Source: Minisyncoccota bacterium (GTDB lineage: Bacteria > Patescibacteriota > Minisyncoccia > Phycocordibacterales > Zambryskibacteraceae). From it: a stretch of DNA of 64,000 nt. The position numbers and the translations under genes are program-made. The stretch spans positions 15,338 through 79,337 of the forward strand of contig DATDVZ010000010.1 of the NCBI GenBank assembly GCA_036517475.1, given 5' to 3'. Of the stretch, positions 1-64,000 are shown piece after piece (positions within the stretch are counted from its first letter, which is position 1; each line of letters opens with the position of its first letter). The notes below the pieces were generated by a model, which ran no database searches, was not told the origin of the DNA, and saw nothing but the letters and a program-made list of their open reading frames with translations.

Positions 1-926
1 TCAAGAAAAAGAACACCTTTGTGGGCAAGGGTTGCTTCTCCCGGTTTAGGAGTGGCTCCGCCTCCGACAATTGAAACATAAGAAGATGTATGATGCGGTG
101 CTCTGAAAGGCGGGTCAATAATAAGCGAGCCAGAAAGTGTTCCCGCAACTGAATGAATTCCTGTCGCTTCAAGGATTTCATCAAAAGAGAGAGGTGGCAG
201 GATTCTGCTGAAAGCTTTTGCAAGCATCGTCTTGCCCGTGCCCGGCGGACCATAAAGAGCTACGTTGTGCCCGCCAGCAGCGGCAATTTCTAATCCTCTT
301 TTGGCCGACTCCTGCCCGCGAATATCTTCAAAATCAATTCCCTCGCCTTTTTTGCTTGGCGGAATCTTGGTTTTGGGCTGTACTGGGATTTGCAAGGCCT
401 CTTCTCTTGTCGTATCAACATGATTTAAAACTTCTTCAAGGGTTTCTACCCCATAGACTTCAATGCCGTCAATCAAAGCTGCTTCCTCGGCATTTTCCTT
501 CGGAACGAAAACTTTTTTAAACCCTTTCTCTTTTGCGTGTTTTACCAAAGGCAGTACACCATTAATTTTTCTGAGTTTTCCATCAAGCGAAAGTTCGCCC
601 AAAAAAATTATTTTTTCAGGGTCAAAATCAATTTCCTCTGCTGCCAGAAGATAGGCAAGAGCCATTCCCAGATCAAAGAACGGACCTTCCTTTTTGATAT
701 CTGCGGGAGCAAGAGAGATTACAACTTTCTGATTTTTATTTTTTGGAGATTTAAAACCGGAATTTTTTATTGCTGCTGAAATCCTGTCACGAGCTTCTTC
801 CACTGCTTTATCCGGAAGGCCCACAATTGCAAAACTATGCAGACCTTTTGAAAGATCCACTTCAATATCAATAATATGAGCTTTTAAAAAAGAAGTTTGC
901 GCGCTATGAACTTTAGCAAAAGACAT
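1..926 (-). CDS. Mg-chelatase-like AAA+ ATPase YifB/ComM family, N-terminal part (3' end runs off the window edge)
   Basis: Reverse-strand translation from ATG at 926-924: MSFAKVHSAQTSFLKAHIIDIEVDLSKGLHSFAIVGLPDKAVEEARDRI..., Lon-like N-domain then Walker A ALYGPPGTGKTMLAKAF. Frame open to position 1. Plus-strand ORFs 218-779 are shadow ORFs. Confidence 0.8.
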   Translation of the reverse strand, partial: MSFAKVHSAQTSFLKAHIIDIEVDLSKGLHSFAIVGLPDKAVEEARDRISAAIKNSGFKSPKNKNQKVVISLAPADIKKEGPFFDLGMALAYLLAAEEIDFDPEKIIFLGELSLDGKLRKINGVLPLVKHAKEKGFKKVFVPKENAEEAALIDGIEVYGVETLEEVLNHVDTTREEALQIPVQPKTKIPPSKKGEGIDFEDIRGQESAKRGLEIAAAGGHNVALYGPPGTGKTMLAKAFSRILPPLSFDEILEATGIHSVAGTLSGSLIIDPPFRAPHHTSSYVSIVGGGATPKPGEATLAHKGVLFL

Positions 927-1016
927 AAATCATTATTCATAAAACACAGAACATATACTGAAATTAATTATAAAAATAATATGAACTCTTATTTTTCATG
1001 TTTCATATTTAATGCT

Positions 1017-1388
1017 TTATTTACTCATGTGACTTCTACAAGTTGTGGCAGCTGGGTTTGCTTCCAGGCGGTCCTCTTCAATTTCTTCCCCACCCACGGA
1101 GCATATTCCATATTTACCAGTTTCAGTTTTTTTTAGAGCATCTTGGATTTCATTAAATCGGATTTCAAGCTGCTTTAAAATAGCGGTATTGTTCTCAAAC
1201 TCCTCAATTGTGTCTGCAACTTCATTTTCATCGGTGTTTAATCCTGTATCCATGACAGGAGGAGTTGCTTGCCAATCAGAAGGGTTTTCGGGGTTAATTC
1301 TGCCCACAGACTGAAGCTCTTTCTCCAAAAGAGCTTTTTCCTTTTCAAGTTTATCTTTAAAATATTTAAGTTTCTCTGAATCAAACAT
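1017..1388 (-). CDS. DksA/TraR-family C4 zinc-finger protein
   Basis: 123 aa, coiled-coil N-term, C-terminal CxxG...C motif (GKYGICSVGGEEIEEDRLEANPAATTC). Confidence 0.55.
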   Translation of the reverse strand: MFDSEKLKYFKDKLEKEKALLEKELQSVGRINPENPSDWQATPPVMDTGLNTDENEVADTIEEFENNTAILKQLEIRFNEIQDALKKTETGKYGICSVGGEEIEEDRLEANPAATTCRSHMSK

Positions 1389-1433
1389 TGTGGCTATATT
1401 AACAAGTCGGAGGATTTAAGGCAAAGGTCAATT

Positions 1434-2528
1434 TTATCTTGTCACAGTTGAGGTAAGAATTTTATCTATCATCGCTTTTAGTACCTCAACACTGGAGGTT
1501 ATTAGTAGAGTATTTTTATTGACGAAAGAATAAAGAATAATTGTCTCCCCTTTTGAGTTTTTTAGAATTCTTAAATCTTTGTTTCTTATTGTCTCGTCAC
1601 TCCAACCACTTTCAGTTTCTGGATTCAGTATCATGGTCGTTGTGCCAGTTACATCTCTCACAGGCAAAGAATACCTACTGAAGATCGCACCGATATCATC
1701 ATTCATTAATGACTCCCATTTGAGCATACCGCTGTAGGTATGATCAAAAGATGAAATAGAGAGAAGTAAAAATGGTTCATTTCTTGAACCTCCGTAGTAT
1801 CCGAACATAAATCTGGAACCAAATGAACGCAATAATGAGCTGGGTGCATTGATTTTCAAAATATTCAGGAATTCTGAAGCATCAATATCAGTTTCAACCT
1901 CGCCATTTTTTTTAATAAAATTTATATAGAAAATTTCAGACGGATTAACCTGCAATTTATCTCTTTGTGAAATAAGAAATTCCAATAACTTCTCACGGCT
2001 GCTTTGAGTTGTGTCAAAGACCGTTTTCTGATTGAAAGGAATTATGGAATTTTCTGAGGGCGTTACGTCTACAATTCCCATGTTGTCCTTTTTAAGAGTA
2101 AAAAGAAAATAAACTGATCCGGCGCCCAAAATTACAAGAGTGGCGCTTACAATCAAAGTAATAATTTTTTTTCTCCTTTCAGGATTAACCTGGGGTTCTG
2201 TTTTTTTTCTTTCCTGCTCTCTTTTTTTCTCGGCAAGAGCTAAATCCAGTACTGAAGTTTTTTCTCTTTTTATTGCTTCGGCGGCATCACCCTGAAAAGT
2301 CCGAAGATTTCTTAATTTAACATCGGGAAACTGCTCTCTGAGACTGGTTCTCTGGGGAACATTTTGATTAATAGTGTCGGGTTTAGAATTAACGACTTGC
2401 TCCTTTGGGAATATGTCCTCTCCGAGAGCTTTTTTTGCTTCAATAAATTTTTTTTCGCCCCCCGAAGTCAGATTTTGAGTAATTTTTGATATTTCTTCAT
2501 CATCTAATTTCAAGTCATCTTGTACCAT
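1434..2528 (-). CDS. hypothetical single-pass membrane protein
   Basis: 364 aa, charged N-terminal region, one TM helix (IITLIVSATLVILGAGSVYFLF), no recognised domain. Confidence 0.45.
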   Translation of the reverse strand: MVQDDLKLDDEEISKITQNLTSGGEKKFIEAKKALGEDIFPKEQVVNSKPDTINQNVPQRTSLREQFPDVKLRNLRTFQGDAAEAIKREKTSVLDLALAEKKREQERKKTEPQVNPERRKKIITLIVSATLVILGAGSVYFLFTLKKDNMGIVDVTPSENSIIPFNQKTVFDTTQSSREKLLEFLISQRDKLQVNPSEIFYINFIKKNGEVETDIDASEFLNILKINAPSSLLRSFGSRFMFGYYGGSRNEPFLLLSISSFDHTYSGMLKWESLMNDDIGAIFSRYSLPVRDVTGTTTMILNPETESGWSDETIRNKDLRILKNSKGETIILYSFVNKNTLLITSSVEVLKAMIDKILTSTVTR

Positions 2529-2610
2529 GAGATAATTTTAGCACCCCGTTAAAATAATTTCACAAATTAAATTCCTGGGACGAGAGAGTTTAAGGCACTT
2601 TTTGAAATTT

Positions 2611-3135
2611 TTAGCGTGATTTTGCGCGCCCAAAACCCATAAGATATTTCCTGGGATTTTCATCAAGATCAAGAAAGTCGTCCACTGTTTCAATAAGGCG
2701 GCTTGAAGTTGATTTTCCGAACCCAACAGCTTCAACTTGGCAGCCGCGTGTATTTTTCAAGTATTCAACTAAGGGAATATAATCTCCGTCTCCTGAAACT
2801 AGAATTATTGTATCCAAATTCTGTGCCATTTTAACTGCATCAATTGCAATCCCGACGTCCCAGTCAGCTTTTTTTGCACCTCCAAAAAATATCTGAAGGT
2901 TTTTAGTTTTTGTTTCAATCCCAGCTTTAGCAAGCGCCTCAAAAAAAGCCTTTTCTTCTCCAGTTTCTGTGGTTATCACGTAAGCAATTGCTCTAATAAG
3001 GGTTCTTCCGGCAAGGGCGTCCTTAACCACTTGGGCAAAATTAACTTTAGCTTTGTATAGATTTTTCGCGCTGTGATAGAGATTCTGCGTATCTATTAAA
3101 ATTCCAACTCTCTGTTCTTTATGTTTGATGGCCAT
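2611..3135 (-). CDS. NYN (LabA-like, PIN-like) domain protein
   Basis: 174 aa; RVGILIDTQNLYHS...ILVSGDGDYIPLV pattern typical of NYN/LabA. Confidence 0.65.
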   Translation of the reverse strand: MAIKHKEQRVGILIDTQNLYHSAKNLYKAKVNFAQVVKDALAGRTLIRAIAYVITTETGEEKAFFEALAKAGIETKTKNLQIFFGGAKKADWDVGIAIDAVKMAQNLDTIILVSGDGDYIPLVEYLKNTRGCQVEAVGFGKSTSSRLIETVDDFLDLDENPRKYLMGFGRAKSR

Positions 3136-3268
3136 GATTGATTTTTCTTATGAGCAAAGCGAATTAGAAATAATCATCACCCTGTTAAATCCTGCTTTGC
3201 AGGAATCCGCCATGGGCGGATTATTTAACAGGGTTAAGTAAATCATACTCGCTATACTCGTTGATTTT

Positions 3269-3541
3269 CTAAACTTTCTTCTTCAGTCCCATTTTCTTTA
3301 CTAGAGCTGAATATCTTTTGGGATTTTTCTTCTGCAGATAGCCCAAATGGGTCTGCCTCTGCGAAACCATACCAAGAAGACCTCTGCGGGAATGATTATC
3401 TTTTTTATTTTTTTTAAGATGCTTTGTTAATTCATCTATCCTTTTGGACAAAATAGAAATCTGGACCTCAGGGGACCCCGTGTCCTTGTCGTGAATTTGA
3501 ACTTCACCAATAATTCTGTGCTTTTTAGTCTTTGATATCAC
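3269..3541 (-). CDS. rpsO: 30S ribosomal protein S15
   Basis: 90 aa; [48 protein letters not shown] matches uS15. Confidence 0.9.
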
Positions 3542-3659
3542 TTATCTAAAATATCACAAATATCGTTTAATAGCAAGTATTTAACTGTGAAATTCCTCAA
3601 ATCAGCAATAAAATTATAGACAATGACTAAGTCGCACAATATTTTGATAGAATAGAGAA

Positions 3660-4616
3660 ATGAATGATATAGACAAGTTAAAAAGAGACTTTCTTGAATA
3701 TCTGGAGATTGAAAGAGGTTCGGCCTTAAAAACTATTGAGAACTATGACTTATACCTAAGCCGCTTCTTGGATTTTGCCCAGGTAAAAAAACCAAATGAT
3801 ATTACAGAAAATAGCGTCAGACAATTCCGTCTTTCACTTAATAAGCAGCTTGTTGGTAATGGTCAGACTCTTTCCAAAAAAACTCAAAATTACTACATGA
3901 TTGCTTTGAGAATGTTTCTCAAATACCTTGCTAAAAGAAATATCAAAGCCATGCCGGCAGACCAGATTGAACTTGCAAAAGTTAAGGAACATTCTTTAAA
4001 TTTAATAACCCCCAAAGAGCTTGAACGACTTCTTGATGCTTCAAAAGGTAATGATTTGAAGAGTCTGCGCGATAAGGCAATACTTGAACTCCTTTTTTCT
4101 ACAGGTATGAGGGTCTCCGAACTTTGCTCCCTGCCGCGCGATATATCCACATCATCAGAAGAGCTCTCCATCCGAGGCAAGGGCGGTAAGATCAGAGTAG
4201 TCTTTATTTCAGAGAGTGCGCGTGAAGCGCTAAAAAAATATCTCAACGCCCGCAAGGATATGGAAGAAGGGCTTTTTATACGTTTAGGCAATCTTTCAGG
4301 TAAAAATAAGAATCCACCAGAGCAAAAAAAAGGAAAGGAGAAAAAAAAGAAATATCTCGGCAAAGATTACGGCAACCTAGACCGACGATCCGTTGAAAGT
4401 ATTGTAAAACACTATGCAATAAAAGCTGGCATTTCAAAAAAAGTTACTCCGCATGTCATAAGACACTGCTTCGCCACTGATCTTCTGCAAAATGGAGCGG
4501 ACTTGCGTTCAGTGCAGATGCTTTTGGGACACGCTAATATTGGCACTACTCAAATTTATACTCATATTACCGACAAGCACTTGAGAGAGGTTCATAAAAA
4601 ATATCACTCAAAATAA
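3660..4616 (+). CDS. tyrosine site-specific recombinase, XerC/XerD-like
   Basis: 318 aa; N-terminal SAM-like domain, catalytic HVIRHCFATDLL...LLGHANIGTTQIYTH. Carries a Lys-rich about 30-aa insertion (GKNKNPPEQKKGKEKKKKYLGKDYGN). Confidence 0.8.
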   Translation: MNDIDKLKRDFLEYLEIERGSALKTIENYDLYLSRFLDFAQVKKPNDITENSVRQFRLSLNKQLVGNGQTLSKKTQNYYMIALRMFLKYLAKRNIKAMPADQIELAKVKEHSLNLITPKELERLLDASKGNDLKSLRDKAILELLFSTGMRVSELCSLPRDISTSSEELSIRGKGGKIRVVFISESAREALKKYLNARKDMEEGLFIRLGNLSGKNKNPPEQKKGKEKKKKYLGKDYGNLDRRSVESIVKHYAIKAGISKKVTPHVIRHCFATDLLQNGADLRSVQMLLGHANIGTTQIYTHITDKHLREVHKKYHSK

Positions 4617-4628
4617 ATTTCGCAGTGC

Positions 4629-4657
4629 TTGACAAGTAATTCATAATTTGCTATAAT
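4629..4657 (+). promoter_or_regulatory. sigma70-like promoter (TTGACA-17-TATAAT)
   Basis: ttgaca at 4629-4634, tataat at 4652-4657. Confidence 0.5.
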
Positions 4658-4683
4658 CTAAATAACCCTAACAAAAGGAGTTC

Positions 4684-4833
4684 ATGCATATCAACCGCCG
4701 GAAACTCCGTCAGGAACTCGGGAGTCGCGTCGGTCGTCGACGAGGCACCAAAAGTGGGCCGATGGGCGTCCGAGTTCCTCGCCCTCGCATCCGCCTCGCC
4801 GAGAAAATCGAGCGGATGAAGGTCAAGAGCTGA
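4684..4833 (+). other. GC-rich islet: 49-aa Arg-rich small ORF (MHINRRKLRQELGSRVGRRRGTKSGPMGVRVPRPRIRLAEKIERMKVKS), or alternatively a structured ncRNA
   Basis: Strong SD aaaaggag 3 nt before ATG. About 60% GC in a roughly 35% GC genome. Long internal inverted repeat aggaactcgg...ccgagttcct. Followed by an intrinsic terminator. Confidence 0.3.
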
Positions 4834-4844
4834 TAGTACTGCAC

Positions 4845-4880
4845 GAAAACCGCACAAGGTTTCGTGCGGTTTTGTTTACT
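4845..4880 (+). terminator. rho-independent terminator (aaaaccgcac-loop-gtgcggtttt + T-rich)
   Basis: 10-bp stem, T-run follows. Confidence 0.7.
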
Positions 4881-4883
4881 AGA

Positions 4884-4911
4884 AGCTGAAAGCTAAAAGC
4901 TGTAAGCTAGA
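4884..4911 (+). repeat. four tandem heptamers AGCTNNN (agctgaa agctaaa agctgta agctaga) directly 5' of the xth ATG
   Basis: exact 7-nt phasing of the AGCT core. Confidence 0.6.
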
Positions 4912-4914
4912 GTC

Positions 4915-5682
4915 ATGCGTATTATTTCGTGGAATGTAAATGGATTGCGCGCCTTACACAGAAAAGGTAAGTGGAATGAGATTCTTGATCTTGATCCTGA
5001 TATTCTCTGCCTTCAGGAAATCAAAGCAGAAGTAAAAGATCTTCCAGCAGAAGTACAGAGTCCGCTCAATTTTTATTCATATTTTGACTCTCCAAAAGAA
5101 AAAAAGGGTTACAGCGGAGTTGCCATGTACTCCAAAGTCAAAACAGAGGGTGTTAGTTATGACTTCCACGGCGATAAAGAGGGGCGTCTCATTGAAGCTC
5201 ATTTCAAGGATTTTATTCTTTTTAATGTTTATTTTCCCAACGGAGGGGGTGGCCCGGAAAGACTTAAATACAAATTAGAGTTTTACGAAAAGTTTTTGAA
5301 ATTTATTGAAAAGCACAGAAATCCGCCAACTGGCGGAAAGCCGATAATTTTCTGCGGAGATATAAATACTGCTCACAAGGAAATTGATCTAGCTAGACCA
5401 AAAGAGAATGAAACTAGGACAGGTTTTTTACCGGAGGAAAGAGTATGGATAGATAAAGTAGTAAAAAAAGGTTATGTAGACATTTTCCGTCATCTTAATC
5501 CAGATAGATCGGGTGCATACACTTACTGGGATATGAAAACATTTGCACGCGACAGAAATGTCGGCTGGAGGATAGATTATTTTTTTATTTCGCCAGAATT
5601 GCTCTCAAAAGTTAAAAAGGTTGAAATTTTAGATGATATTTTTGGTTCCGATCACTGTCCTATCAGTTTGGAATTAAATTAA
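4915..5682 (+). CDS. xth: exodeoxyribonuclease III (AP endonuclease)
   Basis: 255 aa; MRIISWNVNGLRA...LCLQE...SDHCP motifs. Confidence 0.9.
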   Translation: MRIISWNVNGLRALHRKGKWNEILDLDPDILCLQEIKAEVKDLPAEVQSPLNFYSYFDSPKEKKGYSGVAMYSKVKTEGVSYDFHGDKEGRLIEAHFKDFILFNVYFPNGGGGPERLKYKLEFYEKFLKFIEKHRNPPTGGKPIIFCGDINTAHKEIDLARPKENETRTGFLPEERVWIDKVVKKGYVDIFRHLNPDRSGAYTYWDMKTFARDRNVGWRIDYFFISPELLSKVKKVEILDDIFGSDHCPISLELN

Positions 5683-5713
5683 AAAAGCGGACGTATGGTC
5701 CGCAAGTTAATCA

Positions 5714-6136
5714 CTAGCAATTTAATCTACCCCTCTCGCACTCGGTTATTGCCGCCAGAACCCTAACTCCAGCATGACGAACGATTTCTGCGGCATCCTG
5801 AATCTTCGAATACGGGAGATTTTTGTCTGCGCGAAAGAAAATAATTCTGTCAGTTCTGTCGTTATAGATTGATCGCAATCGAGGCCCCAGAGCATCTGCA
5901 GAAATAGGCGAACCATTCAGGAAATAGTTACCAGACTCATCAAGACCGAGAGTTATGTCTTCCTTTTCTTCAGGACGAGACAAGAGGTTCACTCCGACTG
6001 GTATACTTGCTTTGAAGCCGCCCATAAGAGGTGTTACCACCATAAAGATAATCAATAGGACCAGCATGATATCAATCATGGGAATGACGTTAGGCTCTGA
6101 ACTGATATCAGACTGCGGATATACTGATCGTGACAT
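5714..6136 (-). CDS. exbD: ExbD/TolR biopolymer transport protein
   Basis: 140 aa; IPMIDIMLVLLIIFMVVTP TM segment plus periplasmic domain. Confidence 0.75.
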   Translation of the reverse strand: MSRSVYPQSDISSEPNVIPMIDIMLVLLIIFMVVTPLMGGFKASIPVGVNLLSRPEEKEDITLGLDESGNYFLNGSPISADALGPRLRSIYNDRTDRIIFFRADKNLPYSKIQDAAEIVRHAGVRVLAAITECERGRLNC

Positions 6137-6175
6137 CTAAGATCTCCTTGAAAGAGCGTCCTTTATTATTATATA

Positions 6176-6203
6176 TTGACATAAATAATTTTGCGAGTAT
6201 AAT
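6176..6203 (+). promoter_or_regulatory. sigma70-like promoter for nusA (TTGACA-16-TATAAT)
   Basis: ttgaca 6176-6181, tataat 6198-6203. Confidence 0.5.
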
Positions 6204-6216
6204 GGGTCATTATTAT

Positions 6217-6247
6217 TAATGGTTCGCCCGAAAGGGCGAACCATTAG
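6217..6247 (+). promoter_or_regulatory. perfect 13-bp stem hairpin in the nusA 5' leader (taatggttcgccc gaaa gggcgaaccatta)
   Basis: seen directly, lies between the predicted TSS and the nusA ATG. Confidence 0.5.
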
Positions 6248-6281
6248 TTTAAATTATTCATTTCATTCATATAAATTTGGC

Positions 6282-7493
6282 ATGTTTGATCTAAAAGTAA
6301 TACATTCTGTTCTAGACCAGCTTCAAGATGAGAGGGGTATTCCAAAAGAAAAAGTCATTGAAGCAATAGGAGCTGCATTAGCAACAGCATACAGAAAAGA
6401 GTACGGGAAACGCGGACAGATTATTCGTGCTAATTTTGATATTAATACAGGAAAAACTGAATTTTATCAGGTAAAGGTTGTGGTTGATGAAAGCCGTGTG
6501 ATTTTTGCCGAAGAAGGTGAGGATGTTGAGAGGGCGGAAGGTGATGAGAGACCTTTTTTCAACCCAGAACACGACATAATTATTAATGATGCCAAAAAAA
6601 TAAAAAAAGACGTTGCGCTTGATGAGGAGTTGGTTTTCCCTCTGGAGACAAAAGATGATTTTGGCAGAATTGCATCTCAAACCGCAAAGCAGGTCATAAT
6701 GCAAAAAATACGCGAGGCGGAAAAAACTTCCGTTTTTTCCGAATTCGGCGAAAGAGAGGGAGAAATTGTTACTGGAACGGTGCAGAGGATTGAGAGAGGA
6801 AATATTTTTGTTGATATGGGAAGAGCAACTGGAATTCTCCCTTACGAAGAGCAGATTCCAACGGAGCGCTTCAGGCAAGGTGAGAGAGTACGTGCATATC
6901 TTTACAGAGTTGAAGAAACTCCCAGAGGAATTTTTCTTCGCCTCTCACGTTCTCATCCTAAACTTCTAGAAGAGCTTTTCAGGCAGGAAACCCCGGAAAT
7001 TGCAAATGATGTGGTAGAAATCAAAGCCGTGGCAAGGGAAGCGGGCTTTAGAAGCAAAATTGCAGCTTATTCAAAAGATGAACACATTGATCCAGTCGGT
7101 TCTATGGTCGGCCAAAGGGGGGTGCGAGTTTCAACTGTCATGAGCGAGCTTGGTGGAGAAAAAATCGATATTATTGAGTGGTCAGAGGATCCGAAGAAAT
7201 TTATTGAAGACGCCTTATCTCCCGCAAAAATCCTCTCTGTAGATGTTGATGAGGTGAATCATACTGCCAAAGTTGGGGTTTCAGAAGATCAGCAATCATT
7301 GGCAATTGGCCGTGGCGGACAAAACGTGCGTCTTGCGGCAAAACTCACGGGATGGAAAATAGACATCCAATCTGTCAAAGGGGAGAGTCTGGCAAATTCT
7401 GAAGTAGAGGAAAGTGAAATCCCAGAGAGGAAAGAAGGAAGGGAAATGACACCAGATATAGATATCCCATCTGAAAATCCCCAACTTACTTAA
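6282..7493 (+). CDS. nusA: transcription termination/antitermination factor NusA
   Basis: N-terminal domain, S1, two KH domains. Start placed at MFDLKVIHSV, since the ORF-track start at 6219 lies inside the leader hairpin. Confidence 0.9.
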   Translation: MFDLKVIHSVLDQLQDERGIPKEKVIEAIGAALATAYRKEYGKRGQIIRANFDINTGKTEFYQVKVVVDESRVIFAEEGEDVERAEGDERPFFNPEHDIIINDAKKIKKDVALDEELVFPLETKDDFGRIASQTAKQVIMQKIREAEKTSVFSEFGEREGEIVTGTVQRIERGNIFVDMGRATGILPYEEQIPTERFRQGERVRAYLYRVEETPRGIFLRLSRSHPKLLEELFRQETPEIANDVVEIKAVAREAGFRSKIAAYSKDEHIDPVGSMVGQRGVRVSTVMSELGGEKIDIIEWSEDPKKFIEDALSPAKILSVDVDEVNHTAKVGVSEDQQSLAIGRGGQNVRLAAKLTGWKIDIQSVKGESLANSEVEESEIPERKEGREMTPDIDIPSENPQLT

Positions 7494-7935
7494 AAATATA
7501 GACCCCCGAGGCAAGCCCCGAGGTAATTAATACCGAGCTCATTCCACTCGCATTGAAACGCGGCAAAGCCGTACGGTATTGGACTATATTATTTCATTAC
7601 ATGAACTGTACACTTTTCGCTCCGATAATATCGGAGCTCAAAGTCTTGCAGAAGCTCCATGTATTCGCTTCCTCACCTCGGCTCGTAAGTGAGAAAGTAA
7701 ACTTTCTCACTTCTCTATCAAAAGTATTTTTCTACTGAAAAATCTTTCGATCCTGTCTCGCACCGTCGTTCTCCGACCTTGCAAAAGCTCCATGTATTCG
7801 CTTTTTCACTCTACGTCGCTAATAAAATCACTGACAAACCCCTTAAATAAGGGGTTTATTACTACCTGACAAGAGTTATAATGTAAGGAAGAATATTCAA
7901 TAACGTCATTAATATTATTAAAATTAATTTTTAAA
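7494..7935 (+). other. 440-bp non-coding spacer with direct repeats and multiple hairpins
   Basis: 23-nt direct repeat gcaRaagctccatgtattcgctt (7660 and 7783). Hairpins at 7625-7645, 7689-7710, 7838-7860 (the last is terminator-like). Confidence 0.4.
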
Positions 7936-7937
7936 GT

Positions 7938-8639
7938 ATGATTACAAAAAAAATCGGGTTCACCTTGGCAATTACAATGATTGCAATAGGCGCTTATGCA
8001 AATGAAGTGAAGGTTAAAAGTGACGTTCGGGCAGATGTTAAGGCAAATATAAATATTGAACGCCCAAAACTTGATAAAATCCTCCAGAAATTTGCTTCAT
8101 CAAGTGATCGTATAAAGGAAGAGAGGGAGAAAAAAATGGAAAAGTTAAGTGAAAGAACTGAAAATAAACTTGAGAAGAAAAGAGAGCAGACAGAAAGAAG
8201 AGTGAAACATGAGCTTGAAATGATGAGTAGAAGAATCAAAGCCGCAATTGAAAGACTGGAAAAATTTGTTGAACGTATAAATTCAAGGATTGATAAAATC
8301 GAATCTCAGGGCAGAGATACCACCGTTGCAGAAAATGCAATGGTTGAGGCAAAAGCAGATATAAGTTCGGCTAAAATTAACTTTGAGGTCTTAAAAACAA
8401 TGACAGCAAATATTTCAGTCTGGGTAGGAACTTCAACTGCGACTTCTACAAACGCAACCTCAACAAAAGCAGAACTTAAGGCAAAATTTGCTGAACTGAG
8501 AGAACAAGTCAAAAAAATAAAACAAAACCTCAAGGATGCTCATAGCCATATTGTGGATGCTGTAAATAGCCTAAAAGGTCTTCGTATTGGAGTAGAATCC
8601 AATGCAACCACAACAGTTAACGCTACTACAACTCCATAA
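7938..8639 (+). CDS. secreted coiled-coil protein (signal peptide)
   Basis: 233 aa, N-terminal hydrophobic signal, Lys/Glu-rich heptad region, Thr/Ala-rich tail. Confidence 0.4.
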   Translation: MITKKIGFTLAITMIAIGAYANEVKVKSDVRADVKANINIERPKLDKILQKFASSSDRIKEEREKKMEKLSERTENKLEKKREQTERRVKHELEMMSRRIKAAIERLEKFVERINSRIDKIESQGRDTTVAENAMVEAKADISSAKINFEVLKTMTANISVWVGTSTATSTNATSTKAELKAKFAELREQVKKIKQNLKDAHSHIVDAVNSLKGLRIGVESNATTTVNATTTP

Positions 8640-8683
8640 ATGTTGATGATACAATTAACATAATAAAAATTAAATAATTAATC

Positions 8684-8992
8684 TTGATGGACCCAAATAA
8701 TCAAAATACTAACCAGACCCAAGAAAATCCGAAATCAATTGGACCGGCAATTGGAATAATTATCATTATTGCAATTATAGTTCTAGGGGGATTATATTTC
8801 TGGAATCAAAGGCAGAAACAAAATATAAACCCACAAACTCCCGCCAGTGAAGACGAGGTTACAAATCAGTTACAAGCCCAGAGTTCTTCCGATGAACTTG
8901 ATTCGATAGACGCCGATGCTAAGGCAACAAATTTCAACTCTATTGGAGGAGAAGTGGATTCGGCTGAGAGGGCGGCTGCAGAAGATCAATAG
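8684..8992 (+). CDS. small single-TM protein
   Basis: 102 aa, IGPAIGIIIIIAIIVLGGLYFW TM. Confidence 0.35.
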   Translation: MMDPNNQNTNQTQENPKSIGPAIGIIIIIAIIVLGGLYFWNQRQKQNINPQTPASEDEVTNQLQAQSSSDELDSIDADAKATNFNSIGGEVDSAERAAAEDQ

Positions 8993-9038
8993 TGTGAACT
9001 TTTTAGATGTTCATCTTGAACGATTCGAAAAAAATCCA

Positions 9039-9416
9039 TCAGAGATAAGTTAAAATACTAAAAAGGGTTATCATTGCTGAGGTAATATGCCAAAAACTAT
9101 GCCACAGTAAAAAGTCTTTATTTTGCAGGTAAAAATATTGATAAAGTGCAGTAAATACAAGAACTACTACGAATAAAAAATAAGGGAAAGAGAAATTTCC
9201 CAAATAACAAATATAAAAATTAGAAGCTATTAAAACCCACGCAAAAAAATTATCGTAAAAATAATATCTTTTTTGATCATGATAATGATATAAGAAAGAA
9301 AAAATTGTTACTCCAAGTAATGTTATCGCTGTGATCCAAATTTTATTGTAAAAAGCTACAAATAATGGGATTAGGAAAGCCAAAATACTTGCTTGTAAAA
9401 AACGTTTTGAATTCAT
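9039..9416 (-). CDS. small polytopic membrane protein
   Basis: 125 aa, 4 predicted TM helices, aromatic-rich. Confidence 0.35.
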   Translation of the reverse strand: MNSKRFLQASILAFLIPLFVAFYNKIWITAITLLGVTIFSFLYHYHDQKRYYFYDNFFAWVLIASNFYICYLGNFSFPYFLFVVVLVFTALYQYFYLQNKDFLLWHSFWHITSAMITLFSILTYL

Positions 9417-9419
9417 TTT

Positions 9420-10115
9420 TTACTGCAGTAATATTAAACTAGACACTGCAATTGCTGCAGTTTCTGATTTTAAAACCACATTTCCAAGCGAATAAATCTT
9501 CACTGAATTTTTATTGAAAAGAAATAGTTCCTTTTCGCTCCAGCCTCCTTCAGGACCAATAAAAACTCCTATTGGTGAGAGGTTATGGATATGTTCAATC
9601 CTGAACTCTTCCCCCTTTGTATGAAAAGCAAAACAAGGAAATTCATGGCTCAACGAATGCTCAAAGTGTTTTATTTCCGTGATCTCCGGAATCAGCGCCT
9701 TTTCTGATTGCTCAGCAGCTTCTTTGAGAATTACGCGAGCTCTGTCAAAATTAATTTCTTTTTTTTCGCTTCGATCAGAAATGATGGGAAAAAATTTTGA
9801 AACACCCAGTTCTGTCCCCTTTTCAATAATCCACTCAAATTTGTCTTTCTTTGTAAGAGAACAGAACAGATAAAGCTCGCGGTTAGGAATATTTTTACTT
9901 TCCTTGCGTGAAACTATTGAAAACATCAGATCACCCCTCTCAAAACTTGAGATCAAAGCGTGATATTCATAACCTGTATTATCTAGGAGTATAACCTGCC
10001 CACCTATATTGAATCTGAAAACGTTTCTCAACTGATTGTATAAAGAAGAATCACGAACAACAATCTCCTTTTTCTTGTCAATTTCTTTTGAAACAAAAAA
10101 ACGATGAAGTCTCAT
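9420..10115 (-). CDS. rsmE: 16S rRNA (uracil1498-N3)-methyltransferase RsmE
   Basis: 231 aa; MRLHRFFV N-term, GPEGGWSEKE SPOUT motif. Confidence 0.8.
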   Translation of the reverse strand: MRLHRFFVSKEIDKKKEIVVRDSSLYNQLRNVFRFNIGGQVILLDNTGYEYHALISSFERGDLMFSIVSRKESKNIPNRELYLFCSLTKKDKFEWIIEKGTELGVSKFFPIISDRSEKKEINFDRARVILKEAAEQSEKALIPEITEIKHFEHSLSHEFPCFAFHTKGEEFRIEHIHNLSPIGVFIGPEGGWSEKELFLFNKNSVKIYSLGNVVLKSETAAIAVSSLILLQ

Positions 10116-10215
10116 ACATTAGCAATTTAGCTATTAGGCATTAGGCTTTAGAATAATATAATTGTTCTGAGAAACAAAATTTTACTTTTAAATATGTTTT
10201 GTGTATTCTTTGTAT

Positions 10216-10236
10216 TGCTAAAAGCTAACAGTTAAA
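10216..10236 (+). repeat. three heptamers tgctaaa agctaac agttaaa upstream of the clpP leader
   Basis: same AGCT-heptamer family as 4884 and 19715. Confidence 0.35.
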
Positions 10237-10246
10237 AACTACTTAT

Positions 10247-10306
10247 ATGTTAATACCTACGGTTACCCCAGTACTGAGCAAAGCTCGCTACGGGGCAAGA
10301 AGTTAA
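10247..10306 (+). other. 19-codon leader ORF (MLIPTVTPVLSKARYGARS) duplicating the first 14 nt of clpP
   Basis: atgttaatacctac is identical to the clpP start. Contains a GC-rich imperfect hairpin ccccagtactgagc/gctcgctacgggg. Confidence 0.4.
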
Positions 10307-10353
10307 GACCGAGTGCATGATAATATAATTACCTGAAATTTAAATATTAAAAT

Positions 10354-10941
10354 ATGTTAATACCTACAGTAATAGAAAAATCCCAGTTCGGAGAGCGAGC
10401 ATATGATATTTACTCGCGTCTACTTAAAGATCGTATTATGTTCTTGGGCGGGTCAATAGATGACGATGTTGCAAATATTGTAATTGCTCAGCTTCTTTTC
10501 CTTGAGAATGAAGACTCTAAAAAAGATATCCATCTCTATATACATTCGCCCGGGGGTAATGTCTATTCTGGCTTAGCTATTTACGATACGATGCAGCATA
10601 TAAAACCCAGTATTGCCACATACTGCATTGGCATCGCTGCTTCGATGGCATCTATTTTGCTTTCTGCCGGCGCAAAAGGGAAAAGATTTGTTCTGCCAAA
10701 TGCTGAGGTTATGATTCACCAACCCCTCGGTGGTGCTGAAGGCCAAGCTTCTGACATAGAAATTTCCGCTCGTCAAATTCTTAAGGCAAAAGCCAGAATT
10801 AATGAAATACTAGCTAAAAATACTGGCCAACCAATATCAAAAATTGAAAAAGATGCTGATAGAGATTTCTTTTTAACTGCTGAAGAGGCAGTCAAATACG
10901 GCATTGTTGATAAGATTCTCAAGCCAAAAAACGGCCACTAA
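10354..10941 (+). CDS. clpP: ATP-dependent Clp protease proteolytic subunit
   Basis: 195 aa; catalytic GIAASMAS (Ser) and MIHQP (His). Confidence 0.92.
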
Positions 10942-11147
10942 ACCAAAATTGATACCCCTTTTCTTGACTGATAGACCATTTTTTTGTAGATTATACTTGT
11001 TAATCTTTAAAAAATTTAATTTTTACATTGTCCAGATTTTCCTTAATTTTCTGAAATTCTCTTTCCAAAACCGCATTATACATTATGAGTATTCAAGCCG
11101 TTTGACTAACTTAGTGTGATTTGATTTAAGAAATCTCTGGGCAATTA

Positions 11148-12683
11148 TTGCCTATGTCATTAAAAATAGTTCTGTTACTGCTAACCATTGCAGCATCTGC
11201 CGGTATTGCTTTCGGTTATTTTTTACGCTGGATAATATCTCTGGGTCAGAAGGGCTCAGTTGAATTGGATATTAAGGAGAAACTGCTTAATACGGAAGAG
11301 CAGGCAAAAAAAATCACTAACGAAGCGGAAAATAAAGCCGAGCAAATTATCAATGAAGCCAGAATAGAAATAAAAGAGCGAGAAGAAAAAATAAAAAAAA
11401 GCGAGGATCGTATTATTAAGAAAGAAGACTTTCTCGATAAGCGACAACTTGATATTGATAAAGAAATTGAGGCCGTCAAGGAAAAAATCTCTGAGGTGCG
11501 TGGCCTCAAGGAAAAAACTGAAGAGCTTCTCAATGAACGTCTTGAGGCCCTGCAAAAAATTTCAAAGCTATCAAAAGAAGAAGCCAAATCAGAACTCCTT
11601 AAAGAAATAGAGAAGGAGGCCGAGGAGGACGCCCTCTCAAGAGTCAGAAAGTTTGAAATGCACGCTTCTGAAATAATGGAGGAAAAAGCAAAGGAAATTC
11701 TTGCTTCCTCTATTCAACGACTTGCTTCGTCAGTTCCTTCTGAAATTATGGCTACAGCCGTTTCAATTCCTTCTGAGGAGGTAAAAGGTAAAATTATAGG
11801 TAAAGAAGGGCGTAATATAAAAGCCTTTGAAAGATCTACGGGAGTTGAAATAATAATTGACGACACTCCGGGATCAATCACACTCTCTTCCTTTGACCCA
11901 GTCAGACGCCAGATTGCGAGAGTAGCTTTGGAAAATCTAATCTTGGATGGCAGAATTCAGCCAGCAAAAATTGAAGAAGCTGTAGAAAAAGCAAAACAGG
12001 ATGTTAATAAAATTATCAAAGAAAAAGGCGAGCAGGCAGTATATGAATGCGGTGTTTATAATCTTGATCCAAGGGTTATTTCAATTCTCGGAAGATTATA
12101 TTTTCGTACAAGTTATGGACAGAATGTTCTTCAACATTCAATTGAGATGGCGCACATTGCAAGAATGCTTGCTGAAGAACTCGGTGCTGATGTTGCAGTG
12201 GCAAAAGCTGGAGCCCTGCTTCATGATATAGGCAAAGCCGTAGATCATGAAGTGGTTGGAACACATGTTGAAATTGGTAGAAGAATACTTCAGAAATTCG
12301 GAGTCAGTAATGAAATTATCAAGGCAATGCAGTCTCATCACGGTGAATATCCTTACGAAACAGTTGAATCAATAATTGTTCAGACAGCAGATGCTATTTC
12401 CGGCGGAAGGCCCGGCGCAAGACGCGATACTGTAGAAAATTATCTAAAACGATTGAAAGAACTTGAGGCAATTGCAGCCAGCTTTAGCGGTGTTGAGAAA
12501 TCATATGCAATAGCAGCAGGAAGAGAAATAAGAGTTTTTGTAACACCGGGCGAAATTTCAGATTTTGAAGCTCAAAAACTTGCAAGAAGTATTGCAAATA
12601 AAATAGAAAATGAACTCAAATATCCTGGAGAGATAAAAATAACAGTCATCCGGGAAAACAGGATTGTGGAATTTGCCCGCTAA
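11148..12683 (+). CDS. rny: ribonuclease Y
   Basis: 511 aa; N-terminal TM, coiled coil, KH domain, HD domain (LLHDIGKA). Confidence 0.9.
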   Translation: MPMSLKIVLLLLTIAASAGIAFGYFLRWIISLGQKGSVELDIKEKLLNTEEQAKKITNEAENKAEQIINEARIEIKEREEKIKKSEDRIIKKEDFLDKRQLDIDKEIEAVKEKISEVRGLKEKTEELLNERLEALQKISKLSKEEAKSELLKEIEKEAEEDALSRVRKFEMHASEIMEEKAKEILASSIQRLASSVPSEIMATAVSIPSEEVKGKIIGKEGRNIKAFERSTGVEIIIDDTPGSITLSSFDPVRRQIARVALENLILDGRIQPAKIEEAVEKAKQDVNKIIKEKGEQAVYECGVYNLDPRVISILGRLYFRTSYGQNVLQHSIEMAHIARMLAEELGADVAVAKAGALLHDIGKAVDHEVVGTHVEIGRRILQKFGVSNEIIKAMQSHHGEYPYETVESIIVQTADAISGGRPGARRDTVENYLKRLKELEAIAASFSGVEKSYAIAAGREIRVFVTPGEISDFEAQKLARSIANKIENELKYPGEIKITVIRENRIVEFAR

Positions 12684-12898
12684 ATCAGATGTATCTTCTG
12701 TTTTAACTGATTATAGCTTTATTTTAAGCCATATTTTTTTATAATGGAAAAAATACCTTTATTTTTCAATAGATTTTACTTGCCACTAAAATAGCTTGAT
12801 ATATAATGGCTCTACGACTAGAGATAAGGTTGGCAGCATATTATTCCTTAGTCTCGACGGTCGAGGATATTAACAGAAATAAATTTTCAATATAGAAA

Positions 12899-13171
12899 AT
12901 GAATAAAGCAGCATTAATTGAGGCGGTTCACGCTAAACTTGGAGGAACTAAAGTCCAAGCAGAACAAGCAGTTGAAACAATGATTGATACAATCGTTGAC
13001 ACTCTTAAAAAAGGCGGCGAAATGTCAATTGCTGGTCTTGGAATTTTCTCAACTAAGACTCGCGCAGCCAGACAAGCTCGCAATCCCCGAACCGGCGAAA
13101 CTATTCAAGTTTCAGCTATGAGAGTTCCTAAATTCCGCGCCGCAAAAGCTCTCAAGGACGCAGTAAAATAA
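12899..13171 (+). CDS. hup: HU family DNA-binding protein
   Basis: 90 aa; MNKAALIEAV...RNPRTGETIQV... Confidence 0.9.
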   Translation: MNKAALIEAVHAKLGGTKVQAEQAVETMIDTIVDTLKKGGEMSIAGLGIFSTKTRAARQARNPRTGETIQVSAMRVPKFRAAKALKDAVK

Positions 13172-13189
13172 TTTTTAAGATTTCATACA

Positions 13190-13218
13190 AAAAAAACGCG
13201 ATCTAACGCGTTTTTTTG
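13190..13218. terminator. bidirectional intrinsic terminator (aaaaaacgcg atctaa cgcgttttttt)
   Basis: 8-bp stem flanked by A-run and T-run. Confidence 0.7.
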
Positions 13219-13235
13219 TATGTAAAATCCCGCAA

Positions 13236-13631
13236 CTAAGTTACGGGATTGTCCTCTACCTCCAGTGGATCTCGAACGAAGGCCTCCGCTCCGAACCACT
13301 CGCCAGAACTTCTTTGAGAAAATCCGGTTTCCTCTGATTCCTCTCTAATAAGACCGGACTTGATCATAACCCTTCGGATTCTCATCTGTTTTTCATTCCG
13401 ACAGATATGAATGTACTCTTGCAAGAGCCAAACAAAAAATGGGTTGATTCTTTTAATTCCTTCCCTCTCCTGAATCTCCATTTGTTTAGCAAATGGAGTC
13501 CCCTCTCCAGTAAGACCAACCTCATATACATCAATTCTATCAAGAAGATTTTTATACCAGAGATGAAATTTTGGAATTCTGATTTGCAATTTACCGAATA
13601 CCAGCAAGATCAGATTCCTTAACAAATTCAT
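13236..13631 (-). CDS. hypothetical protein (131 aa), last gene of the tRNA-mRNA island
   Basis: no recognised domain; hairpin aatcccg...cgggatt at 13226-13251 overlaps its stop. Confidence 0.35.
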   Translation of the reverse strand: MNLLRNLILLVFGKLQIRIPKFHLWYKNLLDRIDVYEVGLTGEGTPFAKQMEIQEREGIKRINPFFVWLLQEYIHICRNEKQMRIRRVMIKSGLIREESEETGFSQRSSGEWFGAEAFVRDPLEVEDNPVT

Positions 13632-13805
13632 ATCCCACCTCCAGAGCTAGAGAGTTTGTTAGAAAAGCGCATCTGAGTAATAAACTAATATGGATAACAA
13701 ATTAATGCAATATTCCATTCAAATTTAAGAAAATTTATTTGCGTCAGTGCGACGCGCTTTGCGCCTTCCACCTTCTGGCTTTGAAAAAGCCGTTGAGTTC
13801 TGTAT

Positions 13806-13879
13806 TGGTGCGGCCAGCGAGAATCGAACTCGCGTCCCGTCCTTGGCAAGGACGTATTCTGCCACTAAACCATGGCCGC
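13806..13879 (-). tRNA. tRNA-Gly (GCC), CCA encoded
   Basis: GCGGCCA acceptor, anticodon stem CGTCC/GGACG, loop TTGCCAA, T-arm GCGAG-TTCGATT-CTCGC. Confidence 0.8.
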
Positions 13880-13926
13880 ATAAAAAAGAATTTTAAAATC
13901 CTATCAAATTAATAGAAATCAAACAA

Positions 13927-14466
13927 TTATTTGGCACCTAAGAAATTTATTATCTTTAATGCACATTTTTGTGGAGATAGGTGCGTATTGTTAATAATAA
14001 TTGGCGGATAAGATTTTAATCCTTGAAAAATTTTCGCTTTCAATTTTTCTTTAAACTTTTTGATTGTATTAGTTTTTGTTTTTTCTTTTCTTGAAGGCAT
14101 TAGAATTCTATTTTTATGCTCCTGCCAATCACACTCTATCCTGAAGAAAAAAATTTCGGCGTTCATTTTTTTTGCTAATTGTACAGATTTTTTCGCAATC
14201 TGCGTTGTTGGATGAAGTCTTATACTCAAAGTACAAATAATACCCCCTACTCCTGACTTAAGAAGCATTTTGAGTATTGCTAGATGCATTTTTCCATTTA
14301 GTAGGTGTGCATTTGGGGTTCCTTGGGGTATGAAATGACAGATCTCTCTGTAAGTAAGATGGTTATCCAACAATGCATATCCAGTCAACTTGCTGATAGC
14401 AAGACCGATCGTAGTTTTACCCACTCCAGGCAAACCAATCAAATAAATTACTCTTTTTCTTCTCAT
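13927..14466 (-). CDS. P-loop NMP/shikimate-kinase-like protein
   Basis: Walker A LIGLPGVGKTTIGLAISKLTGYALLDNHL (shikimate/gluconate kinase-like N-term). ATG at 14466. Confidence 0.5.
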   Translation of the reverse strand: MRRKRVIYLIGLPGVGKTTIGLAISKLTGYALLDNHLTYREICHFIPQGTPNAHLLNGKMHLAILKMLLKSGVGGIICTLSIRLHPTTQIAKKSVQLAKKMNAEIFFFRIECDWQEHKNRILMPSRKEKTKTNTIKKFKEKLKAKIFQGLKSYPPIIINNTHLSPQKCALKIINFLGAK

Positions 14467-14543
14467 TTTATTGCTTAATGCCAATATTTACTCAGGCAAT
14501 CCCAACCAAAGGATAATCAATTATATTTTAACCCTAATTATAT

Positions 14544-14614
14544 TCGGGCTGCCGGGAATTGAACCCGGGCCTTACCCACCCCATGGGCAAATACTACCGT
14601 TATACTACAGCCCG
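14544..14614 (-). tRNA. tRNA-Pro (GGG), no encoded CCA
   Basis: C1:G70 first pair, discriminator A, loop ATGGGGT, T-arm CCGGG-TTCAATT-CCCGG. Confidence 0.75.
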
Positions 14615-14617
14615 TTA

Positions 14618-15130
14618 TTATTCAAAAAAACCCTTCTCTTTGTACTCCTTTACCAATGCATCCGCAGTTTCTTTTTCAAGGTCTATGGGAATCTGGCTTG
14701 CCCACTCTTCAGCCTCTTCCAATTTATCATTTATCAAAAGATATAGAAGTTTTGTGATGGTATTTGGGTGATTCTCAGACTGGTACTCGAGTGCTTTTGC
14801 AGCATGAAACTGTGCTTTTTCTTTATCTTTATATCTCCATGTCGCACAGCTAATTGCATGATGATGCCAAAACCAGAGAATTTCTTGCCAATATTCTTTT
14901 TCTTCTTCCGTAAGAGTTGCTGAATCAACAGCTTCTAAAATTTCTTTTACTTTATTTACTACTAGATTAGGATTGTTATAATCCCAGGAACCATCCTTCA
15001 TGAGTTTCTGATCTTCTTCGCTGTATCTATGCGACAACCCAAGAGGTGTTTTTGCCGCCAGCAGAACATAAGCTGCCCTTAGTGGGCTTCTCTCTATTTC
15101 AAATACTTCATTACCGGTGGAACCTTCCAT
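14618..15130 (-). CDS. hypothetical protein (170 aa) wedged between two tRNA-Pro genes
   Basis: ATG 2 nt after the tRNA-Pro(UGG) 3' end; stop 3 nt before the tRNA-Pro(GGG) 5' end. Confidence 0.4.
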   Translation of the reverse strand: MEGSTGNEVFEIERSPLRAAYVLLAAKTPLGLSHRYSEEDQKLMKDGSWDYNNPNLVVNKVKEILEAVDSATLTEEEKEYWQEILWFWHHHAISCATWRYKDKEKAQFHAAKALEYQSENHPNTITKLLYLLINDKLEEAEEWASQIPIDLEKETADALVKEYKEKGFFE

Positions 15131-15132
15131 TG

Positions 15133-15203
15133 TCGGGGCGCCGAGAATCGAACTCGGCCCTCATGCTCCCAAAGCATGCATACTACCGATATACTACGCC
15201 CCG
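15133..15203 (-). tRNA. tRNA-Pro (UGG), no encoded CCA
   Basis: C1:G pair, anticodon stem CATGC/GCATG, loop TTTGGGA, T-arm CCGAG-TTCGATT-CTCGG. Confidence 0.8.
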
Positions 15204-15252
15204 AATTTCGGATTAATTTACACTGGTCGGCACCTCACTGGTATTCATTCGT

Positions 15253-15323
15253 TCGGGGTGCCGGGAATTGAACCCGATTCTCACGAACCCGAATCGTGTA
15301 TACTACCGGTGTACTACACCCCG
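15253..15323 (-). tRNA. tRNA-Pro (CGG), no encoded CCA
   Basis: C1:G pair, anticodon stem CACGA/TCGTG, loop TTCGGGT. Confidence 0.75.
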
Positions 15324-15370
15324 AAAATAACTTTCAAATCCTATCATAGAGACAGAAGAGCAGCGAATTT

Positions 15371-15754
15371 TTACAAAACAATATTTTCCATGTACTTCAC
15401 CTTAACTTTTTTATTCCCCTCATCAATCACCACTACCGCTACATCAAATTGCCAGTCAACCTCTAAATCTTTTTCAAGTAAATAAGTCTGAATTGTTCTT
15501 GATAACCTTTTCATTTTCCAGGGGTGAATGTTATCCTCCGGATTCCAAGAATCTAATGTTTCACGTGAAAACTCAGAAAAACTGACTGTTTTTACCTCAA
15601 CAAAATGAATTTTCCCGTCAATTTCTGCAATTATGTCAATTTCGCCCCATTTTCTTAGATAATTTCTTTCAATAATATTAGATTTTCTACTCTCAAGAAA
15701 TTTACAGGTAATTTCCTCACCAATATCACCAAATCTTCTTCTCTCGCTTTTCAT
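15371..15754 (-). CDS. YraN-family (UPF0102) endonuclease
   Basis: 127 aa; GDIGEEITCKFLESRKSNIIERNY...GEIDIIAEIDGKIHFVEVKT. Confidence 0.7.
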   Translation of the reverse strand: MKSERRRFGDIGEEITCKFLESRKSNIIERNYLRKWGEIDIIAEIDGKIHFVEVKTVSFSEFSRETLDSWNPEDNIHPWKMKRLSRTIQTYLLEKDLEVDWQFDVAVVVIDEGNKKVKVKYMENIVL

Positions 15755-15970
15755 AATTTAATTGATTTCACGTGAAACTAAAATATTAGTTACTAAGTAA
15801 CTTATTCAAAAATGTTACTTAGAAACACAATTAACTGATCTGTAATTAAATTCCTAATTAAAGGACGTCCTTTATACACATATCCACAGTTTTATCCCCA
15901 ATTCTTTGTCCTTTATATTTTAAATACAACCATACATATTTAAAGAATTGGGATTAAAATAAAGGACATT

Positions 15971-16041
15971 TGCGGGATGGGAGAATCGAACTCCCGACCA
16001 CAGTTTGGAAAACTGTTGTTTTGCCACTAAACTAATCCCGC
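15971..16041 (-). tRNA. tRNA-Gly (UCC), no encoded CCA
   Basis: GCGGGAT acceptor, anticodon stem ACAGT/ACTGT, loop TTTCCAA. Confidence 0.8.
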
Positions 16042-16043
16042 AT

Positions 16044-16115
16044 CGCACCCGTCAGGAATCGAACCCGAAATACGAAGTCCGAAGCTTCGCGTGATATCCG
16101 TTTCACTACGGGTGC
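16044..16115 (-). tRNA. tRNA-Arg (UCG), no encoded CCA
   Basis: GCACCCG acceptor, anticodon stem CGAAG/CTTCG, loop CTTCGGA. 2 nt from tRNA-Gly. Confidence 0.8.
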
Positions 16116-16157
16116 ACAGCTATATCATAACTTCAATTCTCCTAAATTTAAGGCTTA

Positions 16158-16186
16158 ATATTAAACTAAAAGAATAAATGATACAA
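16158..16186 (-). promoter_or_regulatory. candidate promoter of the tRNA-mRNA island (TTGTAT-17-TAATAT on the minus strand)
   Basis: located about 40 nt upstream of the tRNA-Arg 5' end. Confidence 0.35.
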
Positions 16187-16194
16187 TCATTCTT

Positions 16195-17667
16195 ATGTCA
16201 AATTCTACCTTTGAAATACCCCCCGAAGTTTCACGTATAACCAAAAAATTAGAGGAAAATGGTTTTGAAGCTTATTTAATAGGTGGATGTGTACGTGACT
16301 TATTTCTTGGTAAAAAACCAAAAGATTGGGATATAACAACTAATGCTAAACCTGATGATATAGTTTCACTCTTTGAAAACACATTTTACGAAAACGAATT
16401 TGGCACAGTGGGGGTGGTAAACGAGACTGATGACCAAACTCTTAAGGTTATTGAGGTTACACCTTACAGAACAGAGGGTAAGTACACGGACAGAAGAAGG
16501 CCTGATAATGTTTCATTTGATGCCACTTTAGAGGATGACCTGAAAAGACGTGATTTTACCATTAATGCTATTGCATTAAATAGTGAGAAAAACATCGTTG
16601 TTGACCCTTTTTTGGGCAGAAAAGATATTCAGGATGGTCTAATCCGGACAGTTGGTAATCCAAATGACAGATTTGAGGAAGATGGATTAAGGCTTATTAG
16701 GGCAATAAGAATTTATTCAGAGTTAGGTTTTTATGTTGAAAAGGAAACTCTTAATGCAATAGAGGGTACGTCTTATCTGCTTAAAAATATTGCTAAGGAA
16801 AGAATCCGTGATGAATTTATAAAAATTATTGAATCCCCGAACCCAATGAATGGCCTAATACTTGCTCAAAAAACCGGTGTTCTAAAGTATATTATTCCTG
16901 AACTCCAGGATGCGGTCGGGATTGAGCAAAATAAAGCACATGCCTACGATGTCTGGACCCATTTGCAAAAAACACTACAGCATTCAGCAGATAAGAAATT
17001 ACCCCTTCATGTCCGTCTGGCAGCTTTGTTTCATGATATTTCCAAACCGGCTGCCCGCCGAAGATCAGAAAATGGCGAAGATTGGACATTTTATGGTCAC
17101 GATGTACTGGGCGCCAAGATTACAGAGAAAATACTTGAAGACCTAAAGTTCCCAAGGGACACAATTAATAAGGTAGCTAAACTGGTACGCTGGCATATGT
17201 TCTTTTCAGACACTGAAAAAATAACCCTTTCTGCCGTCAGACGCCTAGTTGCTAATGTCGGAGAACAAAATGTATGGGATTTAATGGATTTAAGAGCCTG
17301 CGACAGGGTGGGGACAGGCAGACCCAAGGAACATCCCTACCGCTTGCGCAAGTATAAAGCTATGGTGGAAGAGGTGATGCGTGATCCTGTAACAGTCGGG
17401 ATGTTGAAAATTAATGGAGATAAAATTATGAAAATTACCAGTCTGCCAGCTGGTCCAAAAATTGGGTTTATACTTCACGCCCTACTTGAAGAAGTTCTTG
17501 AAAAACCAGATCTAAATACAGAGGAGGAATTGATAAAAATAACTAAGAAATTAGGCCTACTTTCTGATGATGAATTAAAAAAAATAGGAGAAGCGGGAAA
17601 AAGAAAAAGAGAAGAAGAGGAAGAAAAGGTTATCAAAGAAATTAGGGGTAAATACTGGGTCAAGTAA
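16195..17667 (+). CDS. cca: CCA-adding tRNA nucleotidyltransferase with HD domain
   Basis: 490 aa; GGCVRDLFLGKKPKDWDITT head motif, HD domain LFHDISKP. Confidence 0.85.
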   Translation: MSNSTFEIPPEVSRITKKLEENGFEAYLIGGCVRDLFLGKKPKDWDITTNAKPDDIVSLFENTFYENEFGTVGVVNETDDQTLKVIEVTPYRTEGKYTDRRRPDNVSFDATLEDDLKRRDFTINAIALNSEKNIVVDPFLGRKDIQDGLIRTVGNPNDRFEEDGLRLIRAIRIYSELGFYVEKETLNAIEGTSYLLKNIAKERIRDEFIKIIESPNPMNGLILAQKTGVLKYIIPELQDAVGIEQNKAHAYDVWTHLQKTLQHSADKKLPLHVRLAALFHDISKPAARRRSENGEDWTFYGHDVLGAKITEKILEDLKFPRDTINKVAKLVRWHMFFSDTEKITLSAVRRLVANVGEQNVWDLMDLRACDRVGTGRPKEHPYRLRKYKAMVEEVMRDPVTVGMLKINGDKIMKITSLPAGPKIGFILHALLEEVLEKPDLNTEEELIKITKKLGLLSDDELKKIGEAGKRKREEEEEKVIKEIRGKYWVK

Positions 17668-17761
17668 ATTTAAATCAAAATGTAAATATTAAATTGTAAA
17701 ACTCTGGAATCCCGCGAGGCGGGATACAATAATTTTGATTTTTAAATTTTAATTTTTTATC

Positions 17762-18047
17762 TACAATAAAAAACCGCACTGCGTTGCGGAGCAGAGCGGC
17801 TTCTAGAAAGTACTCATCAGCCAAATTCAAGGGAAACATCAATCGTTCGCAAAAAATAGGTGGGGAACGTGACGATCCTCCCAAGAAAACACCAATGAAC
17901 CTTCCTTAGGTTATAACCATAAAGATCAATGCCCCGGCTTCACTCTTATAAGTTCCGCCGAAACGTCCGATATGATTATAACACGTGTCAAGGACAAAAA
18001 TCAGTAGCTGTGGAAAACTTTGTCCTTTAATTAAATATTGAAATATT
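17762..18047 (-). ncRNA. candidate small RNA: extended -10 promoter (TGTTATAAT) to intrinsic terminator, minus strand
   Basis: minus-strand ttgacacgtgttataat at about 17985-17968; terminator ccgcaacgcagtgcgg+T6 at 17790-17762; no convincing ORF. Confidence 0.25.
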
Positions 18048-18073
18048 AAAAAAACCCATTACTTAATGGGTTT
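18048..18073. terminator. hairpin aaacccatt-actta-atgggttt overlapping the stop of the 18059 gene
   Basis: 9-bp stem, A/T runs on both sides. Confidence 0.6.
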
Positions 18074-19513
18074 TGACCAATTTAAAACTGTGTCTTGTAT
18101 CTGAAAACTCATAGTCTTGACTTGTTTTGCCATTAAGCCAGGTAAAGAATCTGCCTGTGTTACTGATGTAAGCCAAGGATTATCATTCATAGCATTTCTC
18201 ACCCCAATAGGAACATTCGGTCCGTACCAATCATTACCTCCGGGGTCTATTTCATCAAACCACTCTCCATCGCATATTCCATTTGGCGCCAAATTCCCTC
18301 CAAACATGATGTCACTGCAATTATCGGTTGTATGGCCAGGATTCAGATTGTCATGATTTGGGGCGTTTTGGTCGACAAATTGTATCGTGTGAAAATATTC
18401 ATGGATTAAGGTAGTGCTTTTAGCGGGGTGAATAATCTGAGGACACTCATCACCACTACCCGTAATAATTGCCCCCCACCACGCAGCAACTCCGCCATGA
18501 CCAGCTGGATTGATACCTTGATAGAAGATCATCTGCTTTACTGAATCTCTTATCAGGTTGTAAGACTTCAGCTCATTATGTATGACTCCAAAGGCATTAC
18601 TTTCGCCCGGACCCATAATTTCAGAATGAGAGTATTTTGATTGAAAGAAAAGTATATCAAACTGACCCCCAAAAAGGTCAAATTCAATAGTCTTTCCTAT
18701 ACCATACTTTTGAATTGACTTATTTGCCAGCCAGAACCTTGCATTCTGAATGACCACCCTTAAATATCCAGTTGTATCTAGACCACAATCGGTTGCACCT
18801 CGTGGCAAAAGATAAATAACTTTTGCCATATGGTGGCTTAAAACAGGACTATCCATGCGATTCTTCGTTACCCTCTTTTCAGGAGAGGGGGGCGCAGATA
18901 CAGTCACTTTTATTGTGTCTTCAACAAATCCGTTGTTATTTACACAGCGGATAATGTATAAGCTGGTGGTATCGGGCGAGAACTTCTCTATCAGGGGAGG
19001 ATTTTTTGCACCACTCCAACCACCAGAAGCATTGCAATATAGCGAGTACTGAGCCTCAAGTTCAATTGTTGCCGAATCTGTAATTGAAAAAGCTATTGAA
19101 ACGGGGGTTGCCGTGAATTTTACGATAACAGGCAATTGCGGAGGGGGTGCCACCAAAACCTCCGAACTTGCAGTCGCACTAAGACCTTCCCTTTCAACTT
19201 TTGCAACAATCTTATGGCTACCTTGATTAAACGTCCGTGCAGTGGAATAAAGACTGTTTTCAGAAATCGTATCCACTTCAAATGTCTGTCCGTTATTGAA
19301 ACTTACAAGATAACGGACAGGTCCTTTAGCCGTGCCACCGACAGAGACACCGACATTTACAGAAAGTGGTTCATTCCCGGATTGGGTTGAAAGACTAATT
19401 AAAGCGGATAGAGTTAGGGGAGGTGGAGGCGGGGGTAAGATGATTTCTCCACCGCCACAGGCCGCAAGTGCCAATGCACTTACGGCAATGAAACTGCTCT
19501 GCCGTTTGTGCAT
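18059..19513 (-). CDS. lipoprotein with C-terminal HEXXH zinc-metalloprotease-like domain
   Basis: 484 aa; lipobox LALAACGGG, poly-Pro linker, Ig-like beta region, HEYFH motif. GC visibly above local average. Confidence 0.5.
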   Translation of the reverse strand: MHKRQSSFIAVSALALAACGGGEIILPPPPPPLTLSALISLSTQSGNEPLSVNVGVSVGGTAKGPVRYLVSFNNGQTFEVDTISENSLYSTARTFNQGSHKIVAKVEREGLSATASSEVLVAPPPQLPVIVKFTATPVSIAFSITDSATIELEAQYSLYCNASGGWSGAKNPPLIEKFSPDTTSLYIIRCVNNNGFVEDTIKVTVSAPPSPEKRVTKNRMDSPVLSHHMAKVIYLLPRGATDCGLDTTGYLRVVIQNARFWLANKSIQKYGIGKTIEFDLFGGQFDILFFQSKYSHSEIMGPGESNAFGVIHNELKSYNLIRDSVKQMIFYQGINPAGHGGVAAWWGAIITGSGDECPQIIHPAKSTTLIHEYFHTIQFVDQNAPNHDNLNPGHTTDNCSDIMFGGNLAPNGICDGEWFDEIDPGGNDWYGPNVPIGVRNAMNDNPWLTSVTQADSLPGLMAKQVKTMSFQIQDTVLNWSKPIK

Positions 19514-19714
19514 TTTTTTCTCCTATGTCAAAGAACTACGGGGGTTCTCAAAATCTATTCTAATTGTCCAACTTTGAGATGAATTAATCAAGAATTGACA
19601 ATTTATTAAAATGATTTGAAATTTTAAATTCAAAAATTATCTTGTACAGAAGTTAATCCACAATTATCAGTAGTAAACTGAAATTTATGATAAAATATGA
19701 CTAATTATTCTAAA

Positions 19715-19742
19715 AGCTTACAGCTTGTAGCTAAAAGCTGAC
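19715..19742 (+). repeat. four tandem heptamers AGCTNNN (agcttac agcttgt agctaaa agctgac) ending 5 nt before the ATG of the 19748 gene
   Basis: same family as 4884-4911. Confidence 0.6.
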
Positions 19743-19747
19743 ATAAT

Positions 19748-20275
19748 ATGCCCCCAGAAAATAATTCCAATTCATCATCTAACAAAAAACTGATTACTTT
19801 GGTCGTTGTTTTTGTCGTATTAATCGCATTGGCATTTCTAATGTTAAAAAGTACCCCCCAAACAGTTACTGATACAGGAACATCTGATCAGGTAACCAGG
19901 GAAAGTGTGAAATTTGAACAGGTTAACTTAGAGGGGGTAATAAGTGAAGAAGAAAAATTGCCTTCCGGCTTTCCAAGAGACATCCCTATTGAAACAAAAG
20001 AAATATTTATAAGCGACACGAAAGTTTATACTGACAGAACTCCAAACGTAACTCTTTATACAGTAAATTACAGAACAGACAAAAGTGTTTCCGTAAAATA
20101 TTCGGAATATTTAAACTACATGACTAAGGCTCTATACTCTTTTGAACAAAACGGTAAAGATGAAAAAAATCATGCACTATACGGTTCCAAAAGTGGAAAC
20201 ACACTCTTAGTTGCTATTTCCAACACTGAAGGTAAAACTGTAGTACAAATTGTTTATACAAAGATAGGTAACTAA
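19748..20275 (+). CDS. membrane-anchored hypothetical protein
   Basis: 175 aa, N-terminal TM (LITLVVVFVVLIALAFLML). Confidence 0.35.
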   Translation: MPPENNSNSSSNKKLITLVVVFVVLIALAFLMLKSTPQTVTDTGTSDQVTRESVKFEQVNLEGVISEEEKLPSGFPRDIPIETKEIFISDTKVYTDRTPNVTLYTVNYRTDKSVSVKYSEYLNYMTKALYSFEQNGKDEKNHALYGSKSGNTLLVAISNTEGKTVVQIVYTKIGN

Positions 20276-20279
20276 AACA

Positions 20280-23200
20280 ATGACTAAAAAAAAATCTATA
20301 AAGAAACCAGAAAGGTTCTCTCGACTAAATTTATTTTTCCTATCAGCTTCTTTATTTATAATTCTAGGAATTATCCCTGGTGCAAAGACTGATGCCCAAG
20401 CAAATGTTCGATTTGATGTGGTTGCAACTTCAGTAAATGACCTTGTAACTGCAAAAAGTAGTAGTCCCGGAACATCTTTCACATCAAACGGGATTTCGGG
20501 AACAACAGGAAGATTAATCACACCAAATGGATCGATAACAATAAGCCTTACACCTGAACAAGCGCTTCCAAACGGTTGGGAATGGCACCTTCTATGGGGA
20601 GATGGTGGACCGATACTGGCAAATAGTTCAACACCTCTGCCTGCAAATGCGGCGACAACTCCTGGCTGGCCTGGATACCCCGCATATGTTGACGCAAGTA
20701 CCCCAGGAACTCCCGGAAGTCCTGGCTTTAGCCCGCAATGTTCTGACAACTCCGATAACGATAACAACAGTTTAACTGATTATCCAAATGACCCAGGCTG
20801 TTTAGACCCAGAAGACAATGATGAAAGCGGTGGGGCAGCAAGTTTTAAATGGTTTAAACCCAAAAATGTATATGCTCAAACTTCTCAAACATTTACATTC
20901 AATATTTCAGGTCTTGATACAAGCCGCTTTTATTCCTTCGCTGTAGAACTTTGCGAACCACCAGGAATAACAACTTGCGGACAGATAGCTTGGGTAAGAG
21001 TAGGCGGACTTGATTTGAGAGGAACTTTAAATCAAACTGACTGGCAAAATTTTAATTTTTCAAATTATTCAAACGGACCAATAAGCGTGTCAGGAGATAA
21101 CTTGTATTTAGGTTCAGTGTGGGGTTCACCTGATGTCAGTTCTTGTCAATTAGTAAGTCCTTATAATACCAACTGGACAGTAAACTCATTCGGGGGGCCT
21201 GATTTGCAAAGATCACTTGGTCTACCATACTTTCCATCAACTTCAGGAAGTACTTACACTGTCATATGCACTTTTACTGATGGTGATGATGTTGCAGATA
21301 GTTTAACTGCAACAGATGCTGCTACAGCAACGATAAATGTAAACCAGCTTTGTACTAACGCTCAACCTGTATCATCCGGCGGCAGTTGGACTCTTAATCC
21401 AAGCGGACAAACTGGAGTTACAAATGCAGTTGTTCCCGGGACATACAATCTCACAGTTAACACACTACCTTCAAATGCCCTGTCAGTTTCATCCGTTACA
21501 AGCTCTGATGGGGGAAACAGCTTAAACATAATTTCCGGCCAGACTAAATCTTTTACAATCAATTACATCTGTATTCCTCCTTCCAATAATCCACCGGATG
21601 CTTATGCCGGACCCGATAAATTCATAACTTTACCAACTTCTTCTTCAGCCCCCACAGGAACATCGGCAACAGATTCAGACGGAACTATTTCAAGTACAGT
21701 CTGGACTAAAATTTCCGGTCCGTCGGCAACAATTACAAACGGAAATACTTTAAATCCCACATTCTCAAACATGAGTAGTGTCGGAACATATGTCTTCCAA
21801 TTAACAGTAACTGATAATGGAAGCCCGGCGCTTACAGATACTGATGATATGCAAGTTGTTGTCTCTGCAGCCCCAAACATTCCTCCTTCCGTATATGCCG
21901 GTACTGATAAAACAATTACTTTGCCGACAACAACTTCTGCCCCGACCAGCGCTTCAGCAACAGATTCAGATGGAACAATTATAAGCCAAAATTGGACTAA
22001 GATTTCAGGTCCATCTGCAACAATTACAAATGGCTCAACTCTCAATCCGACTTTTTCCAATATGAGCAGCGTCGGAACTTATGTTTTCAGATTAACAGCA
22101 ACAGATGACGATGGGGCTTCAGCTTCTGACGATATGCAGGTTACAGTCAATGACGTTTCACCACCGCCACCACCTGCTGGATTAACGGTCACAACATCTT
22201 CAACATGCGGCGGTTATATTAATGTCAGCTGGAATTCTGCCTCTGGAGCAACTGGCTATAAAATTTACAGAGATGGCAGTGGGTCAGGAATTGATGTTGG
22301 AAATGTTTTGACTTACTCTGATGGACCTTTTGCACTCGGTTCAAGTCACTCCTATAGAGTCACGGCGTATAATTCTGGCGGAGAATCTTCTCAAAGCGGC
22401 TCGCAATCAGGCACAGCTTCGGGAACTTGCAACATCTCTCCCACAGCAAATGCCGGACCAGATAAACCAATACAACTTCCAACAACAACATCGGCTCCAA
22501 CCGGAACATCTGCAACAGATTCAGACGGAACTATTTCAAGCACGGTTTGGAGTAAAGACTCTGGGCCGTCGGCAACAATTACCAATGGAAACACTTTGAA
22601 TCCCACATTCTCCAACATGACTACAGCTGGAACATATGTTTTCCGCCTGACTGTTACGGATAATCAAGGTTCGCAAGGATTTGATACTATGCAGGTGGTG
22701 GTGTCTCCGGCGGGCAACATCTCTCCCACAGCAAATGCCGGACCAGATAAATTCATAACTTTACCAACTTCTTCTTCAGCCCCCACTGGCACTTCCGCTA
22801 CTGATTCTGATGGAACGATTACAAGCACCGTTTGGAGTAAAATTTCGGGACCCTCAGCTACTATTTCCAATGGTTCAAGTTTGAGCCCAACATTTTCAAA
22901 TATGAATACTGTTGGAACTTACGTTTTCAGATTAACAGCAACAGATGATGATGGGGCATCGGCAACTAACGATATGCAAGTAGTTGTTTCTGCTGCAGCA
23001 AATGCTCCGCCATCAGCAAATGCCGGACCAGATAAATCAATACAACTTCCGACAAGCACATCAGCACCAACCGGAACTTCTGCGACTGACTCTGACAGCA
23101 CAATTTCAAGTACAGTCTGGACTAAAATTTCCGGTCCGTCGGCAACAATTACAAACGGAAGTACTTTAAATCCCACATTCTCAAACATGAGTAGTGTCGG

Positions 23201-24407
23201 AACATATGTATTCCGATTAACAGTAACTGATAATGGAAGCCCAGCGCTTACAGACACTGACGATATGCAGGTTGTAGTTACTCAATCAACGATAACAGTA
23301 ACAGAAAATGGTGGAGCTGGTGGTACTTGGACAATTAATCCAGGGGGCTATACTGGGGGAAATAACACAGTTACTCCCGCCGCAGCTCCAGGGGGAACAA
23401 CCTACACATTAACAGTTAATAGCGTGCCGGCGGGAAAAACTGTTTCTTCAATTACCTCAACTGATGGTGGCAACTCCCTGAATTTAATTCCTGGACAGAC
23501 GAAAAATTTCACAATCAATTACGGCAGTAACGCCGCACCCACTGCAAATGCTGGACCAGATAAGCCAATTACCCTCCCGACAACAACTTCTGCCCCAACA
23601 GGAACATCTGCTACTGACTCTGATGGAACAATAGCAAGTACAATCTGGAGTTTTCAGGGGGGACCGGGGCCGACTCCGACAATTACAAATGGTTCTACTC
23701 TTAACCCATCATTTTCTGGTATGACTGTAGCAGGAACTTATACTTTCCGTCTGACAGCAACCGATAATCTGGGTGCCACAGGGTCGGATAACATGAATGT
23801 TGTAGTATCTTCTCCGCCTTTTAACTATTCACTTTCAAATAATGGCCCGATAACAATTGTTAAGGGTGGCTCACAGGGCCAAGTTACAATAACTAAAACT
23901 TTAAGTAGCGGCACTGGCCAGAACGTAACCTTAACTGCAACAGGACAACCCGCAGATGTGTCAGTAACATATCCAAATCAGGATTGTGCTCCGACTTGTT
24001 CTGGTTTTGTGACATTTCAAGTCCCCGCTGGTTCCTCTGATAGCCCCGGTCCTTACACCATTACAGTTACTGGACAACCCCTTGGAAAAACTACAATTTT
24101 CAATCTTACAATAAACAATCCAGCCAATGTAACAATCTCACCGTGTAACTCTTTGGGATGCCCGAGTGGAGGCGGACTTATTGGAGACCCAAACACATTT
24201 ACAGCAAATCCAGTGGGGTGCAGTTCTTATACATGGAGCGGAACTGATTTACCAACATCCCCGGCCCCAACAGGCAACCCCCTAAGTTGGACTTATCAGA
24301 CTACTGGCCTTAAAACCATAACAGTTGATACAGTATGTAGTGGAGTACCACGCCAAGGCCAGACAACATTACAGATAAATGTGAATCCATTGTTTAGAGA
24401 ATTTTGA
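20280..24407 (+). CDS. giant secreted surface protein with 7 PKD-type repeats and one FN3 domain
   Basis: 1375 aa; signal peptide; repeated AGPDKxIxLPTxxSAPTGTSATDSDGTIxSTVWxKISGPSATITNGxTLNPTFSNMxxxGTYVFRLTVTDxxG units; FN3 at about 22160-22430. Stop TGA is followed by a terminator. Confidence 0.75.
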   Translation: MTKKKSIKKPERFSRLNLFFLSASLFIILGIIPGAKTDAQANVRFDVVATSVNDLVTAKSSSPGTSFTSNGISGTTGRLITPNGSITISLTPEQALPNGWEWHLLWGDGGPILANSSTPLPANAATTPGWPGYPAYVDASTPGTPGSPGFSPQCSDNSDNDNNSLTDYPNDPGCLDPEDNDESGGAASFKWFKPKNVYAQTSQTFTFNISGLDTSRFYSFAVELCEPPGITTCGQIAWVRVGGLDLRGTLNQTDWQNFNFSNYSNGPISVSGDNLYLGSVWGSPDVSSCQLVSPYNTNWTVNSFGGPDLQRSLGLPYFPSTSGSTYTVICTFTDGDDVADSLTATDAATATINVNQLCTNAQPVSSGGSWTLNPSGQTGVTNAVVPGTYNLTVNTLPSNALSVSSVTSSDGGNSLNIISGQTKSFTINYICIPPSNNPPDAYAGPDKFITLPTSSSAPTGTSATDSDGTISSTVWTKISGPSATITNGNTLNPTFSNMSSVGTYVFQLTVTDNGSPALTDTDDMQVVVSAAPNIPPSVYAGTDKTITLPTTTSAPTSASATDSDGTIISQNWTKISGPSATITNGSTLNPTFSNMSSVGTYVFRLTATDDDGASASDDMQVTVNDVSPPPPPAGLTVTTSSTCGGYINVSWNSASGATGYKIYRDGSGSGIDVGNVLTYSDGPFALGSSHSYRVTAYNSGGESSQSGSQSGTASGTCNISPTANAGPDKPIQLPTTTSAPTGTSATDSDGTISSTVWSKDSGPSATITNGNTLNPTFSNMTTAGTYVFRLTVTDNQGSQGFDTMQVVVSPAGNISPTANAGPDKFITLPTSSSAPTGTSATDSDGTITSTVWSKISGPSATISNGSSLSPTFSNMNTVGTYVFRLTATDDDGASATNDMQVVVSAAANAPPSANAGPDKSIQLPTSTSAPTGTSATDSDSTISSTVWTKISGPSATITNGSTLNPTFSNMSSVGTYVFRLTVTDNGSPALTDTDDMQVVVTQSTITVTENGGAGGTWTINPGGYTGGNNTVTPAAAPGGTTYTLTVNSVPAGKTVSSITSTDGGNSLNLIPGQTKNFTINYGSNAAPTANAGPDKPITLPTTTSAPTGTSATDSDGTIASTIWSFQGGPGPTPTITNGSTLNPSFSGMTVAGTYTFRLTATDNLGATGSDNMNVVVSSPPFNYSLSNNGPITIVKGGSQGQVTITKTLSSGTGQNVTLTATGQPADVSVTYPNQDCAPTCSGFVTFQVPAGSSDSPGPYTITVTGQPLGKTTIFNLTINNPANVTISPCNSLGCPSGGGLIGDPNTFTANPVGCSSYTWSGTDLPTSPAPTGNPLSWTYQTTGLKTITVDTVCSGVPRQGQTTLQINVNPLFREF
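21590..23810 (+). repeat. intragenic tandem repeat region (about 280-bp PKD units). Units 21706-21870 and 23123-23285 are about 95% identical.
   Basis: seen directly at DNA and protein level. Confidence 0.8.
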
Positions 24408-24408
24408 G

Positions 24409-24445
24409 CGAGGACACATAATAACTTTCCATCAGGAAAGTTATT
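24409..24445 (+). terminator. perfect 13-bp stem hairpin (ataataactttcc atcag ggaaagttattat) after the adhesin gene
   Basis: seen directly. Confidence 0.6.
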
Positions 24446-24497
24446 ATGTTTGCGGTATTGTCCGAGCTCACCCTGTCAAATAAAATCAAATTCAAAT

Positions 24498-24761
24498 ATG
24501 GGTAGATATTATTATGTGTATGCCCTGCTATCAAAAAAAGATAAAAAATTCTATACTGGTTACACAAATAATTTGATTTTAAGATTTGAGCAACATCAAC
24601 TCGGTCGGGTTGAATCAACGAAATTACGTGGGCCATTTATTCCTGTATATTATGAGGCATGCTTAAGCAAGAAGGATGCTATTCATTGAGAAAGATACTT
24701 GATAACCACATACGGTAAAAGATATCTAAGAAACAGGCTCAAATCTTATTTGACAGGGTAA
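24498..24761 (+). pseudogene. GIY-YIG nuclease family gene with in-frame TGA at 24687-24689 (likely CGA to TGA); reading frame and conserved C-terminus continue to TAA at 24759
   Basis: MGRYYYVYALLSKKDKKFYTGYTNNLILRFEQH...YYEACLSKKDAIH-TGA-ERYLITTYGKRYLRNRLKSYLTG. The C-terminal ERY.KTT.GK..LR motif is typical of this family. Confidence 0.5.
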
Positions 24762-26513
24762 ATGCACATTGAAGAAAAACAACTGAAAGAATTTATTCTT
24801 GATTCGGGACTTGTGTCTCGAAGCCAGATTGATGCGGCGGAAAAAGAGGCAAAAGCAAAAAAACAAAGCGTGGGTAAAATTCTGGTAAGTCAGGGCAAAA
24901 TTACAGAGGACGACCTAAGAAGAATCCAGGCCTATATACTTGGAATCCCCTTCGTTGACCTCAAGACCACTCATACTGATTTTGAAACCCTCTCCCTTAT
25001 ACCCGAGCCGATTGCAAGAAGCCATAATATTATCGCTTTCCGCAGGAAAGATGATTCTCTAGAAGTTGCCATGCTTGAAATTGAGGATTTGGCAGCAATT
25101 GATTTTATCCGGAAAAAAACAGGACTCAAAATTCTGCCCCGTCTTACTGACACTGAGTCAATAAAAAGCGCGCTTCTCTCATATCAAAAATCCCTTAAAG
25201 CAGAGTTCGGCGATATTATTGAAAAAGAGGTTGGATCAATAAAAAATCTCAAGGTCGGAACAGATGAAGACTTAAATGAAGTTGATTTAAAAAAACTTGC
25301 CGAAGATATTCCTGTTGTCCGCATAGTAGATACGCTGCTCAAGCATGCCATCATTCAGGATGCTTCAGATATCCATATTGAACCTCAAGAAAAAGAGGTA
25401 TTGGTACGTTATCGTATTGACGGAATTTTGCGTGATGCTATGGTCTTGCCCAAAAATACAGCGGGAGCAATAACTGCAAGAATAAAAGTCCTTGCAAATT
25501 TAAAGCTAGATGAAAAAAGAATCCCGCAGGACGGCAGATTTAAAATAGATACCAGCAGTGAAAGAGTTTCGCTTCGAGTTTCTACTCTGCCTACATATTT
25601 CGGTGAAAAAACAGTCATGAGACTTCTGCGCGAGGGTTCTTCAGGATTTACTCTTGAAGCTTTGGGCTTCCATGGTGATGGTCTTGAGAAATTGCATAAG
25701 GCGGTCAAACTTGCAAATGGCATGATTTTAACAACTGGCCCGACAGGTTGCGGTAAAACTACAACTCTTTACACCCTCCTTGATATTTTAAACACTCCGG
25801 ACGTCAATATTTCCACAATTGAAGATCCTATTGAATATCAGATTCAAAGAATTAACCAGACACAAGTTAAACCTGAAATTGGTTTTACTTTTGCAACAGG
25901 ATTAAGAACCCTTGTCCGTCAGGATCCAGATATAATCATGGTTGGAGAAATCAGAGATACCGAGACGGCCGCCCTTGCGGTAAATGCGGCCCTGACCGGA
26001 CATTTGGTCTTATCGTCTCTGCATACCAACTCCGCCGCCGGAACAATAGCGCGTTTAATTGATATGAAAATTGAGCCGTTTCTCCTGACTTCCACGCTTT
26101 CAGTTATTGTTGCCCAACGTCTTATCAGGCGTCTTTCTGAAACTAAAGAAAAATATTTTATGTCAAAAGAGGAAATCGACTCCCTTTCCAAAATTGTTGA
26201 TCTTGAAAGAGTTATGCGTTTTCTGAAAGAAGAAAAGATAGTAACTAAAAACACCGAATGGCAGGAAATACCAGTTTACAAACCGATTCCTTCATCAGAA
26301 AGTGAGGATGGTTATAAATCTAGAATCGGCATCCACGAGGTTTTGGTCGTAAGCCAATCAGCGCGTGACCTTATTATGAAAGGAGTTACCACAGAAGAAT
26401 TAGAAGAGCAAGCAAAAAAAGAGGGGATGCTTACAATGCTTGAAGATGGAGTATTCAAAGTAGTTCAAGGTATTACAACAGTGGAGGAAGTTTTGAGGGT
26501 AGTTTCAGAATAG
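24762..26513 (+). CDS. pilB: type IV pilus assembly ATPase PilB (GspE family)
   Basis: 583 aa; N-terminal T2SE_N-like domain, Walker A TGPTGCGKTTTL, Asp/His boxes. Confidence 0.9.
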   Translation: MHIEEKQLKEFILDSGLVSRSQIDAAEKEAKAKKQSVGKILVSQGKITEDDLRRIQAYILGIPFVDLKTTHTDFETLSLIPEPIARSHNIIAFRRKDDSLEVAMLEIEDLAAIDFIRKKTGLKILPRLTDTESIKSALLSYQKSLKAEFGDIIEKEVGSIKNLKVGTDEDLNEVDLKKLAEDIPVVRIVDTLLKHAIIQDASDIHIEPQEKEVLVRYRIDGILRDAMVLPKNTAGAITARIKVLANLKLDEKRIPQDGRFKIDTSSERVSLRVSTLPTYFGEKTVMRLLREGSSGFTLEALGFHGDGLEKLHKAVKLANGMILTTGPTGCGKTTTLYTLLDILNTPDVNISTIEDPIEYQIQRINQTQVKPEIGFTFATGLRTLVRQDPDIIMVGEIRDTETAALAVNAALTGHLVLSSLHTNSAAGTIARLIDMKIEPFLLTSTLSVIVAQRLIRRLSETKEKYFMSKEEIDSLSKIVDLERVMRFLKEEKIVTKNTEWQEIPVYKPIPSSESEDGYKSRIGIHEVLVVSQSARDLIMKGVTTEELEEQAKKEGMLTMLEDGVFKVVQGITTVEEVLRVVSE

Positions 26514-26541
26514 CTAAAATTTTAATTTAAATTTTAATATC

Positions 26542-27759
26542 GTGGCAATATACAAATTTAAGGCAATAGGAAAAGAAGGAAAAACTTACGAGAGTACGAT
26601 TGAAGCAACTGATCGTGCCGCAGTATTTGAGAAAATAAAAAAGGATGGCGGAACGATCCTATATCTTGATGAGATAAAATCAAAAGTAAATCCTCTTTCA
26701 AAAATATTTTCCCAGTTTTCAACAATAAAAACGTATGAAAAAATTACTTTTGCTAGAAACCTTGGATCAATGATTGAGGCGGGTCTTTCAGTCACACGTG
26801 CTCTAGGAGTTATGGAAAAACAAACTAAAAACAAAAAACTTAAGGAGCTCCTTAACAAAGTCTACGATGACATTTCACATGGTAAAAATTTAAGTGAGGC
26901 CTTAAGAAATTTTCAGAAAGTTTTTTCACCGCTTTTTATCTCAATGGTTAAGGCTGGAGAAGAGAGCGGCAATCTGGCTCAATCTTTAAAAATCATATCT
27001 TTGCAGATGGAGCGTTCCTATGCATTAGTAAGAAAAGTTCGTGGCGCCCTAATCTATCCTGCAGTGATAATTTCAGTTATGATCGTAATCGGTATTCTTA
27101 TGATGATTTATATGGTTCCTACTCTTTCTGCGACCTTTCAAGGTCTGGGAATTGATTTGCCTCTTACAACTAGAATAATAATTTCAATAAGTGATTTCTT
27201 GAGATATAAATTCTTGCTATTCATTAGCATTGTGGTTGTAATCGCACTTGGAACCATACTTTTCTTCAGAAGTGTGAAGGGTAGAAGGATTTTTGATTTT
27301 CTGGTTATAAGATTGCCGCTTGTTGGATCTCTTGTACGCGAAGTTAATGCCGCTAGAACCGCCAGAACTCTTTCTTCGCTCTTATCCTCTGGAGTTGAAG
27401 TGGTGGGAGCGCTATCAGTTACTAGAGATGTGATACAAAACAGTTATTACAAGGAAGTCTTAGGAAAGGCGGAAGTTGTAATTCAAAAAGGAGAACCAAT
27501 ATCATCAATCTTTATCCAAAATGAAAAACTTTATCCCATTTTCGTCGGTGAAATGATTGCGGTGGGGGAAGAAACAGGAAAACTCTCCGACATGCTTCTG
27601 GGGGTTGCAAACTTTTATGAAGAGGAGGTTGATCAAAAAACAAAAAATCTCTCAACTGTCATTGAGCCGGTTTTGATGGTGATAATCGGGGTAGCTGTCG
27701 GAATTTTTGCAATATCAATGCTTATGCCGACATACTCTTTGGTTGATAAAATCGGTTGA
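26542..27759 (+). CDS. pilC: type IV pilus platform protein PilC (GspF family)
   Basis: 405 aa, two GspF repeats, 3 TM. Confidence 0.88.
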   Translation: MAIYKFKAIGKEGKTYESTIEATDRAAVFEKIKKDGGTILYLDEIKSKVNPLSKIFSQFSTIKTYEKITFARNLGSMIEAGLSVTRALGVMEKQTKNKKLKELLNKVYDDISHGKNLSEALRNFQKVFSPLFISMVKAGEESGNLAQSLKIISLQMERSYALVRKVRGALIYPAVIISVMIVIGILMMIYMVPTLSATFQGLGIDLPLTTRIIISISDFLRYKFLLFISIVVVIALGTILFFRSVKGRRIFDFLVIRLPLVGSLVREVNAARTARTLSSLLSSGVEVVGALSVTRDVIQNSYYKEVLGKAEVVIQKGEPISSIFIQNEKLYPIFVGEMIAVGEETGKLSDMLLGVANFYEEEVDQKTKNLSTVIEPVLMVIIGVAVGIFAISMLMPTYSLVDKIG

Positions 27760-27768
27760 TAAAATCCA

Positions 27769-28269
27769 ATGAGACCAAATGTTAATTACAAAAAAAAGAG
27801 ACTCTTTACCCCGTTAGAGAAAACCCCAACTGGGTTTACTGCAATAGAAATCTTAATATCTGTGGCAATTCTTGCCGCCCTTGCAATTCTTACCTTCTCA
27901 TCATTTTCTAGCCTCTCTCAAAGCCAGATTTTGGAAAAAGAGTCTCTAAATGTTCTTTCAGCAATTGAAAAAGCCCGGTCAATGACTCTATCGTCAGAGA
28001 AGGATTCAGTGTGGGGGGTTCGTTTTGACACAGACTCCGTTGTAATTTTTAAGGAGAATTACTCTTCAGGAGACCCAGATAATATTACAATTGATCTTAA
28101 CTCTGGAGTTACGATAAGTTCCACCAACTTAAACGGGGGTGGAAGTAGTGTTATTTTTGAAAAATTAACTGGTGAAACACAAAACTTTGGTACTACCACA
28201 TTGAGATCTAAGATAAATTCAACAAAAAATATTATAATTTTAAGTACCGGAATAGCCCAAATAAAATGA
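27769..28269 (+). CDS. prepilin-type N-terminal domain protein (pilin/pseudopilin)
   Basis: GFTAIEILISVAILAALA class III signal motif. Confidence 0.6.
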   Translation: MRPNVNYKKKRLFTPLEKTPTGFTAIEILISVAILAALAILTFSSFSSLSQSQILEKESLNVLSAIEKARSMTLSSEKDSVWGVRFDTDSVVIFKENYSSGDPDNITIDLNSGVTISSTNLNGGGSSVIFEKLTGETQNFGTTTLRSKINSTKNIIILSTGIAQIK

Positions 28270-28751
28270 TAAAGTTCAAACAACAAAAAAAGGAAGGGCT
28301 AGCATTACTTGAGGCAGTTATTGCTACTTCAATTGTTGTTTTGTTTCTCTCGTCCCTAATTGGCGCTTACAACCTTTATCTGCGAGTTTCTCTAGAAAAT
28401 TTAAGAAAAGTCCAGGCAACTTTTCTGGCAGAAGAAGGAGTTGAGGCGCTGAGACTGCTACGGGACAACTCCTGGTCAAATATTTCAAACTTGTCTCTTA
28501 CTACTGATTACAAACTAGTTTGGAACGGCGTTTCTTGGGCAACCACAACAAACACTATTGTGAGTGATGGCAAATTTTTCAGAACATTCAGACTGGGAGA
28601 AGTGCTGAGAGATTCTAATTCTGACATAGTTTTAAGCAGTGGAACAAGCGATCAAAACAGTCGAAAAATTACAGTCAAGGTTGAGTGGAACGAACACGGA
28701 GCTACTAGTACAAAAATTATTGAGGCTTATACTAGTAATCTTTTTAACTGA
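28266..28751 (+). CDS. prepilin-like minor pilin
   Basis: EGLALLEAVIATSIVVLFL N-terminal motif. Confidence 0.5.
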   Translation: MIKFKQQKKEGLALLEAVIATSIVVLFLSSLIGAYNLYLRVSLENLRKVQATFLAEEGVEALRLLRDNSWSNISNLSLTTDYKLVWNGVSWATTTNTIVSDGKFFRTFRLGEVLRDSNSDIVLSSGTSDQNSRKITVKVEWNEHGATSTKIIEAYTSNLFN

Positions 28752-29272
28752 TGGCTATTCAAACAAAAAAAATTTATAAGAGGGGAACTTCAATTGTGGA
28801 AATGCTTATTTACTTAGCAATTCTTTCATTTTTGCTTGTTGTAATCGTCAGCCTGCTTTCAAACTTGCTAAATTCCCAAAAAAGATCCAATGCCTCAAGG
28901 AATGTCGAAAGAGCTGGTATTTTCGCAATCGAAAGAATAGTCAGGGAGATCCGCAATGCCTCAAGTGTTGATACGGCCGGATCTGTTCTTTCCTCAAATC
29001 CGGGAGTACTGAAGTTAAATTACACATCCGGAGGCGCCAGTCATAACGTGAGATTCTATCTTGAGAACGGCATTTTATATCTGGAGGAAGACGGCAACCT
29101 TGTGGGAGCGCTAACTAATGACAAATCTAGGCTTACAAATTTGGTTTTTTATAGAATTTTAAGTTCAAATTCTGAGGCAATAAAAGTTGAAGTGACTGCG
29201 GAATCAGGCCTTGAGGAAGCGTATAAATCGGCAAATTTCTTTACCACTGCTGTTATGCGTGGCTCATATTAA
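28751..29272 (+). CDS. prepilin-like minor pilin
   Basis: RGTSIVEMLIYLAILSFLLVV N-terminal motif. Confidence 0.55.
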   Translation: MAIQTKKIYKRGTSIVEMLIYLAILSFLLVVIVSLLSNLLNSQKRSNASRNVERAGIFAIERIVREIRNASSVDTAGSVLSSNPGVLKLNYTSGGASHNVRFYLENGILYLEEDGNLVGALTNDKSRLTNLVFYRILSSNSEAIKVEVTAESGLEEAYKSANFFTTAVMRGSY

Positions 29273-29420
29273 TATGAAAAATATTTTTGAAAAAATTTTG
29301 AAAGACTATAAGAGTTATTACGGGCTCGGCCACCGAAATCCCGCCACGGCGGGATTAGACGGCCAAGCCCCGTTAGAAACTTTTAATTCAAAAGATAAGC
29401 AAAATCATGATCGATTTCAA

Positions 29421-31157
29421 ATGGGGCAAGCAATGATAATAGCTGTTATGTTATTCGTCTTTATCTCACTTGTAGTATTAATGGGTATAGTTGGACCCTC
29501 CCTACGGCAAAAGGCAATCGTGGCTGATTTACTGCAGTCCAGAGACAGTTATTTTTTGGCTGAATCCGGAACAGAGGATGTGATTTACAGACTCAAAAAT
29601 AATCTGCCTGTTGCCTCAAACGGTCAGACAACAAACATTTCAGGAAAGGTTGGGACAACAAATACGGTCGATGCCGGCGGCACAAAAACTGTCACAACAG
29701 TAGCCGACTGGAACGGCAGAATAAGAAAAGTCTCAGTTGAGCTAAACGCCGGTGTCGGAATTTCATTCAGCTACGGAATTCAAACTGGTTACGGCGGTCT
29801 GATTCTGAGTAACAATGCAGGTATAAACGGCAATGTTTATGCCAATGGAAATATTTTTGGGGAAAATGGATCATTTATTACCGGCGGGGCAATAGCTGCC
29901 AACAGTCCTTCTCTTACGGCGGATCAAAGCAATCTTCAACCAACTTCGCCGCCCCATTCAATTAAATTCAGAGACACGTCGGGAACTCAGGACTTGGGAC
30001 AAAAATTTCAGGTAAGCACCACTGCGCCGTTAAACAAACTGCAGTTTTATATAAAAAAGAACGGAAGTCCCTCAAGTGCGACTGTAAAAGTAGTAAATGA
30101 CAACGGCGATAAGCCCGGAACAACTGTATATGCTTCTGGTTCGCTTATCTCATCTCAAGTAACAACAAACTATTCTCTTGTTGATGTGGTTTTGACTTCA
30201 AACCCCTCCCTTCTTCTTAATACAAACTACTGGGTAGTAATTGATAACAGTAGCCAGTCCACTACCAACTACTACACTGTTGCAGCAAACACTTTTTATG
30301 CTTCAGGTTACGCAAAAGTCGGTCAGCAGGGCGGCACATGGAATAACACTTCACCTTCAGCGCTTGACTCCTATTTTTCTGTTCTTGTCGGCGGAACTGT
30401 GGCAACTATAAGCGGAGTAACCATAGGATCGGCAGGCACGGGGGATGCATGGGCTCACATTGTAAACAACTCATCAATAGCTGGAAACCTTTACTGCCAT
30501 ACTGGTTCAAACAACAACAAATCCTGCAATACCTCACGATCTGATCCGAGTCAGCAGCCTTTTCCAATCTCTCAGGGTAATATTGACCAATGGAAAACTG
30601 AAGCTGAATCCGGAACTATATTCAACGGCAATAAAACAATAACTTCAACAAATGCGAGTCTTGGGCCTATGAAAATTGTTGGGAATCTAACTATTTCAAA
30701 CAATGCTACTCTGACGGTAACCGGAACAATATGGGTTACTGGTGATGTAAGTACTTCAAACAACGTTAACGTTCGGCTCTCACCTTCATACGGAGCCGGA
30801 AGTGGAGTGATAGTAACTGACGGAAAGATAAACATTTCCAACAATGCCACCTTCAGCGGCTCAGGAACACAAGGAAGTTATCTGATGGTCCTTTCTACAA
30901 GCAACTGTCCGACAGGACCATCATGCGGCGGTAGTAATGCAGTAAGTGTTGGCAATAATGCCGGCGCAGTAATCCTAGTTGCCCAAGACGGAACAATATA
31001 TTTCAGCAATAACGCTGGTGCAAAAGAGGTAATAGCTGGCAAACTTTCTTTGAGCAATAACGCCGTAATTACATATGAAAGCGGCCTCATTGATCTAAAC
31101 TTTACTAACGGACCTTCCGGGGGTTGGGATATCTTAAACTGGACTGAAACAGAATAA
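29421..31157 (+). CDS. large PilX-like minor pilin / pilus-associated beta-rich adhesin
   Basis: N-term GQAMIIAVMLFVFISLVVLMG resembles the PilX N-domain, then a Ser/Thr/Asn-rich beta region. The ORF-track start 29211 was rejected because the upstream part is a GC-rich hairpin region. Confidence 0.5.
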   Translation: MGQAMIIAVMLFVFISLVVLMGIVGPSLRQKAIVADLLQSRDSYFLAESGTEDVIYRLKNNLPVASNGQTTNISGKVGTTNTVDAGGTKTVTTVADWNGRIRKVSVELNAGVGISFSYGIQTGYGGLILSNNAGINGNVYANGNIFGENGSFITGGAIAANSPSLTADQSNLQPTSPPHSIKFRDTSGTQDLGQKFQVSTTAPLNKLQFYIKKNGSPSSATVKVVNDNGDKPGTTVYASGSLISSQVTTNYSLVDVVLTSNPSLLLNTNYWVVIDNSSQSTTNYYTVAANTFYASGYAKVGQQGGTWNNTSPSALDSYFSVLVGGTVATISGVTIGSAGTGDAWAHIVNNSSIAGNLYCHTGSNNNKSCNTSRSDPSQQPFPISQGNIDQWKTEAESGTIFNGNKTITSTNASLGPMKIVGNLTISNNATLTVTGTIWVTGDVSTSNNVNVRLSPSYGAGSGVIVTDGKINISNNATFSGSGTQGSYLMVLSTSNCPTGPSCGGSNAVSVGNNAGAVILVAQDGTIYFSNNAGAKEVIAGKLSLSNNAVITYESGLIDLNFTNGPSGGWDILNWTETE

Positions 31158-31189
31158 TTATATGAAAATTTTCAAATTAGAATTACATC

Positions 31190-31951
31190 ATGTCTAAACG
31201 ACTAATCATTGCAAACTGGAAAATGAACCCCACTACTTTAATTGAGGCGAAAAAAATCTTCATTAAATCAAAACTACTGTCGGCAAAATTAAAAAAAACA
31301 TCAATAATAGTTTGTCCACCATCTGTATACCTATCAGCTTTCAGAATTAAAAAATCACAAAAATTTTCTTTAGGTGCACAGGATATTTTCTGGAAATTAA
31401 GCGGAGCCCATACCGGAGAAATTTCTCCTCTCATGATTGCAAACTTAGGGGCGAGCTTCTGTATTGTTGGCCACTCAGAAAGACGAATTCTGGGTGAAAC
31501 TGATGAAGTTGTTTCAAAAAAATTGAGATCTCTATTTAAGGAAAAAATTACTCCAATACTTTGTGTGGGTGAAAGAGAAAGAGACGTTCAGGGGCACTAT
31601 CTAGAGACTTTATCAGCTCAGATAAGAGGTTCACTACGCAGTGTGGAAAGAAAGAATGCTTCAAAATTAATCATAGCCTACGAACCAATCTGGGCAATAG
31701 GCAAAACTGCTGACGACGCAATAAATCCACGTAAATTGCATGAAATGGTCATATTTGTCCGCAAAGTTCTTGCGCAAATTTTCGGCGCTGAAACTGCAAA
31801 AAAAATCAGAATTCTCTACGGGGGTTCTGTTGAGGGCAAAAATGCGCATGAACTTATATCAAACGGCCATGTTTCAGGTTTTCTTGTGGGACACGCCTCG
31901 CTTGATATGCGGGAATTTAGCGAAATTATTAAAGCAGTAGAAAAATCTTAA
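31190..31951 (+). CDS. tpiA: triosephosphate isomerase
   Basis: NWKMN, GHSERR, AYEPIWAIGKTA catalytic motifs. Confidence 0.9.
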   Translation: MSKRLIIANWKMNPTTLIEAKKIFIKSKLLSAKLKKTSIIVCPPSVYLSAFRIKKSQKFSLGAQDIFWKLSGAHTGEISPLMIANLGASFCIVGHSERRILGETDEVVSKKLRSLFKEKITPILCVGERERDVQGHYLETLSAQIRGSLRSVERKNASKLIIAYEPIWAIGKTADDAINPRKLHEMVIFVRKVLAQIFGAETAKKIRILYGGSVEGKNAHELISNGHVSGFLVGHASLDMREFSEIIKAVEKS

Positions 31952-31965
31952 TCCTGAACGACATC

Positions 31966-33075
31966 ATGCGTTTTGTAAAAGACATAGGTGACATAAAAGG
32001 TAAAACAATTTTACTCCATCTTGATTTAAATGTTGAAATTTTAGGCAATGAGGTGGCCGATGACTTCAGAATCAAGAAATCGATGCCACTAATTGATTTT
32101 TTGAGAAATAAGGGAGCAAATTTGATTTTTGCAAGCCATATTGACCCAGACCCGGAAACTTCCTTGCGACCAGTTTTTGAATATTTGAAAAAACAGTTAC
32201 CTGTTGTCCTCCTGGAAGACTATTTTCCAGAAGCTCCTGATCTTAATGTTCATTTTGCAAAAGGTAATATTGTTCTCCTAGAAAATCTGCGTAAGTACAA
32301 AGAAGAAAAGGAGAATGACGAAAATTTCGCGCGGCATTTGGCATCATTTGCAGACTTTTTTGTGAATGAGGCTTTCTCAATTTCCCATCGCAAACACGCT
32401 TCAATTGTCGGCATCCCAAAATATCTCCCGAGTTTTGCTGGTTTTGCCTTTGAAGAAGAAATGGTTAATTTGAGCAGAGCTTTTAGTCCTCCGCATCCTT
32501 TTTTATTTGTTCTGGGCGGGGCTAAATTTGATACAAAACTTCCGCTTTTGAAGAGGTTTTTTAATTTAGCTGACTCAATCTTTATTGGCGGAGCACTAGC
32601 CAATGATTTTTTGAAAGCTAGGGGCTATAGTGTCGGAAAATCTCTTGTTTCAACGGAAAATATTAATTTAGATGAATTTCCTGAAGATAAGTTAATTATG
32701 CCAATAGATGTGGTCGTAAAAAATTCAAATGGTTTATCTACAAAAAAGATTGAAGAAGTGATTGCACAAGATTGCATAGTAGATGTTGGTCTGCAGTCTG
32801 TAACTGCGTTATATTCAACCATTGAAAATGCAAATTTTATTCTTTGGAACGGACCCTTGGGTAATTATGAGGAAGGCTTTAAACAAGCAACTCTGACTTT
32901 GGCAAAAAAAATTGCGGAAGCAAGTGCAACTTCAATTGTTGGTGGCGGAGATACTATCGCATCTATCGCAGAACTTGGGTTAGGAGATAAATTTTCTTTT
33001 ATTTCTACCGGCGGTGGTGCAATGCTTGAATTTTTAGCCAACGAAACCTTGCCAGGTATAGAGGCTTTGGGCTAG
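31966..33075 (+). CDS. pgk: phosphoglycerate kinase
   Basis: 369 aa; FVLGGAKFDTKL, ILWNGPLGNYE, GGGDTIASI motifs. Confidence 0.85.
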   Translation: MRFVKDIGDIKGKTILLHLDLNVEILGNEVADDFRIKKSMPLIDFLRNKGANLIFASHIDPDPETSLRPVFEYLKKQLPVVLLEDYFPEAPDLNVHFAKGNIVLLENLRKYKEEKENDENFARHLASFADFFVNEAFSISHRKHASIVGIPKYLPSFAGFAFEEEMVNLSRAFSPPHPFLFVLGGAKFDTKLPLLKRFFNLADSIFIGGALANDFLKARGYSVGKSLVSTENINLDEFPEDKLIMPIDVVVKNSNGLSTKKIEEVIAQDCIVDVGLQSVTALYSTIENANFILWNGPLGNYEEGFKQATLTLAKKIAEASATSIVGGGDTIASIAELGLGDKFSFISTGGGAMLEFLANETLPGIEALG

Positions 33076-33102
33076 TTTGCTTGAATTTTAAATAAAGAAA
33101 AT

Positions 33103-33124
33103 GCACGGACTTCTTAGTCCGTGC
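33103..33124. terminator. hairpin gcacggact-tctt-agtccgtgc between pgk and a minus-strand small gene
   Basis: 9-bp GC-rich stem. Confidence 0.5.
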
Positions 33125-33371
33125 GGCGACTTTCTCTTATCACTCTCCTTATATGTTTCTGGGTGTTCCAGCGTCTCCACCCCAGGATTAGGAATATTGT
33201 CCCCGGCATTGCACCAAGAACAGTTCCAGTAGCGCGGAGAACCCATTTGGATGTGGGACTCAGTGGTGGGGTTTCTAAAAAAGATCTGAGCCAAAATGCT
33301 CCTGCAACAACAAAAAGTAGTAACCCCACCAAGATGTCTTGTCGGATGGGATTTGAGGAACGAGGTGTCAC
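33114..33371 (-). CDS. small 2-TM membrane protein (GC-rich)
   Basis: 85 aa; doubtful, the region is GC-rich and has an overlapping plus-strand ORF. Confidence 0.3.
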   Translation of the reverse strand: MTPRSSNPIRQDILVGLLLFVVAGAFWLRSFLETPPLSPTSKWVLRATGTVLGAMPGTIFLILGWRRWNTQKHIRRVIRESRRTD

Positions 33372-33493
33372 AACATGCTCCCGGTTAAGGTTCTATTGAA
33401 AGTCTAGCTTATTAAATTTAACTTTCAAGTTGTTTCATTTTTGTTCTAATCTTCTCTCCGATTTATTCAATTTTTAGAGAACTGTCATGTTTT

Positions 33494-33931
33494 TTACTGC
33501 CCCCGAATCCTTTCACAGATTTGCTCAAGAGTTTCTGTCGGTGGATTGTGAACAATAGTTTGCATGATTCCACCCTTATCATTTTCCCAACGTGGAATTA
33601 TATGAATATGAAGGTGAGGAACACCCCGTTTTTCCATGTGGTTTATGCCAATTGTAAGTGAATCTGGAGAAAGAGCGAGAGAAATTTTTTCTGAGACTTT
33701 TTTAACCGAAGCCATAATTAAACCCAACTCCTTTTCTTCGAAATCTAAAATTGATTCCCCGTGTTTTTTAGGAATAACCATCGTGTGACCGGGGGCTGAT
33801 GGTTTTATTTCCAAAAAAGCTATTGTGTTTTCATTTTCAAATATAATTTCAGCGGGAATCTCTTTCTTAATAATATTACAGAACACGCAACTTGCCCGTT
33901 CAGAATTTTCACTCGCCTCAGTTTTTATCAT
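33494..33931 (-). CDS. HIT-family (histidine triad) hydrolase
   Basis: 145 aa; HLHIHIIPR triad. Confidence 0.85.
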   Translation of the reverse strand: MIKTEASENSERASCVFCNIIKKEIPAEIIFENENTIAFLEIKPSAPGHTMVIPKKHGESILDFEEKELGLIMASVKKVSEKISLALSPDSLTIGINHMEKRGVPHLHIHIIPRWENDKGGIMQTIVHNPPTETLEQICERIRGQ

Positions 33932-34075
33932 AATATTGGGTTTCTATCTTAACCTTATAAATTGGTGAGTGGTATCAATTTTTAAAAAATTCTGTGTGGG
34001 TTTGGATCAATGTTATTCATAAAATAATCATACAATATAAAGTAAGAATTACATTCTAGTGTTACAATATCCTGC

Positions 34076-35827
34076 ATGTCCACAGATCTAGCTAGACCTG
34101 AAATTTCAGTTGATAATAGCCTTGAAATCTATCCGGAATTCTTAAGAAAACTTCTTTTAAACCGCGGAATCACAAATCTAGAGGAAGCACAAAATTTTTT
34201 GGAGCCTGACTATGAAAACCACCTGCATGACCCTTATTTGTTAAAGGATATTGAAAAAGCAGTTGAGAGAATCCTAAAAGCTGTTGAAACTGGTGAAAAA
34301 ATATTAATTTACAGCGATTACGACGCGGATGGGATTCCGGGTGGAGTAATTTTGCGCGAATTTTTTGAAAGAATTGGGCATAAAAACGTTGAAAATTATA
34401 TACCTGACCGCCACGAAGAAGGCTTTGGAGTCCATAAACAGGCGGTTGAAAATTTTGCAAAGGAAGGAATTAAACTTTTAATTACAGTTGACTGCGGAAC
34501 AGCGGACGTGGAATCCATCAACCGCGCCGTAGAACTCGGCCTTGACGTAATCATAACTGACCACCACGAGCCAAACGGTCATTTTCCAAAAGCTTGCGCC
34601 ATTATTAATCCCAAACAAAAAGACTGCCATTATCCTTTCAAAGAACTTTGCGGAAGCGGAGTTGTTTATAAGCTAATTCAGGCAATTCTTGCAAAAAACC
34701 GTTTTGAAATGAAAGAGGGATACGAAAAATGGTTTTTGGACTTAGTGGGACTTGCCACTTTATCTGACATGGTCCCGCTAGTGGGTGAAAATCGGGTGCT
34801 CTCCCACTACGGGCTCAAAGTAATCCGCAAATCACCACGCCCCGGACTTCAAAAGCTTTTCAGTAAAGTTAGAATTAGCCAGCCGAATATAAATGAAGAT
34901 GATATTACTTTTTCAGTAACGCCGCGCCTCAATGCCGCATCCCGTATGGGGCACCCCATGGATGCTTTTAAACTTCTGAGAACCAAAGATGAGATTGAAG
35001 CAGATCAATTGAGCGATTATCTCAATCGCATCAATGATGAACGCAAGGGGGTTGTGGCAGCTATTGTAAAAGATATTAAAAAACATTTAAAAGAAAGAGG
35101 TGAACTTAAAAAAGTAATTGTTCACGGCAACCCAGAATGGAAGCCAGCACTTCTTGGTCTTGCGGCAAGCTCAGTCATGGCAGATTTTCCGAGAACAATT
35201 TTCCTTTGGGGCAGAAATGGCGATTCTATTATCAAGGGTTCGTGCCGCTCCGAAGGCAATATCAATCTGATGGCTCTTATGGAGAGCGCAAAAGATTCGT
35301 TTCTGCAATTTGGTGGACATAAATTAGCGGGGGGTTTTTCAATTTCAACTGAAAAGGTCCATACTCTTGAAGATGAGCTCAACCGAGCGTATGAAAAATT
35401 GTTTCCGGTACACCACGAGAGTTCCCCTCAGATTTCAATTCCCGAGGGGAACTCTCGTGGCTCTGATGAAAACTGGATTGATATGAAGTTAAATTTAAAT
35501 GATGTGAACTGGGACACATATAAGCACATTGAAAGACTCGCGCCATTTGGCATCGGCAATCCCAAACCCACTTTTCTTTTTGAAAATGTTTCACCGAAAA
35601 CTGTTAAGCAGTTTGGCAAAGAGAAAAATCACCTAGAGTTAATCTTTTCCGCCCCAGGCGGATCCGCCTCTGGCGGAGCAATATCTGCCATAGCTTTTTT
35701 CAAAAGACCTGAAAGTTTTGAAACAAAACTTGAGGAGGGTAAACCCATTAACCTCATAGCCACATTTGAAAAATCGAATTTTAGAAACTATCCGCAATTG
35801 CGACTGCATATAGTTGACATTGTGTAA
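34076..35827 (+). CDS. recJ: single-stranded-DNA-specific exonuclease RecJ
   Basis: 583 aa; DHH motifs (YSDYDADGI, ITDHHEP), DHHA1 GGHKLAGG. Confidence 0.85.
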   Translation: MSTDLARPEISVDNSLEIYPEFLRKLLLNRGITNLEEAQNFLEPDYENHLHDPYLLKDIEKAVERILKAVETGEKILIYSDYDADGIPGGVILREFFERIGHKNVENYIPDRHEEGFGVHKQAVENFAKEGIKLLITVDCGTADVESINRAVELGLDVIITDHHEPNGHFPKACAIINPKQKDCHYPFKELCGSGVVYKLIQAILAKNRFEMKEGYEKWFLDLVGLATLSDMVPLVGENRVLSHYGLKVIRKSPRPGLQKLFSKVRISQPNINEDDITFSVTPRLNAASRMGHPMDAFKLLRTKDEIEADQLSDYLNRINDERKGVVAAIVKDIKKHLKERGELKKVIVHGNPEWKPALLGLAASSVMADFPRTIFLWGRNGDSIIKGSCRSEGNINLMALMESAKDSFLQFGGHKLAGGFSISTEKVHTLEDELNRAYEKLFPVHHESSPQISIPEGNSRGSDENWIDMKLNLNDVNWDTYKHIERLAPFGIGNPKPTFLFENVSPKTVKQFGKEKNHLELIFSAPGGSASGGAISAIAFFKRPESFETKLEEGKPINLIATFEKSNFRNYPQLRLHIVDIV

Positions 35828-35830
35828 TTA

Positions 35831-36088
35831 TTGTTTATTCTTTCTTTTGGATCTATTCAGGAGGTAGTGATGGTCAAGTCTTTGTTCGTAATTTCTTTAG
35901 TAAATATAATTAAATCTCCCCACGCAACTTTCTTGCTGGGAATGCTGATACTTGGATTTATTGTCATATTAGATCCTACTATTGGTGATACAAAAGTCTG
36001 GAGACTTGCTTTTGTACTAAATTTCCTATGGGGAGTATTTGGACCTTATATATTGGGGTGGATAAGAAAGGAAAAAACCCATAGCTAA
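35831..36088 (+). CDS. small 2-TM membrane protein
   Basis: 85 aa. Confidence 0.3.
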   Translation: MFILSFGSIQEVVMVKSLFVISLVNIIKSPHATFLLGMLILGFIVILDPTIGDTKVWRLAFVLNFLWGVFGPYILGWIRKEKTHS

Positions 36089-36118
36089 TTGCTAAGGGTT
36101 TTTTGTTATACTTTTTTA

Positions 36119-36883
36119 ATGAAAATAACTATTTTTACTGATGGTGCGGCCAGAGGAAATCCAGGTCCCGGCGGATGGGGAGCAATCGTTATTTTTCCAG
36201 TAAGAAAGACACCGATTGCGAATAACAATCGAATAACGAATAAGGAATGGGTGCAAGAACTCGGCGGATCGGAAAAACACACGACCAATAATCGAATGGA
36301 GCTCACTGCAGTTATAAAGGCGCTTGAATTTATATCTAAAAAAATCGTTATTCCTAATTCCTCATTCATAATTCTTCTTTGCACCGATTCCTCCTACGTC
36401 ATGCGTGGTGCAAAGACCTGGGTTCATGATTGGGCTAAAAACAAGTGGAAAACAAAGCAAAAAAAGGATGTTTTGAATAAAGATTTATGGAAAAAATTTT
36501 TAAAAGTCAGTAAAGACTTTAATATTGGATGGAAATTATTGCCTGGACACTCTGGAATTCCCGCAAATGACCGCTGTGACCAAATTGCAACTGCATTTGC
36601 AGATAACAAGAAGCCAAAACTATATTCTGGAATTCTGCAGAATTATGGAATAGATATTCAAGGTCGAATCTTAAGAATCCCTAAAGGTTCGACCTTAATT
36701 TCAAAGAAGAAAAGAAGTTCCTCAAAACCATATTCATACGTCAGTTTAGTCGGTGGAATTGTGCAAACTCACGTCACCTGGGCAGAGTGCGAGAGACGTG
36801 TAAAAGGTGTAAGTAATGCTAAATTTAAAAAATCAATTTCTTTTGAGGACGAGCAATTAATAATTAATAGGTTCAGAGTTTAA
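36119..36883 (+). CDS. rnhA: ribonuclease HI with C-terminal RNA-DNA hybrid-binding (HBD/Cauli_VI-like) domain
   Basis: TIFTDGAARGNPGPGGWG, NNRMELTAV, CTDSSYV, HSGIPANDRCDQ catalytic core, plus C-term YSYVSLVGGIVQTHVTWAECERRVKGVSNAKFKKSISFEDEQ. Confidence 0.75.
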   Translation: MKITIFTDGAARGNPGPGGWGAIVIFPVRKTPIANNNRITNKEWVQELGGSEKHTTNNRMELTAVIKALEFISKKIVIPNSSFIILLCTDSSYVMRGAKTWVHDWAKNKWKTKQKKDVLNKDLWKKFLKVSKDFNIGWKLLPGHSGIPANDRCDQIATAFADNKKPKLYSGILQNYGIDIQGRILRIPKGSTLISKKKRSSSKPYSYVSLVGGIVQTHVTWAECERRVKGVSNAKFKKSISFEDEQLIINRFRV

Positions 36884-36946
36884 ATGATTAATCTATTCTC
36901 TTATTCGTGAGAATAAGAGAATAGATTTGAAAAAAGTCTCAGGAAA

Positions 36947-38422
36947 ATGCTAAATGATTTGTTAAAAGATTTGCTTATTGTCTCTGGATTAGCCTTTCTT
37001 CTAGGAATAGCAACCTCTTCTTTTATTAACTTGGGTTTAGTGTTTGCCTTATTCATTTTATTTTTGGGAGTAATAATCACTGCCTATACATTGATCTTTG
37101 TTGAATCTGAAAGCAGAAATATTTTTAAGATAGTCGCTCTAGCACTAATATTTTTCTCACTAGGGCTAGCCAGATATGATTTAAAAGAGAGATACAACCC
37201 AGATCCAAAATTAATTTCAGCTATAAACTCTAAAACTGAAATTATTGGTGTAGTTGTAGAAGAGCCAAAATATAAAAATACATATCGTGAATACATAATT
37301 AAAACAGAGGCTGGAGATAAAATTTTAGTTAGAGCGGAAGTATATCCAGAATATAGATACGGCGATAGGATCAAATTCAGAGGCAAACTTGAAAAGCCTA
37401 AAAATTTTGAAGATGAGCGAGGAAAAACCTTTGATTATAGCTCTTTCCTAGCTAAAGAAGATATTTACTTTATTCTCTCATTTGCTAAAGGAGAGTTTAT
37501 TGAGAATGACCAGGGTTCTAAGTTAAAATCCACTCTTCTTACTTTTAAAAGTCAGTTGAAGGAAAGTTATGAAGCAAGAGTGGGTGAACCCGCTTCATCT
37601 TTACTTGGTGGAATTCTTCTTGGTTTTGACGAAATTGGCAAAGAATGGGAGGAAATTTTTCGTCAGATCGGAATAATTCATATTATAGTGCTCTCAGGTT
37701 ACAACATTACTATTATTGCAGATTCAATCTATTGGCTCTTATCCCGTATTAAGTACTTATCAAAAAAATGGATACTTTCCACAGAGTTAATCGGAATAAT
37801 TTTATTTGTAATTATGGTAGGAGGGACTCCTTCAATTATACGCGCCGCCCTAATGGCGCTTCTGGTTCTGCTCGCTCGCTATACAGGCAGAACTTTTCTA
37901 GCTGGCAGGGCGCTTCTGGCGGCTGCTTCCTTTATGGTTTTGTGGAACCCTAAAGTTTTAGTTTTTGATACGGGATTCCAGCTTTCATTTCTTGCTACAG
38001 CCGGATTAATCTGGGTGACACCTCTCTTAAAAAACAAACTAAACTGGATCACTGAAAAATTTGCCTTGCGCAATATTGTTACTGATACAATCTCAACGCA
38101 AATTCTGGTTTTACCACTTCTTCTTTATAAAACTGGATTATTTTCAGTAGTATCCATTCCGGCAAATATTCTTGTTCTTCCAGCAGTTCCCTTTGCCATG
38201 TTTTTTGGATTTTTAACAGGTATAATGGGCCTAATATCTTCAATCGCTGCGGTTCCTTTTGCATTTATTTCACAAATTTTGCTTGACTACATATTGAAAA
38301 TCTCAGAGTTGTCCGCCTCTTTGCCTTTATCTTCAGTTTCAGTGGCAGAGTTTCCGTTGATTTTTACACTTTTTATTTATTTAGCTTACTGCTTATTTTA
38401 TTTAAAAATACGGACAAAATGA
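36947..38422 (+). CDS. comEC: ComEC/Rec2-family competence channel protein (no beta-lactamase domain)
   Basis: 491 aa polytopic; GIIHIIVLSGYNITII competence motif. Confidence 0.7.
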   Translation: MLNDLLKDLLIVSGLAFLLGIATSSFINLGLVFALFILFLGVIITAYTLIFVESESRNIFKIVALALIFFSLGLARYDLKERYNPDPKLISAINSKTEIIGVVVEEPKYKNTYREYIIKTEAGDKILVRAEVYPEYRYGDRIKFRGKLEKPKNFEDERGKTFDYSSFLAKEDIYFILSFAKGEFIENDQGSKLKSTLLTFKSQLKESYEARVGEPASSLLGGILLGFDEIGKEWEEIFRQIGIIHIIVLSGYNITIIADSIYWLLSRIKYLSKKWILSTELIGIILFVIMVGGTPSIIRAALMALLVLLARYTGRTFLAGRALLAAASFMVLWNPKVLVFDTGFQLSFLATAGLIWVTPLLKNKLNWITEKFALRNIVTDTISTQILVLPLLLYKTGLFSVVSIPANILVLPAVPFAMFFGFLTGIMGLISSIAAVPFAFISQILLDYILKISELSASLPLSSVSVAEFPLIFTLFIYLAYCLFYLKIRTK

Positions 38423-39213
38423 TCTTCCATAAGAAAAAGTCATTAGGCCAAAATTTCCTTATAAATAAAGGGATTCTGGAGATAATTGCCAAAGAAGCAG
38501 AAATAAAAAAGGGGGAGATTGTAGTTGAAGTGGGCCCAGGTAGTGGGTATCTAACTCAAAGTCTTCTTGAGGCAGGAGCAGTAGTATTTGCGATAGAAAA
38601 AGATAACCGCCTGATACAAATTTTAAATGAAAAATTTACCAAAAAAATAAAAAATAAAAGATTAATTTTGATTAATGATGATATTCTAAAATTTAATTTT
38701 GCAAAATTAGTCAGAAGTAAAAAGTATAAAATTGTTGCAAATATTCCTTATTATATAACTGGTGCCTTGTTCAAAAAAATCTTTTCTCAAAAAAATCTAC
38801 CGAGTCTGGTTGTTCTTACGCTCCAGAAAGAGGTTGCAAAAAGAATAATTGTAATGGATGGTAAAGAAAGCATTTTATCAATTTCAGTTAAAGCATATGG
38901 CAAGCCAAAAATTGTAAAAATTGTCTCACGGGGAAGTTTTTCACCTGTGCCGAGTGTTGATTCTGCGATATTAAAAATTACCGATATCTCAAAAAACTTT
39001 TTTAAGGAATTTCCAGAGGAGAAATTTTTTAGTATTTTACATGCTGGATTTTCTTCAAAAAGAAAATTTTTAATTAGTAATCTTCAAAAAATTGAAAGTA
39101 AAGAGAAATTAGAAAAAATCTTTAACAGACTAAATATAAACAAAAAAATCCGCGCAGAAGATCTGGATTTAAATGAATGGAAAAAATTAACCACCATGCT
39201 TCATGATCTATGA
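38419..39213 (+). CDS. rsmA: 16S rRNA A1518/A1519 dimethyltransferase
   Basis: KSLGQNFLINKGIL, VVEVGPGSGYLT SAM motif. Confidence 0.9.
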   Translation: MIFHKKKSLGQNFLINKGILEIIAKEAEIKKGEIVVEVGPGSGYLTQSLLEAGAVVFAIEKDNRLIQILNEKFTKKIKNKRLILINDDILKFNFAKLVRSKKYKIVANIPYYITGALFKKIFSQKNLPSLVVLTLQKEVAKRIIVMDGKESILSISVKAYGKPKIVKIVSRGSFSPVPSVDSAILKITDISKNFFKEFPEEKFFSILHAGFSSKRKFLISNLQKIESKEKLEKIFNRLNINKKIRAEDLDLNEWKKLTTMLHDL

Positions 39214-39251
39214 TCTATGTTCTATGTTCTATGTTCTATGTTCTATGGTAA
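39196..39251. repeat. heptamer tandem array (atgcttc atgatct x2 atgttct x4 atggtaa) between convergent rsmA and the 39243 gene
   Basis: 8 units; overlaps the TGA of rsmA and the TAG of the minus-strand gene. Confidence 0.85.
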
Positions 39252-39662
39252 CGCTCCCGGCGCGCTTGTGCCCACTCTGGCAATTTGGCCAAATGAAGGA
39301 AGCGGGACACAAAAAGGAGGAAAACCAATCCAACATGATTGTACTGCCGGTACATAGTCACCCAGATGTGCTGTGGTTGGAATTCCAATAAAAAAATTGG
39401 CAAATAGAGTACTGATGCCAAGATTAAATGTCAGGGCTCCCGCAAAAGGAAAGGGTACCGGGGCGGGGTAAAGTGGGGCCATAAATATCCATAATCCAGG
39501 GGGTGGACAGGTACATGGAATAAAAAACTGAACAAACCCCCCAAAAGGGATACCTGTCGCAATATTTGATCCAGCCTGCCCAAAAGCCGAAAATGGAATC
39601 ACAAATATAAATATGATCAAAAATATTATTATTTTTTTTCTTGTAGATTGTTCCTTGTTCAT
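39243..39662 (-). CDS. hypothetical hydrophobic Pro/Phe-rich protein
   Basis: 139 aa, signal-like N-term. Confidence 0.3.
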   Translation of the reverse strand: MNKEQSTRKKIIIFLIIFIFVIPFSAFGQAGSNIATGIPFGGFVQFFIPCTCPPPGLWIFMAPLYPAPVPFPFAGALTFNLGISTLFANFFIGIPTTAHLGDYVPAVQSCWIGFPPFCVPLPSFGQIARVGTSAPGALP

Positions 39663-39672
39663 TGCTCCTTGT

Positions 39673-40701
39673 CTAATTAATTCTTAGTATAACCTTTTGG
39701 GGGTTAAGCGTCACACCGTGGGAGTTTTTTACAAAGAAATACAAATCAATTGACTGGCCCTGAAGATATTTAAATGCTTTTGCAAAATCACTTGCCTTTG
39801 GAAAATCCGAGAGATGAATTTTTATTTCACCCCCATTTGATACAACCCCTCCTAGATTTCCCAGAGACGACCAAACTTCATTTGAAGATTCAAAGTTGTC
39901 CCCTCTTAAAATTATTACATCCCCCAAACTTGAAACAGAGATAACTGAAGTTGAATTAAATGTCGGCGGATTCGTGGGATCTGGGGTCACTGTAAAAAAT
40001 TTCTCTTTAATCTGGTTTCTGCTGTTTCCTCTTTCATTCTCAATCCAGATATTATATTTACCAAGTTCGACGCTTGAAGGAACAATGAATTTCAAATTTT
40101 TACCCTCGCTGCTTTCCAAATTCTCCACAATTTTTTTATCGTCAAAATAAATTGAATTATTTTTTGTAAAATACCAACCTGTTATCTCAACAGTATCTCC
40201 CGGAGCTGCTTCAATTTTTGAAAAATTCAAAACCTGCGGTGGCTGTAAAAATAATTTATTAGTCAGAGGTTGTAAATCTGAATTCTGAAACTTTTGGTTT
40301 TGGTTTTCTGGTAACTGTGTGTTTGTTGTTTGTTGTTTGTTGTTAGTTGTTAGTTCATTTAGCTTTTTTCTCGTTAGTGGCCCCACATAACCAGTGCCTA
40401 CAAAACTTGTGTCATTTCCCACAATTTCTTCCCTGTAAAGATTTTGAAAACGTATCACAGCATCAAGTGTAAGTTTGCCGAAATATGTCGTTTCATTACC
40501 AAATGAGCCGTAGCCATTGTTAGAAACGATAGTCTTTGAATAACTGTTTAATATTTTCTGTAATTGCTTAACGTCTTCGACGTTATCTCCAATTCTTAAA
40601 TTACGGCTAAAAATAAAGTTCTGTTGGGCTTTGGAATCAGGAATCACGAATGAAGAATAAAGAATAAAAATTAAAGTAACCAGTAAAAATCTTCTAAGCA
40701 T
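39673..40701 (-). CDS. secreted protein with N-terminal peptidoglycan-binding-like domain and IPT/TIG-like repeats
   Basis: 342 aa; LRIGDNVEDVKQLQKILNS...GKLTLDAVIRFQ. Contains the TTNNKQQTTNTQ low-complexity stretch. Confidence 0.45.
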   Translation of the reverse strand: MLRRFLLVTLIFILYSSFVIPDSKAQQNFIFSRNLRIGDNVEDVKQLQKILNSYSKTIVSNNGYGSFGNETTYFGKLTLDAVIRFQNLYREEIVGNDTSFVGTGYVGPLTRKKLNELTTNNKQQTTNTQLPENQNQKFQNSDLQPLTNKLFLQPPQVLNFSKIEAAPGDTVEITGWYFTKNNSIYFDDKKIVENLESSEGKNLKFIVPSSVELGKYNIWIENERGNSRNQIKEKFFTVTPDPTNPPTFNSTSVISVSSLGDVIILRGDNFESSNEVWSSLGNLGGVVSNGGEIKIHLSDFPKASDFAKAFKYLQGQSIDLYFFVKNSHGVTLNPQKVILRIN

Positions 40702-40815
40702 GGGGAAATTATAACAAAATATGGCTAAATACGTGTTAAAATTTAATTAAATCTAGTGTAAATTATTGTAGTCATTCATAGATTCGTATCTATTCGTAGA
40801 TTTGTATATTTTTTA

Positions 40816-41769
40816 ATGAAGCTCCCAAGCAAAAAAATTATCGCCCTGATTATTGTCTGCGTTTCAGCTGTGGTTTTCGCATTTTCTTATCAAAAATACA
40901 GCAATAGAACTGTGGCAGGAAGCATAAAACAAGCTGATTTGGTTCAGGTAGCCGGTGAAAAGGACTCTGATACAGACGGTGTTTCAGACTGGCAGGAAGT
41001 TTTATGGGGTCTTGACCCCCAAAACGCCGTCAGTAATACCGACAAAATTCCCGATAGCGAATATTTAAATAAAAAGAAAGAGGAATTGGCCAAAAACCCC
41101 AGTCAAATAAAAAACCAATTTGACACAACAGGTAGTAATGCGGGCACGACTTCAAATTTGAGCCCGACTGAAAAACTTGCCATAGAAACATTCAGTGAGT
41201 ATACATCTTTAAAACAATCAGGTGTTTTAACCACACCAAACATTAATATTACTACTGAAGGTATTGCTAATAATAACTCCTATACATTTGAGAACTCTTA
41301 TAAAATCAGTGATATTAAAACTATACCTGACTCTGATCTGGGTGGTGTAAAACTATATGGCAATGAGTTTGCCGCCCTGCGTTCAAAATACGTAAACCAA
41401 TATCAAAAAAACCCTCTGACCTCGGATATTTTCAATCAGGACAATGTTTCGGGTAATAATTTTCAAAACAAAATAAACTCCATATCAAATATATATCTTT
41501 CTCTTTCAAACGAACTCTCAATACTAAAAGTTCCTTCTTCTCTGGCACAAACTCATCTAAAACTAATAAATAACTACGCAAAAAGCGCCTCTGCATTCAA
41601 GATATTGAGTAATCTTTCAGAAGATCCGCTTTCTGCAGCCTATGCCCTCAATGAACACTCCATTGCCGAAAGTGAGGAACCCCAATTACTAAGCCAGATA
41701 AGGCTCTTTTTCCAAAGTAATGGTATAATTTTTTTATCCGATGAGACTGGGATTTTTTGGTCACAATGA
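40816..41769 (+). CDS. secreted hypothetical protein (first gene of the T4SS-like cluster)
   Basis: 317 aa, N-terminal TM, DSDTDGVSDW calcium-binding-like motif. Confidence 0.35.
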   Translation: MKLPSKKIIALIIVCVSAVVFAFSYQKYSNRTVAGSIKQADLVQVAGEKDSDTDGVSDWQEVLWGLDPQNAVSNTDKIPDSEYLNKKKEELAKNPSQIKNQFDTTGSNAGTTSNLSPTEKLAIETFSEYTSLKQSGVLTTPNINITTEGIANNNSYTFENSYKISDIKTIPDSDLGGVKLYGNEFAALRSKYVNQYQKNPLTSDIFNQDNVSGNNFQNKINSISNIYLSLSNELSILKVPSSLAQTHLKLINNYAKSASAFKILSNLSEDPLSAAYALNEHSIAESEEPQLLSQIRLFFQSNGIIFLSDETGIFWSQ

Positions 41770-43400
41770 AATTTTTTAAAAAAACTCTTTGCTTGATTCT
41801 TGTAGTAAGTATTATACTTCCCTCTCTTTTATTTTCTCCAAAGAAAGTTTCAGCTTTTACACTTCCCCCCGGCTTAGTTCCCATTCCGGCAGATAAACTT
41901 CCGCCAGTACCAACATCTGATGCTAGTATAAGACAAAAAGAGGTCGGGATTACGATTTTTGGCATTACAATACCGGGAATTACCCTTGATTCCTTTATGA
42001 TAATTTTTGCAAAAATTCTCCTTTCAAGAATGGCTGATGCTACTGTGGATTGGATAAACCGCGGTTTTGACGGCTCACCAGTATATGCCACAGACCCGCA
42101 GGCATTTTTTCTTCAAACCGCAGACAATGTTGCTGGAGAATTTCTAAACAGTGCCGGCTGGGGAGCCCTATGCTCACCCTTCAGGCTTGAGGTCAATACG
42201 GCTCTGCGAAATATTTACTCATCTTCAAGAATCACTTCTCGCACGCCTTTCCAAGCCAGATGCCCGCTATCGCAAGTAGTAAATAATATTGATGCATTTC
42301 TTAATGGTGATTTCAGTCAAGGGGGGTGGGATGCCTGGTTTGCTATGACACAAAATGCTTATGGAAATCCTTTTGATGCAACTCTTAATGCTCAGGCCCA
42401 ACTTTCACTGAGGATAAACAACGAGAAAACAATTGAACTTGCGAAACTAAACTGGGCCGGGGGATTTCTTTCGTGGTCGGATTGTATTGAAAGGGAAGGT
42501 AATGACGATTCGGGCGGTCCTGATGGGGACCCAGCTACCTCTGACGGTGAATGTACAAAACGCGGACCGACAAAGACTCCCGGAAAAGTTATAGAAACCC
42601 AGCTTGAAAATGTTCTGGGTTCTGAGGTTAAACAACTGGAACTTGCTGATGAATTTGATGAGATGGTAAGCGCCCTTGTGGGACAACTGGTTAAAAAAAT
42701 ATTCACTTCCGCAGGCGGTCTTTTCTCCGGCGGAGGATCAAATCGCTACTCTGATGGAGGCAGACAGCAAGATACTGGGGGCAGTTGTTCTGCAAACAGA
42801 GATACTGCCGTAATTGGCGATGAAATAACTTGGACTGTTTCTGTTTTTGGAACGGATCCGGAAAATTCAACAATTCAATGGAGTGGTGATGAAGGATTAT
42901 CTGGCAACACAAATCAGGTTAAGAAAGTTTACACAATACCGGGAGTAAAATCCGCAAGTGTTGTCATAACTGATCCGGCCGGTAGAACTTCAACTGTTAC
43001 TTGCACTGATACAGTTGAAGTTTCCAGATACCCCGCTCTTGCCGGATCATGCAGGCCAAACAGATACTCTGCTGGTGCATTTATTATAACTTCTAGCGGA
43101 GATCCGGTAACTTGGTATGGCACATTTACCGGCGGCTCCGGAGTTTTGGATCAGGCAATCTTTAGTGATCAGTTTGAGGGGGATTCGGAGGGCGCCGCAA
43201 TCGTTCCTCCATCATCTCCGCCCCCAGGAATAACTTTCAATCCTCCAGTAGGGGGGGGTGTCAGAGGCGTTTACGCAACATTTCAATACAATAGAATTGG
43301 CGATCACAATGTAACACTGCGATTAATTGATACAGATCCGACGGTACGACCAGCCACAATTCAATGCACTGATTCCGTAACAGTCTTCCTCAAACCATGA
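41757..43400 (+). CDS. secreted protein with C-terminal PKD-like domain
   Basis: 547 aa, signal peptide, Cys-containing globular region, PKD-like GDEITWTVSVFGTDPENSTIQWSGDEG. Confidence 0.4.
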   Translation: MVTMKFFKKTLCLILVVSIILPSLLFSPKKVSAFTLPPGLVPIPADKLPPVPTSDASIRQKEVGITIFGITIPGITLDSFMIIFAKILLSRMADATVDWINRGFDGSPVYATDPQAFFLQTADNVAGEFLNSAGWGALCSPFRLEVNTALRNIYSSSRITSRTPFQARCPLSQVVNNIDAFLNGDFSQGGWDAWFAMTQNAYGNPFDATLNAQAQLSLRINNEKTIELAKLNWAGGFLSWSDCIEREGNDDSGGPDGDPATSDGECTKRGPTKTPGKVIETQLENVLGSEVKQLELADEFDEMVSALVGQLVKKIFTSAGGLFSGGGSNRYSDGGRQQDTGGSCSANRDTAVIGDEITWTVSVFGTDPENSTIQWSGDEGLSGNTNQVKKVYTIPGVKSASVVITDPAGRTSTVTCTDTVEVSRYPALAGSCRPNRYSAGAFIITSSGDPVTWYGTFTGGSGVLDQAIFSDQFEGDSEGAAIVPPSSPPPGITFNPPVGGGVRGVYATFQYNRIGDHNVTLRLIDTDPTVRPATIQCTDSVTVFLKP

Positions 43401-45583
43401 TTAGTTATTTTATTAAAAATGAAAAAATAGTCCGCTTAATAACAATAGGATTATTGGTTAGCGTTTCATTTATCGCTCCAATTCAAACTTATGCTGCCTG
43501 GTGGTTTATTCCAGCAGCAGTTGGAGGAGTGTTTGCAGCATTGGGTATTGCGAAGGGCACAATTGGTGAAGCGGTTGATTATGTGACTAGATTCGTTGGA
43601 AATTTGATTTTGGGAATAATGGGCGTTTTGCTTGGTATAGCCGGTCTTCTTATAAATCAGGTAATAAATTTTACGGTAGTTGAACTCAAGGAAAATATCG
43701 ACAAAATTGGCGGAATTAATACGGTTTGGGGAGTAATAAGAGATTTAATAAATATTTCATTCATTTTTGTTCTTCTTTACGGTGCAATAAAAACAATTCT
43801 TGGAGTAGGTGATGTCAAAGTCAAAAATTTGATTATTGGAGTAGTGATTTCTGCGATACTCATTAACTTCAGCATGTTTTTTACCAAGTTAATGGTGGAC
43901 GCATCAAATATCGTTGCTTTGGTTTTTTACGAAAAGATAGCGCCCCAAAGTCAAACACTTACAGGCGGCATATCAGACACTTTTATGGATAGACTGGGGT
44001 TGGTTTCACTTTATGACCCTGAAGAAGGAGTGCTTGAAGAGGTTGGCAAGACTTTTCTTAGGACATTATTGAGTTCAATAATATTGGTTATTGCGGCATT
44101 CACTTTCTTTGCCGGAGCAATTATGTTTTTAATCCGGTTTGTAAATATCATCTTGCTTATAATGCTCTCCCCTGTCGCTTTTCTTATAGGAATAAACATC
44201 CCTGCCATCAACGAACAAGCAAAATGGTGGTGGGGAATAATGAATAAAGAGCTGTTATGGGCACCTGTTTATATGATTTTAATGTGGATGGTTCTTACAG
44301 TAATTGGAACGGCAAATTATTTCGGATCTGAAGACTCAGGACTTAGTCTGTTAGTCAACTTTGGAATAGTAATAATCTTACTTAATGCGGTGCTTATAAT
44401 TTCCAGAAAACTTGCCGGTCAGGGTGGAACTATTGGAGCACAAGTAGTTGGAAAATTTGTTGGTGGTGTGGGTGGTTGGGCGGGCAGACAAGCAATCGGT
44501 CGCCCAATGCATAAAATCGGCCAGAGTAAATGGTTCAATAAAGCTGCTAGTAAAATGCCTTTGGTAGGTGCTGCAGCAATACGTGGTGTAAAGCAAGTCG
44601 GAGAAAAATCCACTTTTGATGTTCGTGCTGGAAAGACTTTTGGTGACTTGGGAGCAGGTACGCCAAAAGGTGGTGGGTTCAGAGAAAGACAAATGGCTGA
44701 TGAAAAAGAAATAATGGGAGCTAAAGAAAGAGTAAGGATCGCCGAAGCCAAAGAAAGCATCAAAAAGGGCACCCGAGCTGCTGAAGACCCGGCTTATGCT
44801 GCTGCATTAGCTACAACCGTTGGGGCAAGAACACTACAACAACAAGCTCTGGTTGACGCAGTTGACCAGATGGAAATAGCTATTGGGAAAATGACTGGTA
44901 AGGAAATTGAAACTATTGTCTATGAGAATAAAAAATTACTACAAAGTGAGGCGTTTGCAAACAAAATCAGCGTTCAGCAGTTAGATACCCTTAACAAAAG
45001 CGAGAAATTATCAGAGGCTGAGAAAAATATTCTTAAAGACGCTCGTTTTGGTGAGATTGCTAGAGCAATCAGAACAGGTCCCTTGGCAACAGGTTCAAAT
45101 GAAGAAAAGAGACTTAAGGCTCTCACTGATACAGAACTTGAAATGTTGCCTGCAGACTTATGGCAAACTCACGGTGCAAATTTTGCTAATAATCTTAAGC
45201 GATCACAGATCGACGACATTATGAAAAGTAAAGCCATCACTAGCTCACAAAAGAAAGCAATTACAGACAGTAGAAAAGCCGCTCAACTTAATAACATTGC
45301 AGTGGGTGTCCCGGCTGGTCCAGGCGTGCCAATGTTCCTTGCTCCCGGTGAATACGTTAAAAAAATGGACATAAAGGATATCGCTGGTTTAGATTTCTTC
45401 ACAGCTGGTGTGCCGAACCCCGCGCTTGATCCTATATATCAATACATTACCCCACAAATGATTAGAAAGATTGGTAGAGAACTTGAACCACAAAAAGCAC
45501 TTGAACTAAAAACTCAAATTATGGCACATGGAGATCCAGCAACAATAACATGGCTTAATAATCATCCTGATGCGCTCGGCTAA
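43397..45583 (+). CDS. polytopic membrane protein, VirB6/TrbL-like topology
   Basis: 728 aa, at least 6 TM in the first 350 aa, long hydrophilic C-terminal domain. Confidence 0.35.
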   Translation: MISYFIKNEKIVRLITIGLLVSVSFIAPIQTYAAWWFIPAAVGGVFAALGIAKGTIGEAVDYVTRFVGNLILGIMGVLLGIAGLLINQVINFTVVELKENIDKIGGINTVWGVIRDLINISFIFVLLYGAIKTILGVGDVKVKNLIIGVVISAILINFSMFFTKLMVDASNIVALVFYEKIAPQSQTLTGGISDTFMDRLGLVSLYDPEEGVLEEVGKTFLRTLLSSIILVIAAFTFFAGAIMFLIRFVNIILLIMLSPVAFLIGINIPAINEQAKWWWGIMNKELLWAPVYMILMWMVLTVIGTANYFGSEDSGLSLLVNFGIVIILLNAVLIISRKLAGQGGTIGAQVVGKFVGGVGGWAGRQAIGRPMHKIGQSKWFNKAASKMPLVGAAAIRGVKQVGEKSTFDVRAGKTFGDLGAGTPKGGGFRERQMADEKEIMGAKERVRIAEAKESIKKGTRAAEDPAYAAALATTVGARTLQQQALVDAVDQMEIAIGKMTGKEIETIVYENKKLLQSEAFANKISVQQLDTLNKSEKLSEAEKNILKDARFGEIARAIRTGPLATGSNEEKRLKALTDTELEMLPADLWQTHGANFANNLKRSQIDDIMKSKAITSSQKKAITDSRKAAQLNNIAVGVPAGPGVPMFLAPGEYVKKMDIKDIAGLDFFTAGVPNPALDPIYQYITPQMIRKIGRELEPQKALELKTQIMAHGDPATITWLNNHPDALG

Positions 45584-45585
45584 AT

Positions 45586-46335
45586 ATGACTTTCACACAA
45601 CAACAAAAAAAAACTGCCTACATTTCGCTTAACCCAAGTGTTCAGTATTTTATAACTGACCCGGAAAGCAGAGAAATTTCAGAGAAAATTTCAAAACAAT
45701 ACTCACTTGATTTTGATCAGACAGATAATCTTGATGAGGAGATAGACAATACAATTTTAGGCCTCCAAAGTTTTAGAGAAATGATTATTAATCTTAGACA
45801 AAAACTTGGATTATCGGACGATAAAATAATTGAACTTGCTCGTGATCTTAAACAACAAATCTTTGACAAGTTGGATGAAATTAAAAAAGGAGAAATACAA
45901 TATCAAATTCCGGAAACTTTTATTTCGACACCCACACAGTTGAAAGCGAAAATTAACCCACCAACAACCTACAACTCACAACCAACAACTTATAAAGAAC
46001 CCAATCAAACAAATACTAAGCAAAATGCTTTGGAAAGGATGGATGGAGTTTTTAATAAGACAGCGCCGGCGCCGGGGAATTTACCGAGTCAACCAACAAC
46101 CGACAACAAACAACAAACAACAAACTTTCAAATTCCGAAAACTAAAGTAGTGGAGGAATATCATCAGGAATTAAAACCACCAACAACTAACAACCAACAA
46201 CTTACAACAAATAATAGACAACCTAATCAACCTATACAAAAATCACCCATGGAGAGGAAATTGGAGCAAAATCCAAATGTTATGAAAAGTTCATATGGTA
46301 ATAAACCAGATCCTTATCGCGAGTCACCACAATGA
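45586..46335 (+). CDS. Gln/Asn/Thr-rich low-complexity protein
   Basis: 249 aa; contains QLTTNNRQPNQP. Confidence 0.35.
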   Translation: MTFTQQQKKTAYISLNPSVQYFITDPESREISEKISKQYSLDFDQTDNLDEEIDNTILGLQSFREMIINLRQKLGLSDDKIIELARDLKQQIFDKLDEIKKGEIQYQIPETFISTPTQLKAKINPPTTYNSQPTTYKEPNQTNTKQNALERMDGVFNKTAPAPGNLPSQPTTDNKQQTTNFQIPKTKVVEEYHQELKPPTTNNQQLTTNNRQPNQPIQKSPMERKLEQNPNVMKSSYGNKPDPYRESPQ

Positions 46336-46745
46336 TATTCAAATTTCCGCAATATATTGATGTTGAAGACAAAATTTTCGGGCCGCTTACTATAAAGCAG
46401 TTCATTTATCTTCTAGGTGGGGCTGGAATTATCGTCACCATTTTCAGATTCTTGCCGGGTTTTATAGCCTTTTTTCTTGCTATACCAATAATTGCCCTGT
46501 CGCTTTCGCTTGCGTTTTGGAGAGTCAATAATCAACCTTTTATAAGTGTATTGGAATCCTTTATGAAATATGTCTTTGGGGAAAAGCTCTATATATGGAA
46601 AAAAGAAGCAAAAAAAATATCAAAAAAAGAACAAGAATCTATTAATCCACAGGTTTATATTCCAAAAGTTACTGATGGAAACCTTAAAAACTTGAAATGG
46701 AACATTGACGTTAAAAAATCACAGGACATAGAACCTGAGACATAG
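46332..46745 (+). CDS. small 2-TM protein, VirB3-like
   Basis: 137 aa; GPLTIKQFIYLLGGAGIIVTIFRFLPGFIAFFLAIPIIAL. Confidence 0.35.
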   Translation: MIFKFPQYIDVEDKIFGPLTIKQFIYLLGGAGIIVTIFRFLPGFIAFFLAIPIIALSLSLAFWRVNNQPFISVLESFMKYVFGEKLYIWKKEAKKISKKEQESINPQVYIPKVTDGNLKNLKWNIDVKKSQDIEPET

Positions 46746-46824
46746 AACATGGAACATGGGGCATGAGGCATGGAACATAAAACATGGAGCGTAAAACATT
46801 AAACATATAACAAGGAATATGGAA
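46727..46824. repeat. heptamer array, 14 units (catagaa cctgaga catagaa catggaa catgggg catgagg catggaa cataaaa catggag cgtaaaa cattaaa catataa caaggaa tATGgaa)
   Basis: begins inside the last codons of the 46332 gene (TAG in catagaa) and ends with the ATG of the 46819 gene. Confidence 0.85.
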
Positions 46825-47169
46825 AAAAGTTACAATGAGAGGTTGAAAAAATTAATAAATCAGTATGTCCATAAAGTTTATGATTACAGCGTTAACTTTC
46901 CAAAGAATGAAGTATTTGGACTAACTTCTCAACTCAAACGCTCTGCAATGTCTGTCGCATTGAACTATGTCGAGGGATACGCCAGAAGAAGAAAGCTTGT
47001 TTTTAAAAATTTTATTGAAATTTCCTACGGCTCATTGAAAGAAAGTGTTTATTTAGTTGAATTCTCGTATAATAGAAAGTACCTGAATATAAACCAATAT
47101 AAGGAACTAAACAATTTAGCAGAAGAAGTAGCTAAAATGCTTTGGGGAATTATGGATAAGTTAGACTAA
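46819..47169 (+). CDS. four-helix-bundle protein (23S rRNA intervening-sequence protein family)
   Basis: 116 aa; FPKNEVFGLTSQLKRSAMSVALNYVEGYARR...ISYGSLKES. Confidence 0.6.
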   Translation: MEKSYNERLKKLINQYVHKVYDYSVNFPKNEVFGLTSQLKRSAMSVALNYVEGYARRRKLVFKNFIEISYGSLKESVYLVEFSYNRKYLNINQYKELNNLAEEVAKMLWGIMDKLD

Positions 47170-47203
47170 TGGTCTATGTTCTATGATAAATGATCTATGA
47201 CTT
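47169..47203. repeat. heptamer array, 5 units (atggtct atgttct atgataa atgatct ATGactt)
   Basis: the last unit is the start codon of the 47197 gene. Confidence 0.8.
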
Positions 47204-47832
47204 TAAACGCAAAAGCAACACAAGAGTTTGTTCCAATTGAAGAGGTGCGTGACGGCATTATTGTCATGAAAGACAGCGGAATGCGCGCTGTTCTTCTGTG
47301 TTCTTCTCTGAATTTTTCACTCAAATCAGATGATGAGCGAACAGCAACCCTTCTGCAATTTCAGGACTTTTTGAATTCTCTGGATTTTTCGATTCAAATT
47401 TATATTGAGTCCCGCCGGCTTGATATCAGGCCGTATCTTGCGCTGTTGGAGAACCAGAAAAAGAATCAGACAAACAGTCTGATGAAAATACAGATTCAGG
47501 AATATATTGAATTTGTTAAAAGTTTCACTGAACAAACAAATATAATGAAAAAAAGTTTTTATGTTGTCGTGCCGTTTTCTCCAGCGATAATAAGACAAAA
47601 AGGAAACATTCTTTCAAACATATTGCCGTCACAGAAACAAACAAGCGAGAAAGAGTCCGCAAACTTTGAGGAGAGTCGTACCCAAATTGAACAGCGTCTC
47701 TCGGTTGTTGAACAAGGACTCATGCGCTGCGGTATAAGAGTTGCCAGACTCGGTACAGAAGCAATAGTTGAATTGTTCTATAAAATATTTAATCCGGGGG
47801 AAAGCGAAAAACCGATTCAGTTGAAGACATAG
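47197..47832 (+). CDS. VirB4/TraC N-terminal-domain-like protein (N-terminal fragment of a split VirB4)
   Basis: 211 aa; FVPIEEVRDGIIVMKDSGMRAVLLCSSLNFSLKSDDE...RLGTEAIVELFYKIFNP. Confidence 0.5.
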   Translation: MTLNAKATQEFVPIEEVRDGIIVMKDSGMRAVLLCSSLNFSLKSDDERTATLLQFQDFLNSLDFSIQIYIESRRLDIRPYLALLENQKKNQTNSLMKIQIQEYIEFVKSFTEQTNIMKKSFYVVVPFSPAIIRQKGNILSNILPSQKQTSEKESANFEESRTQIEQRLSVVEQGLMRCGIRVARLGTEAIVELFYKIFNPGESEKPIQLKT

Positions 47833-47947
47833 AACATTAAACATGAAACATAGAATATTAGACATAGAACATAAAACACTTGAATTGAAAGTCCGAATTC
47901 AAAGCATGTTTCATGCTTCATGTTCCATGACTAATGATAAATGACCA
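47828..47947. repeat. inverted heptamer array: 8 units in catagaa phase, central gaattgaaagtccgaattc, then 6 units in atgttct phase ending in the ATG at 47941
   Basis: imperfect palindrome about 120 bp. The TAG stop of the upstream gene is inside the first unit. Confidence 0.85.
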
Positions 47948-49770
47948 CAATGGGAATATTTGATTTTTTAAAAAAGAAAAAAAGTGAAAATTCATTAGCG
48001 AGTATATCTATTCTGCCCCATGAAATTTATGAGGCAAATACTCTTGATTTAAAGGATATTATCGCTCCCAGCGCCCTTAAGGTCGGGCCAAAGGATATTA
48101 ACCTCGGCGAAAAGATAATGCGCTCTTTCTTTGTTATTTCCTATCCTTCTTCTTTGGGAGAAAGCTGGTTTGCGCCGATAATAAATTTGGACAGAGTTTT
48201 TGATGTTGCTATATTCGTCCACCCTATTGAAACTTCAAAAATTCTCAAGAAATTTCAAAAAAAAGTCGCAGAAGTCCAGAGTCAGATCCATGAAAGAGAA
48301 GAGAAGGGGCTTGTGCGCGATCCCATGCTTGATATTGCCTACCAAGACCTGGAAAATCTGCGGGATCAGCTGCAGCAAGCGCAAGAAAAACTATTTGACG
48401 TAGGATTATATATTTCAATTTACGCTGATAACGAAAATGAGCTGGATAAAATTGAATCTGAAATTAAGTCCATTCTTGAGTCCAAACTTGTCTATATCAA
48501 GCCGGCTCTTTTCCAGCAACAAGAAGCATTTAAAAGCATCCTGCCTATGGGAGATGATATTATTGCGGTAAATTCAAAACTTAACTCCTCCCCGCTTTCA
48601 TCACTTTTCCCTTTTATATCATTTGATCTTTCTACCGAGGAGGGAATTCTTTATGGCATTAACAGACATAACTCATCTCTTGTACTTTTTGACCGTTTTT
48701 CGCTTGAAAATTACAACTCAATAATTTTTGCAAAATCCGGTGCCGGCAAAAGCTATGCCACCAAGCTTGAAATCCTAAGGACACTAATGTTTGATACGGA
48801 AGTCATAGTAATTGACCCGGAAAGAGAATATGAATTCATGGCTGACGCCATCGGCGGAAGATATTTTAAAATTTCTCTGACCTCCGAACACCACATCAAC
48901 CCTTTTGATCTTCCGCCACCCGGACCGGATGAATCATTCGCCAATATTTTGCGCTCCAATATTATTAATCTTGTCGGACTCTTCCGCCTGATGATGGGGG
49001 GTCTCAGCGCCGAGGAAGATGCAATAATTGACAGGGCAATTACTGAAACTTACGCTCTCAAAGACATAACACCAGATTCGGATTTTACAAATATTGAACC
49101 TCCGCTTCTTACTGACTTTGAGCTAGTTCTATCTGGAATGGAGGGCGGAGCATCTTTGGCCCAGCGTCTTACAAAATACACAAAGGGTACGTGGGCCGGG
49201 TTTATAAACCGGCCGACAAATGTGGATATAAACAAGAAATTTGTTGTTTTTTCTTTGCGTGACATGGAAGACGAACTCAAGCCCATTGCAATGTATATCG
49301 TCACTCATTACATCTGGAGTGCTGTTAGAAAAGAACTTAAAAAAAGGCTTTTGGTTATTGACGAAGCTTGGTGGATGATGAAATCGGAAGATACCGCCTC
49401 ATTTGTGCTCAATATTGCAAAAAGGGGTAGAAAATATTTCTTAGGTCTTGCCACAATAACGCAGGATGTGGACGATTTCCTTGCCTCTCCCTACGGCACT
49501 CCTATCATTACCAATTCCTCAATTCAACTGCTCTTGAAACAGTCTCCGACAGCCATTGACCGCCTTCAGGGGGTTTTTAATCTGACTGATGAAGAAAAAT
49601 ATCTTTTACTTGAATCAAATGTTGGGGAAGGAATATTTTTTGCCGGGCTAAAGCACGTGGCGATAAAAATCGTTGCCTCTTATACCGAAGATCAGATTAT
49701 AACTTCCGATCCTGCCCAGATATTGGCAATACAAAAAGCAAAACAAGAACTCGAATCTGCTTCCGCGTAA
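47941..49770 (+). CDS. VirB4/TrbE/CagE-family T4SS ATPase (C-terminal ATPase part)
   Basis: 609 aa; Walker A SGAGKSYATK, Walker B LLVIDEAWWMM, RGRKYFLGLATITQ. Confidence 0.7.
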   Translation: MTTMGIFDFLKKKKSENSLASISILPHEIYEANTLDLKDIIAPSALKVGPKDINLGEKIMRSFFVISYPSSLGESWFAPIINLDRVFDVAIFVHPIETSKILKKFQKKVAEVQSQIHEREEKGLVRDPMLDIAYQDLENLRDQLQQAQEKLFDVGLYISIYADNENELDKIESEIKSILESKLVYIKPALFQQQEAFKSILPMGDDIIAVNSKLNSSPLSSLFPFISFDLSTEEGILYGINRHNSSLVLFDRFSLENYNSIIFAKSGAGKSYATKLEILRTLMFDTEVIVIDPEREYEFMADAIGGRYFKISLTSEHHINPFDLPPPGPDESFANILRSNIINLVGLFRLMMGGLSAEEDAIIDRAITETYALKDITPDSDFTNIEPPLLTDFELVLSGMEGGASLAQRLTKYTKGTWAGFINRPTNVDINKKFVVFSLRDMEDELKPIAMYIVTHYIWSAVRKELKKRLLVIDEAWWMMKSEDTASFVLNIAKRGRKYFLGLATITQDVDDFLASPYGTPIITNSSIQLLLKQSPTAIDRLQGVFNLTDEEKYLLLESNVGEGIFFAGLKHVAIKIVASYTEDQIITSDPAQILAIQKAKQELESASA

Positions 49771-49807
49771 TTTTTAATTTCAAATTAAAAATTATATAAT
49801 CAATTAA

Positions 49808-50536
49808 ATGAACCTTGATTCAGATATAAATGAAAATATAGGGAGAGGCCACTCTGCTCTCATCAGAAGTCCGGAAATTGACAGGCAGAGGGCAGAACAG
49901 AAAAAGCGCGCCGGACAAGTTCTTCAGAGTGCCGGTAAAGTCCTATCAAAAACGGGGGAAGGAGCAATAGTGGGAGTTCCAATGCAAGTTGCAGGAACAA
50001 TTTTAAGAAATAGAAACAATAAACAAAGAACGGGGGACGAGGAACAAGAAACAATTGGAACAACAGTGCCAAGTATTACAAGTGAATTTTCAAAGGATTC
50101 TAAAATTGTAAACGAATCGGCACAAAGATCGGAAAAAAGAAATAGAGTGACATTAACAACTACATATCTAATGTTTGGAACGGCTCTCTTTTTTGATTCC
50201 CTGCAATTTGTATTCAGTTTTGTGCCATTTCTTGGCTGGATATTGTCGGGCATCGTTGGTATTTTTGCCTGGTTAACTTTCTATACATGGACCTCAATAA
50301 AGGGCTGGGGCTGGTCAGATACTGTCAAAAAGATTGCAATTAATTGGGCATTGCCTTTGGTAGAAGTTTTTCCCATTATTAACGGCCTGCCACTGTGGAC
50401 ATTGCGAGTAGCAATACAAATTGCAATTATTAAAGCAGAAGATGTCCTATACAACAGTACTCAAGGAAAGGTGGATGTAAAAAATATACTCAATTTCAAA
50501 AGCAAGTATGGGGCAATCTTGAAACCTAGAACATAG
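49808..50536 (+). CDS. membrane protein (3-4 TM in the C-terminal half)
   Basis: 242 aa; stop TAG inside catagaa. Confidence 0.35.
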   Translation: MNLDSDINENIGRGHSALIRSPEIDRQRAEQKKRAGQVLQSAGKVLSKTGEGAIVGVPMQVAGTILRNRNNKQRTGDEEQETIGTTVPSITSEFSKDSKIVNESAQRSEKRNRVTLTTTYLMFGTALFFDSLQFVFSFVPFLGWILSGIVGIFAWLTFYTWTSIKGWGWSDTVKKIAINWALPLVEVFPIINGLPLWTLRVAIQIAIIKAEDVLYNSTQGKVDVKNILNFKSKYGAILKPRT

Positions 50537-50574
50537 AACATGCTTCATGCTCTATGTTTTATGTTCCATGATCA
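50525..50574. repeat. inverted heptamer array (cctagaa catagaa | atgcttc atgctct atgtttt atgttcc atgatca)
   Basis: seen directly. Confidence 0.8.
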
Positions 50575-50592
50575 ACAGGTTATAATTAAAAT

Positions 50593-51582
50593 ATGAGAAA
50601 AATTTTACTTCTTCTGACTGCATTTTTTTTAGTTAATGTCGGGATTATCTTTGCACAGATCAATATCAGCGACATTATCCCCAGTTTCAGTATAAAAATT
50701 TTTCCGGAAATCCCTGTTTCCGGAGACAAAATCAATATTTCAGTTGACAGTTTCTCGGGAATCAATATTGATTCTGCCTCCATTCGTTGGAGTATTAACA
50801 GCAAAATAGTTAAAGAGGGTGTTGGAGAAAAAAATTTCTCCTTTCAGGTAGGAGAATCAGGAAGTGAGACGGAGATCAGAGTGGATATCAACCCTCAAAA
50901 AGGACTGCCTTTTTCAAAAACAATTATTATTCGCCCTTCCGAAATTGATCTAGTATGGGAGGCAGATACATCAGTCCCCCTCCTTTACAGTGGAAAATCG
51001 CTTTTTTCCAGAGAAAGTCTCCTTAGATTTGAAGCTATTCCACATTTTGTTAGAAGAGATAAGACAGAAATCCCAAAAGAATCTTTAATTTATGAATGGA
51101 GAGCAAATAACAAGCTTTACCCAAATTCTTCAGGATATGGAAAAAACTTCTTTTCAATTTCCGGATCGCAATTTGAACAGGTTGAAACAATTGAGGTCAC
51201 GGCTCGTTCAACAGATGGGGGGTTTATTGCAAAGAAATTCGTAACAGTTGAACCTGTTTCTCCGGAAGTTTTAATTTATGAGAACAATCCGCTTCAGGGA
51301 ATACTTTATAATAGAGATGTCGGCTCACAATACAAGCTTTCAAATCAGGAAATCACCTTTAGAGCCGCCCCTTATTATTTTTCCACAAAGGATATCTTCT
51401 CATTTACATTTGACTGGCTTATAAACGGAGCAAAAGTAAGTGCTCCAGAAAAAGACGAGATGACATTAAGAGTGGAAGATGACTCTGCCGGATCATCACG
51501 AATATCAATTCAGGTCAAAAATCCAAAAAAAATTTTCCAGAATTCTAAAAAGGAATTCCTAATAAATTATGGCAATAACTAA
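50593..51582 (+). CDS. secreted beta-rich protein
   Basis: 329 aa, signal peptide. Confidence 0.35.
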   Translation: MRKILLLLTAFFLVNVGIIFAQINISDIIPSFSIKIFPEIPVSGDKINISVDSFSGINIDSASIRWSINSKIVKEGVGEKNFSFQVGESGSETEIRVDINPQKGLPFSKTIIIRPSEIDLVWEADTSVPLLYSGKSLFSRESLLRFEAIPHFVRRDKTEIPKESLIYEWRANNKLYPNSSGYGKNFFSISGSQFEQVETIEVTARSTDGGFIAKKFVTVEPVSPEVLIYENNPLQGILYNRDVGSQYKLSNQEITFRAAPYYFSTKDIFSFTFDWLINGAKVSAPEKDEMTLRVEDDSAGSSRISIQVKNPKKIFQNSKKEFLINYGNN

Positions 51583-52708
51583 CTCACAACTTACAACCAA
51601 CAACCGACAACCAAAATTGCTTTTGATTTTATTTTTATTTCTCTTCCTTTTTCCTTTTTCCTTTGTCAGCGCTGAAATACCACAGTCTGCCAGAGGTAAG
51701 CAATGTTTTGTTTTTGGATATGGCGGAGCAGCAAGTCTTTTCCCCTGTGAAAATCCACCAGCACAAGTGGTCGGCAGAGACTGTGTTGTTTGTGGTAACC
51801 CATCAAATGGTCAGTGTCCAACGCCAATTTCTACAACAAACGGAGGTGGGACAACATTCATATGCGAAGTAGGAACTGCTACTCCACCACCAAACAATCC
51901 TCCACCAACAAGTCTAGGATATATTCCATTGGCCCCACTTCCAGGTGATACACCAGGTCAACCTATAAAAGTTACTGACTATATTCCGAAGGTTTTTAGA
52001 CTTGCCATTGCTGTAGCAGGAGCACTGGCAGTAATTATGATTACAATCGGCGGAATTGAATACATTACTTCCGAAACTATTAACGGCAAAAAGGACGGCA
52101 AAGAAAAAATAACAAACGCTCTGGTTGGACTTCTTTTGGCAATCGGTTCCTGGATTATTTTAAATACGATTGCTCCCGACAGATTCACCCAATTTGATTT
52201 GAGTACGATAAGAACACCGCCACAAATTACAACCGCAACAACCACACCACCATCGCCTGGAAGCTGGCCGAGTGATCAGGGCGTCAGACAAAGGCTTGGG
52301 CTTAGCGGAATATCCATTAATAATAGTAACTGCACTTATATTGGACAGGTCGGATGCACTAGCGTCTATGGATTGAGAGAGAATATTATAAGTGGTCTTG
52401 AGCAGTTAGTGCGGGATTGTTTCGGCCAGTGCAATATCGTAATAACCGGCGGCACTGAATGGTGGCTGCACGGTAACAGAATTGATATCAATTCTACCCA
52501 GCATCGACCAGGTGGAAATGCTGTTGATTTGTCAAAAAATGATTCAGTATTAAATAACTTCATCATGCGTTTCCCGAAGATAGGTTCAGCAACTGGCGGA
52601 AACGGCTGCGCTACAGGCCAAGGATACAATGTTGGCGGAAAAATTTATGTTGATGAGATAAGTTCAGGGGCAAGCACCGGTCCTCATTGGCATATATGTT
52701 TTCCATAA
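51569..52708 (+). CDS. fusion: VirB2/TrbC-like two-helix membrane hairpin plus C-terminal peptidase M15-like (VanY/L-Ala-D-Glu peptidase-type) domain
   Basis: 379 aa; Cys-rich secreted N-region, FRLAIAVAGALAVIMITIGGIEYITS...ALVGLLLAIGSWIILNTI, then STQHRPGGNAVD (SxHxxGxAxD) and GPHWH. Confidence 0.45.
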   Translation: MAITNSQLTTNNRQPKLLLILFLFLFLFPFSFVSAEIPQSARGKQCFVFGYGGAASLFPCENPPAQVVGRDCVVCGNPSNGQCPTPISTTNGGGTTFICEVGTATPPPNNPPPTSLGYIPLAPLPGDTPGQPIKVTDYIPKVFRLAIAVAGALAVIMITIGGIEYITSETINGKKDGKEKITNALVGLLLAIGSWIILNTIAPDRFTQFDLSTIRTPPQITTATTTPPSPGSWPSDQGVRQRLGLSGISINNSNCTYIGQVGCTSVYGLRENIISGLEQLVRDCFGQCNIVITGGTEWWLHGNRIDINSTQHRPGGNAVDLSKNDSVLNNFIMRFPKIGSATGGNGCATGQGYNVGGKIYVDEISSGASTGPHWHICFP

Positions 52709-53976
52709 AAATGAAAATATTTAAAAACAAAAAAAATATTTACATCAGTTTAGGTATTGTCGCAATTCTTATAATCGTATTTGCCTCATTTTTTATTTTT
52801 TCTGGAAAATCAACTCCCTCTCAAAATCAAATAGACACCAATGCACCCTTTGGCACAGGAGGAGGTGATACTTCTTTTCCCACTGAAGTTAGTGGCGAGG
52901 GTTTTGAAAACACATCGCCAGTAAATCCACCAACAGGCTTGTCTATGTGGAAAATCTCTGAAATTCCAGTTACAGGAGCGGGGATTTTTGGTACAGGAAC
53001 CAGCACAACTATAAAGTTTGTTGAGAAAGCTACGGGACATGTGTACAAATACGATCCTGTTTCTGGAGTTAAAGAAAGAATTTCAAACACAACTATCCCA
53101 AAAACTTCAAAAATTGTCTGGGGAAAGGGCGGTGATTCTTTATTATTTCAATATGAAGAAAACGGCTCTATTAAAACCTATTACGCCCAAATTGCCACAA
53201 GCTCTGCCACCTCAACCCCTTCTGGGGATCAGGGATTAGTTAATGGATTTTTCTTTGAAGATAATATTAATAATTTAGTCACTTCGCCCAGTGGAAACAA
53301 AATTTTTTACACGCTTTCCGGAGGAAGCATTTTTAACTTCATAATTTCAGAATTTAATGGATCCAAACCTCTGAAAATCTATTCATCACGGCTTAAGGGG
53401 TGGCAAAATTCATTCCCGAATGAAAATTCTGTGTCAATTACTTCTAGTCCTTCATATGCGGCAGAAGGATACTCATATCTTATAAATTTAAAAAGTGGGT
53501 TGGTAGAAAAAACTATCGGCGGCAAAATTGGATTAACAACCCTTTATTCAAGCAGTACAAAGGGTGTTTTATATTCAAAGAGTGTGAACAATAGTTTCAC
53601 ATCATTTCTACTCAACAGGGAAAATAAAATCGATTTAGAAACAAACATATCAACCCTTCCGGAGAAATGTGTTTGGGGAGAAAAAAATTCTTCATTTATT
53701 TACTGCGGTGTTCCTAAAAATATCCCGGCTGGCACTTACCCCGATGATTGGTATAAAGGCAAGATATCGTTCTCCGATAATGTTTGGATCTATGATACTA
53801 ATACCAGTGCAACAGAATCAGTTATTGATCCGTTGAAAAGCGTTGGAGAGGATATTGACATGGTTGAACCGAAGTTGAGCAAAGATGAAACACTGCTAAT
53901 AATCAGAAACAAAAAAGATTCCTCTCTCTGGGCGCTGAAGCTTGATCCAAAGAGAATTATTGAGTATGTGGATTAG
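52687..53976 (+). CDS. membrane-anchored secreted protein (beta-rich, possibly propeller-like)
   Basis: 429 aa, N-terminal TM. Confidence 0.35.
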   Translation: MAYMFSIKMKIFKNKKNIYISLGIVAILIIVFASFFIFSGKSTPSQNQIDTNAPFGTGGGDTSFPTEVSGEGFENTSPVNPPTGLSMWKISEIPVTGAGIFGTGTSTTIKFVEKATGHVYKYDPVSGVKERISNTTIPKTSKIVWGKGGDSLLFQYEENGSIKTYYAQIATSSATSTPSGDQGLVNGFFFEDNINNLVTSPSGNKIFYTLSGGSIFNFIISEFNGSKPLKIYSSRLKGWQNSFPNENSVSITSSPSYAAEGYSYLINLKSGLVEKTIGGKIGLTTLYSSSTKGVLYSKSVNNSFTSFLLNRENKIDLETNISTLPEKCVWGEKNSSFIYCGVPKNIPAGTYPDDWYKGKISFSDNVWIYDTNTSATESVIDPLKSVGEDIDMVEPKLSKDETLLIIRNKKDSSLWALKLDPKRIIEYVD

Positions 53977-54078
53977 TTAAAAATATAAAAATCAAAATAA
54001 AAGTAATGGTAGTTATTTAGACACTAGGTTTTGTTAACAATTTTGAATTTTATAAATCGTAAATTTTAAATCTTAAGT

Positions 54079-54792
54079 CTACACTTTGAATTTTCTTCTG
54101 ATGAGTTTTTCCTGCACTAACGTAAAAATATTGCTTGTAAACCAATATAGAGCCACCACTCCTGAAATACTATAGGAAATAAAAAGGACAATCACAGGAA
54201 AAAAATATCTCATTTGGATATTCATACTTCTGGCCAGATCACTCTGAAAACTGCGTTTGCCGTCTGTGGATATTGGCGGGGCGGAAACCCGCATCTGGAA
54301 AAAGCTCGATACACCAGCAGCAATAGCAAGTATCCAGCTCTTGCCAGTGATATCAATAAATCCGAGAAAGTTCATGTTAATTTTTTCTGGCAAAGGAATA
54401 AATGAATATTTAAGTGTCTCATCAACAGCCGGTAGACCAGATTTTAAAAATATAAAATAGAGAGCAAAAATTATCGGAAGTTGTATGAGAATGGGTAAAA
54501 TACTTCCAAAGGGGCTGACTTTTTTATTTTTATACAATTCCCATGTTCTCTTAGCTTGTTCCTGCTTGTCAGTTTTATATTTTTCTCTAATTTTGGTGAG
54601 CTCAGGCTCAATCTTTTTCATTTCAATTCCTGCAACTGTAGCTTTGCGTGATAAGGGAAAAAGTATGAATTTCACAATAAGAGTAAAGAATATGATAGCG
54701 AAACCAGCATCCAACCAAGGAAAAGTATGTATAAAGAGAATAAGGCCATTATATAGAGGCTGATAGAAGACATCATGGAAAATAGATTTCAT
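54079..54792 (-). CDS. yidC: membrane protein insertase YidC (short form)
   Basis: 237 aa; LFPLSRKATVAGIEMKKIEPELTKI...PILIQLPIIFALY. Confidence 0.85.
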   Translation of the reverse strand: MKSIFHDVFYQPLYNGLILFIHTFPWLDAGFAIIFFTLIVKFILFPLSRKATVAGIEMKKIEPELTKIREKYKTDKQEQAKRTWELYKNKKVSPFGSILPILIQLPIIFALYFIFLKSGLPAVDETLKYSFIPLPEKINMNFLGFIDITGKSWILAIAAGVSSFFQMRVSAPPISTDGKRSFQSDLARSMNIQMRYFFPVIVLFISYSISGVVALYWFTSNIFTLVQEKLIRRKFKV

Positions 54793-54872
54793 CCTTTGTT
54801 GAAAAATGGTACCACTCTTATGAGCCTTGCCACTTTATTTAATAATATTTCCCCATTGAAATATTAGTAATA

Positions 54873-55202
54873 TTATATCAGACCGCTTTTGCTAAGAAGA
54901 CTCTCTATATCATCATACAAATCTTCTTTAGATATATTACCCAACCTGGATTTAAAATAAAATGCTAACAAAAAACCATCGGTGATTTTTTTCAGAAAAC
55001 TTTTTATCTGCCCGTAACCCCTTCTTCTGAGACGGTTGCGGTCAGCTGCATTCTTTGCAACTTTTTTTGAAACAATAAAAGTAACTTTTGAATTTCCACT
55101 GGCGCGAGACACTTTCAATGACAAAAAATTCCCGCTGAAAGTTTTTCCACGTGACAAAAGATCGAAATCACTTCTCTTTATCCTTCTGTTCTTTGGAAGC
55201 AT
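54873..55202 (-). CDS. rnpA: ribonuclease P protein component
   Basis: 109 aa; Arg/Lys-rich, RNR-like motif. Confidence 0.85.
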   Translation of the reverse strand: MLPKNRRIKRSDFDLLSRGKTFSGNFLSLKVSRASGNSKVTFIVSKKVAKNAADRNRLRRRGYGQIKSFLKKITDGFLLAFYFKSRLGNISKEDLYDDIESLLSKSGLI

Positions 55203-55251
55203 AAATAAACCATTTGTATTTAAATGTATTTAAAAGTTTTAAATCTGGAAA

Positions 55252-55386
55252 TTAAACAGAAATTAACTTTCTGCCTTTTTGCCTTCGTCTCTTTAGTGTT
55301 CGTCGTCCGCCTGAGGATTTTTTTCTTTTAATAAACCCGTGAGCTCGGCTTCTTTTTCTTTTTTTTGGTTGATATGTACGAGACAT
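55252..55386 (-). CDS. rpmH: 50S ribosomal protein L34 (44 aa; not in the ORF track)
   Basis: [44 protein letters not shown]; classic rpmH-rnpA-yidC order. Confidence 0.85.
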
Positions 55387-55388
55387 AG

Positions 55389-55433
55389 AACTAACATAAT
55401 AACAAACAACTTATAACTTACAACTAGTAACTG
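55389..55433 (-). repeat. heptamer array 5' of rpmH on the minus strand (cagttac tagttgt aagttat aagttgt ttgttat tatgtta gttct-ATG)
   Basis: AGTT/TGTT core at 7-nt spacing. Confidence 0.5.
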
Positions 55434-55624
55434 AATTTCTTAAAAAAGTTTGCTTATTTGCCTAAATTTTTATTGATAAAAATTCAAACAGGTCAAGTTA
55501 TGATGTCCACTTTTTTTCCACTGTTTATCAACATAAAACATGCTTTTTTTCAAGTTTTTTAATATTTGGAGAAGTATATACTACGGGTACTATAACCCTG
55601 TTAATTTCATTCTTTTACTAAAAC

Positions 55625-56974
55625 ATGCCAGATCACAAAGAACTATGGAACTCCGTCCTGGTAGAAATGGAATTAAGTGTTTCCAAACCCAACTTTAACA
55701 CCTGGTTTAAAGACACCAATATCGTCCGACATGACGATAACACGGTTTATCTGGCTGTTCCTAACGCTTTTGTGAAAGAGTGGCTCCATAATAAATACCA
55801 CAACACAATATTGCGCCATATCCGTTCCATTGTGCCCTCCGTCCATTCAGTGGAATACATTATTACAAGGGAAGATGGTAAAAAAACCGAAACAAGGAGG
55901 GAAGAGATGTTGATTGCGCCCGTCCAAGAACTTCCTCTAAGCGATTATTACATCAACAAGGAGGATAATCTGAACCCCAGATACACATTTGAAAGTTTTA
56001 TAGTGGGTCCGTTCAATGAATTGGCACACGCTGCTTCCCAAGCTGTAATAAAAAAGCCGGGATTAACATATAACCCTCTTTTCATTTACGGAAATACGGG
56101 TCATGGCAAAACTCACCTCATACAGGCAGTTGGAAACCATATTAAAAACTTGTATAAGGATAAAAAAGTGATCTATGTTACCTCCGAAAAATTCGCTTCT
56201 GATGTGATAGGTGGAATTCAGAGCGGAAAAATTGCCCAAATCAAAGAAAAGTACAGAAAATATGATGTTTTAATCATGGATGACATCCAGTTTCTCTCCA
56301 GAACGGAAAAGACTCAGGAGGAGCTATTTCACCTCTTCAATACTCTTTTTGACAACAACAAACAAATTGTATTTTCTTCTGACAAACACCCCAATCTCAT
56401 ACCGGGAATAGAGGACCGCCTTAAAGGTAGATTTTCTGCAGGAATGACTGTAGATATTCCCGCCCCAGATCAGGATTCGCGAGCGGCAATAATAAAAGCC
56501 AAAACAACACAGAATAATTTCTCGCTTTCACAGGAAGTAATTGATTTTCTTGCTTTAAGTATTATTGGAAATATACGTGATCTGGAGGGGGTAATTAATC
56601 TCATAATCTGCCAGTCCCAACTTAAAGGTAGGGAACTCAGCCTCAATGAGGTCAAAAACACCATAAAGGCAAGCGCCAAACCAAAGAAGTCAGTGTCCAT
56701 TAAGGAGGTTGTTAAAATGGTCGCAGATTACTATAGAATCGAGGAAAACAACATTTACGAAAAAACCAGAAGAAAGGAAATAATAAAACCAAGACAAGTT
56801 GCTATGTATATATTAAGGGAGGATTTTAATATTTCTTACCCATCGATTGGACAGAAGTTGGGTGGTAGGGATCATACAACCGTAATTCACTCTTGTGAAA
56901 AAATCAAATCAGAAGTAAAAGATGATCAGATGCTGGCTCAAGAGATTGCACAACTACGTTCAATGATTGTTTAA
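55625..56974 (+). CDS. dnaA: chromosomal replication initiator DnaA
   Basis: 449 aa; AAA+ (GNTGHGKTHL), C-terminal DNA-binding domain. Confidence 0.95.
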   Translation: MPDHKELWNSVLVEMELSVSKPNFNTWFKDTNIVRHDDNTVYLAVPNAFVKEWLHNKYHNTILRHIRSIVPSVHSVEYIITREDGKKTETRREEMLIAPVQELPLSDYYINKEDNLNPRYTFESFIVGPFNELAHAASQAVIKKPGLTYNPLFIYGNTGHGKTHLIQAVGNHIKNLYKDKKVIYVTSEKFASDVIGGIQSGKIAQIKEKYRKYDVLIMDDIQFLSRTEKTQEELFHLFNTLFDNNKQIVFSSDKHPNLIPGIEDRLKGRFSAGMTVDIPAPDQDSRAAIIKAKTTQNNFSLSQEVIDFLALSIIGNIRDLEGVINLIICQSQLKGRELSLNEVKNTIKASAKPKKSVSIKEVVKMVADYYRIEENNIYEKTRRKEIIKPRQVAMYILREDFNISYPSIGQKLGGRDHTTVIHSCEKIKSEVKDDQMLAQEIAQLRSMIV

Positions 56975-57184
56975 AAGGTGTTGAATATTAAACTGATACT
57001 CTGTTGAAAATTACTAACAAAAAACCGATTTTAAAAATCAATGGGAAATTATTAACAATCAAAATTAATAGTAAACAGTTTATTAGTTTTGGTGGTGTTT
57101 GAATTGTGTTGTTATAAAACAATAAATATCATTTATCCACAAATCCACACAACTAAAAGTAGTAATAGTATTTATTTATAGAAA
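56975..57184 (+). promoter_or_regulatory. candidate oriC / DUE in the dnaA-dnaN spacer with DnaA boxes
   Basis: perfect TTATCCACA at 57133-57141, AAATCCACA at 57142-57150, very AT-rich flank. A further 1-mismatch box TTATCAACA lies at 55525-55533 upstream of dnaA. Confidence 0.55.
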
Positions 57185-58282
57185 ATGCATATTGAAACTA
57201 TAAAAGAAAAGTTACTTGATGCGGTATATAAAGCGGAAAAAATTACCGGTAGAAATATGGCCTTACAAATACTTTCAAATCTTGCAATTGAGGTATCTGG
57301 TTCTCAATTTAAAATAAAAGCTACAAATTTAGATCTTGGTTTGGAAATAATTGTGCCAGTTAAAGTAAAATCTCCCGGTAAAATCACAGTTTCTGCATTA
57401 ATACTTTCAAATTTTTTAGCAAACCTTCCAGTTGAGACAAAAATTGATATTCAAAGCAAGGAAAATGATGTTTTTATTCATACATCAAAAACCTCAACAA
57501 AAATTAAAAACCAGAATTTTTCCGATTTCCCCCTAATTCCAAAACTTGAAGGAAAGAAGTTTAAAATCGAGGCAAACTCAATTGTGAAAGGTTTAAAATC
57601 TGTTGTTTTCTCTGCTGCAACCTCATCAATAAAACCCGAGCTCTCAAGTATTAATATTTACCATGATGGTGAAAGTTTGGTTTTTGTTGCGACAGACTCA
57701 TTCCGACTCGCTGAAAAAAGAATCAAGACTACAAAAGCCAAGGAAATTAGCCAAATTTTAATACCTTTTAAAAATACCACTGATATTATTAGAATATTAG
57801 AGTCTGTTAATGGTGAATTAGATTTAACAATTTCCCAGAATCAAATATCGTTTAAAACTGATGAAATCTATCTGGTTTCAAGAGTTATTGAAGGGAATTT
57901 TCCAGATTATAAACAAATAATACCAAAAGAGACTAAAACTGAGGTTACTCTTTTGAAAGCTGACCTTCTTTCCGCACTTAAATTATCAAACGTTTTTTCT
58001 GACAGTTTCAATCAGGTTGTACTGAAAGTGATCCCAGATGAAAAATTATTTGAACTTACTACTAAAAATTCAGATGTTGGGGAAAATCACTATACACTTG
58101 ATTCTGTAATGAAAGGTGATGAAATTACTCTCGGTTTTAACCATAAATACATCGCCGACTGCCTTAACTCAATTGATTCTGACAGTATAACTCTTTCATT
58201 TGTTGGTCCGGGCAAACCCGTAATGATCAAGGGTGTTTCAGATAAGTCATTTTTATATATAGTAATGCCAATGAATAGATGA
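57185..58282 (+). CDS. dnaN: DNA polymerase III beta sliding clamp
   Basis: 365 aa, three-domain clamp, dnaA-dnaN order. Confidence 0.9.
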   Translation: MHIETIKEKLLDAVYKAEKITGRNMALQILSNLAIEVSGSQFKIKATNLDLGLEIIVPVKVKSPGKITVSALILSNFLANLPVETKIDIQSKENDVFIHTSKTSTKIKNQNFSDFPLIPKLEGKKFKIEANSIVKGLKSVVFSAATSSIKPELSSINIYHDGESLVFVATDSFRLAEKRIKTTKAKEISQILIPFKNTTDIIRILESVNGELDLTISQNQISFKTDEIYLVSRVIEGNFPDYKQIIPKETKTEVTLLKADLLSALKLSNVFSDSFNQVVLKVIPDEKLFELTTKNSDVGENHYTLDSVMKGDEITLGFNHKYIADCLNSIDSDSITLSFVGPGKPVMIKGVSDKSFLYIVMPMNR

Positions 58283-58537
58283 GTGATGAAGGATATAAGT
58301 GAATATTTAAAAAAGTTCAGGAGAATTATTTCTTCAGGAGATGAGGAGCGGGAAATAATATCAAAAGAAATTTCAGGAAAAGTAAATATAAAAATAATGC
58401 CAGCTGAAATTGATTTTCATGGCGGAATAGTTTATTTAAGTGTAAAACCAGCAGTCAGAAGCGAAATTTATATTAACAAAACAGAAATCATTAATGAATT
58501 ATTAAGGAAAGGATTAAATGTGAGTGACCTAAGGTAG
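58283..58537 (+). CDS. DUF721-like (DciA-like) small protein
   Basis: 84 aa, position immediately after dnaN, IVYLSVKPAVRSEIYINKTEII pattern. Confidence 0.35.
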   Translation: MMKDISEYLKKFRRIISSGDEEREIISKEISGKVNIKIMPAEIDFHGGIVYLSVKPAVRSEIYINKTEIINELLRKGLNVSDLR

Positions 58538-61060
58538 ATTAACCAAAAAAGTTATGACACTTTCACCTTTATTATAAATTTCATCATACAAAACCACCCT
58601 TAGACTGTTTTGTTTTTGAATAAAGGTTAAATTTTCCGGTATAAACGAAAACCTTAAAGGGATCGTAGTACTTTCTCCCAAATAACTGCCGTTTAGATAA
58701 AATTCTGCTTTTTTAATCCTATATCTTGATTCCCCCTGAACTAAAATGTCAATATTTTGATTTATATTGTAAACATCATTGTTTTTTGGGTTAAAAATAA
58801 TTACTTTAGGGGAAGATTGTGGATTGTGTATATCGTCATTTTCTGTAGGAATCATTGGGTTTATTGGTGGTGTATAACCAGTTTGTTTCAAGTATGTCTG
58901 TACGCCATATTCCCATCTTTCAAACTGTTGATCCTCGGCTGGATTACTCGGTTTCTGACCCCTTGGGTCATTCTTTTTAAGCCAATAAAGAATACTATGA
59001 ACCCCACCATCTAGAATTTCCTGGATAACTTCCCTTGGTGTATCTGCGGTTGCAAGTTTTCCTGAAACTGAATCTATCAGGTTTGAAAATCCACCCTGCC
59101 ATTTACCTCTTAATACTGGTTTTAAATCGTATGAATCTATGACCTGTGGCTCGGGGAAAAATTCCGGCGTAGTAGTTGCGAGGATTTTATCCATAAAGAC
59201 TCTCCACATCGGAGCCACTATGAGTCCTGAAATCTTTTTTTCCATCGGTGAGTTGTCATTATTTCCTGCCCAAGCACCCAGTGCCACAGAGGGTGTATAT
59301 CCGATTATCCAAGCATCTCTATAATCATTTGTTGTACCGGTTTTAACCGCCACATCTCTACTCTCAAAATTTATTACTGAACTCGGCCCGTAAAGAGGAG
59401 ACCTTGCCACATTATCGGAAAGAATACTTGAAATTTTTAAAGCAATCTCCTTTTCTAAAACTTGGTTTGGCGCTCTCTTCCATTCTTCCAAAATATTATC
59501 GCTTTTGTCTTTAACCTCAATTATTGAATGGTGGGGGTTTCGGACTCCTTCGTTTGCAAAAACTCCGTAGCCACTCACAATATCAAGAAGTGAAACCTCA
59601 CCACCCCCCAATACAAGCGTTAATCCATATTGATCGGCTACTCCCAAACTCTCTATTCCCATATTTTTTGCAAGTGAAATGGAATCTCTTATACCAGCAA
59701 GGTAGAGAGTCTTAACAGAAGTAACGTTAACCGACTGAGCGAGAGAGTCTCTCATTGAAATAGGCCCTCTGAATTTCTCGTCATAATTATCAGGTGAGTA
59801 ACATGGAAAAATTTTTGAAAAATCATCCGGCCGGCACTCGGAGGAGAATTGGGTTCTTACGTCAAATACCACCGTTTCTGGGGTATATCCTTTTTGAAAT
59901 GCCTTTGCGTATACGAATGGTTTAAAAGCTGAACCAGGCTGACGGTGAGCGGTTGCCACATTGAAGTTACCATCAATTTCTTTGTCAAAATAATCTCTGG
60001 AACCGACCATACTAAGAATTCCACCAGTTTTTGGGTCAATTGCTACGAATGCCGCGTTTTCGGCATTAAAACTGACTTTGTTCTTCAGGGCGTATTCCTT
60101 TGCAATTTCCTCTCCCTGTTTTTGTATTGCATAATCAAGAGTTGTTTTTACTCGCAACCCGCCATCTCTTACTGTTTCCTCTCCGTATTTTTTATTGAGT
60201 TCCTCTAAAACAAAAAATACAAAGTGCGGAGCTTTAATACCCGATGTTTCTCTTGGTTTGAACTGCACTTCTTCAGATAAAGCTTCTTTATATTCATTTT
60301 CATCTATAAAACCATTGCGAAGCATTTCTGAGAGCACAAGATTTTTACGCTCCTCCAACCTGTCTCTATGAGTACCATAAGGTGAATAGAAGGTTGGTGC
60401 CTGAGGCAGTGCCGCAAGATATGCCGACTCTGCTACAGAGAGTTCTGATGCACTCTTGCCCAAGAAAGCCAGGCTTGCTTCCTCAATCCCATAAAGATTG
60501 CCCCCGTATGGAATTTCATTCAGGTAAAGATATAAAATTTCATCCTTGGAAATAACTTTCTCGAGCTTTATGGCAATAAAAACCTCTTTTATTTTTCTTG
60601 TTATGGTTTTTTTTGGAGAAAGCAAAGAAACTTTTACCACCTGTTGGGTTATTGTTGACCCCCCCTGACTGAACCCAAGACTTGTTGTGTTTGCGAAAAA
60701 CGCTCTTAAAATTGACTTGATTTGAATTCCGTTATGCTCGTAAAATTCCCGATCCTCAATTGCAATGGTGGCATTTTTTGTATTCCTTGAAATTTTGTCA
60801 AAAGGAACAACTGTTCTTCTTATATCCTGATTGACATCATATAAAAGCACCTCGCCTGTACGGTCATAAATTTTTGTTGATTCAACGACTTTTCTTTTGG
60901 CAAATGAATCAAGAGCTGGTATTTCAAAAGTAGAAACCCAAAGAAAAAAAATCCCACCAAAAAATATTATTACTGAAACCACCAACATAAAAAGGTGTTT
61001 TCTGCTTAAACTGCGAAACTCTCTAATTATTTTTTTTGATTTACTTATATACCAAGACAT
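58529..61060 (-). CDS. class A penicillin-binding protein (glycosyltransferase + transpeptidase) with C-terminal extension
   Basis: 843 aa; GT51 motifs EDREFYEHNG, GGSTITQQ; SAFKPFVY (SxxK), SxN, KTG. Confidence 0.85.
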   Translation of the reverse strand: MSWYISKSKKIIREFRSLSRKHLFMLVVSVIIFFGGIFFLWVSTFEIPALDSFAKRKVVESTKIYDRTGEVLLYDVNQDIRRTVVPFDKISRNTKNATIAIEDREFYEHNGIQIKSILRAFFANTTSLGFSQGGSTITQQVVKVSLLSPKKTITRKIKEVFIAIKLEKVISKDEILYLYLNEIPYGGNLYGIEEASLAFLGKSASELSVAESAYLAALPQAPTFYSPYGTHRDRLEERKNLVLSEMLRNGFIDENEYKEALSEEVQFKPRETSGIKAPHFVFFVLEELNKKYGEETVRDGGLRVKTTLDYAIQKQGEEIAKEYALKNKVSFNAENAAFVAIDPKTGGILSMVGSRDYFDKEIDGNFNVATAHRQPGSAFKPFVYAKAFQKGYTPETVVFDVRTQFSSECRPDDFSKIFPCYSPDNYDEKFRGPISMRDSLAQSVNVTSVKTLYLAGIRDSISLAKNMGIESLGVADQYGLTLVLGGGEVSLLDIVSGYGVFANEGVRNPHHSIIEVKDKSDNILEEWKRAPNQVLEKEIALKISSILSDNVARSPLYGPSSVINFESRDVAVKTGTTNDYRDAWIIGYTPSVALGAWAGNNDNSPMEKKISGLIVAPMWRVFMDKILATTTPEFFPEPQVIDSYDLKPVLRGKWQGGFSNLIDSVSGKLATADTPREVIQEILDGGVHSILYWLKKNDPRGQKPSNPAEDQQFERWEYGVQTYLKQTGYTPPINPMIPTENDDIHNPQSSPKVIIFNPKNNDVYNINQNIDILVQGESRYRIKKAEFYLNGSYLGESTTIPLRFSFIPENLTFIQKQNSLRVVLYDEIYNKGESVITFLVNLP

Positions 61061-61135
61061 AAGTTTTTTCTGGCAAGGACTACTATAACATAATTATATG
61101 TTCCAAATTAGAAAATTTATGTTAGATTAATTGGG

Positions 61136-62512
61136 ATGAAAACATCTGATGAAACGGAGGATTTGTTGAGGCGGGGCGTGGCTGAGTTTGTTGATCCTGA
61201 AGATAAATTCAAAAACAAACTCCGTAACAGCCCGGATAAGGTAATTATAAAACTCGGGGTTGACCCGACTAAGCCTGACATTCATTTGGGTCATGCTGTT
61301 GTTCTGCGGAAACTTCGCCAGTTCCAGAATCTAGGATGCAAGGTGGTTTTTCTGATAGGGGATTACACTGCCCAAATAGGCGATCCCAGCGGAACAAGTA
61401 AAACCAGACCTGATCTTGAACAGAAAGAAATCGAGATAAATGCTAAAACCTATATTGATCAAGTTGGAAAAATTTTAAGCACAGATGCCAAGGTTTTTTC
61501 ATGGATTAGGAATTCTGATTGGTTCTACAGCGCATCAGATCTCACACCTGATCCGAACATCAAAACAATAGATTTGGAAATCAACAAATCTTCAGGAAAA
61601 GAAAAAATTTCACTCCAACCGGAATCTTTTTTAGGCAAATCAATTTTCTATGAAAGCACTAGAATGCAAACAAGCCACCTAAAAAAGAAGGAAATTGTCT
61701 CGGTTACTCTGCGAGGTCTTTTGTGGACTCTCAAACACCTTACACATTCTCGCCTTATCAGCAGGGATATGTTTCAGGAGCGCCTTAAAAAAGGAGACGA
61801 GCTTTATATGCATGAAGTACTCTATCCCGTTCTTCAGGGCATAGACTCATATGCCATTGCTAAAATTTACGGGTCGTGCGATTTAGAGGTTGGCGGCACT
61901 GATCAGGTTTTTAATATGCTTTTGGGCCGCGACATAATGAAAGACAATGGCGTAGAACCGCAGTCGGTTTTAGCCTTCGAAATTCTTACCGGAACTGACG
62001 GCAAGGAGAAAATGTCAAAAAGTCTGGGCAATTTCGTGGGTATTACCGAAAAACCAGATGAAATGTTCGGGAAAATCATGTCCATGCCGGACTATTTGAT
62101 AGTTAAATATTTTAATCTCTGCACTTACACCCCCCTGAAAGATATTGAGAACATTCAAAAGGAAATGGAGAGTGGTAATCCACGAGATTTTAAGTTACGG
62201 TTGGCAAAAGAAATTGTTGAAATTTATCACGGCAAAGGGGCTGCAGAGGAAGCAAATAAATTTTTTATTGAGACCTTCAGTAAGGGGAGCATCCCCCAGA
62301 ATATTCAGGAAATTGAAATTAAAAATGGGGAACTACTTTCAGAGACAATGGTTAGATCGGGTCTGGTTTCATCAAAAAGTGAGCTTCGCCGCTTGTTTGA
62401 GGGCGGAGCAGTTGAAAATCTTGATAGAAAGGAAGTTATAAACAAGACAGACACAAAAGCTCTATCAGGGACCTACCGAATCGGCAAAAAGAAATTTTTA
62501 AGACTCAAGTAA
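61136..62512 (+). CDS. tyrS: tyrosyl-tRNA synthetase
   Basis: 458 aa; HLGH (HIGH), GDYTAQIGDPSG, KMSKS, C-terminal S4-like domain; about 90-aa insertion. Confidence 0.85.
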   Translation: MKTSDETEDLLRRGVAEFVDPEDKFKNKLRNSPDKVIIKLGVDPTKPDIHLGHAVVLRKLRQFQNLGCKVVFLIGDYTAQIGDPSGTSKTRPDLEQKEIEINAKTYIDQVGKILSTDAKVFSWIRNSDWFYSASDLTPDPNIKTIDLEINKSSGKEKISLQPESFLGKSIFYESTRMQTSHLKKKEIVSVTLRGLLWTLKHLTHSRLISRDMFQERLKKGDELYMHEVLYPVLQGIDSYAIAKIYGSCDLEVGGTDQVFNMLLGRDIMKDNGVEPQSVLAFEILTGTDGKEKMSKSLGNFVGITEKPDEMFGKIMSMPDYLIVKYFNLCTYTPLKDIENIQKEMESGNPRDFKLRLAKEIVEIYHGKGAAEEANKFFIETFSKGSIPQNIQEIEIKNGELLSETMVRSGLVSSKSELRRLFEGGAVENLDRKEVINKTDTKALSGTYRIGKKKFLRLK

Positions 62513-62525
62513 ACAAAAATTGTAA

Positions 62526-62562
62526 ACAAAAAACAATGTCAGCTGACATTGTTTTTTGTTAT
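62526..62562. terminator. bidirectional terminator, perfect palindrome aacaatgtcag/ctgacattgtt flanked by A- and T-runs
   Basis: seen directly. Confidence 0.75.
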
Positions 62563-62762
62563 TAAATAGGTCCCTTTTCTTCTCCCATATCCTCAACCTC
62601 AGCTTCTACTTCTTCATCTTCTTCATCGTCTTCAACTTCATCTCCTACCAATTCTCCATCATCCACAAGAGAATCATCTTTTTGATCGTCCATATTCATT
62701 ATTTTTTTACTTTTAATTTCCGCATTTATACGAACCCACTTACCCCGTAAGATTATCATCAC
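62562..62762 (-). CDS. small highly acidic protein (Asp/Glu-rich)
   Basis: 66 aa; low complexity, doubtful. Confidence 0.3.
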   Translation of the reverse strand: MMIILRGKWVRINAEIKSKKIMNMDDQKDDSLVDDGELVGDEVEDDEEDEEVEAEVEDMGEEKGPI

Positions 62763-62981
62763 ACAAAATCAATTTGATGAAATAATTTTGAGACTGATAT
62801 TTATTCCGCTCAGAATTATTTTTTTAATTATCATTCTGGGGTAAGGATTCCATATTTGTACCAGATCATTTGGTCTTTGCAAGTGGTCAAAAATTATTCT
62901 GTGGAAAACCTCGTAGTAGATTTTACCCTAGCAACCAAGGTGTAATGATAAAACAAGGGCAGTTCACTCGGGCGGAAAACT

Positions 62982-63461
62982 CTATATAGACAGCCTGTTA
63001 GTTGCAAGATGCGTCAGAGCAATAGCTATGGCATCATACTCGTCGTCGTATTTTGGCAGTTTTGATACTTTCGTCAACCTTTTTACCATATTTGTAACCT
63101 GACTTTTATCTGCTCTGCCATAGCCTGTTATAGCAATTTTTATTTCAAGTGGCGTATATTCGCTTACATCAATACCTTTTTTTGAAGCTGCTCTAATAAT
63201 TGCTCCCCGTGCCTCGGAAACTTTCATAGCAGTTTTTTGGTTGCTGTTGAAAAAAAGTGTTTCAATACTCATTGAGTCTGGTCTATACTGATCAATCAAT
63301 TTCTCAACCTCGCTGCAGATTTCCTCAAGACGCTGTGAATGGGCCGATTTTCTAGAAGTTGTTATGCAGTCTGAAAAAACCAGAATTTCTTCGCTTCTAT
63401 CCTTGTCAACTATCGCAACTCCCACTCTCTCGTATCCGGGATCAATTCCTAGAACTCTCAT
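62982..63461 (-). CDS. ruvC: Holliday junction resolvase RuvC
   Basis: 159 aa; MRVLGIDPGYERVGVAIVD. Confidence 0.85.
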   Translation of the reverse strand: MRVLGIDPGYERVGVAIVDKDRSEEILVFSDCITTSRKSAHSQRLEEICSEVEKLIDQYRPDSMSIETLFFNSNQKTAMKVSEARGAIIRAASKKGIDVSEYTPLEIKIAITGYGRADKSQVTNMVKRLTKVSKLPKYDDEYDAIAIALTHLATNRLSI

Positions 63462-63504
63462 AAATTAACTTTACCACTTACAACCTATAACCAACAACCT
63501 CAAC
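63462..63504 (-). repeat. heptamer array 5' of ruvC on the minus strand (gttgagg ttgttgg ttatagg ttgtaag tggtaaa gttaatt-t-ATG)
   Basis: GGTT/TTG core at 7-nt spacing. Arm ccacttacaac (63470-63480) is inverted against gttgtaagtt (63518-63527). Confidence 0.45.
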
Positions 63505-63536
63505 TATATTCAAGTCGTTTGTTGTAAGTTGTCTAT

Positions 63537-64000
63537 TTATTCTGCATTCGTATAGACTTCCTGTACCTCATCATTATCTTCTAAATCATCAAGTAACTGT
63601 GAAAGTTTATTTCCATCTTCCTCCGACAAGGCAATGGAGTTTTTTGCAGTCCAGCTACTACCAGATTTTTCAAAAGCCCAAGTTGCCGAACCCATTCCAG
63701 CAAGCGATAACCCGTGTTCTCCCAGAATATGTTTTATTTCCTGTGATGCTTTATTACGGTTTGAAGTAAGAGCCTCAACTATTATGGCGCACCCGCCTGG
63801 TCCGTATGTTTCGTAAATCACAGTTTCAAGATTTTCTTTAATATCAGAAGCTTTTTTGATTGCTCTCTCTATGTTTTCATTGGGAACATTTGCGGCGCGG
63901 GCTTTCTCTACTGCCGTCTTAACGGTGGGAGAATTTGATCCCCCAATTTTTACTTCAGTAGAAATAGCACGCAGGAGTTTTCCAAAAATCTTACTTTTCT
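63537..64000 (-). CDS. YebC/PmpR-family (DUF28) transcriptional regulator, C-terminal part (5' end beyond the window)
   Basis: ...NVPNENIERAIKKASD...VIYETYGPGGCAIIVEALTSNRNKASQEIKHIL...; frame open to 64000; the ORF-track start is an internal GTG. Confidence 0.8.
   Translation of the reverse strand, partial: KSKIFGKLLRAISTEVKIGGSNSPTVKTAVEKARAANVPNENIERAIKKASDIKENLETVIYETYGPGGCAIIVEALTSNRNKASQEIKHILGEHGLSLAGMGSATWAFEKSGSSWTAKNSIALSEEDGNKLSQLLDDLEDNDEVQEVYTNAE

What the first reader, a model, noticed from the sequence alone, without database searches (positions are those of the whole stretch)
40816..53976. About 13-kb co-directional T4SS-like / conjugation-type envelope apparatus cluster next to oriC
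Thirteen plus-strand ORFs follow each other with small gaps or overlaps. Nearly all carry N-terminal signal or TM segments. The cluster contains a VirB4/TrbE/CagE-type ATPase (Walker A GAGKS, Walker B LLVIDEAWWMM, RGRKYFLGLATITQ), a separate VirB4-N-domain-like ORF, a 728-aa polytopic protein with VirB6/TrbL-like topology, a VirB3-like 2-TM protein, and a VirB2/TrbC-like hairpin fused to an M15-type peptidoglycan peptidase. There are also several secreted proteins with PKD-like or beta-rich folds. No VirD4 coupling ATPase, relaxase, or VirB9/10/11 is recognisable in the window. So this is not a classical Gram-negative T4SS. It is more like a minimal Gram-positive/CPR-type translocon. Together with comEC, the type IV pilus operon and the giant PKD adhesin in the same window, it is a candidate host-contact or DNA-transfer machine of an episymbiont. 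Only the VirB4 assignment rests on clear motifs; the other component assignments are inferences.
Basis: partly seen in the sequence, partly recalled or inferred. Interest (0 to 1): 0.8.

Follow-up and report, generated by a model that had tools for sequence, protein, structure and literature searches.

The report
Origin-proximal Patescibacteria-type type IV secretion cluster
This 13-kb gene cluster is the chromosomal type IV secretion system that ultra-small Patescibacteria (here a Paceibacteria genome) carry next to their replication origin; the system was described in 2023-2025, so this copy is an ordinary member that adds only some annotation detail.

Summary
Window 40816-53976 carries 12 (not 13) co-directional, tightly packed ORFs. 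They lie between ksgA and the yidC-rnpA-rpmH / dnaA-dnaN origin region.

Four parts pass curated thresholds:
- VirB4 ATPase (NCBIfam CD1110, 373.5 bits against a cutoff of 325; PDB 4AG5, 3.8e-40)
- a separate TrsD-like VirB4 N-domain ORF
- PrgI/VirB3
- a T4SS_pilin hairpin

The 728-aa polytopic protein is probably VirB6-like. Its best PDB fold matches are R388 TrwI/VirB6, its weak profile hits go to Tn916 Orf15, PrgH and TrwI, and it sits where prgH sits.

The M15 peptidase call rests only on an H-x7-D...H-x-H motif. One ORF (46819-47169) is an unrelated 23S-rRNA-IVP cassette. The window holds no coupling protein, relaxase or VirB9/10/11.

The gene order recurs in 43-47 of 47 full related Paceibacteria loci. 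VirB4 is 76-88% identical across species.

Quinonero-Coronel et al. 2025 and Wang et al. 2023 already describe this system: MPF-FATA-like, TrsD beside virB4, PF18895 pilins, no relaxase, next to dnaA.

Small additions:
- VirB4 is a conserved gene fission.
- The only pilin-like gene is fused to a putative zinc hydrolase.
- A very large secreted family has swappable adhesin domains.
- Hairpin cassettes sit in the operon spacers.

The parts
40816..41769 (+). O1, 317 aa. N-terminal TM anchor, then a DxDxDG..DW.E motif and a helical extracytoplasmic region. A lineage-specific cluster member of unknown role.
   Evidence: TM segment at 8-26. No Pfam or NCBIfam hit. Homologue present upstream of O2 in 34/47 related loci at about 26% identity. 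Alignment A7. No hit to 35 reference T4SS proteins.
41757..43400 (+). O2, 547 aa. Secreted protein with a conserved ~285-aa Cys-containing N-domain (mature N-terminus PPVPxSD, then a hydrophobic helix) and a variable PKD/Ig-like C-terminal part. Candidate T4SS-associated adhesin. A possible VirB5 analogue, but that link is weak.
   Evidence: Present in 45/47 loci, and its end overlaps the start of O3. The family has 5726 representatives at E<=1e-3. The N-domain stands alone in many genomes. C-terminal domains vary: PKD_4, Bact_surface_Ig-like, F5_F8_type_C, SdrD_B, SpaA. For the VirB5 link: 3/40 members hit NCBIfam TrbJ (2.3e-5) and 2/40 plus 1/87 hit DUF4141. Against it: phmmer aligns only the signal peptide plus the IPVxD region, and hhalign against TrbJ and TrwJ is negative.
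43397..45583 (+). O3, 728 aa. Polytopic membrane protein (about 7-8 TM in residues 1-340) with a long helical C-terminal region. Probable VirB6/PrgH/Orf15-type channel subunit.
   Evidence: TM scan. AF2 model has TM-core pLDDT of 75-88. Best Foldseek PDB hits are R388 TrwI/VirB6 chains 8rt9_F, 7o3v_J and 8rtd_L, with prob 0.94-0.98 but E 0.1-0.3 and TM-score (target) 0.39-0.50. hhalign places PrgH, Tn916 Orf15 and TrwI on the same helix (R247...S258-P259), with prob 17-43% (PrgH, Orf15) and 2-4% (TrwI). These three are the top 3 of 35 reference proteins. The gene lies upstream of PrgI-VirB4, as prgH does in pCF10. No Pfam, NCBIfam or PDB sequence hit.
45586..46335 (+). O4, 249 aa. Soluble, low-complexity protein with TTNNKQQ-type repeats encoded by (ACAACCA)n heptamer arrays. 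Its C-terminal DPYRE motif is conserved. A variable member.
   Evidence: No TM segment and no family hit. BLAST-detectable in only 5/47 loci, although a DPYREP-coding end precedes the cassettes in relatives. Tandem repeats at 45964-46208.
46332..46745 (+). O5, 137 aa. 2-TM PrgI/VirB3-like protein, the inferred membrane partner of VirB4.
   Evidence: Pfam PrgI PF12666, 40.1 bits (GA 27). Two TM segments. Present in 47/47 loci at 48% identity.
46725..47200 (+). IVS-like cassette, not part of the T4SS. It holds a 116-aa 23S_rRNA_IVP four-helix-bundle gene (46819-47169) flanked by inverted heptamer arrays, (ATRGAAC)n and (GTTCTAT)n.
   Evidence: Pfam 23S_rRNA_IVP, 92.9 bits. Arrays. Long-range stem in the RNA fold, z -2.6. 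Present in only 12/80 related loci, and in three different spacers.
47197..47832 (+). O7, 211 aa. TrsD-like protein that supplies the N-terminal domain missing from VirB4.
   Evidence: NCBIfam VirB4_plasma, 42 bits on model positions 102-233; CD1110 positions 2-166; TrsD E 0.015. A separate ORF in all 78 related loci that have both genes, in all three relative frames and usually 1-20 nt from virB4. 61% median identity.
47827..47940 (+). 'Empty' heptamer-array hairpin in the TrsD-VirB4 spacer. It accounts for the unusually long 108-nt gap.
   Evidence: Sequence and arrays. Fold -21.6 kcal/mol, z -2.0. Relatives with expanded spacers carry analogous hairpins built from genome-specific units, for example L072 at -52.9 kcal/mol, z -12.7.
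47941..49770 (+). O8, 609 aa. VirB4-family ATPase (MPF-FATA / CD1110 type) lacking the N-terminal ~180-220 residues.
   Evidence: NCBIfam conju_CD1110, 373.5 bits (cutoff 325), on model positions 182-733. Pfam P-loop_TraG 93 bits and AAA_10 41 bits. PDB 4AG5 VirB4, 3.8e-40. Aligns to PrgJ residues 222-772, 4e-41. 76-88% identity in more than 80 species genomes.
49808..50536 (+). O9, 242 aa. Small membrane protein with a C-terminal 3-TM core. Family of unknown role that lies directly after virB4.
   Evidence: TM scan. Homologues of 111-299 aa share the core T..LM..A.FFD.LQ...P..GW...LTF..WF. Detected in 15/47 full loci by tblastn and in 24 of the 80 loci by blastp. No family hit.
50593..51582 (+). 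O10, 329 aa. Secreted protein made of three Ig-like repeats.
   Evidence: Signal peptide. W..NG motif recurs at residues 66, 169 and 275. Weak profile hits to Ig-like chains: Hoc 0.022, NAR 0.05. Present in 47/47 loci.
51569..52708 (+). O11, 379 aa. Signal peptide, VirB2-like T4SS_pilin hairpin (residues 136-201), Pro/Thr linker, and a ~150-aa Cys-stabilised C-terminal domain with invariant E297, H301, H312, D320, H373 and H375. Putative LAS-type zinc hydrolase.
   Evidence: Pfam T4SS_pilin, 29.1 bits (GA 26.6). All 44 homologues hit T4SS_pilin and 11 hit TrbC/VirB2. Invariant residues. AF2 pLDDT above 90 for the hairpin and the C-domain. Relatives carry VanY, SLT, YkuD or NlpC/P60 domains after the same hairpin. 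This is the only pilin-like gene in the window, and it is single-copy in 65/66 loci. M15 membership is not shown.
52687..53976 (+). O12, 429 aa. N-terminally anchored beta-rich protein, possibly a beta-propeller, with conserved Cys pairs.
   Evidence: TM segment at 20-38. Present in 47/47 loci. 3/39 members give weak PD40, DPPIV_N or DUF5050 hits. No PDB sequence hit.

Best explanation
The cluster is the vertically inherited, origin-proximal type IV secretion system typical of Patescibacteria, here in a Paceibacteria (Zambryskibacteria-like) genome.

Shown:
- A VirB4 ATPase that has undergone gene fission into a TrsD-like N-domain protein (O7) and a motor/C-terminal protein (O8).
- A PrgI/VirB3-like 2-TM protein (O5).
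- A VirB2-like hairpin protein (O11).

Probable: a VirB6-like polytopic channel subunit (O3).

Inferred mechanism:
- O5 and O7 tether hexameric O8 to the membrane at an O3 channel.
- O11 is anchored beside the channel by its pilin-like hairpin. Its C-terminal zinc-hydrolase-like domain opens the cell wall of the bacterium or of its host (a VirB1-like role). Alternatively it polymerises into a decorated pilus.
- The secreted or anchored proteins form the extracellular, host-facing part. These are O2 (conserved N-domain plus swappable adhesin domains), O10 (three Ig-like repeats), O12 (beta-rich) and O1.

The window holds no relaxase, no coupling protein and no mobile-element features. The machine is therefore most likely not conjugative. 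It more likely moves proteins or other molecules between the epibiont and its host cell, as proposed for the essential T4SS of Southlakia epibionticum.

The 23S-rRNA-IVP gene and the heptamer hairpins are insertions in the operon spacers, not parts of the machine.
For: Component identities:
- VirB4.
- TrsD-like N-domain. It is a separate ORF in 78/78 loci, in all three relative frames.
- PrgI.
- Pilin.
- VirB6-like: plus the pCF10 gene order.

Vertical inheritance and selection:
- More than 594 species genomes have a close VirB4.
- Gene order is conserved in 43-47 of 47 loci.
- VirB4 has 79% median identity, against DnaA 62% and YidC 49% in the same loci.
- GC content does not differ from the surroundings.

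No T4CP, relaxase or VirB9-11 occurs in any window ORF of at least 230 aa.

Literature:
- PMC12102498 describes the same repertoire and the same dnaA/rnpA/ksgA/rpmH neighbourhood.
- PMC10633639 and PMC12857230 report that the system is essential in Southlakia, that relaxase and coupling protein are absent, and that comEC is not required.

PG-hydrolase role of O11: the same hairpin is fused to VanY, SLT, YkuD or NlpC/P60 domains in relatives.
Against: - Function is entirely inferred. No experiment exists for any Paceibacteria T4SS.
- VirB6 support is sub-threshold: Foldseek E 0.1-0.3, and hhalign probability at most 43%.
- The LAS/M15 assignment of the O11 C-domain failed every profile test except the metal-ligand motif. 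Both fold searches were swamped by the helical hairpin.
- Six of the 11 T4SS ORFs (O1, O2, O4, O9, O10, O12) match no known T4SS component.
- No VirB8-like protein was found.
- A coupling protein or relaxase could lie outside the 64-kb window.
- The related loci were chosen by VirB4 similarity, which inflates the apparent conservation of VirB4 relative to its neighbours.
Confidence: 0.8

Rival explanations
1. A DNA or nutrient import machine. Here the T4SS works inward, like the H. pylori ComB or archaeal Ced systems, taking up host DNA, nucleotides or other molecules together with the neighbouring comEC, type IV pilus and recJ genes.
For: - The window also encodes ComEC (36947-38422), RecJ (34076-35827) and a PilB/PilC type IV pilus operon (24762-27759).
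- VirB4 gives a weak hit to NCBIfam DNA_import_CedB: 39.7 bits, cutoff 700.
- PMC12102498 notes T4SS next to comF/recG/radA in class ABY1.
- The FEMS review speculates that the system takes up molecules from the host.
Against: - In Southlakia a comEC deletion abolishes competence but not viability, while the T4SS is essential (PMC12857230).
- The CedB score is far below its cutoff.
- No ComB- or CedA-specific component was detected.
- Whether comEC lies near the cluster in relatives could not be assessed, because it falls at the edge of the 10-kb flanks.
Confidence: 0.2
2. A conjugative or ICE-borne DNA-transfer T4SS of the Gram-positive type (pCF10/Tn916-like). Its relaxase and coupling protein would lie elsewhere in the genome.
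For: - VirB4 passes the NCBIfam 'VirB4-like conjugal transfer ATPase, CD1110 family' equivalog cutoff.
- PrgI and a PrgH-like protein occur in the same order as in pCF10.
- The pilin hairpin weakly hits a Mycoplasma ICE pilin-like model, Mbov_0395, at 2.5e-4.
- T4CP genes are often far from virB4 (PMC12102498).
Against: - No relaxase, T4CP or flanking integrase lies in the cluster or near it. The only tyrosine recombinase is 36 kb away, at 3660-4616.
- The cluster keeps a fixed chromosomal position beside dnaA in 47/47 full loci and occurs across more than 594 species.
- GC content is the same as in the flanks.
- Only 109 relaxases were found across the Patescibacteria genome dataset of that study (103 genomes), and few of them lie near virB4.
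Confidence: 0.07
3. A housekeeping envelope-assembly or surface-display system. It would use a T4SS chassis to export the cell's own surface proteins or to remodel its wall, independent of any host contact.
For: - Conservation is at housekeeping level, and the cluster sits among core genes: yidC, rnpA, dnaA, ksgA.
- A wall-hydrolase-like domain is fused to the pilin hairpin.
- A PG_binding_1/TIG protein is encoded immediately upstream on the other strand, at 39673-40701.
Against: - O2-family proteins carry rapidly swapping adhesin-type domains: PKD, F5/8 type C, SdrD_B, SpaA. This pattern is typical of proteins that bind a variable external partner.
- The only experimental system links the T4SS to epibiotic growth on a host.
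Confidence: 0.1

Closest known systems
Patescibacteria-clade T4SS (Quinonero-Coronel et al. 2025, PMC12102498; Southlakia epibionticum SEML1_0006-0019, Wang et al. 2023, PMC10633639)
   Same: MPF-FATA-like VirB4. A separate TrsD-like gene beside virB4. PrgI/VirB3. A divergent VirB6. PF18895 VirB2-like pilin. No relaxase or T4CP nearby. Chromosomal location next to dnaA, dnaN, rnpA, rpmH and ksgA.
   Different: Saccharimonadia carry arrays of 2-11 short pilins. This Paceibacteria lineage has a single pilin-like gene, fused to a ~150-aa putative hydrolase domain. Several conserved members (O1, O2, O9, O10, O12) are not among the components named in those papers. An IVP cassette and heptamer hairpins interrupt the operon spacers.
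pCF10 Prg/Pcf conjugation system of Enterococcus faecalis (MPF-FATA prototype)
   Same: The order polytopic protein - PrgI - VirB4 - wall hydrolase is shared. O8 aligns to PrgJ residues 222-772 at 4e-41. O5 hits the PrgI Pfam family. O3 aligns weakly to PrgH.
   Different: pCF10 has a one-piece VirB4, the VirB8-like PrgL, the T4CP PcfC, the relaxase PcfG and the adhesin PrgB, and it has no pilin. None of PrgL, PcfC, PcfG or PrgB has a detectable counterpart here. Here VirB4 is split and a pilin-like protein is present.
pGO1/pSK41 Trs system (TrsD + TrsE)
   Same: A small protein related to the VirB4 N-terminal region is encoded beside virB4 (PMC12102498). O7 gives a weak NCBIfam TrsD hit, E 0.015.
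   Different: The TrsD score (15 bits) is far below the family cutoff (200). Here the adjacent VirB4 visibly lacks its own N-domain, so the pair looks like a fission rather than an extra subunit.
R388 Trw (VirB/D4-type, MPF-T) T4SS, cryo-EM structures 7O3V/8RT9
   Same: The best structural matches for O3 in the whole PDB are TrwI/VirB6 chains. VirB4 hits TrwK at 4e-8. The hairpin protein belongs to the VirB2/TrbC clan.
   Different: No VirB7/9/10 outer-membrane core, no VirB11, no VirB8, and no detectable VirB5. The envelope is monoderm.
Mycoplasma ICE conjugation module (Mbov_0395 pilin-like, Mbov_0396 TM protein, Mbov_0397 VirB4)
   Same: Sub-threshold NCBIfam hits: O7 and O8 to VirB4_plasma (42 and 259 bits), and the O11 hairpin to Mbov_0395 (2.5e-4) and Mbov_0396. 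This is another monoderm or wall-less system that pairs a pilin-like hairpin with VirB4.
   Different: All scores are below the equivalog cutoffs. The Mycoplasma module is on a mobile ICE with its own transfer functions, whereas this cluster sits at a fixed chromosomal position.

Membership tests
Patescibacteria-clade T4SS (MPF-FATA-related) | VirB4 ATPase of the monoderm (CD1110/AAA_10) type | tested here: met
   NCBIfam conju_CD1110, 373.5 bits, above the 325 cutoff. Pfam P-loop_TraG 93 bits and AAA_10 41 bits. PDB 4AG5, 3.8e-40.
Patescibacteria-clade T4SS (MPF-FATA-related) | Separate TrsD-like (VirB4 N-domain) gene adjacent to virB4 | tested here: met
   O7 maps to the N-terminal positions of two VirB4 models. 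It lies next to virB4 in 78/78 loci.
Patescibacteria-clade T4SS (MPF-FATA-related) | PrgI/VirB3-like 2-TM protein | tested here: met
   Pfam PF12666, 40.1 bits, above GA 27. Two TM segments.
Patescibacteria-clade T4SS (MPF-FATA-related) | VirB6/PrgH-like polytopic channel protein | tested here: inconclusive
   Top PDB fold hits are TrwI/VirB6, with prob 0.94-0.98 but E 0.1-0.3. hhalign probabilities: 17-43% for PrgH and Orf15, 2-4% for TrwI, 1.5% for TrbL. No Pfam TrbL hit.
Patescibacteria-clade T4SS (MPF-FATA-related) | VirB2-like pilin of family PF18895 near virB4 | tested here: met
   29.1 bits, above GA 26.6. 44/44 homologues hit PF18895 and 11/44 hit TrbC.
Patescibacteria-clade T4SS (MPF-FATA-related) | No relaxase or coupling protein in the neighbourhood; location beside dnaA/dnaN/rnpA/rpmH/ksgA | tested here: met
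   Pfam scans of all window ORFs of at least 230 aa. rpmH, rnpA, yidC, dnaA, dnaN and ksgA identified. Only the 64-kb window was tested.
Patescibacteria-clade T4SS (MPF-FATA-related) | VirB4 falls in the monophyletic Patescibacteria clade in a phylogeny | not tested
   No tree was built. Indirect support only: 76-88% identity to VirB4 of more than 80 Paceibacteria/Parcubacteria MAGs.
Conjugative T4SS (mating-pair formation plus DNA transfer) | Relaxase (MOB) and type IV coupling protein | tested here: not met
   None in the window. The rest of the genome cannot be tested with the data given.
Conjugative T4SS (mating-pair formation plus DNA transfer) | Carried on a mobile element (integrase and ends, patchy distribution, deviant composition) | tested here: not met
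   Same chromosomal position in 47/47 full loci. GC content matches the flanks. No integrase adjacent.
Gram-negative VirB/D4-type T4SS (MPF-T) | VirB7/VirB9/VirB10 outer-membrane core and VirB11 ATPase | tested here: not met
   No Pfam or NCBIfam hit. hhalign against TrwF, TrwE, TrbG and TrbI is negative.
LAS / peptidase M15 zinc hydrolases (O11 C-terminal domain) | Metal-ligand motifs H-x(3-7)-D and H-x-H | tested here: met
   H312-x7-D320 and H373-W-H375 are invariant in 44 homologues, together with H301 and the nearly invariant E297. hhalign aligns HxPGxxxVD to the VanY motif HxxGxAxD. The motif definition comes from my own knowledge of the LAS family.
LAS / peptidase M15 zinc hydrolases (O11 C-terminal domain) | Significant match to an M15/LAS sequence model or fold | tested here: inconclusive
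VirB5/TrbJ family (O2 N-domain) | Match to VirB5/TrbJ models across the domain | tested here: not met
   3/40 members hit NCBIfam TrbJ, and 2/40 plus 1/87 hit DUF4141. phmmer aligns only TrbJ residues 10-56. hhalign against TrbJ and TrwJ gives prob below 1%. No PDB hit.

The most novel reading that the evidence does not exclude
In Paceibacteria the T4SS chassis may have been rebuilt into a housekeeping-level host-piercing organelle with three features. The sole VirB2-like protein would not be a pilus subunit but a membrane-docked (or pilus-displayed) zinc wall-hydrolase. A fissioned VirB4 (TrsD plus motor) would drive a VirB6-like channel. The very large O2 family (5726 representatives) would act as a VirB5-analogous tip or adhesin whose interchangeable C-terminal binding domains set host range. 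Separately, the IVP genes held in genome-specific heptamer-array hairpins may be a previously undescribed class of IVS-like mobile cassette that targets mRNA spacers instead of rRNA.
Probability: 0.25. Interest if true: 0.6.

Novelty: already known. Interest (0 to 1): 0.3.

Why it matters
Patescibacteria are a large share of bacterial diversity and live attached to other microbes. In the one genetically tractable species, the T4SS is essential for that lifestyle. This locus shows no new kind of system, but it does give a clean Paceibacteria example with a nearly fixed gene order. In the loci compared, VirB4 is more conserved than DnaA, which suggests core importance. The refinements are useful for annotation and for choosing targets: VirB4 as a conserved two-gene fission, a single pilin-hydrolase fusion instead of pilin arrays, a probable VirB6, and a huge secreted family with swappable adhesin domains. 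They do not change the current picture.

Tried and rejected
1. Pseudogene or recoding explanation for the in-frame O7/O8 pair. Rejected: the 108-nt spacer holds several stops, and the two genes are separate, in all three relative frames, in 78 related loci.

2. Profile searches against PDB sequences. O2, O3, O10, O11 and O12 gave nothing significant.

4. hhalign of the O11 C-domain against VanY domains from pilin fusions. Only the HxxGxAxD motif aligned, prob 1.4%.

5. O2 as VirB5/TrbJ/DUF4141. There are a few member-level hits, but the similarity is limited to the signal peptide plus IPVxD, and hhalign is negative. Kept only as a weak lead.

6. Systematic hhalign of ten of the cluster's protein families (all but VirB4 and the IVP protein) against 35 reference T4SS proteins from pCF10, Tn916, R388 and R751. 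The test is insensitive: the positive control, PrgI, reached only 15%. O1, O2, O4, O9, O10 and O12 gave no hit, so no VirB8-like protein was identified.

7. Sigma-70 promoter and intrinsic-terminator scans. Counts equal chance.

8. Rfam on the whole window. Only tRNAs were found.

9. GC skew. It does not mark the origin in this window.

10. Literature search for IVP hairpin cassettes. Nothing relevant turned up.

Full report
**1. The observation**

Window 40816-53976 holds twelve plus-strand ORFs of at least 110 aa:
- O1: 40816-41769
- O2: 41757-43400
- O3: 43397-45583
- O4: 45586-46335
- O5: 46332-46745
- O6: 46819-47169
- O7: 47197-47832
- O8: 47941-49770
- O9: 49808-50536
- O10: 50593-51582
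- O11: 51569-52708
- O12: 52687-53976

Junctions range from a 22-nt overlap to a 108-nt gap. The quoted Walker A, Walker B and RGRKYFLGLATITQ strings are present in O8. A hydropathy scan finds an N-terminal signal, anchor or TM segment in eight of the twelve ORFs. O9 has only C-terminal TM segments, and O4, O6, O7 and O8 have none.

The flanks are as follows:
- comEC (36947-38422)
- ksgA (38419-39213)
- a PG_binding/TIG protein on the minus strand (39673-40701)
- yidC (54079-54792, minus strand)
- rnpA (54873-55202, minus strand)
- rpmH (55252-55386, minus strand)
- dnaA (55625-56974)
- dnaN (57185-58282)

One perfect DnaA box lies at 57133. 'Next to oriC' is therefore a reasonable inference from gene order. 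GC skew does not resolve it.

**2. Component identities that pass curated thresholds**

- O8 is a VirB4-family ATPase.
  - NCBIfam 'VirB4-like conjugal transfer ATPase, CD1110 family' scores 373.5 bits against a cutoff of 325, on model positions 182-733 of 752.
  - Pfam gives P-loop_TraG 93 bits and AAA_10 41 bits.
  - PDB 4AG5 (Thermoanaerobacter VirB4) hits at 3.8e-40 and R388 TrwK at 4e-8.
  - O8 aligns to residues 222-772 of pCF10 PrgJ at 4e-41.
- O5 is PrgI/VirB3-like: Pfam PF12666, 40.1 bits against GA 27, with two TM segments.
- O11 carries a T4SS_pilin hairpin: PF18895, 29.1 bits against GA 26.6, residues 136-201. All 44 aligned homologues hit PF18895 and 11 also hit TrbC/VirB2.
- O7 maps to the N-terminal part of VirB4 models: VirB4_plasma 42 bits on positions 102-233, CD1110 positions 2-166, TrsD E 0.015.
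- O6 is not a T4SS protein. It is a 23S_rRNA_IVP four-helix-bundle protein at 92.9 bits.

**3. The 'split VirB4'**

O7 and O8 happen to lie in the same frame, but the 108-nt spacer holds several stop codons. In 78 related loci the two genes are always separate. They occur in all three relative frames and are usually 1-20 nt apart. O8 lacks the first ~180-220 residues of one-piece VirB4 proteins, and O7 covers that region.

This is therefore an old, conserved gene fission, not a pseudogene. It corresponds to the TrsD homologue that Quinonero-Coronel et al. report as the most abundant T4SS component next to virB4 in Patescibacteria (PMC12102498).

**4. The VirB6 candidate, O3**

Pfam, NCBIfam and PDB sequence searches give no hit. 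An AlphaFold2 model built on 21 homologues has a TM core with pLDDT of 75-88; the overall mean is 62.

Foldseek against the whole PDB ranks R388 TrwI/VirB6 chains first: 8rt9_F, 7o3v_J and 8rtd_L. Probability is 0.94-0.98, E is 0.1-0.3, the target-normalised TM-score is 0.39-0.50, and about 285 columns align.

hhalign places pCF10 PrgH (17%), Tn916 Orf15 (43%) and R388 TrwI (2%) on the same O3 helix, which carries the family's invariant R247 and S258-P259. In a scan of 35 reference T4SS proteins the three best templates for O3 were these same three VirB6-family proteins. That test is insensitive: the Pfam-confirmed PrgI control reached only 15%.

O3 also sits where prgH sits in pCF10, upstream of prgI-prgJ. 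I rate 'VirB6-like' at roughly 0.75. It is probable but not proven.

**5. The pilin-enzyme fusion, O11**

Behind the hairpin and a Pro/Thr linker lies a ~150-aa domain. Its invariant residues are H301, H312, D320, H373 and H375; E297 and four Cys are nearly invariant. AlphaFold2 models it at pLDDT above 90.

H312-x7-D320 plus H373-x-H375 resembles the LAS (M15/M23/hedgehog) zinc-ligand pattern; that pattern definition is my own knowledge. No model-level test confirms membership:
- Only 1/44 members hits Peptidase_M15_4 (E 0.066) and 1/44 hits HH_signal (E 0.011).
- The PDB profile search found nothing.
- hhalign against VanY aligned only the HxxGxAxD motif.
- Both fold searches were dominated by the helical hairpin.

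Context does help. In other Patescibacteria the same hairpin module is fused to VanY, SLT, YkuD or NlpC/P60 wall-acting domains. A peptidoglycan-directed role, as a VirB1 analogue, is therefore a fair inference.

O11 is the only pilin-like gene in the 64-kb window. It is single-copy in 65 of 66 related loci, and most copies are 250-430 aa, that is, fused. This differs from the arrays of short pilins described in Saccharimonadia.

**6. The remaining members**

- O2 has a conserved ~285-aa N-domain with four conserved Cys. Its motifs are W-IN-GF-GNP, CSPF, QGGW and TPG-VI-QL.
  - In many genomes the N-domain stands alone. In others it is followed by PKD, Ig-like, F5/8 type C, SdrD_B or SpaA domains.
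  - A full HMMER scan of 1.84 billion representatives found 5726 family members at E<=1e-3.
  - Its mature N-terminus (PPIPVSD in most members, PPVPTSD in the window protein) resembles the IPVxD start of TrbJ. A few members hit TrbJ or DUF4141 models.
  - The similarity is confined to the first ~50 residues, and hhalign against TrbJ and TrwJ is negative. A VirB5-analogue role stays a weak lead.
  - PMC12102498 states that no adhesins were detected near these T4SS. O2 is a candidate.
- O10 consists of three Ig-like repeats.
- O12 is anchored and beta-rich, with a few weak beta-propeller hits.
- O1 is anchored and helical.
- O9 belongs to a small 3-TM family found directly after virB4.
- O4 is a low-complexity protein and a variable member.
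- None of these matched any reference T4SS component, and no VirB8-like protein was found.

**7. Conservation and context**

A genome scan with O8 returned more than 594 species genomes. The best 80 are Paceibacteria/Parcubacteria MAGs (many labelled Zambryskibacteria) at 76-88% identity.

In 47 loci with full flanks the gene order is conserved. Median identity to the window proteins is as follows:

| Protein | Median identity |
|---|---|
| VirB4 | 79% |
| DnaA | 62% |
| TrsD | 61% |
| YidC | 49% |
| PrgI | 48% |
| DnaN | 48% |
| KsgA | 48% |
| O2, O3, O10, O12 | ~31-32% |

The loci were selected by VirB4 similarity, which biases this comparison. Even so, such conservation across species argues for strong purifying selection.

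GC content matches the flanks. No ORF of at least 230 aa in the window is a coupling protein, relaxase, VirB9, VirB10 or VirB11. The only tyrosine recombinase lies 36 kb away. The cluster is therefore a vertically inherited chromosomal system, not an ICE.

**8. Comparison with the literature**

PMC12102498 describes the following, which is what is seen here:
- a Patescibacteria VirB4 clade sister to MPF-FATA
- TrsD, PrgI/VirB3, scarce VirB6 hits and PF18895 pilins near virB4
- VirB1-like proteins associated with virB4 in Paceibacteria
- almost no relaxases
- proximity to dnaA, dnaN, rnpA, ksgA and rpmH

Wang et al. 2023 (PMC10633639) showed by Tn-seq that the T4SS of Southlakia epibionticum is essential for epibiotic growth and lacks recognisable coupling and relaxase proteins. 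The 2025 FEMS review (PMC12857230) adds that a comEC deletion is viable, and it speculates about a pilus-like conduit.

**9. Mechanism**

Shown: the identities listed in section 2.

Inferred:
- PrgI-like O5 and TrsD-like O7 tether the O8 hexamer at an O3 channel.
- O11, docked by its hairpin, cuts peptidoglycan.
- O2, O10, O12 and O1 form the exposed, host-facing part.
- The substrate is unknown. Conjugation is unlikely, and export to or import from a host cell is the leading idea.

Rivals are an import machine (0.2), a conjugative system with distal relaxase and T4CP (0.07), and host-independent envelope assembly (0.1).

**10. Side observation**

The operon spacers hold hairpins built from inverted arrays of a 7-nt unit. 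In the window the unit is ATAGAAC/GTTCTAT, and the two-unit pattern ATRRAACATRRAAC is found 19 times against 0.85 expected.
- One pair of arms encloses the IVP gene.
- An 'empty' hairpin fills the TrsD-VirB4 spacer.
- A third hairpin lies between O9 and O10, at -19.7 kcal/mol and z -3.8.

In relatives the IVP gene occupies three different spacers of the same operon and is present in 12 of 80 loci. It is flanked by arms built from genome-specific heptamers; 8 of 13 cassettes have an own-arm duplex z of -2.7 or lower. Expanded TrsD-VirB4 spacers in relatives are strong heptamer hairpins, for example L072 at -52.9 kcal/mol and z -12.7.

This looks like an IVS-like mobile cassette family in mRNA spacers. 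It is not part of the T4SS and was followed up only in part.

**11. Verdict**

The feature is real, correctly located and largely correctly interpreted, and the system is already described. Interest is 0.3.

Noticed in passing
window 46725-47200; also 47827-47940, 50523-50569, 39203-39247, 939-1006; related loci L002, L014, L016, L018, L020, L025, L029, L044, L048, L050, L053, L059: The 23S_rRNA_IVP gene (46819-47169) sits in the loop of a long stem formed by inverted arrays of a 7-nt unit (ATAGAAC/GTTCTAT). 'Empty' hairpins of the same build lie in other spacers. In relatives the IVP cassette occupies three different spacers of the same T4SS operon, and its arms are built from genome-specific heptamers. 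It looks like an IVS-like mobile cassette family that inserts in mRNA spacers rather than in rRNA.
   Followed up: partly
window 45964-46208 (O4), 51593-51614 (start of O11), 40320-40355 (minus-strand gene 39673-40701), 55406-55425, 63479-63504: A second heptamer family, (ACAACCA)n, lies inside coding regions and produces TTNNKQQ-type peptide repeats in three unrelated secreted or cluster proteins. In locus L025 the same unit forms the arms of the IVP cassette, so coding repeats and spacer hairpins may share an origin.
   Followed up: partly
related loci L001-L080 compared with the window: Across related Paceibacteria species VirB4 (median 79% identity) is more conserved than DnaA (62%), YidC (49%), DnaN (48%) and KsgA (48%) encoded in the same loci. 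Selecting the loci by VirB4 similarity inflates this figure, but it points to housekeeping-level constraint.
   Followed up: partly
window 20280-24407 and 24762-31157: A 1375-aa protein with six K319L-like PKD domains (Pfam, 358 bits) lies directly upstream of a type IV pilus operon: PilB-like T2SSE, PilC-like T2SSF, then several small ORFs and a 648-aa ORF with no Pfam hit.
   Followed up: no
window 39673-40701 (minus strand): A secreted 342-aa protein with a PG_binding_1 domain and TIG/Ig-like domains is encoded divergently from the first T4SS gene. BLAST detects it at the same position in about a third of the related loci (17/47).
   Followed up: no
window 13806-16116 (minus strand): A cluster of six tRNA genes: Gly-GCC, Pro-GGG, Pro-TGG, Pro-CGG, Gly-TCC and Arg-TCG. 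All three proline isoacceptors lie within 1 kb.
   Followed up: no
window 18059-19513 (minus strand) and 29211-31157 (plus strand): Two large ORFs (484 aa and 648 aa) have no Pfam match at E<=1e-4. The second closes the type IV pilus operon.
   Followed up: no

What the first reader, a model, noticed from the sequence alone, without database searches (positions are those of the whole stretch)
46727..50574. Family of tandem degenerate heptanucleotide arrays (ATGTTCY)n / (RGAACAT)n punctuating the T4SS-like cluster genes
Four arrays (46727-46824, 47169-47203, 47828-47947, 50525-50574) occupy every intergenic gap between the 46332 and 50593 genes. Each array overlaps the stop of the upstream gene: TAG embedded in CATAGAA, giving C-termini ...PET*, ...LKT*, ...PRT*. 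TAG is rare elsewhere in this TAA-dominated window. Each array also runs directly into the ATG of the downstream gene, creating multiple out-of-frame upstream ATGs at 7-nt spacing. Two arrays are internally inverted (palindromic). A 7-nt unit cannot be in-frame, so this looks like a non-coding microsatellite or binding-site array. Candidate roles are slipped-strand phase variation of the surface/T4SS genes, translational coupling or re-initiation control, a recombination or cassette boundary, or a protein-binding iteron. This is not CRISPR (unit too short, no spacers).
Basis: seen in the sequence. Interest (0 to 1): 0.75.

Follow-up and report, generated by a model that had tools for sequence, protein, structure and literature searches.

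The report
Heptamer-repeat arms of IVS-like gene cassettes
The heptamer arrays are the inverted repeat arms of a small inserted cassette carrying a "23S rRNA intervening-sequence protein" gene, plus gene-less copies of the same repeat, wedged exactly between neighbouring genes; the same gene-plus-heptamer pairing recurs in distant bacterial phyla, linking two long-unexplained features of bacterial genomes.

Summary
The arrays are real and far beyond chance. They are phased copies of RnCATnn: C-A-T is near invariant in 46 units and three positions vary freely. They are organised as inverted pairs. One pair (46725-46815 / 47167-47203) encloses a PF05635/TIGR02436 four-helix-bundle gene (46819-47169). 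Two pairs are gene-less hairpins, and a fifth array lies at 39194-39249.

Close relatives (VirB4 87-88% identical) have empty junctions, with stop and start 1-8 nt apart, so these are lineage-specific insertions. Across 80 related loci, 20 of 20 PF05635 ORFs lie on the operon strand at varying junctions. They are flanked by period-7 arrays with element-specific cores (p about 1e-10 against other ORFs). The same architecture appears in cyanobacterial plasmids, Verrucomicrobiota, Desulfobacterota and IMG/VR contigs. It is also reported, with GACAGAT heptamers, in the Coxiella 23S rRNA IVS.

Slipped-strand phase variation is not supported: eight assemblies carry identical arrays, and the units are degenerate. 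The best reading is IVS-type selfish cassettes and their ORF-less derivatives at cistron junctions. Their arms fold so that the upstream stop pairs with the downstream start. Whether the pentameric protein binds the heptamers is untested.

The parts
46725..46815 (+). 5' arm of element E1: 13 phased units of RnCATnn (GACATAG AACCTGA GACATAG AACATGG ...). It contains the PrgI stop codon TAG at 46743-46745 and runs to the Shine-Dalgarno-like AAGGA upstream of the enclosed gene.
   Evidence: Inverted-repeat pair I1. 5' side of the closing stem (46741-46760).
46819..47169 (+). Enclosed gene: 116-aa four-helix-bundle protein, also called 23S rRNA intervening-sequence protein or S23p.
   Evidence: PF05635 E=1.8e-26. 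TIGR02436 E=1.2e-26, and only a sub-threshold match to the DGR Avd model. PDB relatives 2gsc and 2rld, each deposited with five chains.
47167..47203 (+). 3' arm of E1: five phased ATGnnnn units (ATGGTCT ATGTTCT ATGATAA ATGATCT ATG). The last ATG (47197-47199) is the start codon of the TraC-like gene.
   Evidence: In one search it pairs with 46741-46760, with the AUG at 47197-47199 pairing with the CAU at 46741-46743.
47825..47947 (+). Element E2, a gene-less hairpin. The 5' arm (47825-47881) has 8 RnCATnn units and contains the TraC-like stop TAG at 47830-47832. The loop holds a small palindrome. The 3' arm (47904-47947) has 6 ATG units and ends just before the VirB4 start at 47950 (alternative start 47941).
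   Evidence: (pair I2, 85% complementary). The homologous junction is 1-8 nt long in the closest relatives and holds PF05635 cassettes in L032, L029, L042, L051 and L024.
50516..50574 (+). Element E3, a gene-less hairpin with a 3-nt loop. The 5' arm contains the stop TAG (50534-50536) of the 242-aa gene. The 3' arm has 5 phased ATGs. The next gene starts at 50593.
   Evidence: pair I4, 81% complementary. (dG -22.4 kcal/mol, z=-2.79, 0 of 200 shuffles as stable)..
39194..39249 (-). Element E4, a single array of 8 units with no partner. Read on the minus strand it is ACCATAG (AACATAG)x4 ATCATAG ATCATGA AGCATGG. It supplies the TAG stop of the minus-strand ORF 39243-39662, and its other end encodes the last codons of ksgA (38419-39213, + strand).
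   Evidence: 97% matches; score 28 of 28. One search shows no hairpin (z +0.6 and +0.8).
49768..49794 (.). Small perfect 13-nt palindrome made of two TAATTTn units and two AAATTAn units, in the VirB4|242-aa gap. Same design, different core; membership of the family is uncertain.
   Evidence: pair I14, 100% complementary. (AAT x4 at period 7).
917..1025 (.). Weak, degenerate nnnCATn / nATGnnn pair next to the junction between the dksA-like gene and the Mg-chelatase-like gene. Possible decayed member of the family.
   Evidence: the same site seen in L219 at 11589-11605, where the last ATG unit is the start of the downstream gene.

Best explanation
The arrays are the terminal inverted-repeat arms of a small selfish cassette of the kind known from 23S rRNA intervening sequences (IVS), together with gene-less copies of the same arms. 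The cassette is a PF05635/TIGR02436 four-helix-bundle (S23p) gene enclosed by two arms that can pair.

Each arm is a tandem array of a phased 7-nt motif, here RnCATnn. The elements have inserted exactly at cistron junctions of a tightly packed operon, where stop and start codons were originally 0-8 nt apart.

How it works:
- Shown by comparison: the cassette has no evident promoter of its own and always lies on the operon strand.
- Predicted by folding: the two arms pair in the transcript. The closing stem of E1 pairs the upstream stop UAG with the downstream start AUG. This restores the ancestral proximity of the two cistrons.
- Inferred by analogy with IVS: the stem offers a double-stranded site where RNase III could cut the cassette RNA out.
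- Follows from arithmetic: a period that is not a multiple of three, with TAG in the forward unit and ATG in the reverse unit, gives a stop and a start in every frame. Insertion is therefore tolerated whatever the local reading frame.
- Inferred from conservation only: the invariant core with free spacer positions indicates that the motif itself is recognised, most plausibly by the pentameric cassette protein.

Gene-less hairpins and single arrays are non-autonomous or decayed copies.
For: Anatomy in the window:
- Arrays form inverted pairs, and one pair encloses the PF05635 gene.
- The MFE and centroid folds of the 501-nt segment both close with 46741-46760 paired to 47173-47199 (z=-2.25; 0 of 100 shuffles as stable). 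UAG 46743-46745 lies opposite CUA 47195-47197, and AUG 47197-47199 lies opposite CAU 46741-46743.

Insertion:
- In 75 related loci the TraC-like|VirB4 gap has a median of 8 nt. Larger gaps cluster around 95-194 nt (hairpins) and 413-611 nt (cassettes).
- The PrgI|TraC-like gap behaves the same way.
- The three closest relatives (VirB4 87-88% identical) have empty sites.

Association of the gene with arrays:
- 20 of 20 PF05635 ORFs in the T4SS loci lie on the operon strand, at three different junctions, and three or four of them are truncated.
- Their flanks have higher period-7 self-similarity than those of 721 other ORFs: Mann-Whitney p=6e-10 upstream and 9e-11 downstream. Either flank scores 18 of 28 or more in 15 of 20 against 80 of 721 (sequences).
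- Independent samples agree. Five of six cyanobacterial plasmid genes have arrays. So do 21 of 27 IMG/VR genes. All five PF05635 ORFs found near (AACATnn)4 arrays in GTDB genomes lie 0-32 nt from the array.
- The Coxiella 23S IVS has an S23p ORF, a 28-bp terminal stem cut by RNase III, and 2-3 GACAGAT heptamers (plus a degenerate copy) upstream of the ATG (PMC4990558).

Motif constraint and dispersal:
- C-A-T is kept in 44-45 of 46 units, while positions 2, 6 and 7 carry about 0.45 bits.
- The same family occurs at non-T4SS junctions in the same genome.
Against: - No transposition mechanism or target-site duplication was seen. A 116-aa helical protein is not an obvious recombinase.
- Folding the sense strand is not favoured over the antisense strand in 28 hairpins (11 of 28; Wilcoxon p=0.34). 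The two window hairpins fold better as antisense. Selection for a sense-RNA stem is therefore not demonstrated.
- E4 and many arrays in other phyla have no inverted partner, so pairing cannot be the whole function.
- Only 5 of 120 (AACATnn)4 loci carry a PF05635 gene within 8 kb.
- The window protein does not cluster with the other AACAT-core proteins.
- RNase III cleavage, expression of the protein and any protein-repeat binding are untested.
- In relatives, arrays of similar design also bracket a GxxExxY gene, so the arms are not exclusive to PF05635.
Confidence: 0.72

Rival explanations
1. The arrays are primarily a regulon of binding sites. The pentameric four-helix-bundle protein encoded at 46819-47169 binds runs of about five RnCAUnn units in the mRNA (or in single-stranded DNA), much as TRAP binds phased triplets. 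It thereby controls termination, re-initiation or stability at the T4SS junctions. Mobility is secondary. This overlaps with the best explanation rather than excluding it.
For: - Invariant 3-4-nt core with free spacer positions.
- Homologues 2gsc and 2rld are each deposited with five chains, and PMC4990558 describes the Xanthomonas protein as a toroidal homopentamer.
- Arms next to the gene often have about 4-6 units.
- All arrays seen in this genome share one core with the arms of the single resident gene.
- Protein similarity tracks the core in most families.
- Arrays without a partner exist.
Against: - No binding data exist for any member of the family.
- Co-variation of protein and core is also expected from simple co-inheritance.
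- The window protein is only 34% identical to its nearest neighbour in the set and does not group with the other AACAT-core proteins.
- Most array loci in other phyla have no gene within 8 kb.
- The closest relatives run the same operon without any arrays, so the host does not need such regulation.
Confidence: 0.25
2. Slipped-strand phase variation: gain or loss of units switches expression of the T4SS or surface genes.
For: - Tandem short units, one array nearly perfect.
- Heptamer copy number varies between Coxiella strains (PMC4990558).
- Heptamer simple-sequence-repeat phase variation exists in Haemophilus (PMC12721329, listed).
Against: - Arrays are identical in eight assemblies from different samples, including two SNP haplotypes.
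- Units are degenerate, 67-76% matches in TRF, which is a poor substrate for slippage.
- The arrays sit between a stop and a start and provide both in all frames, so a length change does not shift a reading frame.
- No promoter spacing is involved.
Confidence: 0.03
3. Host-beneficial structural elements with no link to mobility: REP-like hairpins that terminate transcription, or that protect upstream mRNA segments from 3' exonucleases and so set differential expression within the operon.
For: - E3 and E2 are predicted hairpins placed after stop codons.
- The arrays are intergenic and dispersed.
Against: - No U-tract follows them, and none is picked up by the terminator scan.
- The hairpins are modest (E2 z=-1.6) and there is no sense-strand bias.
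- The closest relatives lack them at the same junctions.
- This does not explain the enclosed gene or the phased invariant core.
Confidence: 0.1
4. Functionless decayed microsatellites produced by polymerase slippage, which favours 7-nt units. The link with PF05635 genes is incidental.
For: - Heptamer simple sequence repeats are over-represented in many bacteria, and slippage related to the polymerase footprint has been proposed as the cause (PMC4692102).
- Long perfect arrays exist in other phyla.
Against: - Decay would be uniform across the unit, but three positions are near invariant and three are free.
- The arrays occur as inverted pairs.
- The statistical association with PF05635 holds in four independent samples.
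- The arrays appear as whole units at sites that are empty in the closest relatives.
Confidence: 0.07

Closest known systems
23S rRNA intervening sequences carrying an S23p ORF (Coxiella burnetii, Leptospira; PMC4990558)
   Same: - Same protein family enclosed (PF05635).
- The ORF lies in the loop of a stem formed by terminal inverted repeats.
- The element is co-oriented with, and presumably transcribed as part of, the host transcript.
- Tandem heptamers lie directly upstream of the ORF's ATG (GACAGAT x2-3 plus a degenerate copy in Coxiella).
- The ORFs tend to decay.
   Different: - The host site is an intercistronic junction of a protein-coding operon, not helix 25 or 45 of 23S rRNA. There is no rRNA in the window.
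- Both arms are heptamer arrays. The stem is imperfect (74-85% complementary), whereas the Coxiella stem is 28 bp and near perfect.
- Gene-less copies are dispersed in the genome.
- RNase III excision is not shown here.
Over-represented intergenic heptanucleotide repeats: cyanobacterial STRR (Calothrix and Anabaena; own knowledge and PMC4692102), GGGAATC of Xanthomonas and GGGGAYT of Nostoc (PMC4692102), TAACTGA of Beggiatoaceae, Cyanobacteria and Bacteroidetes (PMC4679880)
   Same: - 7-nt tandem units that are intergenic and lie close to ORF ends.
- Genome-specific unit sequence.
- Often found in convergent inverted pairs (70 pairs in Xanthomonas campestris pv. campestris).
- Function unknown.
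   Different: - Those reports describe mostly near-perfect repeats and did not connect them with PF05635 genes. No mention of S23 or 'intervening' was found in either paper.
- Here the units are degenerate around an invariant core, and one pair encloses the gene.
REP/REPIN sequences with their RAYT transposase genes
   Same: - A dispersed, genome-specific family of short palindromic doublets at gene boundaries.
- A single-copy cognate gene is itself flanked by the repeats in inverted orientation.
- Gene and repeat co-diverge.
   Different: - The enclosed protein is a four-helix bundle, not an HUH/Y1 transposase.
- The arms are tandem heptamers rather than a unique 20-40-nt palindrome.
- No mobility mechanism is known.
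bAvd, the accessory protein of diversity-generating retroelements
   Same: Homologous four-helix-bundle fold (PF22296 E=2.5e-8).
   Different: - The match to the Avd equivalog model is far below threshold (25.7 against 80 bits).
- No Pfam reverse-transcriptase domain was reported for any gene called within about 10 kb of the cassette; template and variable repeats were not searched for.

Membership tests
IVS-type S23p element | Encloses an ORF of the PF05635/TIGR02436 family | tested here: met
   PF05635 E=1.8e-26. TIGR02436 93 bits against a cut-off of 24.
IVS-type S23p element | Terminal inverted repeats that close a stem around the ORF | tested here: met
   Pair I1, 31 nt and 74% complementary. 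The closing stem is present in both the MFE and the centroid fold, z=-2.25. This is a prediction only.
IVS-type S23p element | Inserted in a 23S rRNA helix (25 or 45) | tested here: not met
   The element lies between the PrgI and TraC-like genes. Rfam finds only tRNAs in the window.
IVS-type S23p element | Excised from the host transcript by RNase III | not testable with these tools
   This needs RNA end mapping or an in vitro cleavage assay. No RNase III signature motif was found in the 64-kb window, which says nothing about the rest of the genome.
IVS-type S23p element | Tandem heptamers directly upstream of the ORF start, as described for Coxiella | tested here: met
   13 units at 46725-46815, ending 3 nt before the ATG. 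Coxiella description in PMC4990558.
Intergenic heptanucleotide SSR families (STRR-like) | Tandem 7-nt units that are intergenic, dispersed and genome-specific | tested here: met
   Five sites in the window plus two in a further 8.6 kb, all at gene boundaries.
Intergenic heptanucleotide SSR families (STRR-like) | Near-perfect unit identity | tested here: inconclusive
   Only the array at 39194-39249 is near perfect (97%). The others show 67-76% matches with an invariant core.
Phase-variable contingency locus | Unit-number polymorphism between strains or within a population | tested here: not met
   The arrays are identical in eight assemblies. Raw reads were not examined.
Phase-variable contingency locus | Repeat placed so that a length change alters the reading frame or promoter spacing | tested here: not met
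   The arrays lie between a stop and a start and carry stops and starts in all frames. No promoter is associated with them.
REPIN-RAYT system | Cognate gene flanked by the dispersed repeat in inverted orientation | tested here: met
REPIN-RAYT system | Cognate gene encodes an HUH/Y1 (RAYT) transposase | tested here: not met
   The gene is PF05635.
Intrinsic terminator | GC-rich stem followed by a U-tract | tested here: not met
   None of the arrays is reported by the terminator scan.
Diversity-generating retroelement | Avd together with a reverse transcriptase and template/variable repeats | tested here: not met
   The Avd model scores 25.7 bits against a cut-off of 80. No Pfam reverse-transcriptase domain is reported for any called gene within about 10 kb. 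Template and variable repeats were not searched for.
CRISPR array | Repeats of 23 nt or more separated by unique spacers | tested here: not met
   The units are 7 nt long and head to tail.

The most novel reading that the evidence does not exclude
PF05635/TIGR02436 four-helix-bundle pentamers are the sequence-specific partners of bacterial heptanucleotide repeat arrays. Together they would form a widespread, so far unrecognised class of selfish intercistronic elements. The autonomous form is a gene between inverted heptamer arms. The non-autonomous forms are hairpins and single arrays with the same genome-specific core. The 23S rRNA IVS would be just one insertion niche for this class. The class would also account for much of the long-noted excess of heptamer repeats (STRR, GGGAATC, TAACTGA and others).
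Probability: 0.3. Interest if true: 0.85.

Novelty: new variant of a known kind. Interest (0 to 1): 0.68.

Why it matters
Two old puzzles would become one testable problem. The first is what the "23S rRNA intervening-sequence proteins" do; they were first described in the early 1990s and have no assigned function. The second is why heptanucleotide repeats are over-represented next to bacterial genes; the cyanobacterial STRR repeats were reported in 1990 and also have no assigned function. Both dates are from my own recollection of the literature.

The data here show the gene and the repeats travelling together in at least five phyla, inserted with base-level precision between coupled cistrons. 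This gives concrete experiments: protein-repeat binding, RNase III processing and translational-coupling reporters. It also gives an annotation rule: PF05635 genes and their arms are insertions, not operon members. For CPR genomes it explains odd intergenic expansions in otherwise compact operons.

Tried and rejected
- **Sense-RNA selection (G:U test).** I folded the sense and antisense strands of 28 hairpins. There was no bias (11 of 28; p=0.34), so I do not claim a selected mRNA stem.
- **Exact 4-mer chain metric for flanking arrays.** It worked (9 of 17 against 4 of 739) but undercounted degenerate arrays, so I replaced it with lag-7 self-similarity.
- **Locating the source genome with the GTDB scan for (AACATnn)4.** I sampled about 15.6 kb of additional sequence from the same scaffold through two protein look-ups instead.
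- **Profile search of viral contigs with a 16-sequence alignment.** It failed because no stretch was conserved enough. A 7-sequence alignment worked.
- **Known RNA families and terminators.** Rfam found only tRNAs and the terminator scan found nothing at the arrays.
- **Target-site duplications.** I looked for them by comparing empty and filled junctions and found none.
- **RNase III gene.** The signature motif was not found in the window. This is uninformative for the whole genome.
- **Literature.** Searches for a published link between PF05635 or four-helix-bundle genes and heptamer repeats found only the passing remark on Coxiella heptamers. The library covers open-access papers only, so absence is not proof.
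- **CRISPR, DGR and phase variation** were considered and rejected; see the membership tests.

Full report
**1. The observation**

Tandem Repeats Finder reports period 7 or 14 at each. CAT or ATG recurs at exact 7-nt spacing in runs of 3 to 8, against 0.34 such runs per shuffled window. A four-unit match score to AGAACAT reaches 21-28 of 28; 19 of 20 shuffles peaked at 18-20 and one reached 22.

The three upstream genes do end at a TAG inside CATAGAA. The downstream ATGs lie in or just after the reverse-type arrays.

Four points need correcting:
- A fifth array, the best preserved, lies at 39194-39249 between convergent genes.
- The VirB4|242-aa gap holds a different small palindrome rather than this family.
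- TAG is not rare. It ends 14 of 55 long ORFs.
- A stop in the forward array and a start in the reverse array follow automatically. A 7-nt unit containing TAG or ATG presents it in all three frames.

**2. Anatomy**

The arrays are inverted pairs:
- 46727-46757 pairs with 47169-47199 across 411 nt.
- 47825-47851 pairs with 47906-47932.
- 50516-50542 pairs with 50546-50572.

The first pair encloses ORF 46819-47169. This is a 116-aa PF05635 "23S rRNA intervening sequence protein" (E=1.8e-26), which also matches TIGR02436 "four helix bundle protein". Its solved relatives are 2gsc and 2rld, each deposited with five chains.

The surrounding genes are a T4SS-like operon: PrgI, TraC-like, VirB4-like and pilin-like. 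The organism is a Paceibacterota (Parcubacteria) bacterium close to Ca. Zambryskibacteria, known from groundwater metagenomes.

When all 46 units are aligned in register, C-A-T is kept in 44-45 units and position 1 is always a purine. Positions 2, 6 and 7 carry only about 0.45 bits. This is a phased motif, RnCATnn, under constraint. A uniformly decaying microsatellite would not look like this.

**3. The arrays are insertions**

I collected 80 related loci through the VirB4 protein.
- The TraC-like|VirB4 gap has a median of 8 nt. Typical junctions read TAAATG or TAAtATG.
- Larger gaps fall around 95-194 nt and 413-611 nt.
- The PrgI|TraC-like gap behaves the same way.

The middle class consists of hairpins made of inverted short-period arrays. 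The largest class consists mostly of PF05635 cassettes.

The three closest relatives (VirB4 87-88% identical) have empty junctions of 1-8 nt at TraC-like|VirB4. They have no arrays at PrgI|TraC-like. The window's elements were therefore acquired in its own lineage.

Eight independent assemblies of that lineage, including two SNP haplotypes, carry identical arrays.

**4. The gene and the arrays go together, well beyond this lineage**

A local profile found 20 PF05635 ORFs or fragments in the T4SS loci. All 20 lie on the operon strand. They sit at three different junctions, and three or four are truncated.

Their flanks carry inverted arrays with element-specific cores such as TAGGnnn, AGCTnnn, CTAATTn and ACAATnn. 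A few have periods of 8-9 nt.

Lag-7 self-similarity of their flanks exceeds that of 721 other ORFs. Mann-Whitney p is 6e-10 upstream and 9e-11 downstream. Either flank scores 18 of 28 or more in 15 of 20, against 80 of 721.

Four independent samples agree:
- **GTDB genomes.** By my own estimate, roughly one match would be expected by chance. Only five of these loci contain a PF05635 ORF. All five ORFs lie 0-32 nt from the array. One is a perfect bracket in a Verrucomicrobiota genome.
- **Plasmids.** A tblastn search of plasmids hit almost only cyanobacteria. Five of six genes examined have heptamer arrays on one or both sides. Two of these genes sit between cas10 and cmr3, and between cas6 and cas4.
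- **IMG/VR contigs.** 21 of 27 relatives have a period-7 array on at least one flank. By eye, most of the 27 also carry inverted short-period arrays.
- **Literature.** The Coxiella 23S rRNA IVS encloses an S23p ORF within a 28-bp terminal stem that RNase III cuts. It has two or three GACAGAT heptamers (plus a degenerate copy) immediately upstream of the ATG, and the number varies between strains (PMC4990558).

Protein similarity tracks the core in most families. The window's protein is an outlier in that comparison.

**5. Dispersal in the source genome**

Besides the T4SS sites and the ksgA site, 8.6 kb just outside the window contains two more CAT/ATG hairpin pairs at gene boundaries. Another 7 kb contains none. 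A weak pair lies at 917-1025.

The family is therefore a dispersed intergenic repeat occurring roughly once per 10 kb. It is not T4SS-specific, but it does respect gene boundaries.

In other phyla, (AACATnn)n arrays lie inside long ORFs in 28% of cases, against 76% for random placement. Half are within 30 nt of an ORF end.

**6. How it probably works**

The 501-nt segment folds with a closing stem, 46741-46760 paired with 47173-47199.
- The stem appears in both the MFE and the centroid structures (z=-2.25; 0 of 100 shuffles as stable).
- At its base the PrgI stop UAG (46743-46745) pairs with CUA (47195-47197).
- There also, the TraC-like start AUG (47197-47199) pairs with CAU (46741-46743).

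The fold thus recreates the stop-start proximity of the empty site. A terminating ribosome would unmask the downstream start. This is a prediction, not a demonstration.

By analogy with IVS, the stem could be an RNase III substrate. That step is inferred.

Several results count against an RNA-only account:
- Sense strands do not fold better than antisense strands in 28 hairpins (p=0.34). The window's two hairpins fold better as antisense.
- The 39194-39249 array has no partner.
- Many arrays elsewhere are single.

The invariant core with free spacers argues that the motif itself is recognised. The pentameric cassette protein is the obvious candidate, but this is untested.

No target-site duplication or recombinase was found, so the means of spread is unknown.

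**7. Comparison with known systems**

The nearest known thing is the S23p-bearing 23S rRNA IVS. It shares the same protein family, an enclosing stem, co-orientation with the host transcript, and heptamers before the ATG. The defining rRNA location is not met here, and excision is untested. I therefore file this as a variant, not a member.

The arrays also belong descriptively with the over-represented intergenic heptamer repeats of cyanobacteria, Xanthomonas and Beggiatoaceae (PMC4692102, PMC4679880). The function of those repeats is unknown. Neither paper contains the words 'S23' or 'intervening'.

The logic resembles REPIN-RAYT, in which a dispersed doublet family has a cognate gene flanked by the same repeats. 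Here, however, the protein is not a transposase.

Phase variation, CRISPR, DGR and intrinsic terminators each fail a tested defining feature.

**8. Verdict**

The phase-variation idea is not.

The feature is a new variant of a known kind. It points to a general pairing of PF05635 genes with heptamer arrays. I found this pairing described nowhere in the open-access papers searched, apart from the passing remark on the Coxiella heptamers.

Noticed in passing
window 46087-46131, 46174-46209, 51580-51616, 40314-40361 (- strand), 55397-55432: A second period-7 family with core ACAAC, (nnACAAC)n. Two copies lie inside ORF 45586-46335, where they encode a T/Q/N/P-rich linker; the C-terminal DPYRE motif downstream is conserved in relatives. 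One copy lies at the junction 50593..51582 | 51569..52708. One lies inside ORF 39673-40701. One is intergenic upstream of dnaA. In relative L028 an ACAAC-type pair brackets a PF05635 gene (4147-4518). These may be stop-free arrays absorbed into coding sequence.
   Followed up: partly
L039 4704-5201; L049 1130-1534: At the PrgI|TraC-like junction of two relatives, inverted ACTAAT/ACGAAT short-period arrays bracket a GxxExxY protein gene (TIGR04256, E=2.4e-19) instead of a PF05635 gene. The array-arm design is therefore shared by at least one other small-gene cassette.
   Followed up: partly
L040 4238-4760 and 5401-6013; L058 4779-5366; solo copies in L061, L044, L073, L074, L069: A GC-rich palindrome (TGTCATTCCCGCGAAAGCGGGAATCCAG and its complement) brackets small ORFs that look like GIY-YIG nuclease genes, judged by eye only; the one I tested matched no NCBIfam model. 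They sit at the same T4SS junctions. The palindrome also occurs alone as a hairpin. This is a third kind of cassette using these junctions.
   Followed up: no
window 39641-39671 (- strand): A weak ACAAGGA-type period-7 array lies between the minus-strand ORFs 39673-40701 and 39243-39662. It contains the ATG of the latter.
   Followed up: no
window 47941 vs 47950: The VirB4 start is ambiguous. Gene callers chose 47941 (609 aa) in some assemblies and 47950 (606 aa) in others, from identical DNA. The N-termini of relatives (MGIFDF.., MSLFDLF..) favour 47950. The extra ATG at 47941 is contributed by the array.
   Followed up: partly
L217 (Picosynechococcus plasmid) and L218 (Pseudanabaena plasmid): Four-helix-bundle genes with heptamer arrays are wedged between cas10 and cmr3 of a type III-B operon, and between cas6 and cas4. 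In L218 the two arrays, (CTAAAAG) with at least 14 units and (CCAAAAG) with at least 10, are direct rather than inverted.
   Followed up: partly
L093-L212 (GTDB genomes): (AACATnn)n arrays of 4-23 units occur in more than 120 species of many phyla. Many form close inverted pairs, for example L110, L113 and L156.
   Followed up: partly
L219 13810-13851 and 15079-15149 (same genome, outside the window): Two further CAT/ATG hairpin pairs of the window's family. One lies between convergent genes (a 138-aa ORF and a LysM/M23 peptidase). The other lies just upstream of a UvrD-like helicase gene.
   Followed up: yes
window 13809-16115 (- strand): A cluster of six tRNA genes. No rRNA or other Rfam family is present in the window.
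   Followed up: no
window 54079-56974: The T4SS-like operon ends about 1.6 kb from the yidC-rnpA-(rpmH)-dnaA-dnaN region, that is, next to the likely replication origin.
   Followed up: no

What the first reader, a model, noticed from the sequence alone, without database searches (positions are those of the whole stretch)
47197..49770. VirB4 homolog split into N-domain ORF and ATPase ORF by a 108-bp palindromic heptamer-repeat spacer
ORF 47197-47832 (211 aa) looks like the VirB4/TraC N-terminal domain. ORF 47941-49770 (609 aa) carries the middle and ATPase domains. Together they are about 820 aa, which is normal VirB4 length. The split falls at the natural domain junction. The spacer 47828-47947 consists entirely of inverted arrays of the ATGTTCY/RGAACAT heptamer, supplying the TAG stop of the first ORF and the ATG of the second. 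This is either a functional two-subunit VirB4, a gene recently interrupted by repeat expansion (pseudogenization), or a phase-variable ON/OFF junction.
Basis: partly seen in the sequence, partly recalled or inferred. Interest (0 to 1): 0.7.

Follow-up and report, generated by a model that had tools for sequence, protein, structure and literature searches.

The report
Heptamer-repeat hairpin between trsD and virB4
The "split VirB4" is the normal, ancient two-gene arrangement (TrsD plus VirB4) of the type IV secretion system in Patescibacteria; the only unusual feature is a 117-base hairpin of inverted 7-base repeats, without a gene, inserted exactly at the gene boundary, of the same kind as the repeats that flank a small "23S rRNA intervening-sequence protein" gene next door.

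Summary
Both ORFs and the repeats are real. ORF1 (47197-47832) is a TrsD/TraC-like protein that matches the first ~180 residues of VirB4. ORF2 is an intact VirB4 ATPase.

The repeats did not cause the split. More than 7,800 homologues of ORF1 are stand-alone proteins of about 212 aa. In 78 other species the two genes are always separate, usually 1-6 nt apart or overlapping. TrsD next to VirB4 is already published for Patescibacteria.

The spacer is a secondary insertion at the gene boundary. The conserved VirB4 start is ATG 47950, so the spacer is 117 nt (47833-47949). It has inverted RGAACAT/ATGYTYY arrays around a 26-nt core. The same arrays flank the neighbouring four-helix-bundle (23S_rRNA_IVP) gene at 46819-47169.

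In other species the same junction is:
- empty in 59;
- occupied by gene-less palindromes of genome-specific heptamers in 6;
- occupied by such arrays around an IVP or GxxExxY gene in 8.

Pseudogenisation is refuted. Phase variation has no support: the spacer is identical in 10 assemblies.

The side result is more interesting than the finding. IVP genes in Patescibacteria, cyanobacteria and other phyla are typically flanked by inverted heptamer arrays. I found no paper describing this.

The parts
46332..46745 (+). PrgI/VirB3-like gene. Its last ~17 nt already run into the left heptamer array.
   Evidence: Pfam PrgI, E=5.6e-10; sequence.
46729..46812 (+). Left (purine-rich, NNAACAT-type) heptamer array of the IVP cassette, about 12 imperfect units.
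   Evidence: It pairs with 47166-47203 in the predicted fold.
46819..47169 (+). Cargo gene: 116-aa four-helix-bundle protein (23S_rRNA_IVP / TIGR02436 family, related to Avd).
   Evidence: Pfam PF05635, E=1.8e-26; TIGR02436, 93 bits against a cut-off of 24.
47166..47203 (+). Right (ATGNNNN-type) heptamer array of the IVP cassette. Its last unit contains the TrsD start codon.
   Evidence: (repeats D3, I1).
47197..47832 (+). trsD-like gene (ORF1, 211 aa): a stand-alone homologue of the first ~180 residues of VirB4.
   Evidence: Precomputed PF26593 TraC-like; NCBIfam conju_CD1110 positions 2-166 and VirB4_plasma positions 102-233; predicted fold matches TrwK/VirB4 in the top 14 PDB hits; fused homologue.
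47825..47878 (+). Left arm of the gene-less element: about 7.5 RGAACAT-type units, starting in the last two codons of trsD.
   Evidence: (repeats D1, I3, I5).
47879..47904 (.). Non-repeat core with a small hairpin (TTGAATT/AATTCAA).
   Evidence: No significant similarity to IVP cassette interiors.
47905..47947 (+). Right arm of the gene-less element: 6 ATGNNNN-type units, ending 2 nt before the conserved VirB4 start.
47950..49770 (+). virB4 ATPase gene (606 aa from the conserved start; the longest ORF starts at 47941).
   Evidence: NCBIfam conju_CD1110, 373.5 bits against a cut-off of 325; PDB 4AG5, E=3.8e-40; Pfam P-loop_TraG and AAA_10; start position from homologues.
50525..50575 (+). Mini palindrome of the same heptamers (2 TAGAACA units and 4-5 ATGYTYY units) between ORF 49808-50536 and ORF 50593-51582.
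39196..39251 (+). Unpaired array of 8 ATGWTCT units between convergent genes. Both stop codons lie inside the array.

Best explanation
The window comes from a Candidatus Paceibacterota (Patescibacteria) genome. It carries the monoderm-type type IV secretion operon prgI(virB3)-trsD-virB4.

TrsD (ORF1) and VirB4 (ORF2) are two anciently separate genes. Together they equal a full-length VirB4. In most relatives they are translationally coupled, with stop and start 1-6 nt apart or overlapping.

In this lineage a 117-nt gene-less palindrome has been inserted exactly between the trsD stop and the virB4 start. It consists of imperfect inverted heptamer arrays (RGAACAT ... ATGYTYY). It belongs to the same element family as the cassette 450 nt upstream, where identical arrays in the same orientation flank a promoterless four-helix-bundle 'IVS protein' gene.

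Shown here:
- homology and collinearity of the two genes;
- the age of the split;
- presence or absence of the insert at orthologous junctions;
- shared arrays between the spacer and the neighbouring cassette;
- both genes are intact.

Inferred, not shown:
- The element is a selfish or near-neutral insertion of the intervening-sequence (IVS) type that rides on a highly transcribed operon.
- In the transcript the arms can form an imperfect stem. That stem could be cut by RNase III, as rRNA IVS stems are, or could keep the trsD stop and virB4 start close together. VirB4 would still be made from its own conserved ATG.
For: Homology of the two genes to VirB4:
- ORF2 is a VirB4.
- ORF1 is TraC-like/TrsD with a VirB4 N-terminal fold.
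- fused homologues are collinear with ORF1 plus ORF2.

Age of the split:
- about 7,900 homologues; the top 120 are all 207-232 aa.
- 2,297 cluster representatives, mostly 200-250 aa.
- in 78 species loci the genes are always separate. The spacer is 15 nt or less in 59, 24-53 nt in 5, 85-122 nt in 6, and 421-523 nt in 8.
- PMC12102498 describes TrsD as the most abundant T4SS component in Patescibacteria, usually next to VirB4.
- a Geobacillus plasmid has prgI, a TrsD-like gene and a DUF87 ATPase in the same order.

The spacer as an insertion:
- the long spacers are inverted heptamer arrays, with genome-specific heptamers, around an IVP or GxxExxY gene. The ~100-nt spacers are the same arrays without a gene.
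- the closest relatives differ. L098, L011, L113, L114 and L115 have empty junctions. L097 has an orthologous gene-less element with the same heptamers. L099 has one with different heptamers.
- the same arrays flank the IVP gene at 46819-47169.
- the spacer is identical in 10 assemblies.
- no promoter-like or terminator-like site in the spacer.

Link between heptamer arrays and IVP genes:
- period-7 arrays number 84, against 13, 0 and 5 for periods 6, 8 and 9, in 790 kb.
- 18 of 30 IVP genes have period-7 arrays in their flanks, against 0-2 for other periods.
Against: - The predicted RNA hairpin of the spacer is not better than shuffled sequence (MFE -22.7 kcal/mol, z = -1.1).
- Across 33 elements the arms pair no better on the transcribed strand than on the opposite strand (20 against 13, p = 0.62). 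So there is no G-U signature of selection at the RNA level.
- The loop of the gene-less element shows no similarity to IVP cassette interiors. Whether it is a cassette that lost its cargo, an empty target, or an independent element is open.
- No target-site duplication was found.
- Expression, RNA processing and mobility were not observed. Only consensus assemblies were compared, not reads.
Confidence: 0.85

Rival explanations
1. Recent pseudogenisation: a single virB4 gene was broken in this lineage by expansion or insertion of the heptamer repeats.
For: The two ORFs are collinear with fused VirB4 proteins, and the spacer is absent from most relatives.
Against: - Relatives without the spacer still have two genes, each with its own stop and start.
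- Thousands of stand-alone homologues of about 212 aa exist.
- TrsD is a named, essential T4SS component.
- ORF1 ends and ORF2 starts at the same codons as in genomes without an insert.
- ORF2 is full length with intact motifs.
Confidence: 0.02
2. Phase-variable switch: slippage in heptamer copy number turns VirB4 production on and off.
For: Tandem 7-nt units are not a multiple of 3. In this genome the units carry TAG on one arm and ATG on the other.
Against: - The units are imperfect copies, which are poor substrates for slippage.
- The arrays lie outside both conserved reading frames.
- The sequence is identical in 10 assemblies from several samples, and in two assemblies of a sister species.
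- Sister elements use heptamers without ATG or TAG.
Confidence: 0.03
3. Selected regulatory RNA element. The stem is an RNase III processing site or a structure-dependent coupling device that sets the TrsD:VirB4 ratio, rather than a neutral or selfish insert. This can coexist with the best explanation.
For: - The stem base brings the trsD stop and the virB4 start together.
- IVS stems of the same cassette type in 23S rRNA are cut by RNase III (PMC4990558).
- The junction is occupied in 14 of 78 species by independent elements.
- An orthologous element is kept in L097 despite a diverged loop.
Against: - Fold z-score of -1.1.
- No strand bias in arm pairing.
- No Rfam family matches.
- 59 of 78 species do without any spacer.
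Confidence: 0.25
4. The gene-less palindrome is the empty landing site, and IVP or GxxExxY genes insert into the loops of such hairpins, as IVSs sit at the tips of rRNA helices. It would not be the remnant of a cassette that lost its gene.
For: - Cargo genes fill the space between the arrays exactly. Distances between the arms fall into two classes, about 10-90 nt and about 355-410 nt.
- Loops show no remnant of a cargo gene.
- Two different cargo families occupy the same architecture.
Against: No orthologous pair with the same heptamers, one with and one without cargo, was found. The direction of change is untested.
Confidence: 0.3

Closest known systems
TrsD + TrsE/VirB4 of monoderm (MPF_FATA, pGO1-type) conjugation systems and the Patescibacteria T4SS (PMC12102498)
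   Same: A stand-alone protein homologous to the N-terminal part of VirB4, encoded directly upstream of the VirB4 ATPase and downstream of PrgI/VirB3.
   Different: Here a 117-nt repeat palindrome separates the two genes, which abut or overlap in most relatives. I did not compare ORF1 directly with pGO1 TrsD.
23S rRNA intervening sequences (IVS) with an S23p/IVP ORF (Leptospira, Coxiella), and ORF-less IVS (Salmonella) (PMC4990558)
   Same: - A small promoterless ORF of the same protein family, flanked by inverted repeats that form a stem.
- Versions of about 100 nt without an ORF exist.
- They sit in very highly transcribed units.
   Different: - These elements lie at junctions of protein-coding genes, not in an rRNA helix.
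- The stems are built of imperfect tandem heptamers.
- RNase III excision is untested here.
- The finding's spacer has no ORF.
Cyanobacterial short tandem heptamer repeats (STRR type) and Beggiatoaceae TAACTGA repeats (PMC4679880; bioRxiv 10.1101/2022.06.06.494920)
   Same: Tandem 7-nt units, genome-specific, intergenic, ending at or overlapping start codons. Their function is unresolved.
   Different: Those papers describe direct repeats and propose regulation of the downstream gene. Neither mentions IVP genes or inverted pairing. Here the arrays come as inverted pairs around a cargo gene or a short loop.
MITEs and REP/BIME-type palindromic elements
   Same: Short non-coding palindromes found in several copies per genome at gene ends (four sites in this window).
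   Different: - No target-site duplication was found.
- The arms are tandem heptamers, not unique terminal inverted repeats.
- No transposase partner is known.
- The heptamers differ between genomes.
Phase-variable simple sequence repeats
   Same: Tandem short units whose length is not a multiple of 3.
   Different: The units are imperfect and outside the reading frames, and no length variation was seen.

Membership tests
VirB4 / TrsE-type T4SS ATPase (ORF2) | Matches a curated VirB4-family model above its cut-off. | tested here: met
   NCBIfam conju_CD1110: 373.5 bits against a cut-off of 325, covering positions 182-733 of 752.
VirB4 / TrsE-type T4SS ATPase (ORF2) | C-terminal P-loop ATPase domain with Walker A and Walker B motifs. 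| tested here: met
   PDB 4AG5 VirB4 C-terminal domain: E=3.8e-40 over residues 234-588. GAGKSY and VIDEAWW are visible in the alignment.
VirB4 / TrsE-type T4SS ATPase (ORF2) | Encoded in a T4SS gene cluster. | tested here: met
   PrgI lies upstream and a T4SS_pilin-domain protein downstream.
TrsD / TraC-like (PF26593) stand-alone VirB4 N-terminal homologue (ORF1) | Sequence or profile similarity to the N-terminal ~180 residues of VirB4-family proteins. | tested here: met
   - Precomputed PF26593.
- conju_CD1110 positions 2-166, E=1.9e-5; VirB4_plasma positions 102-233, E=2.6e-11.
- Fused homologue: 37% identity over 214 aa.
- The local Pfam copy gave no hit.
TrsD / TraC-like (PF26593) stand-alone VirB4 N-terminal homologue (ORF1) | Fold of the VirB4 N-terminal region. 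| tested here: met
   AlphaFold model with mean pLDDT 68.9. The top 14 Foldseek PDB hits are all TrwK/VirB4: probability 1.0 for 13 of them (0.97 for one), query TM-score 0.44-0.56. Model confidence is only moderate.
TrsD / TraC-like (PF26593) stand-alone VirB4 N-terminal homologue (ORF1) | A separate gene immediately upstream of virB4. | tested here: met
   78 of 78 species loci; a Geobacillus plasmid; the literature.
23S rRNA intervening sequence (IVS) element | Inserted in a helix of the 23S rRNA gene. | tested here: not met
   The element lies between protein-coding genes. There is no rRNA in the window.
23S rRNA intervening sequence (IVS) element | Flanked by inverted repeats able to form a stem. 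| tested here: met
   Arms of 27 nt, 85% complementary (repeat I3). The cassette arrays pair in the minimum-energy fold. For the spacer alone the fold energy is not better than shuffles.
23S rRNA intervening sequence (IVS) element | Carries an ORF of the S23p/IVP family (in the ORF-bearing type). | tested here: not met
   The spacer 47833-47949 has no ORF. The sister cassette at 46729-47203 does carry one.
23S rRNA intervening sequence (IVS) element | Excised from the transcript by RNase III. | not testable with these tools
   No transcript data. Known for rRNA IVSs only.
Phase-variable simple sequence repeat | Copy number differs between cells or strains. | tested here: not met
   Identical in 10 assemblies. 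Reads were not examined.
Phase-variable simple sequence repeat | The repeat lies in a reading frame or in promoter spacing, so that unit number changes expression. | tested here: not met
   The arrays lie between the conserved stop and the conserved start. No promoter-like site in the spacer.
MITE | Terminal inverted repeats plus a target-site duplication. | tested here: inconclusive
   Inverted arms are present. No direct duplication is seen when filled and empty junctions are compared.
Intrinsic terminator | GC-rich hairpin followed by a run of T. | tested here: not met
   No terminator-like site within 47833-47949.
Cyanobacterial or Beggiatoa-type intergenic heptamer repeats | Tandem 7-nt units, intergenic, next to start codons, genome-specific. 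| tested here: met
   for Patescibacteria. Searches show the same kind of arrays around cyanobacterial IVP genes.

The most novel reading that the evidence does not exclude
The spacer is the gene-less form of a so far undescribed, phylum-spanning class of cassette.

Architecture and distribution:
- Imperfect tandem 7-mers in inverted orientation flank a small promoterless cargo gene. The arm upstream of the cargo is purine-rich and the arm downstream is pyrimidine-rich.
- The cargo is a four-helix-bundle IVP/Avd-like protein or a GxxExxY PD-(D/E)XK protein.
- The cassettes settle at gene junctions of highly expressed operons (the T4SS operon here, CRISPR-cas operons in cyanobacteria) as well as in rRNA helices.

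Three features suggest a dedicated mechanism:
- The heptamer is genome-specific and changes in concert on both arms and at several loci. The window has AGAACAT/ATGTTCT; the sister genome L111 has AGAACGT/ACGTTCT.
- The cargo fills the loop exactly.
- 9 of 25 left boundaries carry a perfect 8-16 bp inverted copy of the host gene's 3' end, against 10 of 522 control junctions. None of 30 right boundaries do. This points to a hairpin or fold-back step during insertion.

If true, this would also explain the long-puzzling cyanobacterial heptamer repeats and the origin of rRNA intervening sequences.
Probability: 0.35. Interest if true: 0.75.

Novelty: new variant of a known kind. Interest (0 to 1): 0.4.

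Why it matters
For the finding as stated, little changes. The two-gene VirB4 (TrsD + VirB4) is the standard, published architecture of the Patescibacteria secretion system. It should not be annotated as a pseudogene or a phase switch.

The useful result is the nature of the spacer. It ties three things together:
- 23S rRNA 'intervening sequence' cassettes;
- their scattered four-helix-bundle genes;
- intergenic heptamer repeats.

All three fit one element architecture, seen here in Patescibacteria, cyanobacteria, an alphaproteobacterium and, with 8-nt units, a Gemmatimonadota plasmid.

If confirmed, this gives a testable origin for rRNA IVSs and for cyanobacterial heptamer repeats. It would also explain why such small genes turn up inside cas and secretion operons.

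Tried and rejected
- Local Pfam scan and PDB sequence search of ORF1 gave nothing. Homology came from precomputed PF26593, NCBIfam, a fused homologue and fold search.
- Rfam has no family in 46600-48100. At gathering scores the whole window shows only six tRNAs.
- The RNA fold of the spacer is not significant (z = -1.1).
- The test for RNA-level selection, comparing arm duplex energy on the coding and opposite strands, showed no bias (p = 0.62).
- The idea that the loop is a remnant of a deleted IVP gene found no significant similarity.
- There is no promoter-like or terminator-like site in the spacer.
- PADLOC found no defence-system match for the IVP protein.
- An apparent difference in spacer length between two contigs that carry the same TrsD (93 against 135 nt) was a gene-calling artefact. 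The DNA is identical.
- The idea that the arrays exist to supply stop and start codons in all frames was rejected. Other genomes use heptamers without TAG or ATG.
- Seven literature searches found no paper that links IVP genes with heptamer arrays. The library is incomplete, so this does not prove novelty.
- I did not use the metagenome or viral collection scans, or the remaining protein searches.
Full report
**1. The observation**

The two ORFs are present as described: 47197-47832 (211 aa) and 47941-49770 (609 aa), both on the + strand. Between them lie tandem 7-nt units in inverted orientation.
- Units of the type NNAACAT/CATAGAA occupy 47825-47878.
- Units of the type ATGNNNN occupy 47905-47947.
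- A 26-nt core without repeats (47879-47904) lies between them and has its own small hairpin.

This is far beyond chance. The pattern ATG-N4 repeated four times occurs 19 times in the window and never in 100 shuffles.

**2. Are the two ORFs a split VirB4?**

Yes, in the sense of homology.
- ORF2 passes the curated NCBIfam model for CD1110-type VirB4 ATPases: 373.5 bits against a cut-off of 325, covering profile positions 182-733 of 752.
- ORF1 matches positions 2-166 of the same profile, and positions 102-233 of the mycoplasma VirB4 model.
- ORF2 residues 234-588 match the crystal structure of a VirB4 C-terminal domain (4AG5, E=3.8e-40). Residues 259-555 match TrwK residues 446-735.
- A predicted structure of ORF1 (mean pLDDT 68.9) finds TrwK/VirB4 as its top 14 PDB matches.
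- In a fused 797-aa homologue, residues 1-214 align with ORF1 residues 1-205, and residues 230-796 align with ORF2 residues 37-602. A Myxococcus plasmid encodes a fused 858-aa protein.

Nothing is missing at the junction.

The split point is not the boundary between the N-terminal domain and the ATPase domain. ORF2 residues 1-233 still belong to the N-terminal region.

**3. The split is old, and it is already known**
- The protein search with ORF1 returned about 7,900 homologues. The best 120 are all 207-232 aa long.
- In the search of cluster representatives, 2,297 clusters matched. Most are 200-250 aa, and one of the best 150 is a fused 797-aa protein.
- I fetched the locus from 80 other species and measured the junction in 78. 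Every one has two genes.
- The distance from stop to start is 15 nt or less, often 1-6 nt or an overlap, in 59 species. It is 24-53 nt in 5, 85-122 nt in 6 and 421-523 nt in 8.
- A Geobacillus plasmid has the same order: prgI, then a TrsD-like gene, then a DUF87 ATPase, with the last two overlapping.
- A 2025 paper on the Patescibacteria type IV secretion system names this protein TrsD. [quoted passage not shown] Southlakia epibionticum (PMC12102498).

The repeats therefore did not split the gene.

**4. What the spacer is**

Alignment with relatives that lack an insert shows two things (gene calls).
- trsD stops at the same codon as in those relatives (...ACA TAA in L098, ...ACA TAG here).
- virB4 starts at the conserved ATGGGAATATTTGAT. 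That is position 47950, not 47941.

The insert is thus 117 nt, placed exactly between a native stop and a native start.

The same heptamers in the same orientation flank the gene immediately upstream of trsD.
- That gene (46819-47169) encodes a 116-aa four-helix-bundle protein of the 23S_rRNA_IVP / TIGR02436 family.
- About 12 NNAACAT units lie on its left (46729-46812) and 5 ATGNNNN units on its right (47166-47203).
- Two further sites in the window carry the same units: a mini palindrome at 50525-50575, and an unpaired array at 39196-39251.

In other species the trsD/virB4 junction holds the same architecture with other heptamers.
- Gene-less palindromes of 85-122 nt occur in six loci: L018, L034, L047, L064, L078 and L082.
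- Arrays around a cargo gene, spanning 421-523 nt, occur in eight loci.
- The cargo is an IVP gene in L020, L042, L054, L069, L076, L085 and L086, and a GxxExxY PD-(D/E)XK protein in L033.

The nearest relatives differ among themselves.
- L097 (85% TrsD identity) has an orthologous gene-less element with the same heptamers but a different loop.
- L099 (76%) has one with different heptamers.
- L098, L011, L113, L114 and L115 are empty.

This is the pattern of a secondary insertion at a hotspot.

**5. How general the architecture is**
- In 790 kb of Patescibacteria sequence, period-7 arrays number 84, against 13, 0 and 5 for periods 6, 8 and 9.
- Inverted array pairs fall into two classes by the distance between the arms: about 10-90 nt, and about 355-410 nt, which is the size of an IVP gene.
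- Of 30 IVP genes, 18 have a period-7 array within 90 nt. For other periods the count is 0-2.
- I also examined all 14 IVP genes that I sampled from annotated plasmids: cyanobacteria, Azospirillum and Gemmatirosa.
  - Most have a purine-rich tandem array upstream of the gene and its pyrimidine-rich inverted copy downstream. In one (Pseudanabaena, L094) the two arrays are direct rather than inverted, and in two (L092, L095) an array was clear on only one side or not clear in the flanks shown.
  - The units are 7 nt, except 8 nt in Gemmatirosa.
  - Several of these genes sit between cas genes.
- Heptamers are genome-specific and concerted. Within-genome array pairs share a heptamer in 33% of cases, against 8.7% between genomes. 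The sister genome L111 has AGAACGT/ACGTTCT where the window has AGAACAT/ATGTTCT, on both arms and at both junctions.

**6. Mechanism**

Shown:
- There are two intact genes.
- The insert lies outside both reading frames.
- It contains no promoter-like or terminator-like site.
- It is identical in ten assemblies.

Inferred: the element belongs to the intervening-sequence kind. IVSs in 23S rRNA carry the same protein family between inverted repeats, exist in forms without an ORF, and are cut out by RNase III (PMC4990558). Like rRNA operons, the Patescibacteria T4SS operon is reported to be very highly expressed. A promoterless cassette would benefit from that.

The arms could form a stem that is cleaved. 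Alternatively, the stem could keep the trsD stop and the virB4 start close together and so preserve coupled translation.

The evidence for a role at the RNA level is weak. The fold z-score is -1.1, there is no strand bias in arm pairing, and no Rfam family matches. I therefore rate 'near-neutral selfish insert' above 'selected regulator'.

**7. Rejected readings**

Pseudogenisation is contradicted by sections 2-4.

Phase variation is contradicted by four observations:
- The units are imperfect.
- They lie outside the reading frames.
- The assemblies are identical.
- Sister elements have heptamers that contain neither ATG nor TAG.

**8. Side observation**

At the left boundary of IVP cassettes, 9 of 25 junctions carry a perfect 8-16 bp palindrome made of the last bases of the host gene and their inverted copy. 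In controls this occurs at 10 of 522 junctions (Fisher p = 1.3e-8). It occurs at none of 30 right boundaries. Orthologous junctions without an insert lack it. This asymmetric inverted duplication of the flank looks like an insertion footprint. The window's own spacer does not have it.

**9. Verdict**

The split VirB4 is ordinary and already known. The spacer is a gene-less member of a family of cassettes flanked by heptamer arrays. That family's link to IVP genes I could not find described in the library. Interest in the finding as stated is low to moderate. The side result deserves a proper census.

Noticed in passing
window 46729-47203: A 116-aa four-helix-bundle '23S rRNA intervening-sequence protein' gene sits between prgI and trsD. 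It is flanked by about 12 NNAACAT units on the left and 5 ATGNNNN units on the right. The arrays overlap the prgI stop and the trsD start. Orthologous cassettes occur in L097, L099 and L111 but not in L098.
   Followed up: yes
L020 5639, L038 3209, L050 3991, L054 5612, L071 4093, L076 5627, L085 5642, L086 5645, L099 1726: There is a perfect 8-16 bp inverted copy of the upstream host gene's 3' end, centred on its stop codon, at the left boundary of IVP cassettes. It occurs at 9 of 25 such boundaries against 10 of 522 control junctions, and never at the right boundary. It may be an insertion footprint.
   Followed up: partly
L091-L096 and L101-L108 (plasmids of Nostoc, Trichormus, Aulosira, Anabaena, Picosynechococcus, Pseudanabaena, Stanieria, Geminocystis, Leptolyngbya, Azospirillum, Gemmatirosa): Four-helix-bundle ('S23 ribosomal protein') genes are flanked by tandem 7-mers (8-mers in Gemmatirosa), purine-rich upstream and the inverted pyrimidine-rich array downstream. 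Several lie between cas genes (cas10/cmr3, cas6/cas4). In Pseudanabaena the flanking arrays are direct rather than inverted: 15 and 10 copies of CTAAAAG/CCAAAAG.
   Followed up: partly
L033 5621-6145: At the same trsD/virB4 junction, one species carries a GxxExxY PD-(D/E)XK protein (TIGR04256, PF13366) between the heptamer arrays instead of an IVP gene.
   Followed up: partly
window 39196-39251: Eight ATGWTCT units lie between the convergent rRNA adenine dimethylase gene (38419-39213, +) and ORF 39243-39662 (-). Both stop codons lie inside the array.
   Followed up: partly
window 46089-46209, 40315-40359, 51581-51614: ACAACNN-type heptamer arrays are read in frame inside ORFs. They give near-identical low-complexity peptides (QPTTDNKQQTTN, PPTTNNQQLTTNN, LTTNNKQQTTNTQ) in otherwise unrelated proteins: ORF 45586-46335, ORF 39673-40701 on the minus strand, and the start of ORF 51569-52708.
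   Followed up: no
window 36227-36251 and 36345-36374: An inverted pair of CGAATAA-type arrays lies in frame inside the RNase H domain of ORF 36119-36883. The 136 matched profile positions are spread over 158 residues. The same heptamer family flanks IVP cassettes in the related genome L099. This may be chance.
   Followed up: no
L111 2540-3010 and 3630-3760, compared with window 46729-47203 and 47825-47949: Orthologous elements in a sister genome use AGAACGT/ACGTTCT where the window uses AGAACAT/ATGTTCT. The change appears on both arms and at both junctions, which is concerted, compensatory change of the repeat unit.
   Followed up: partly
window 13809-16115: A cluster of six tRNA genes lies on the minus strand.
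   Followed up: no
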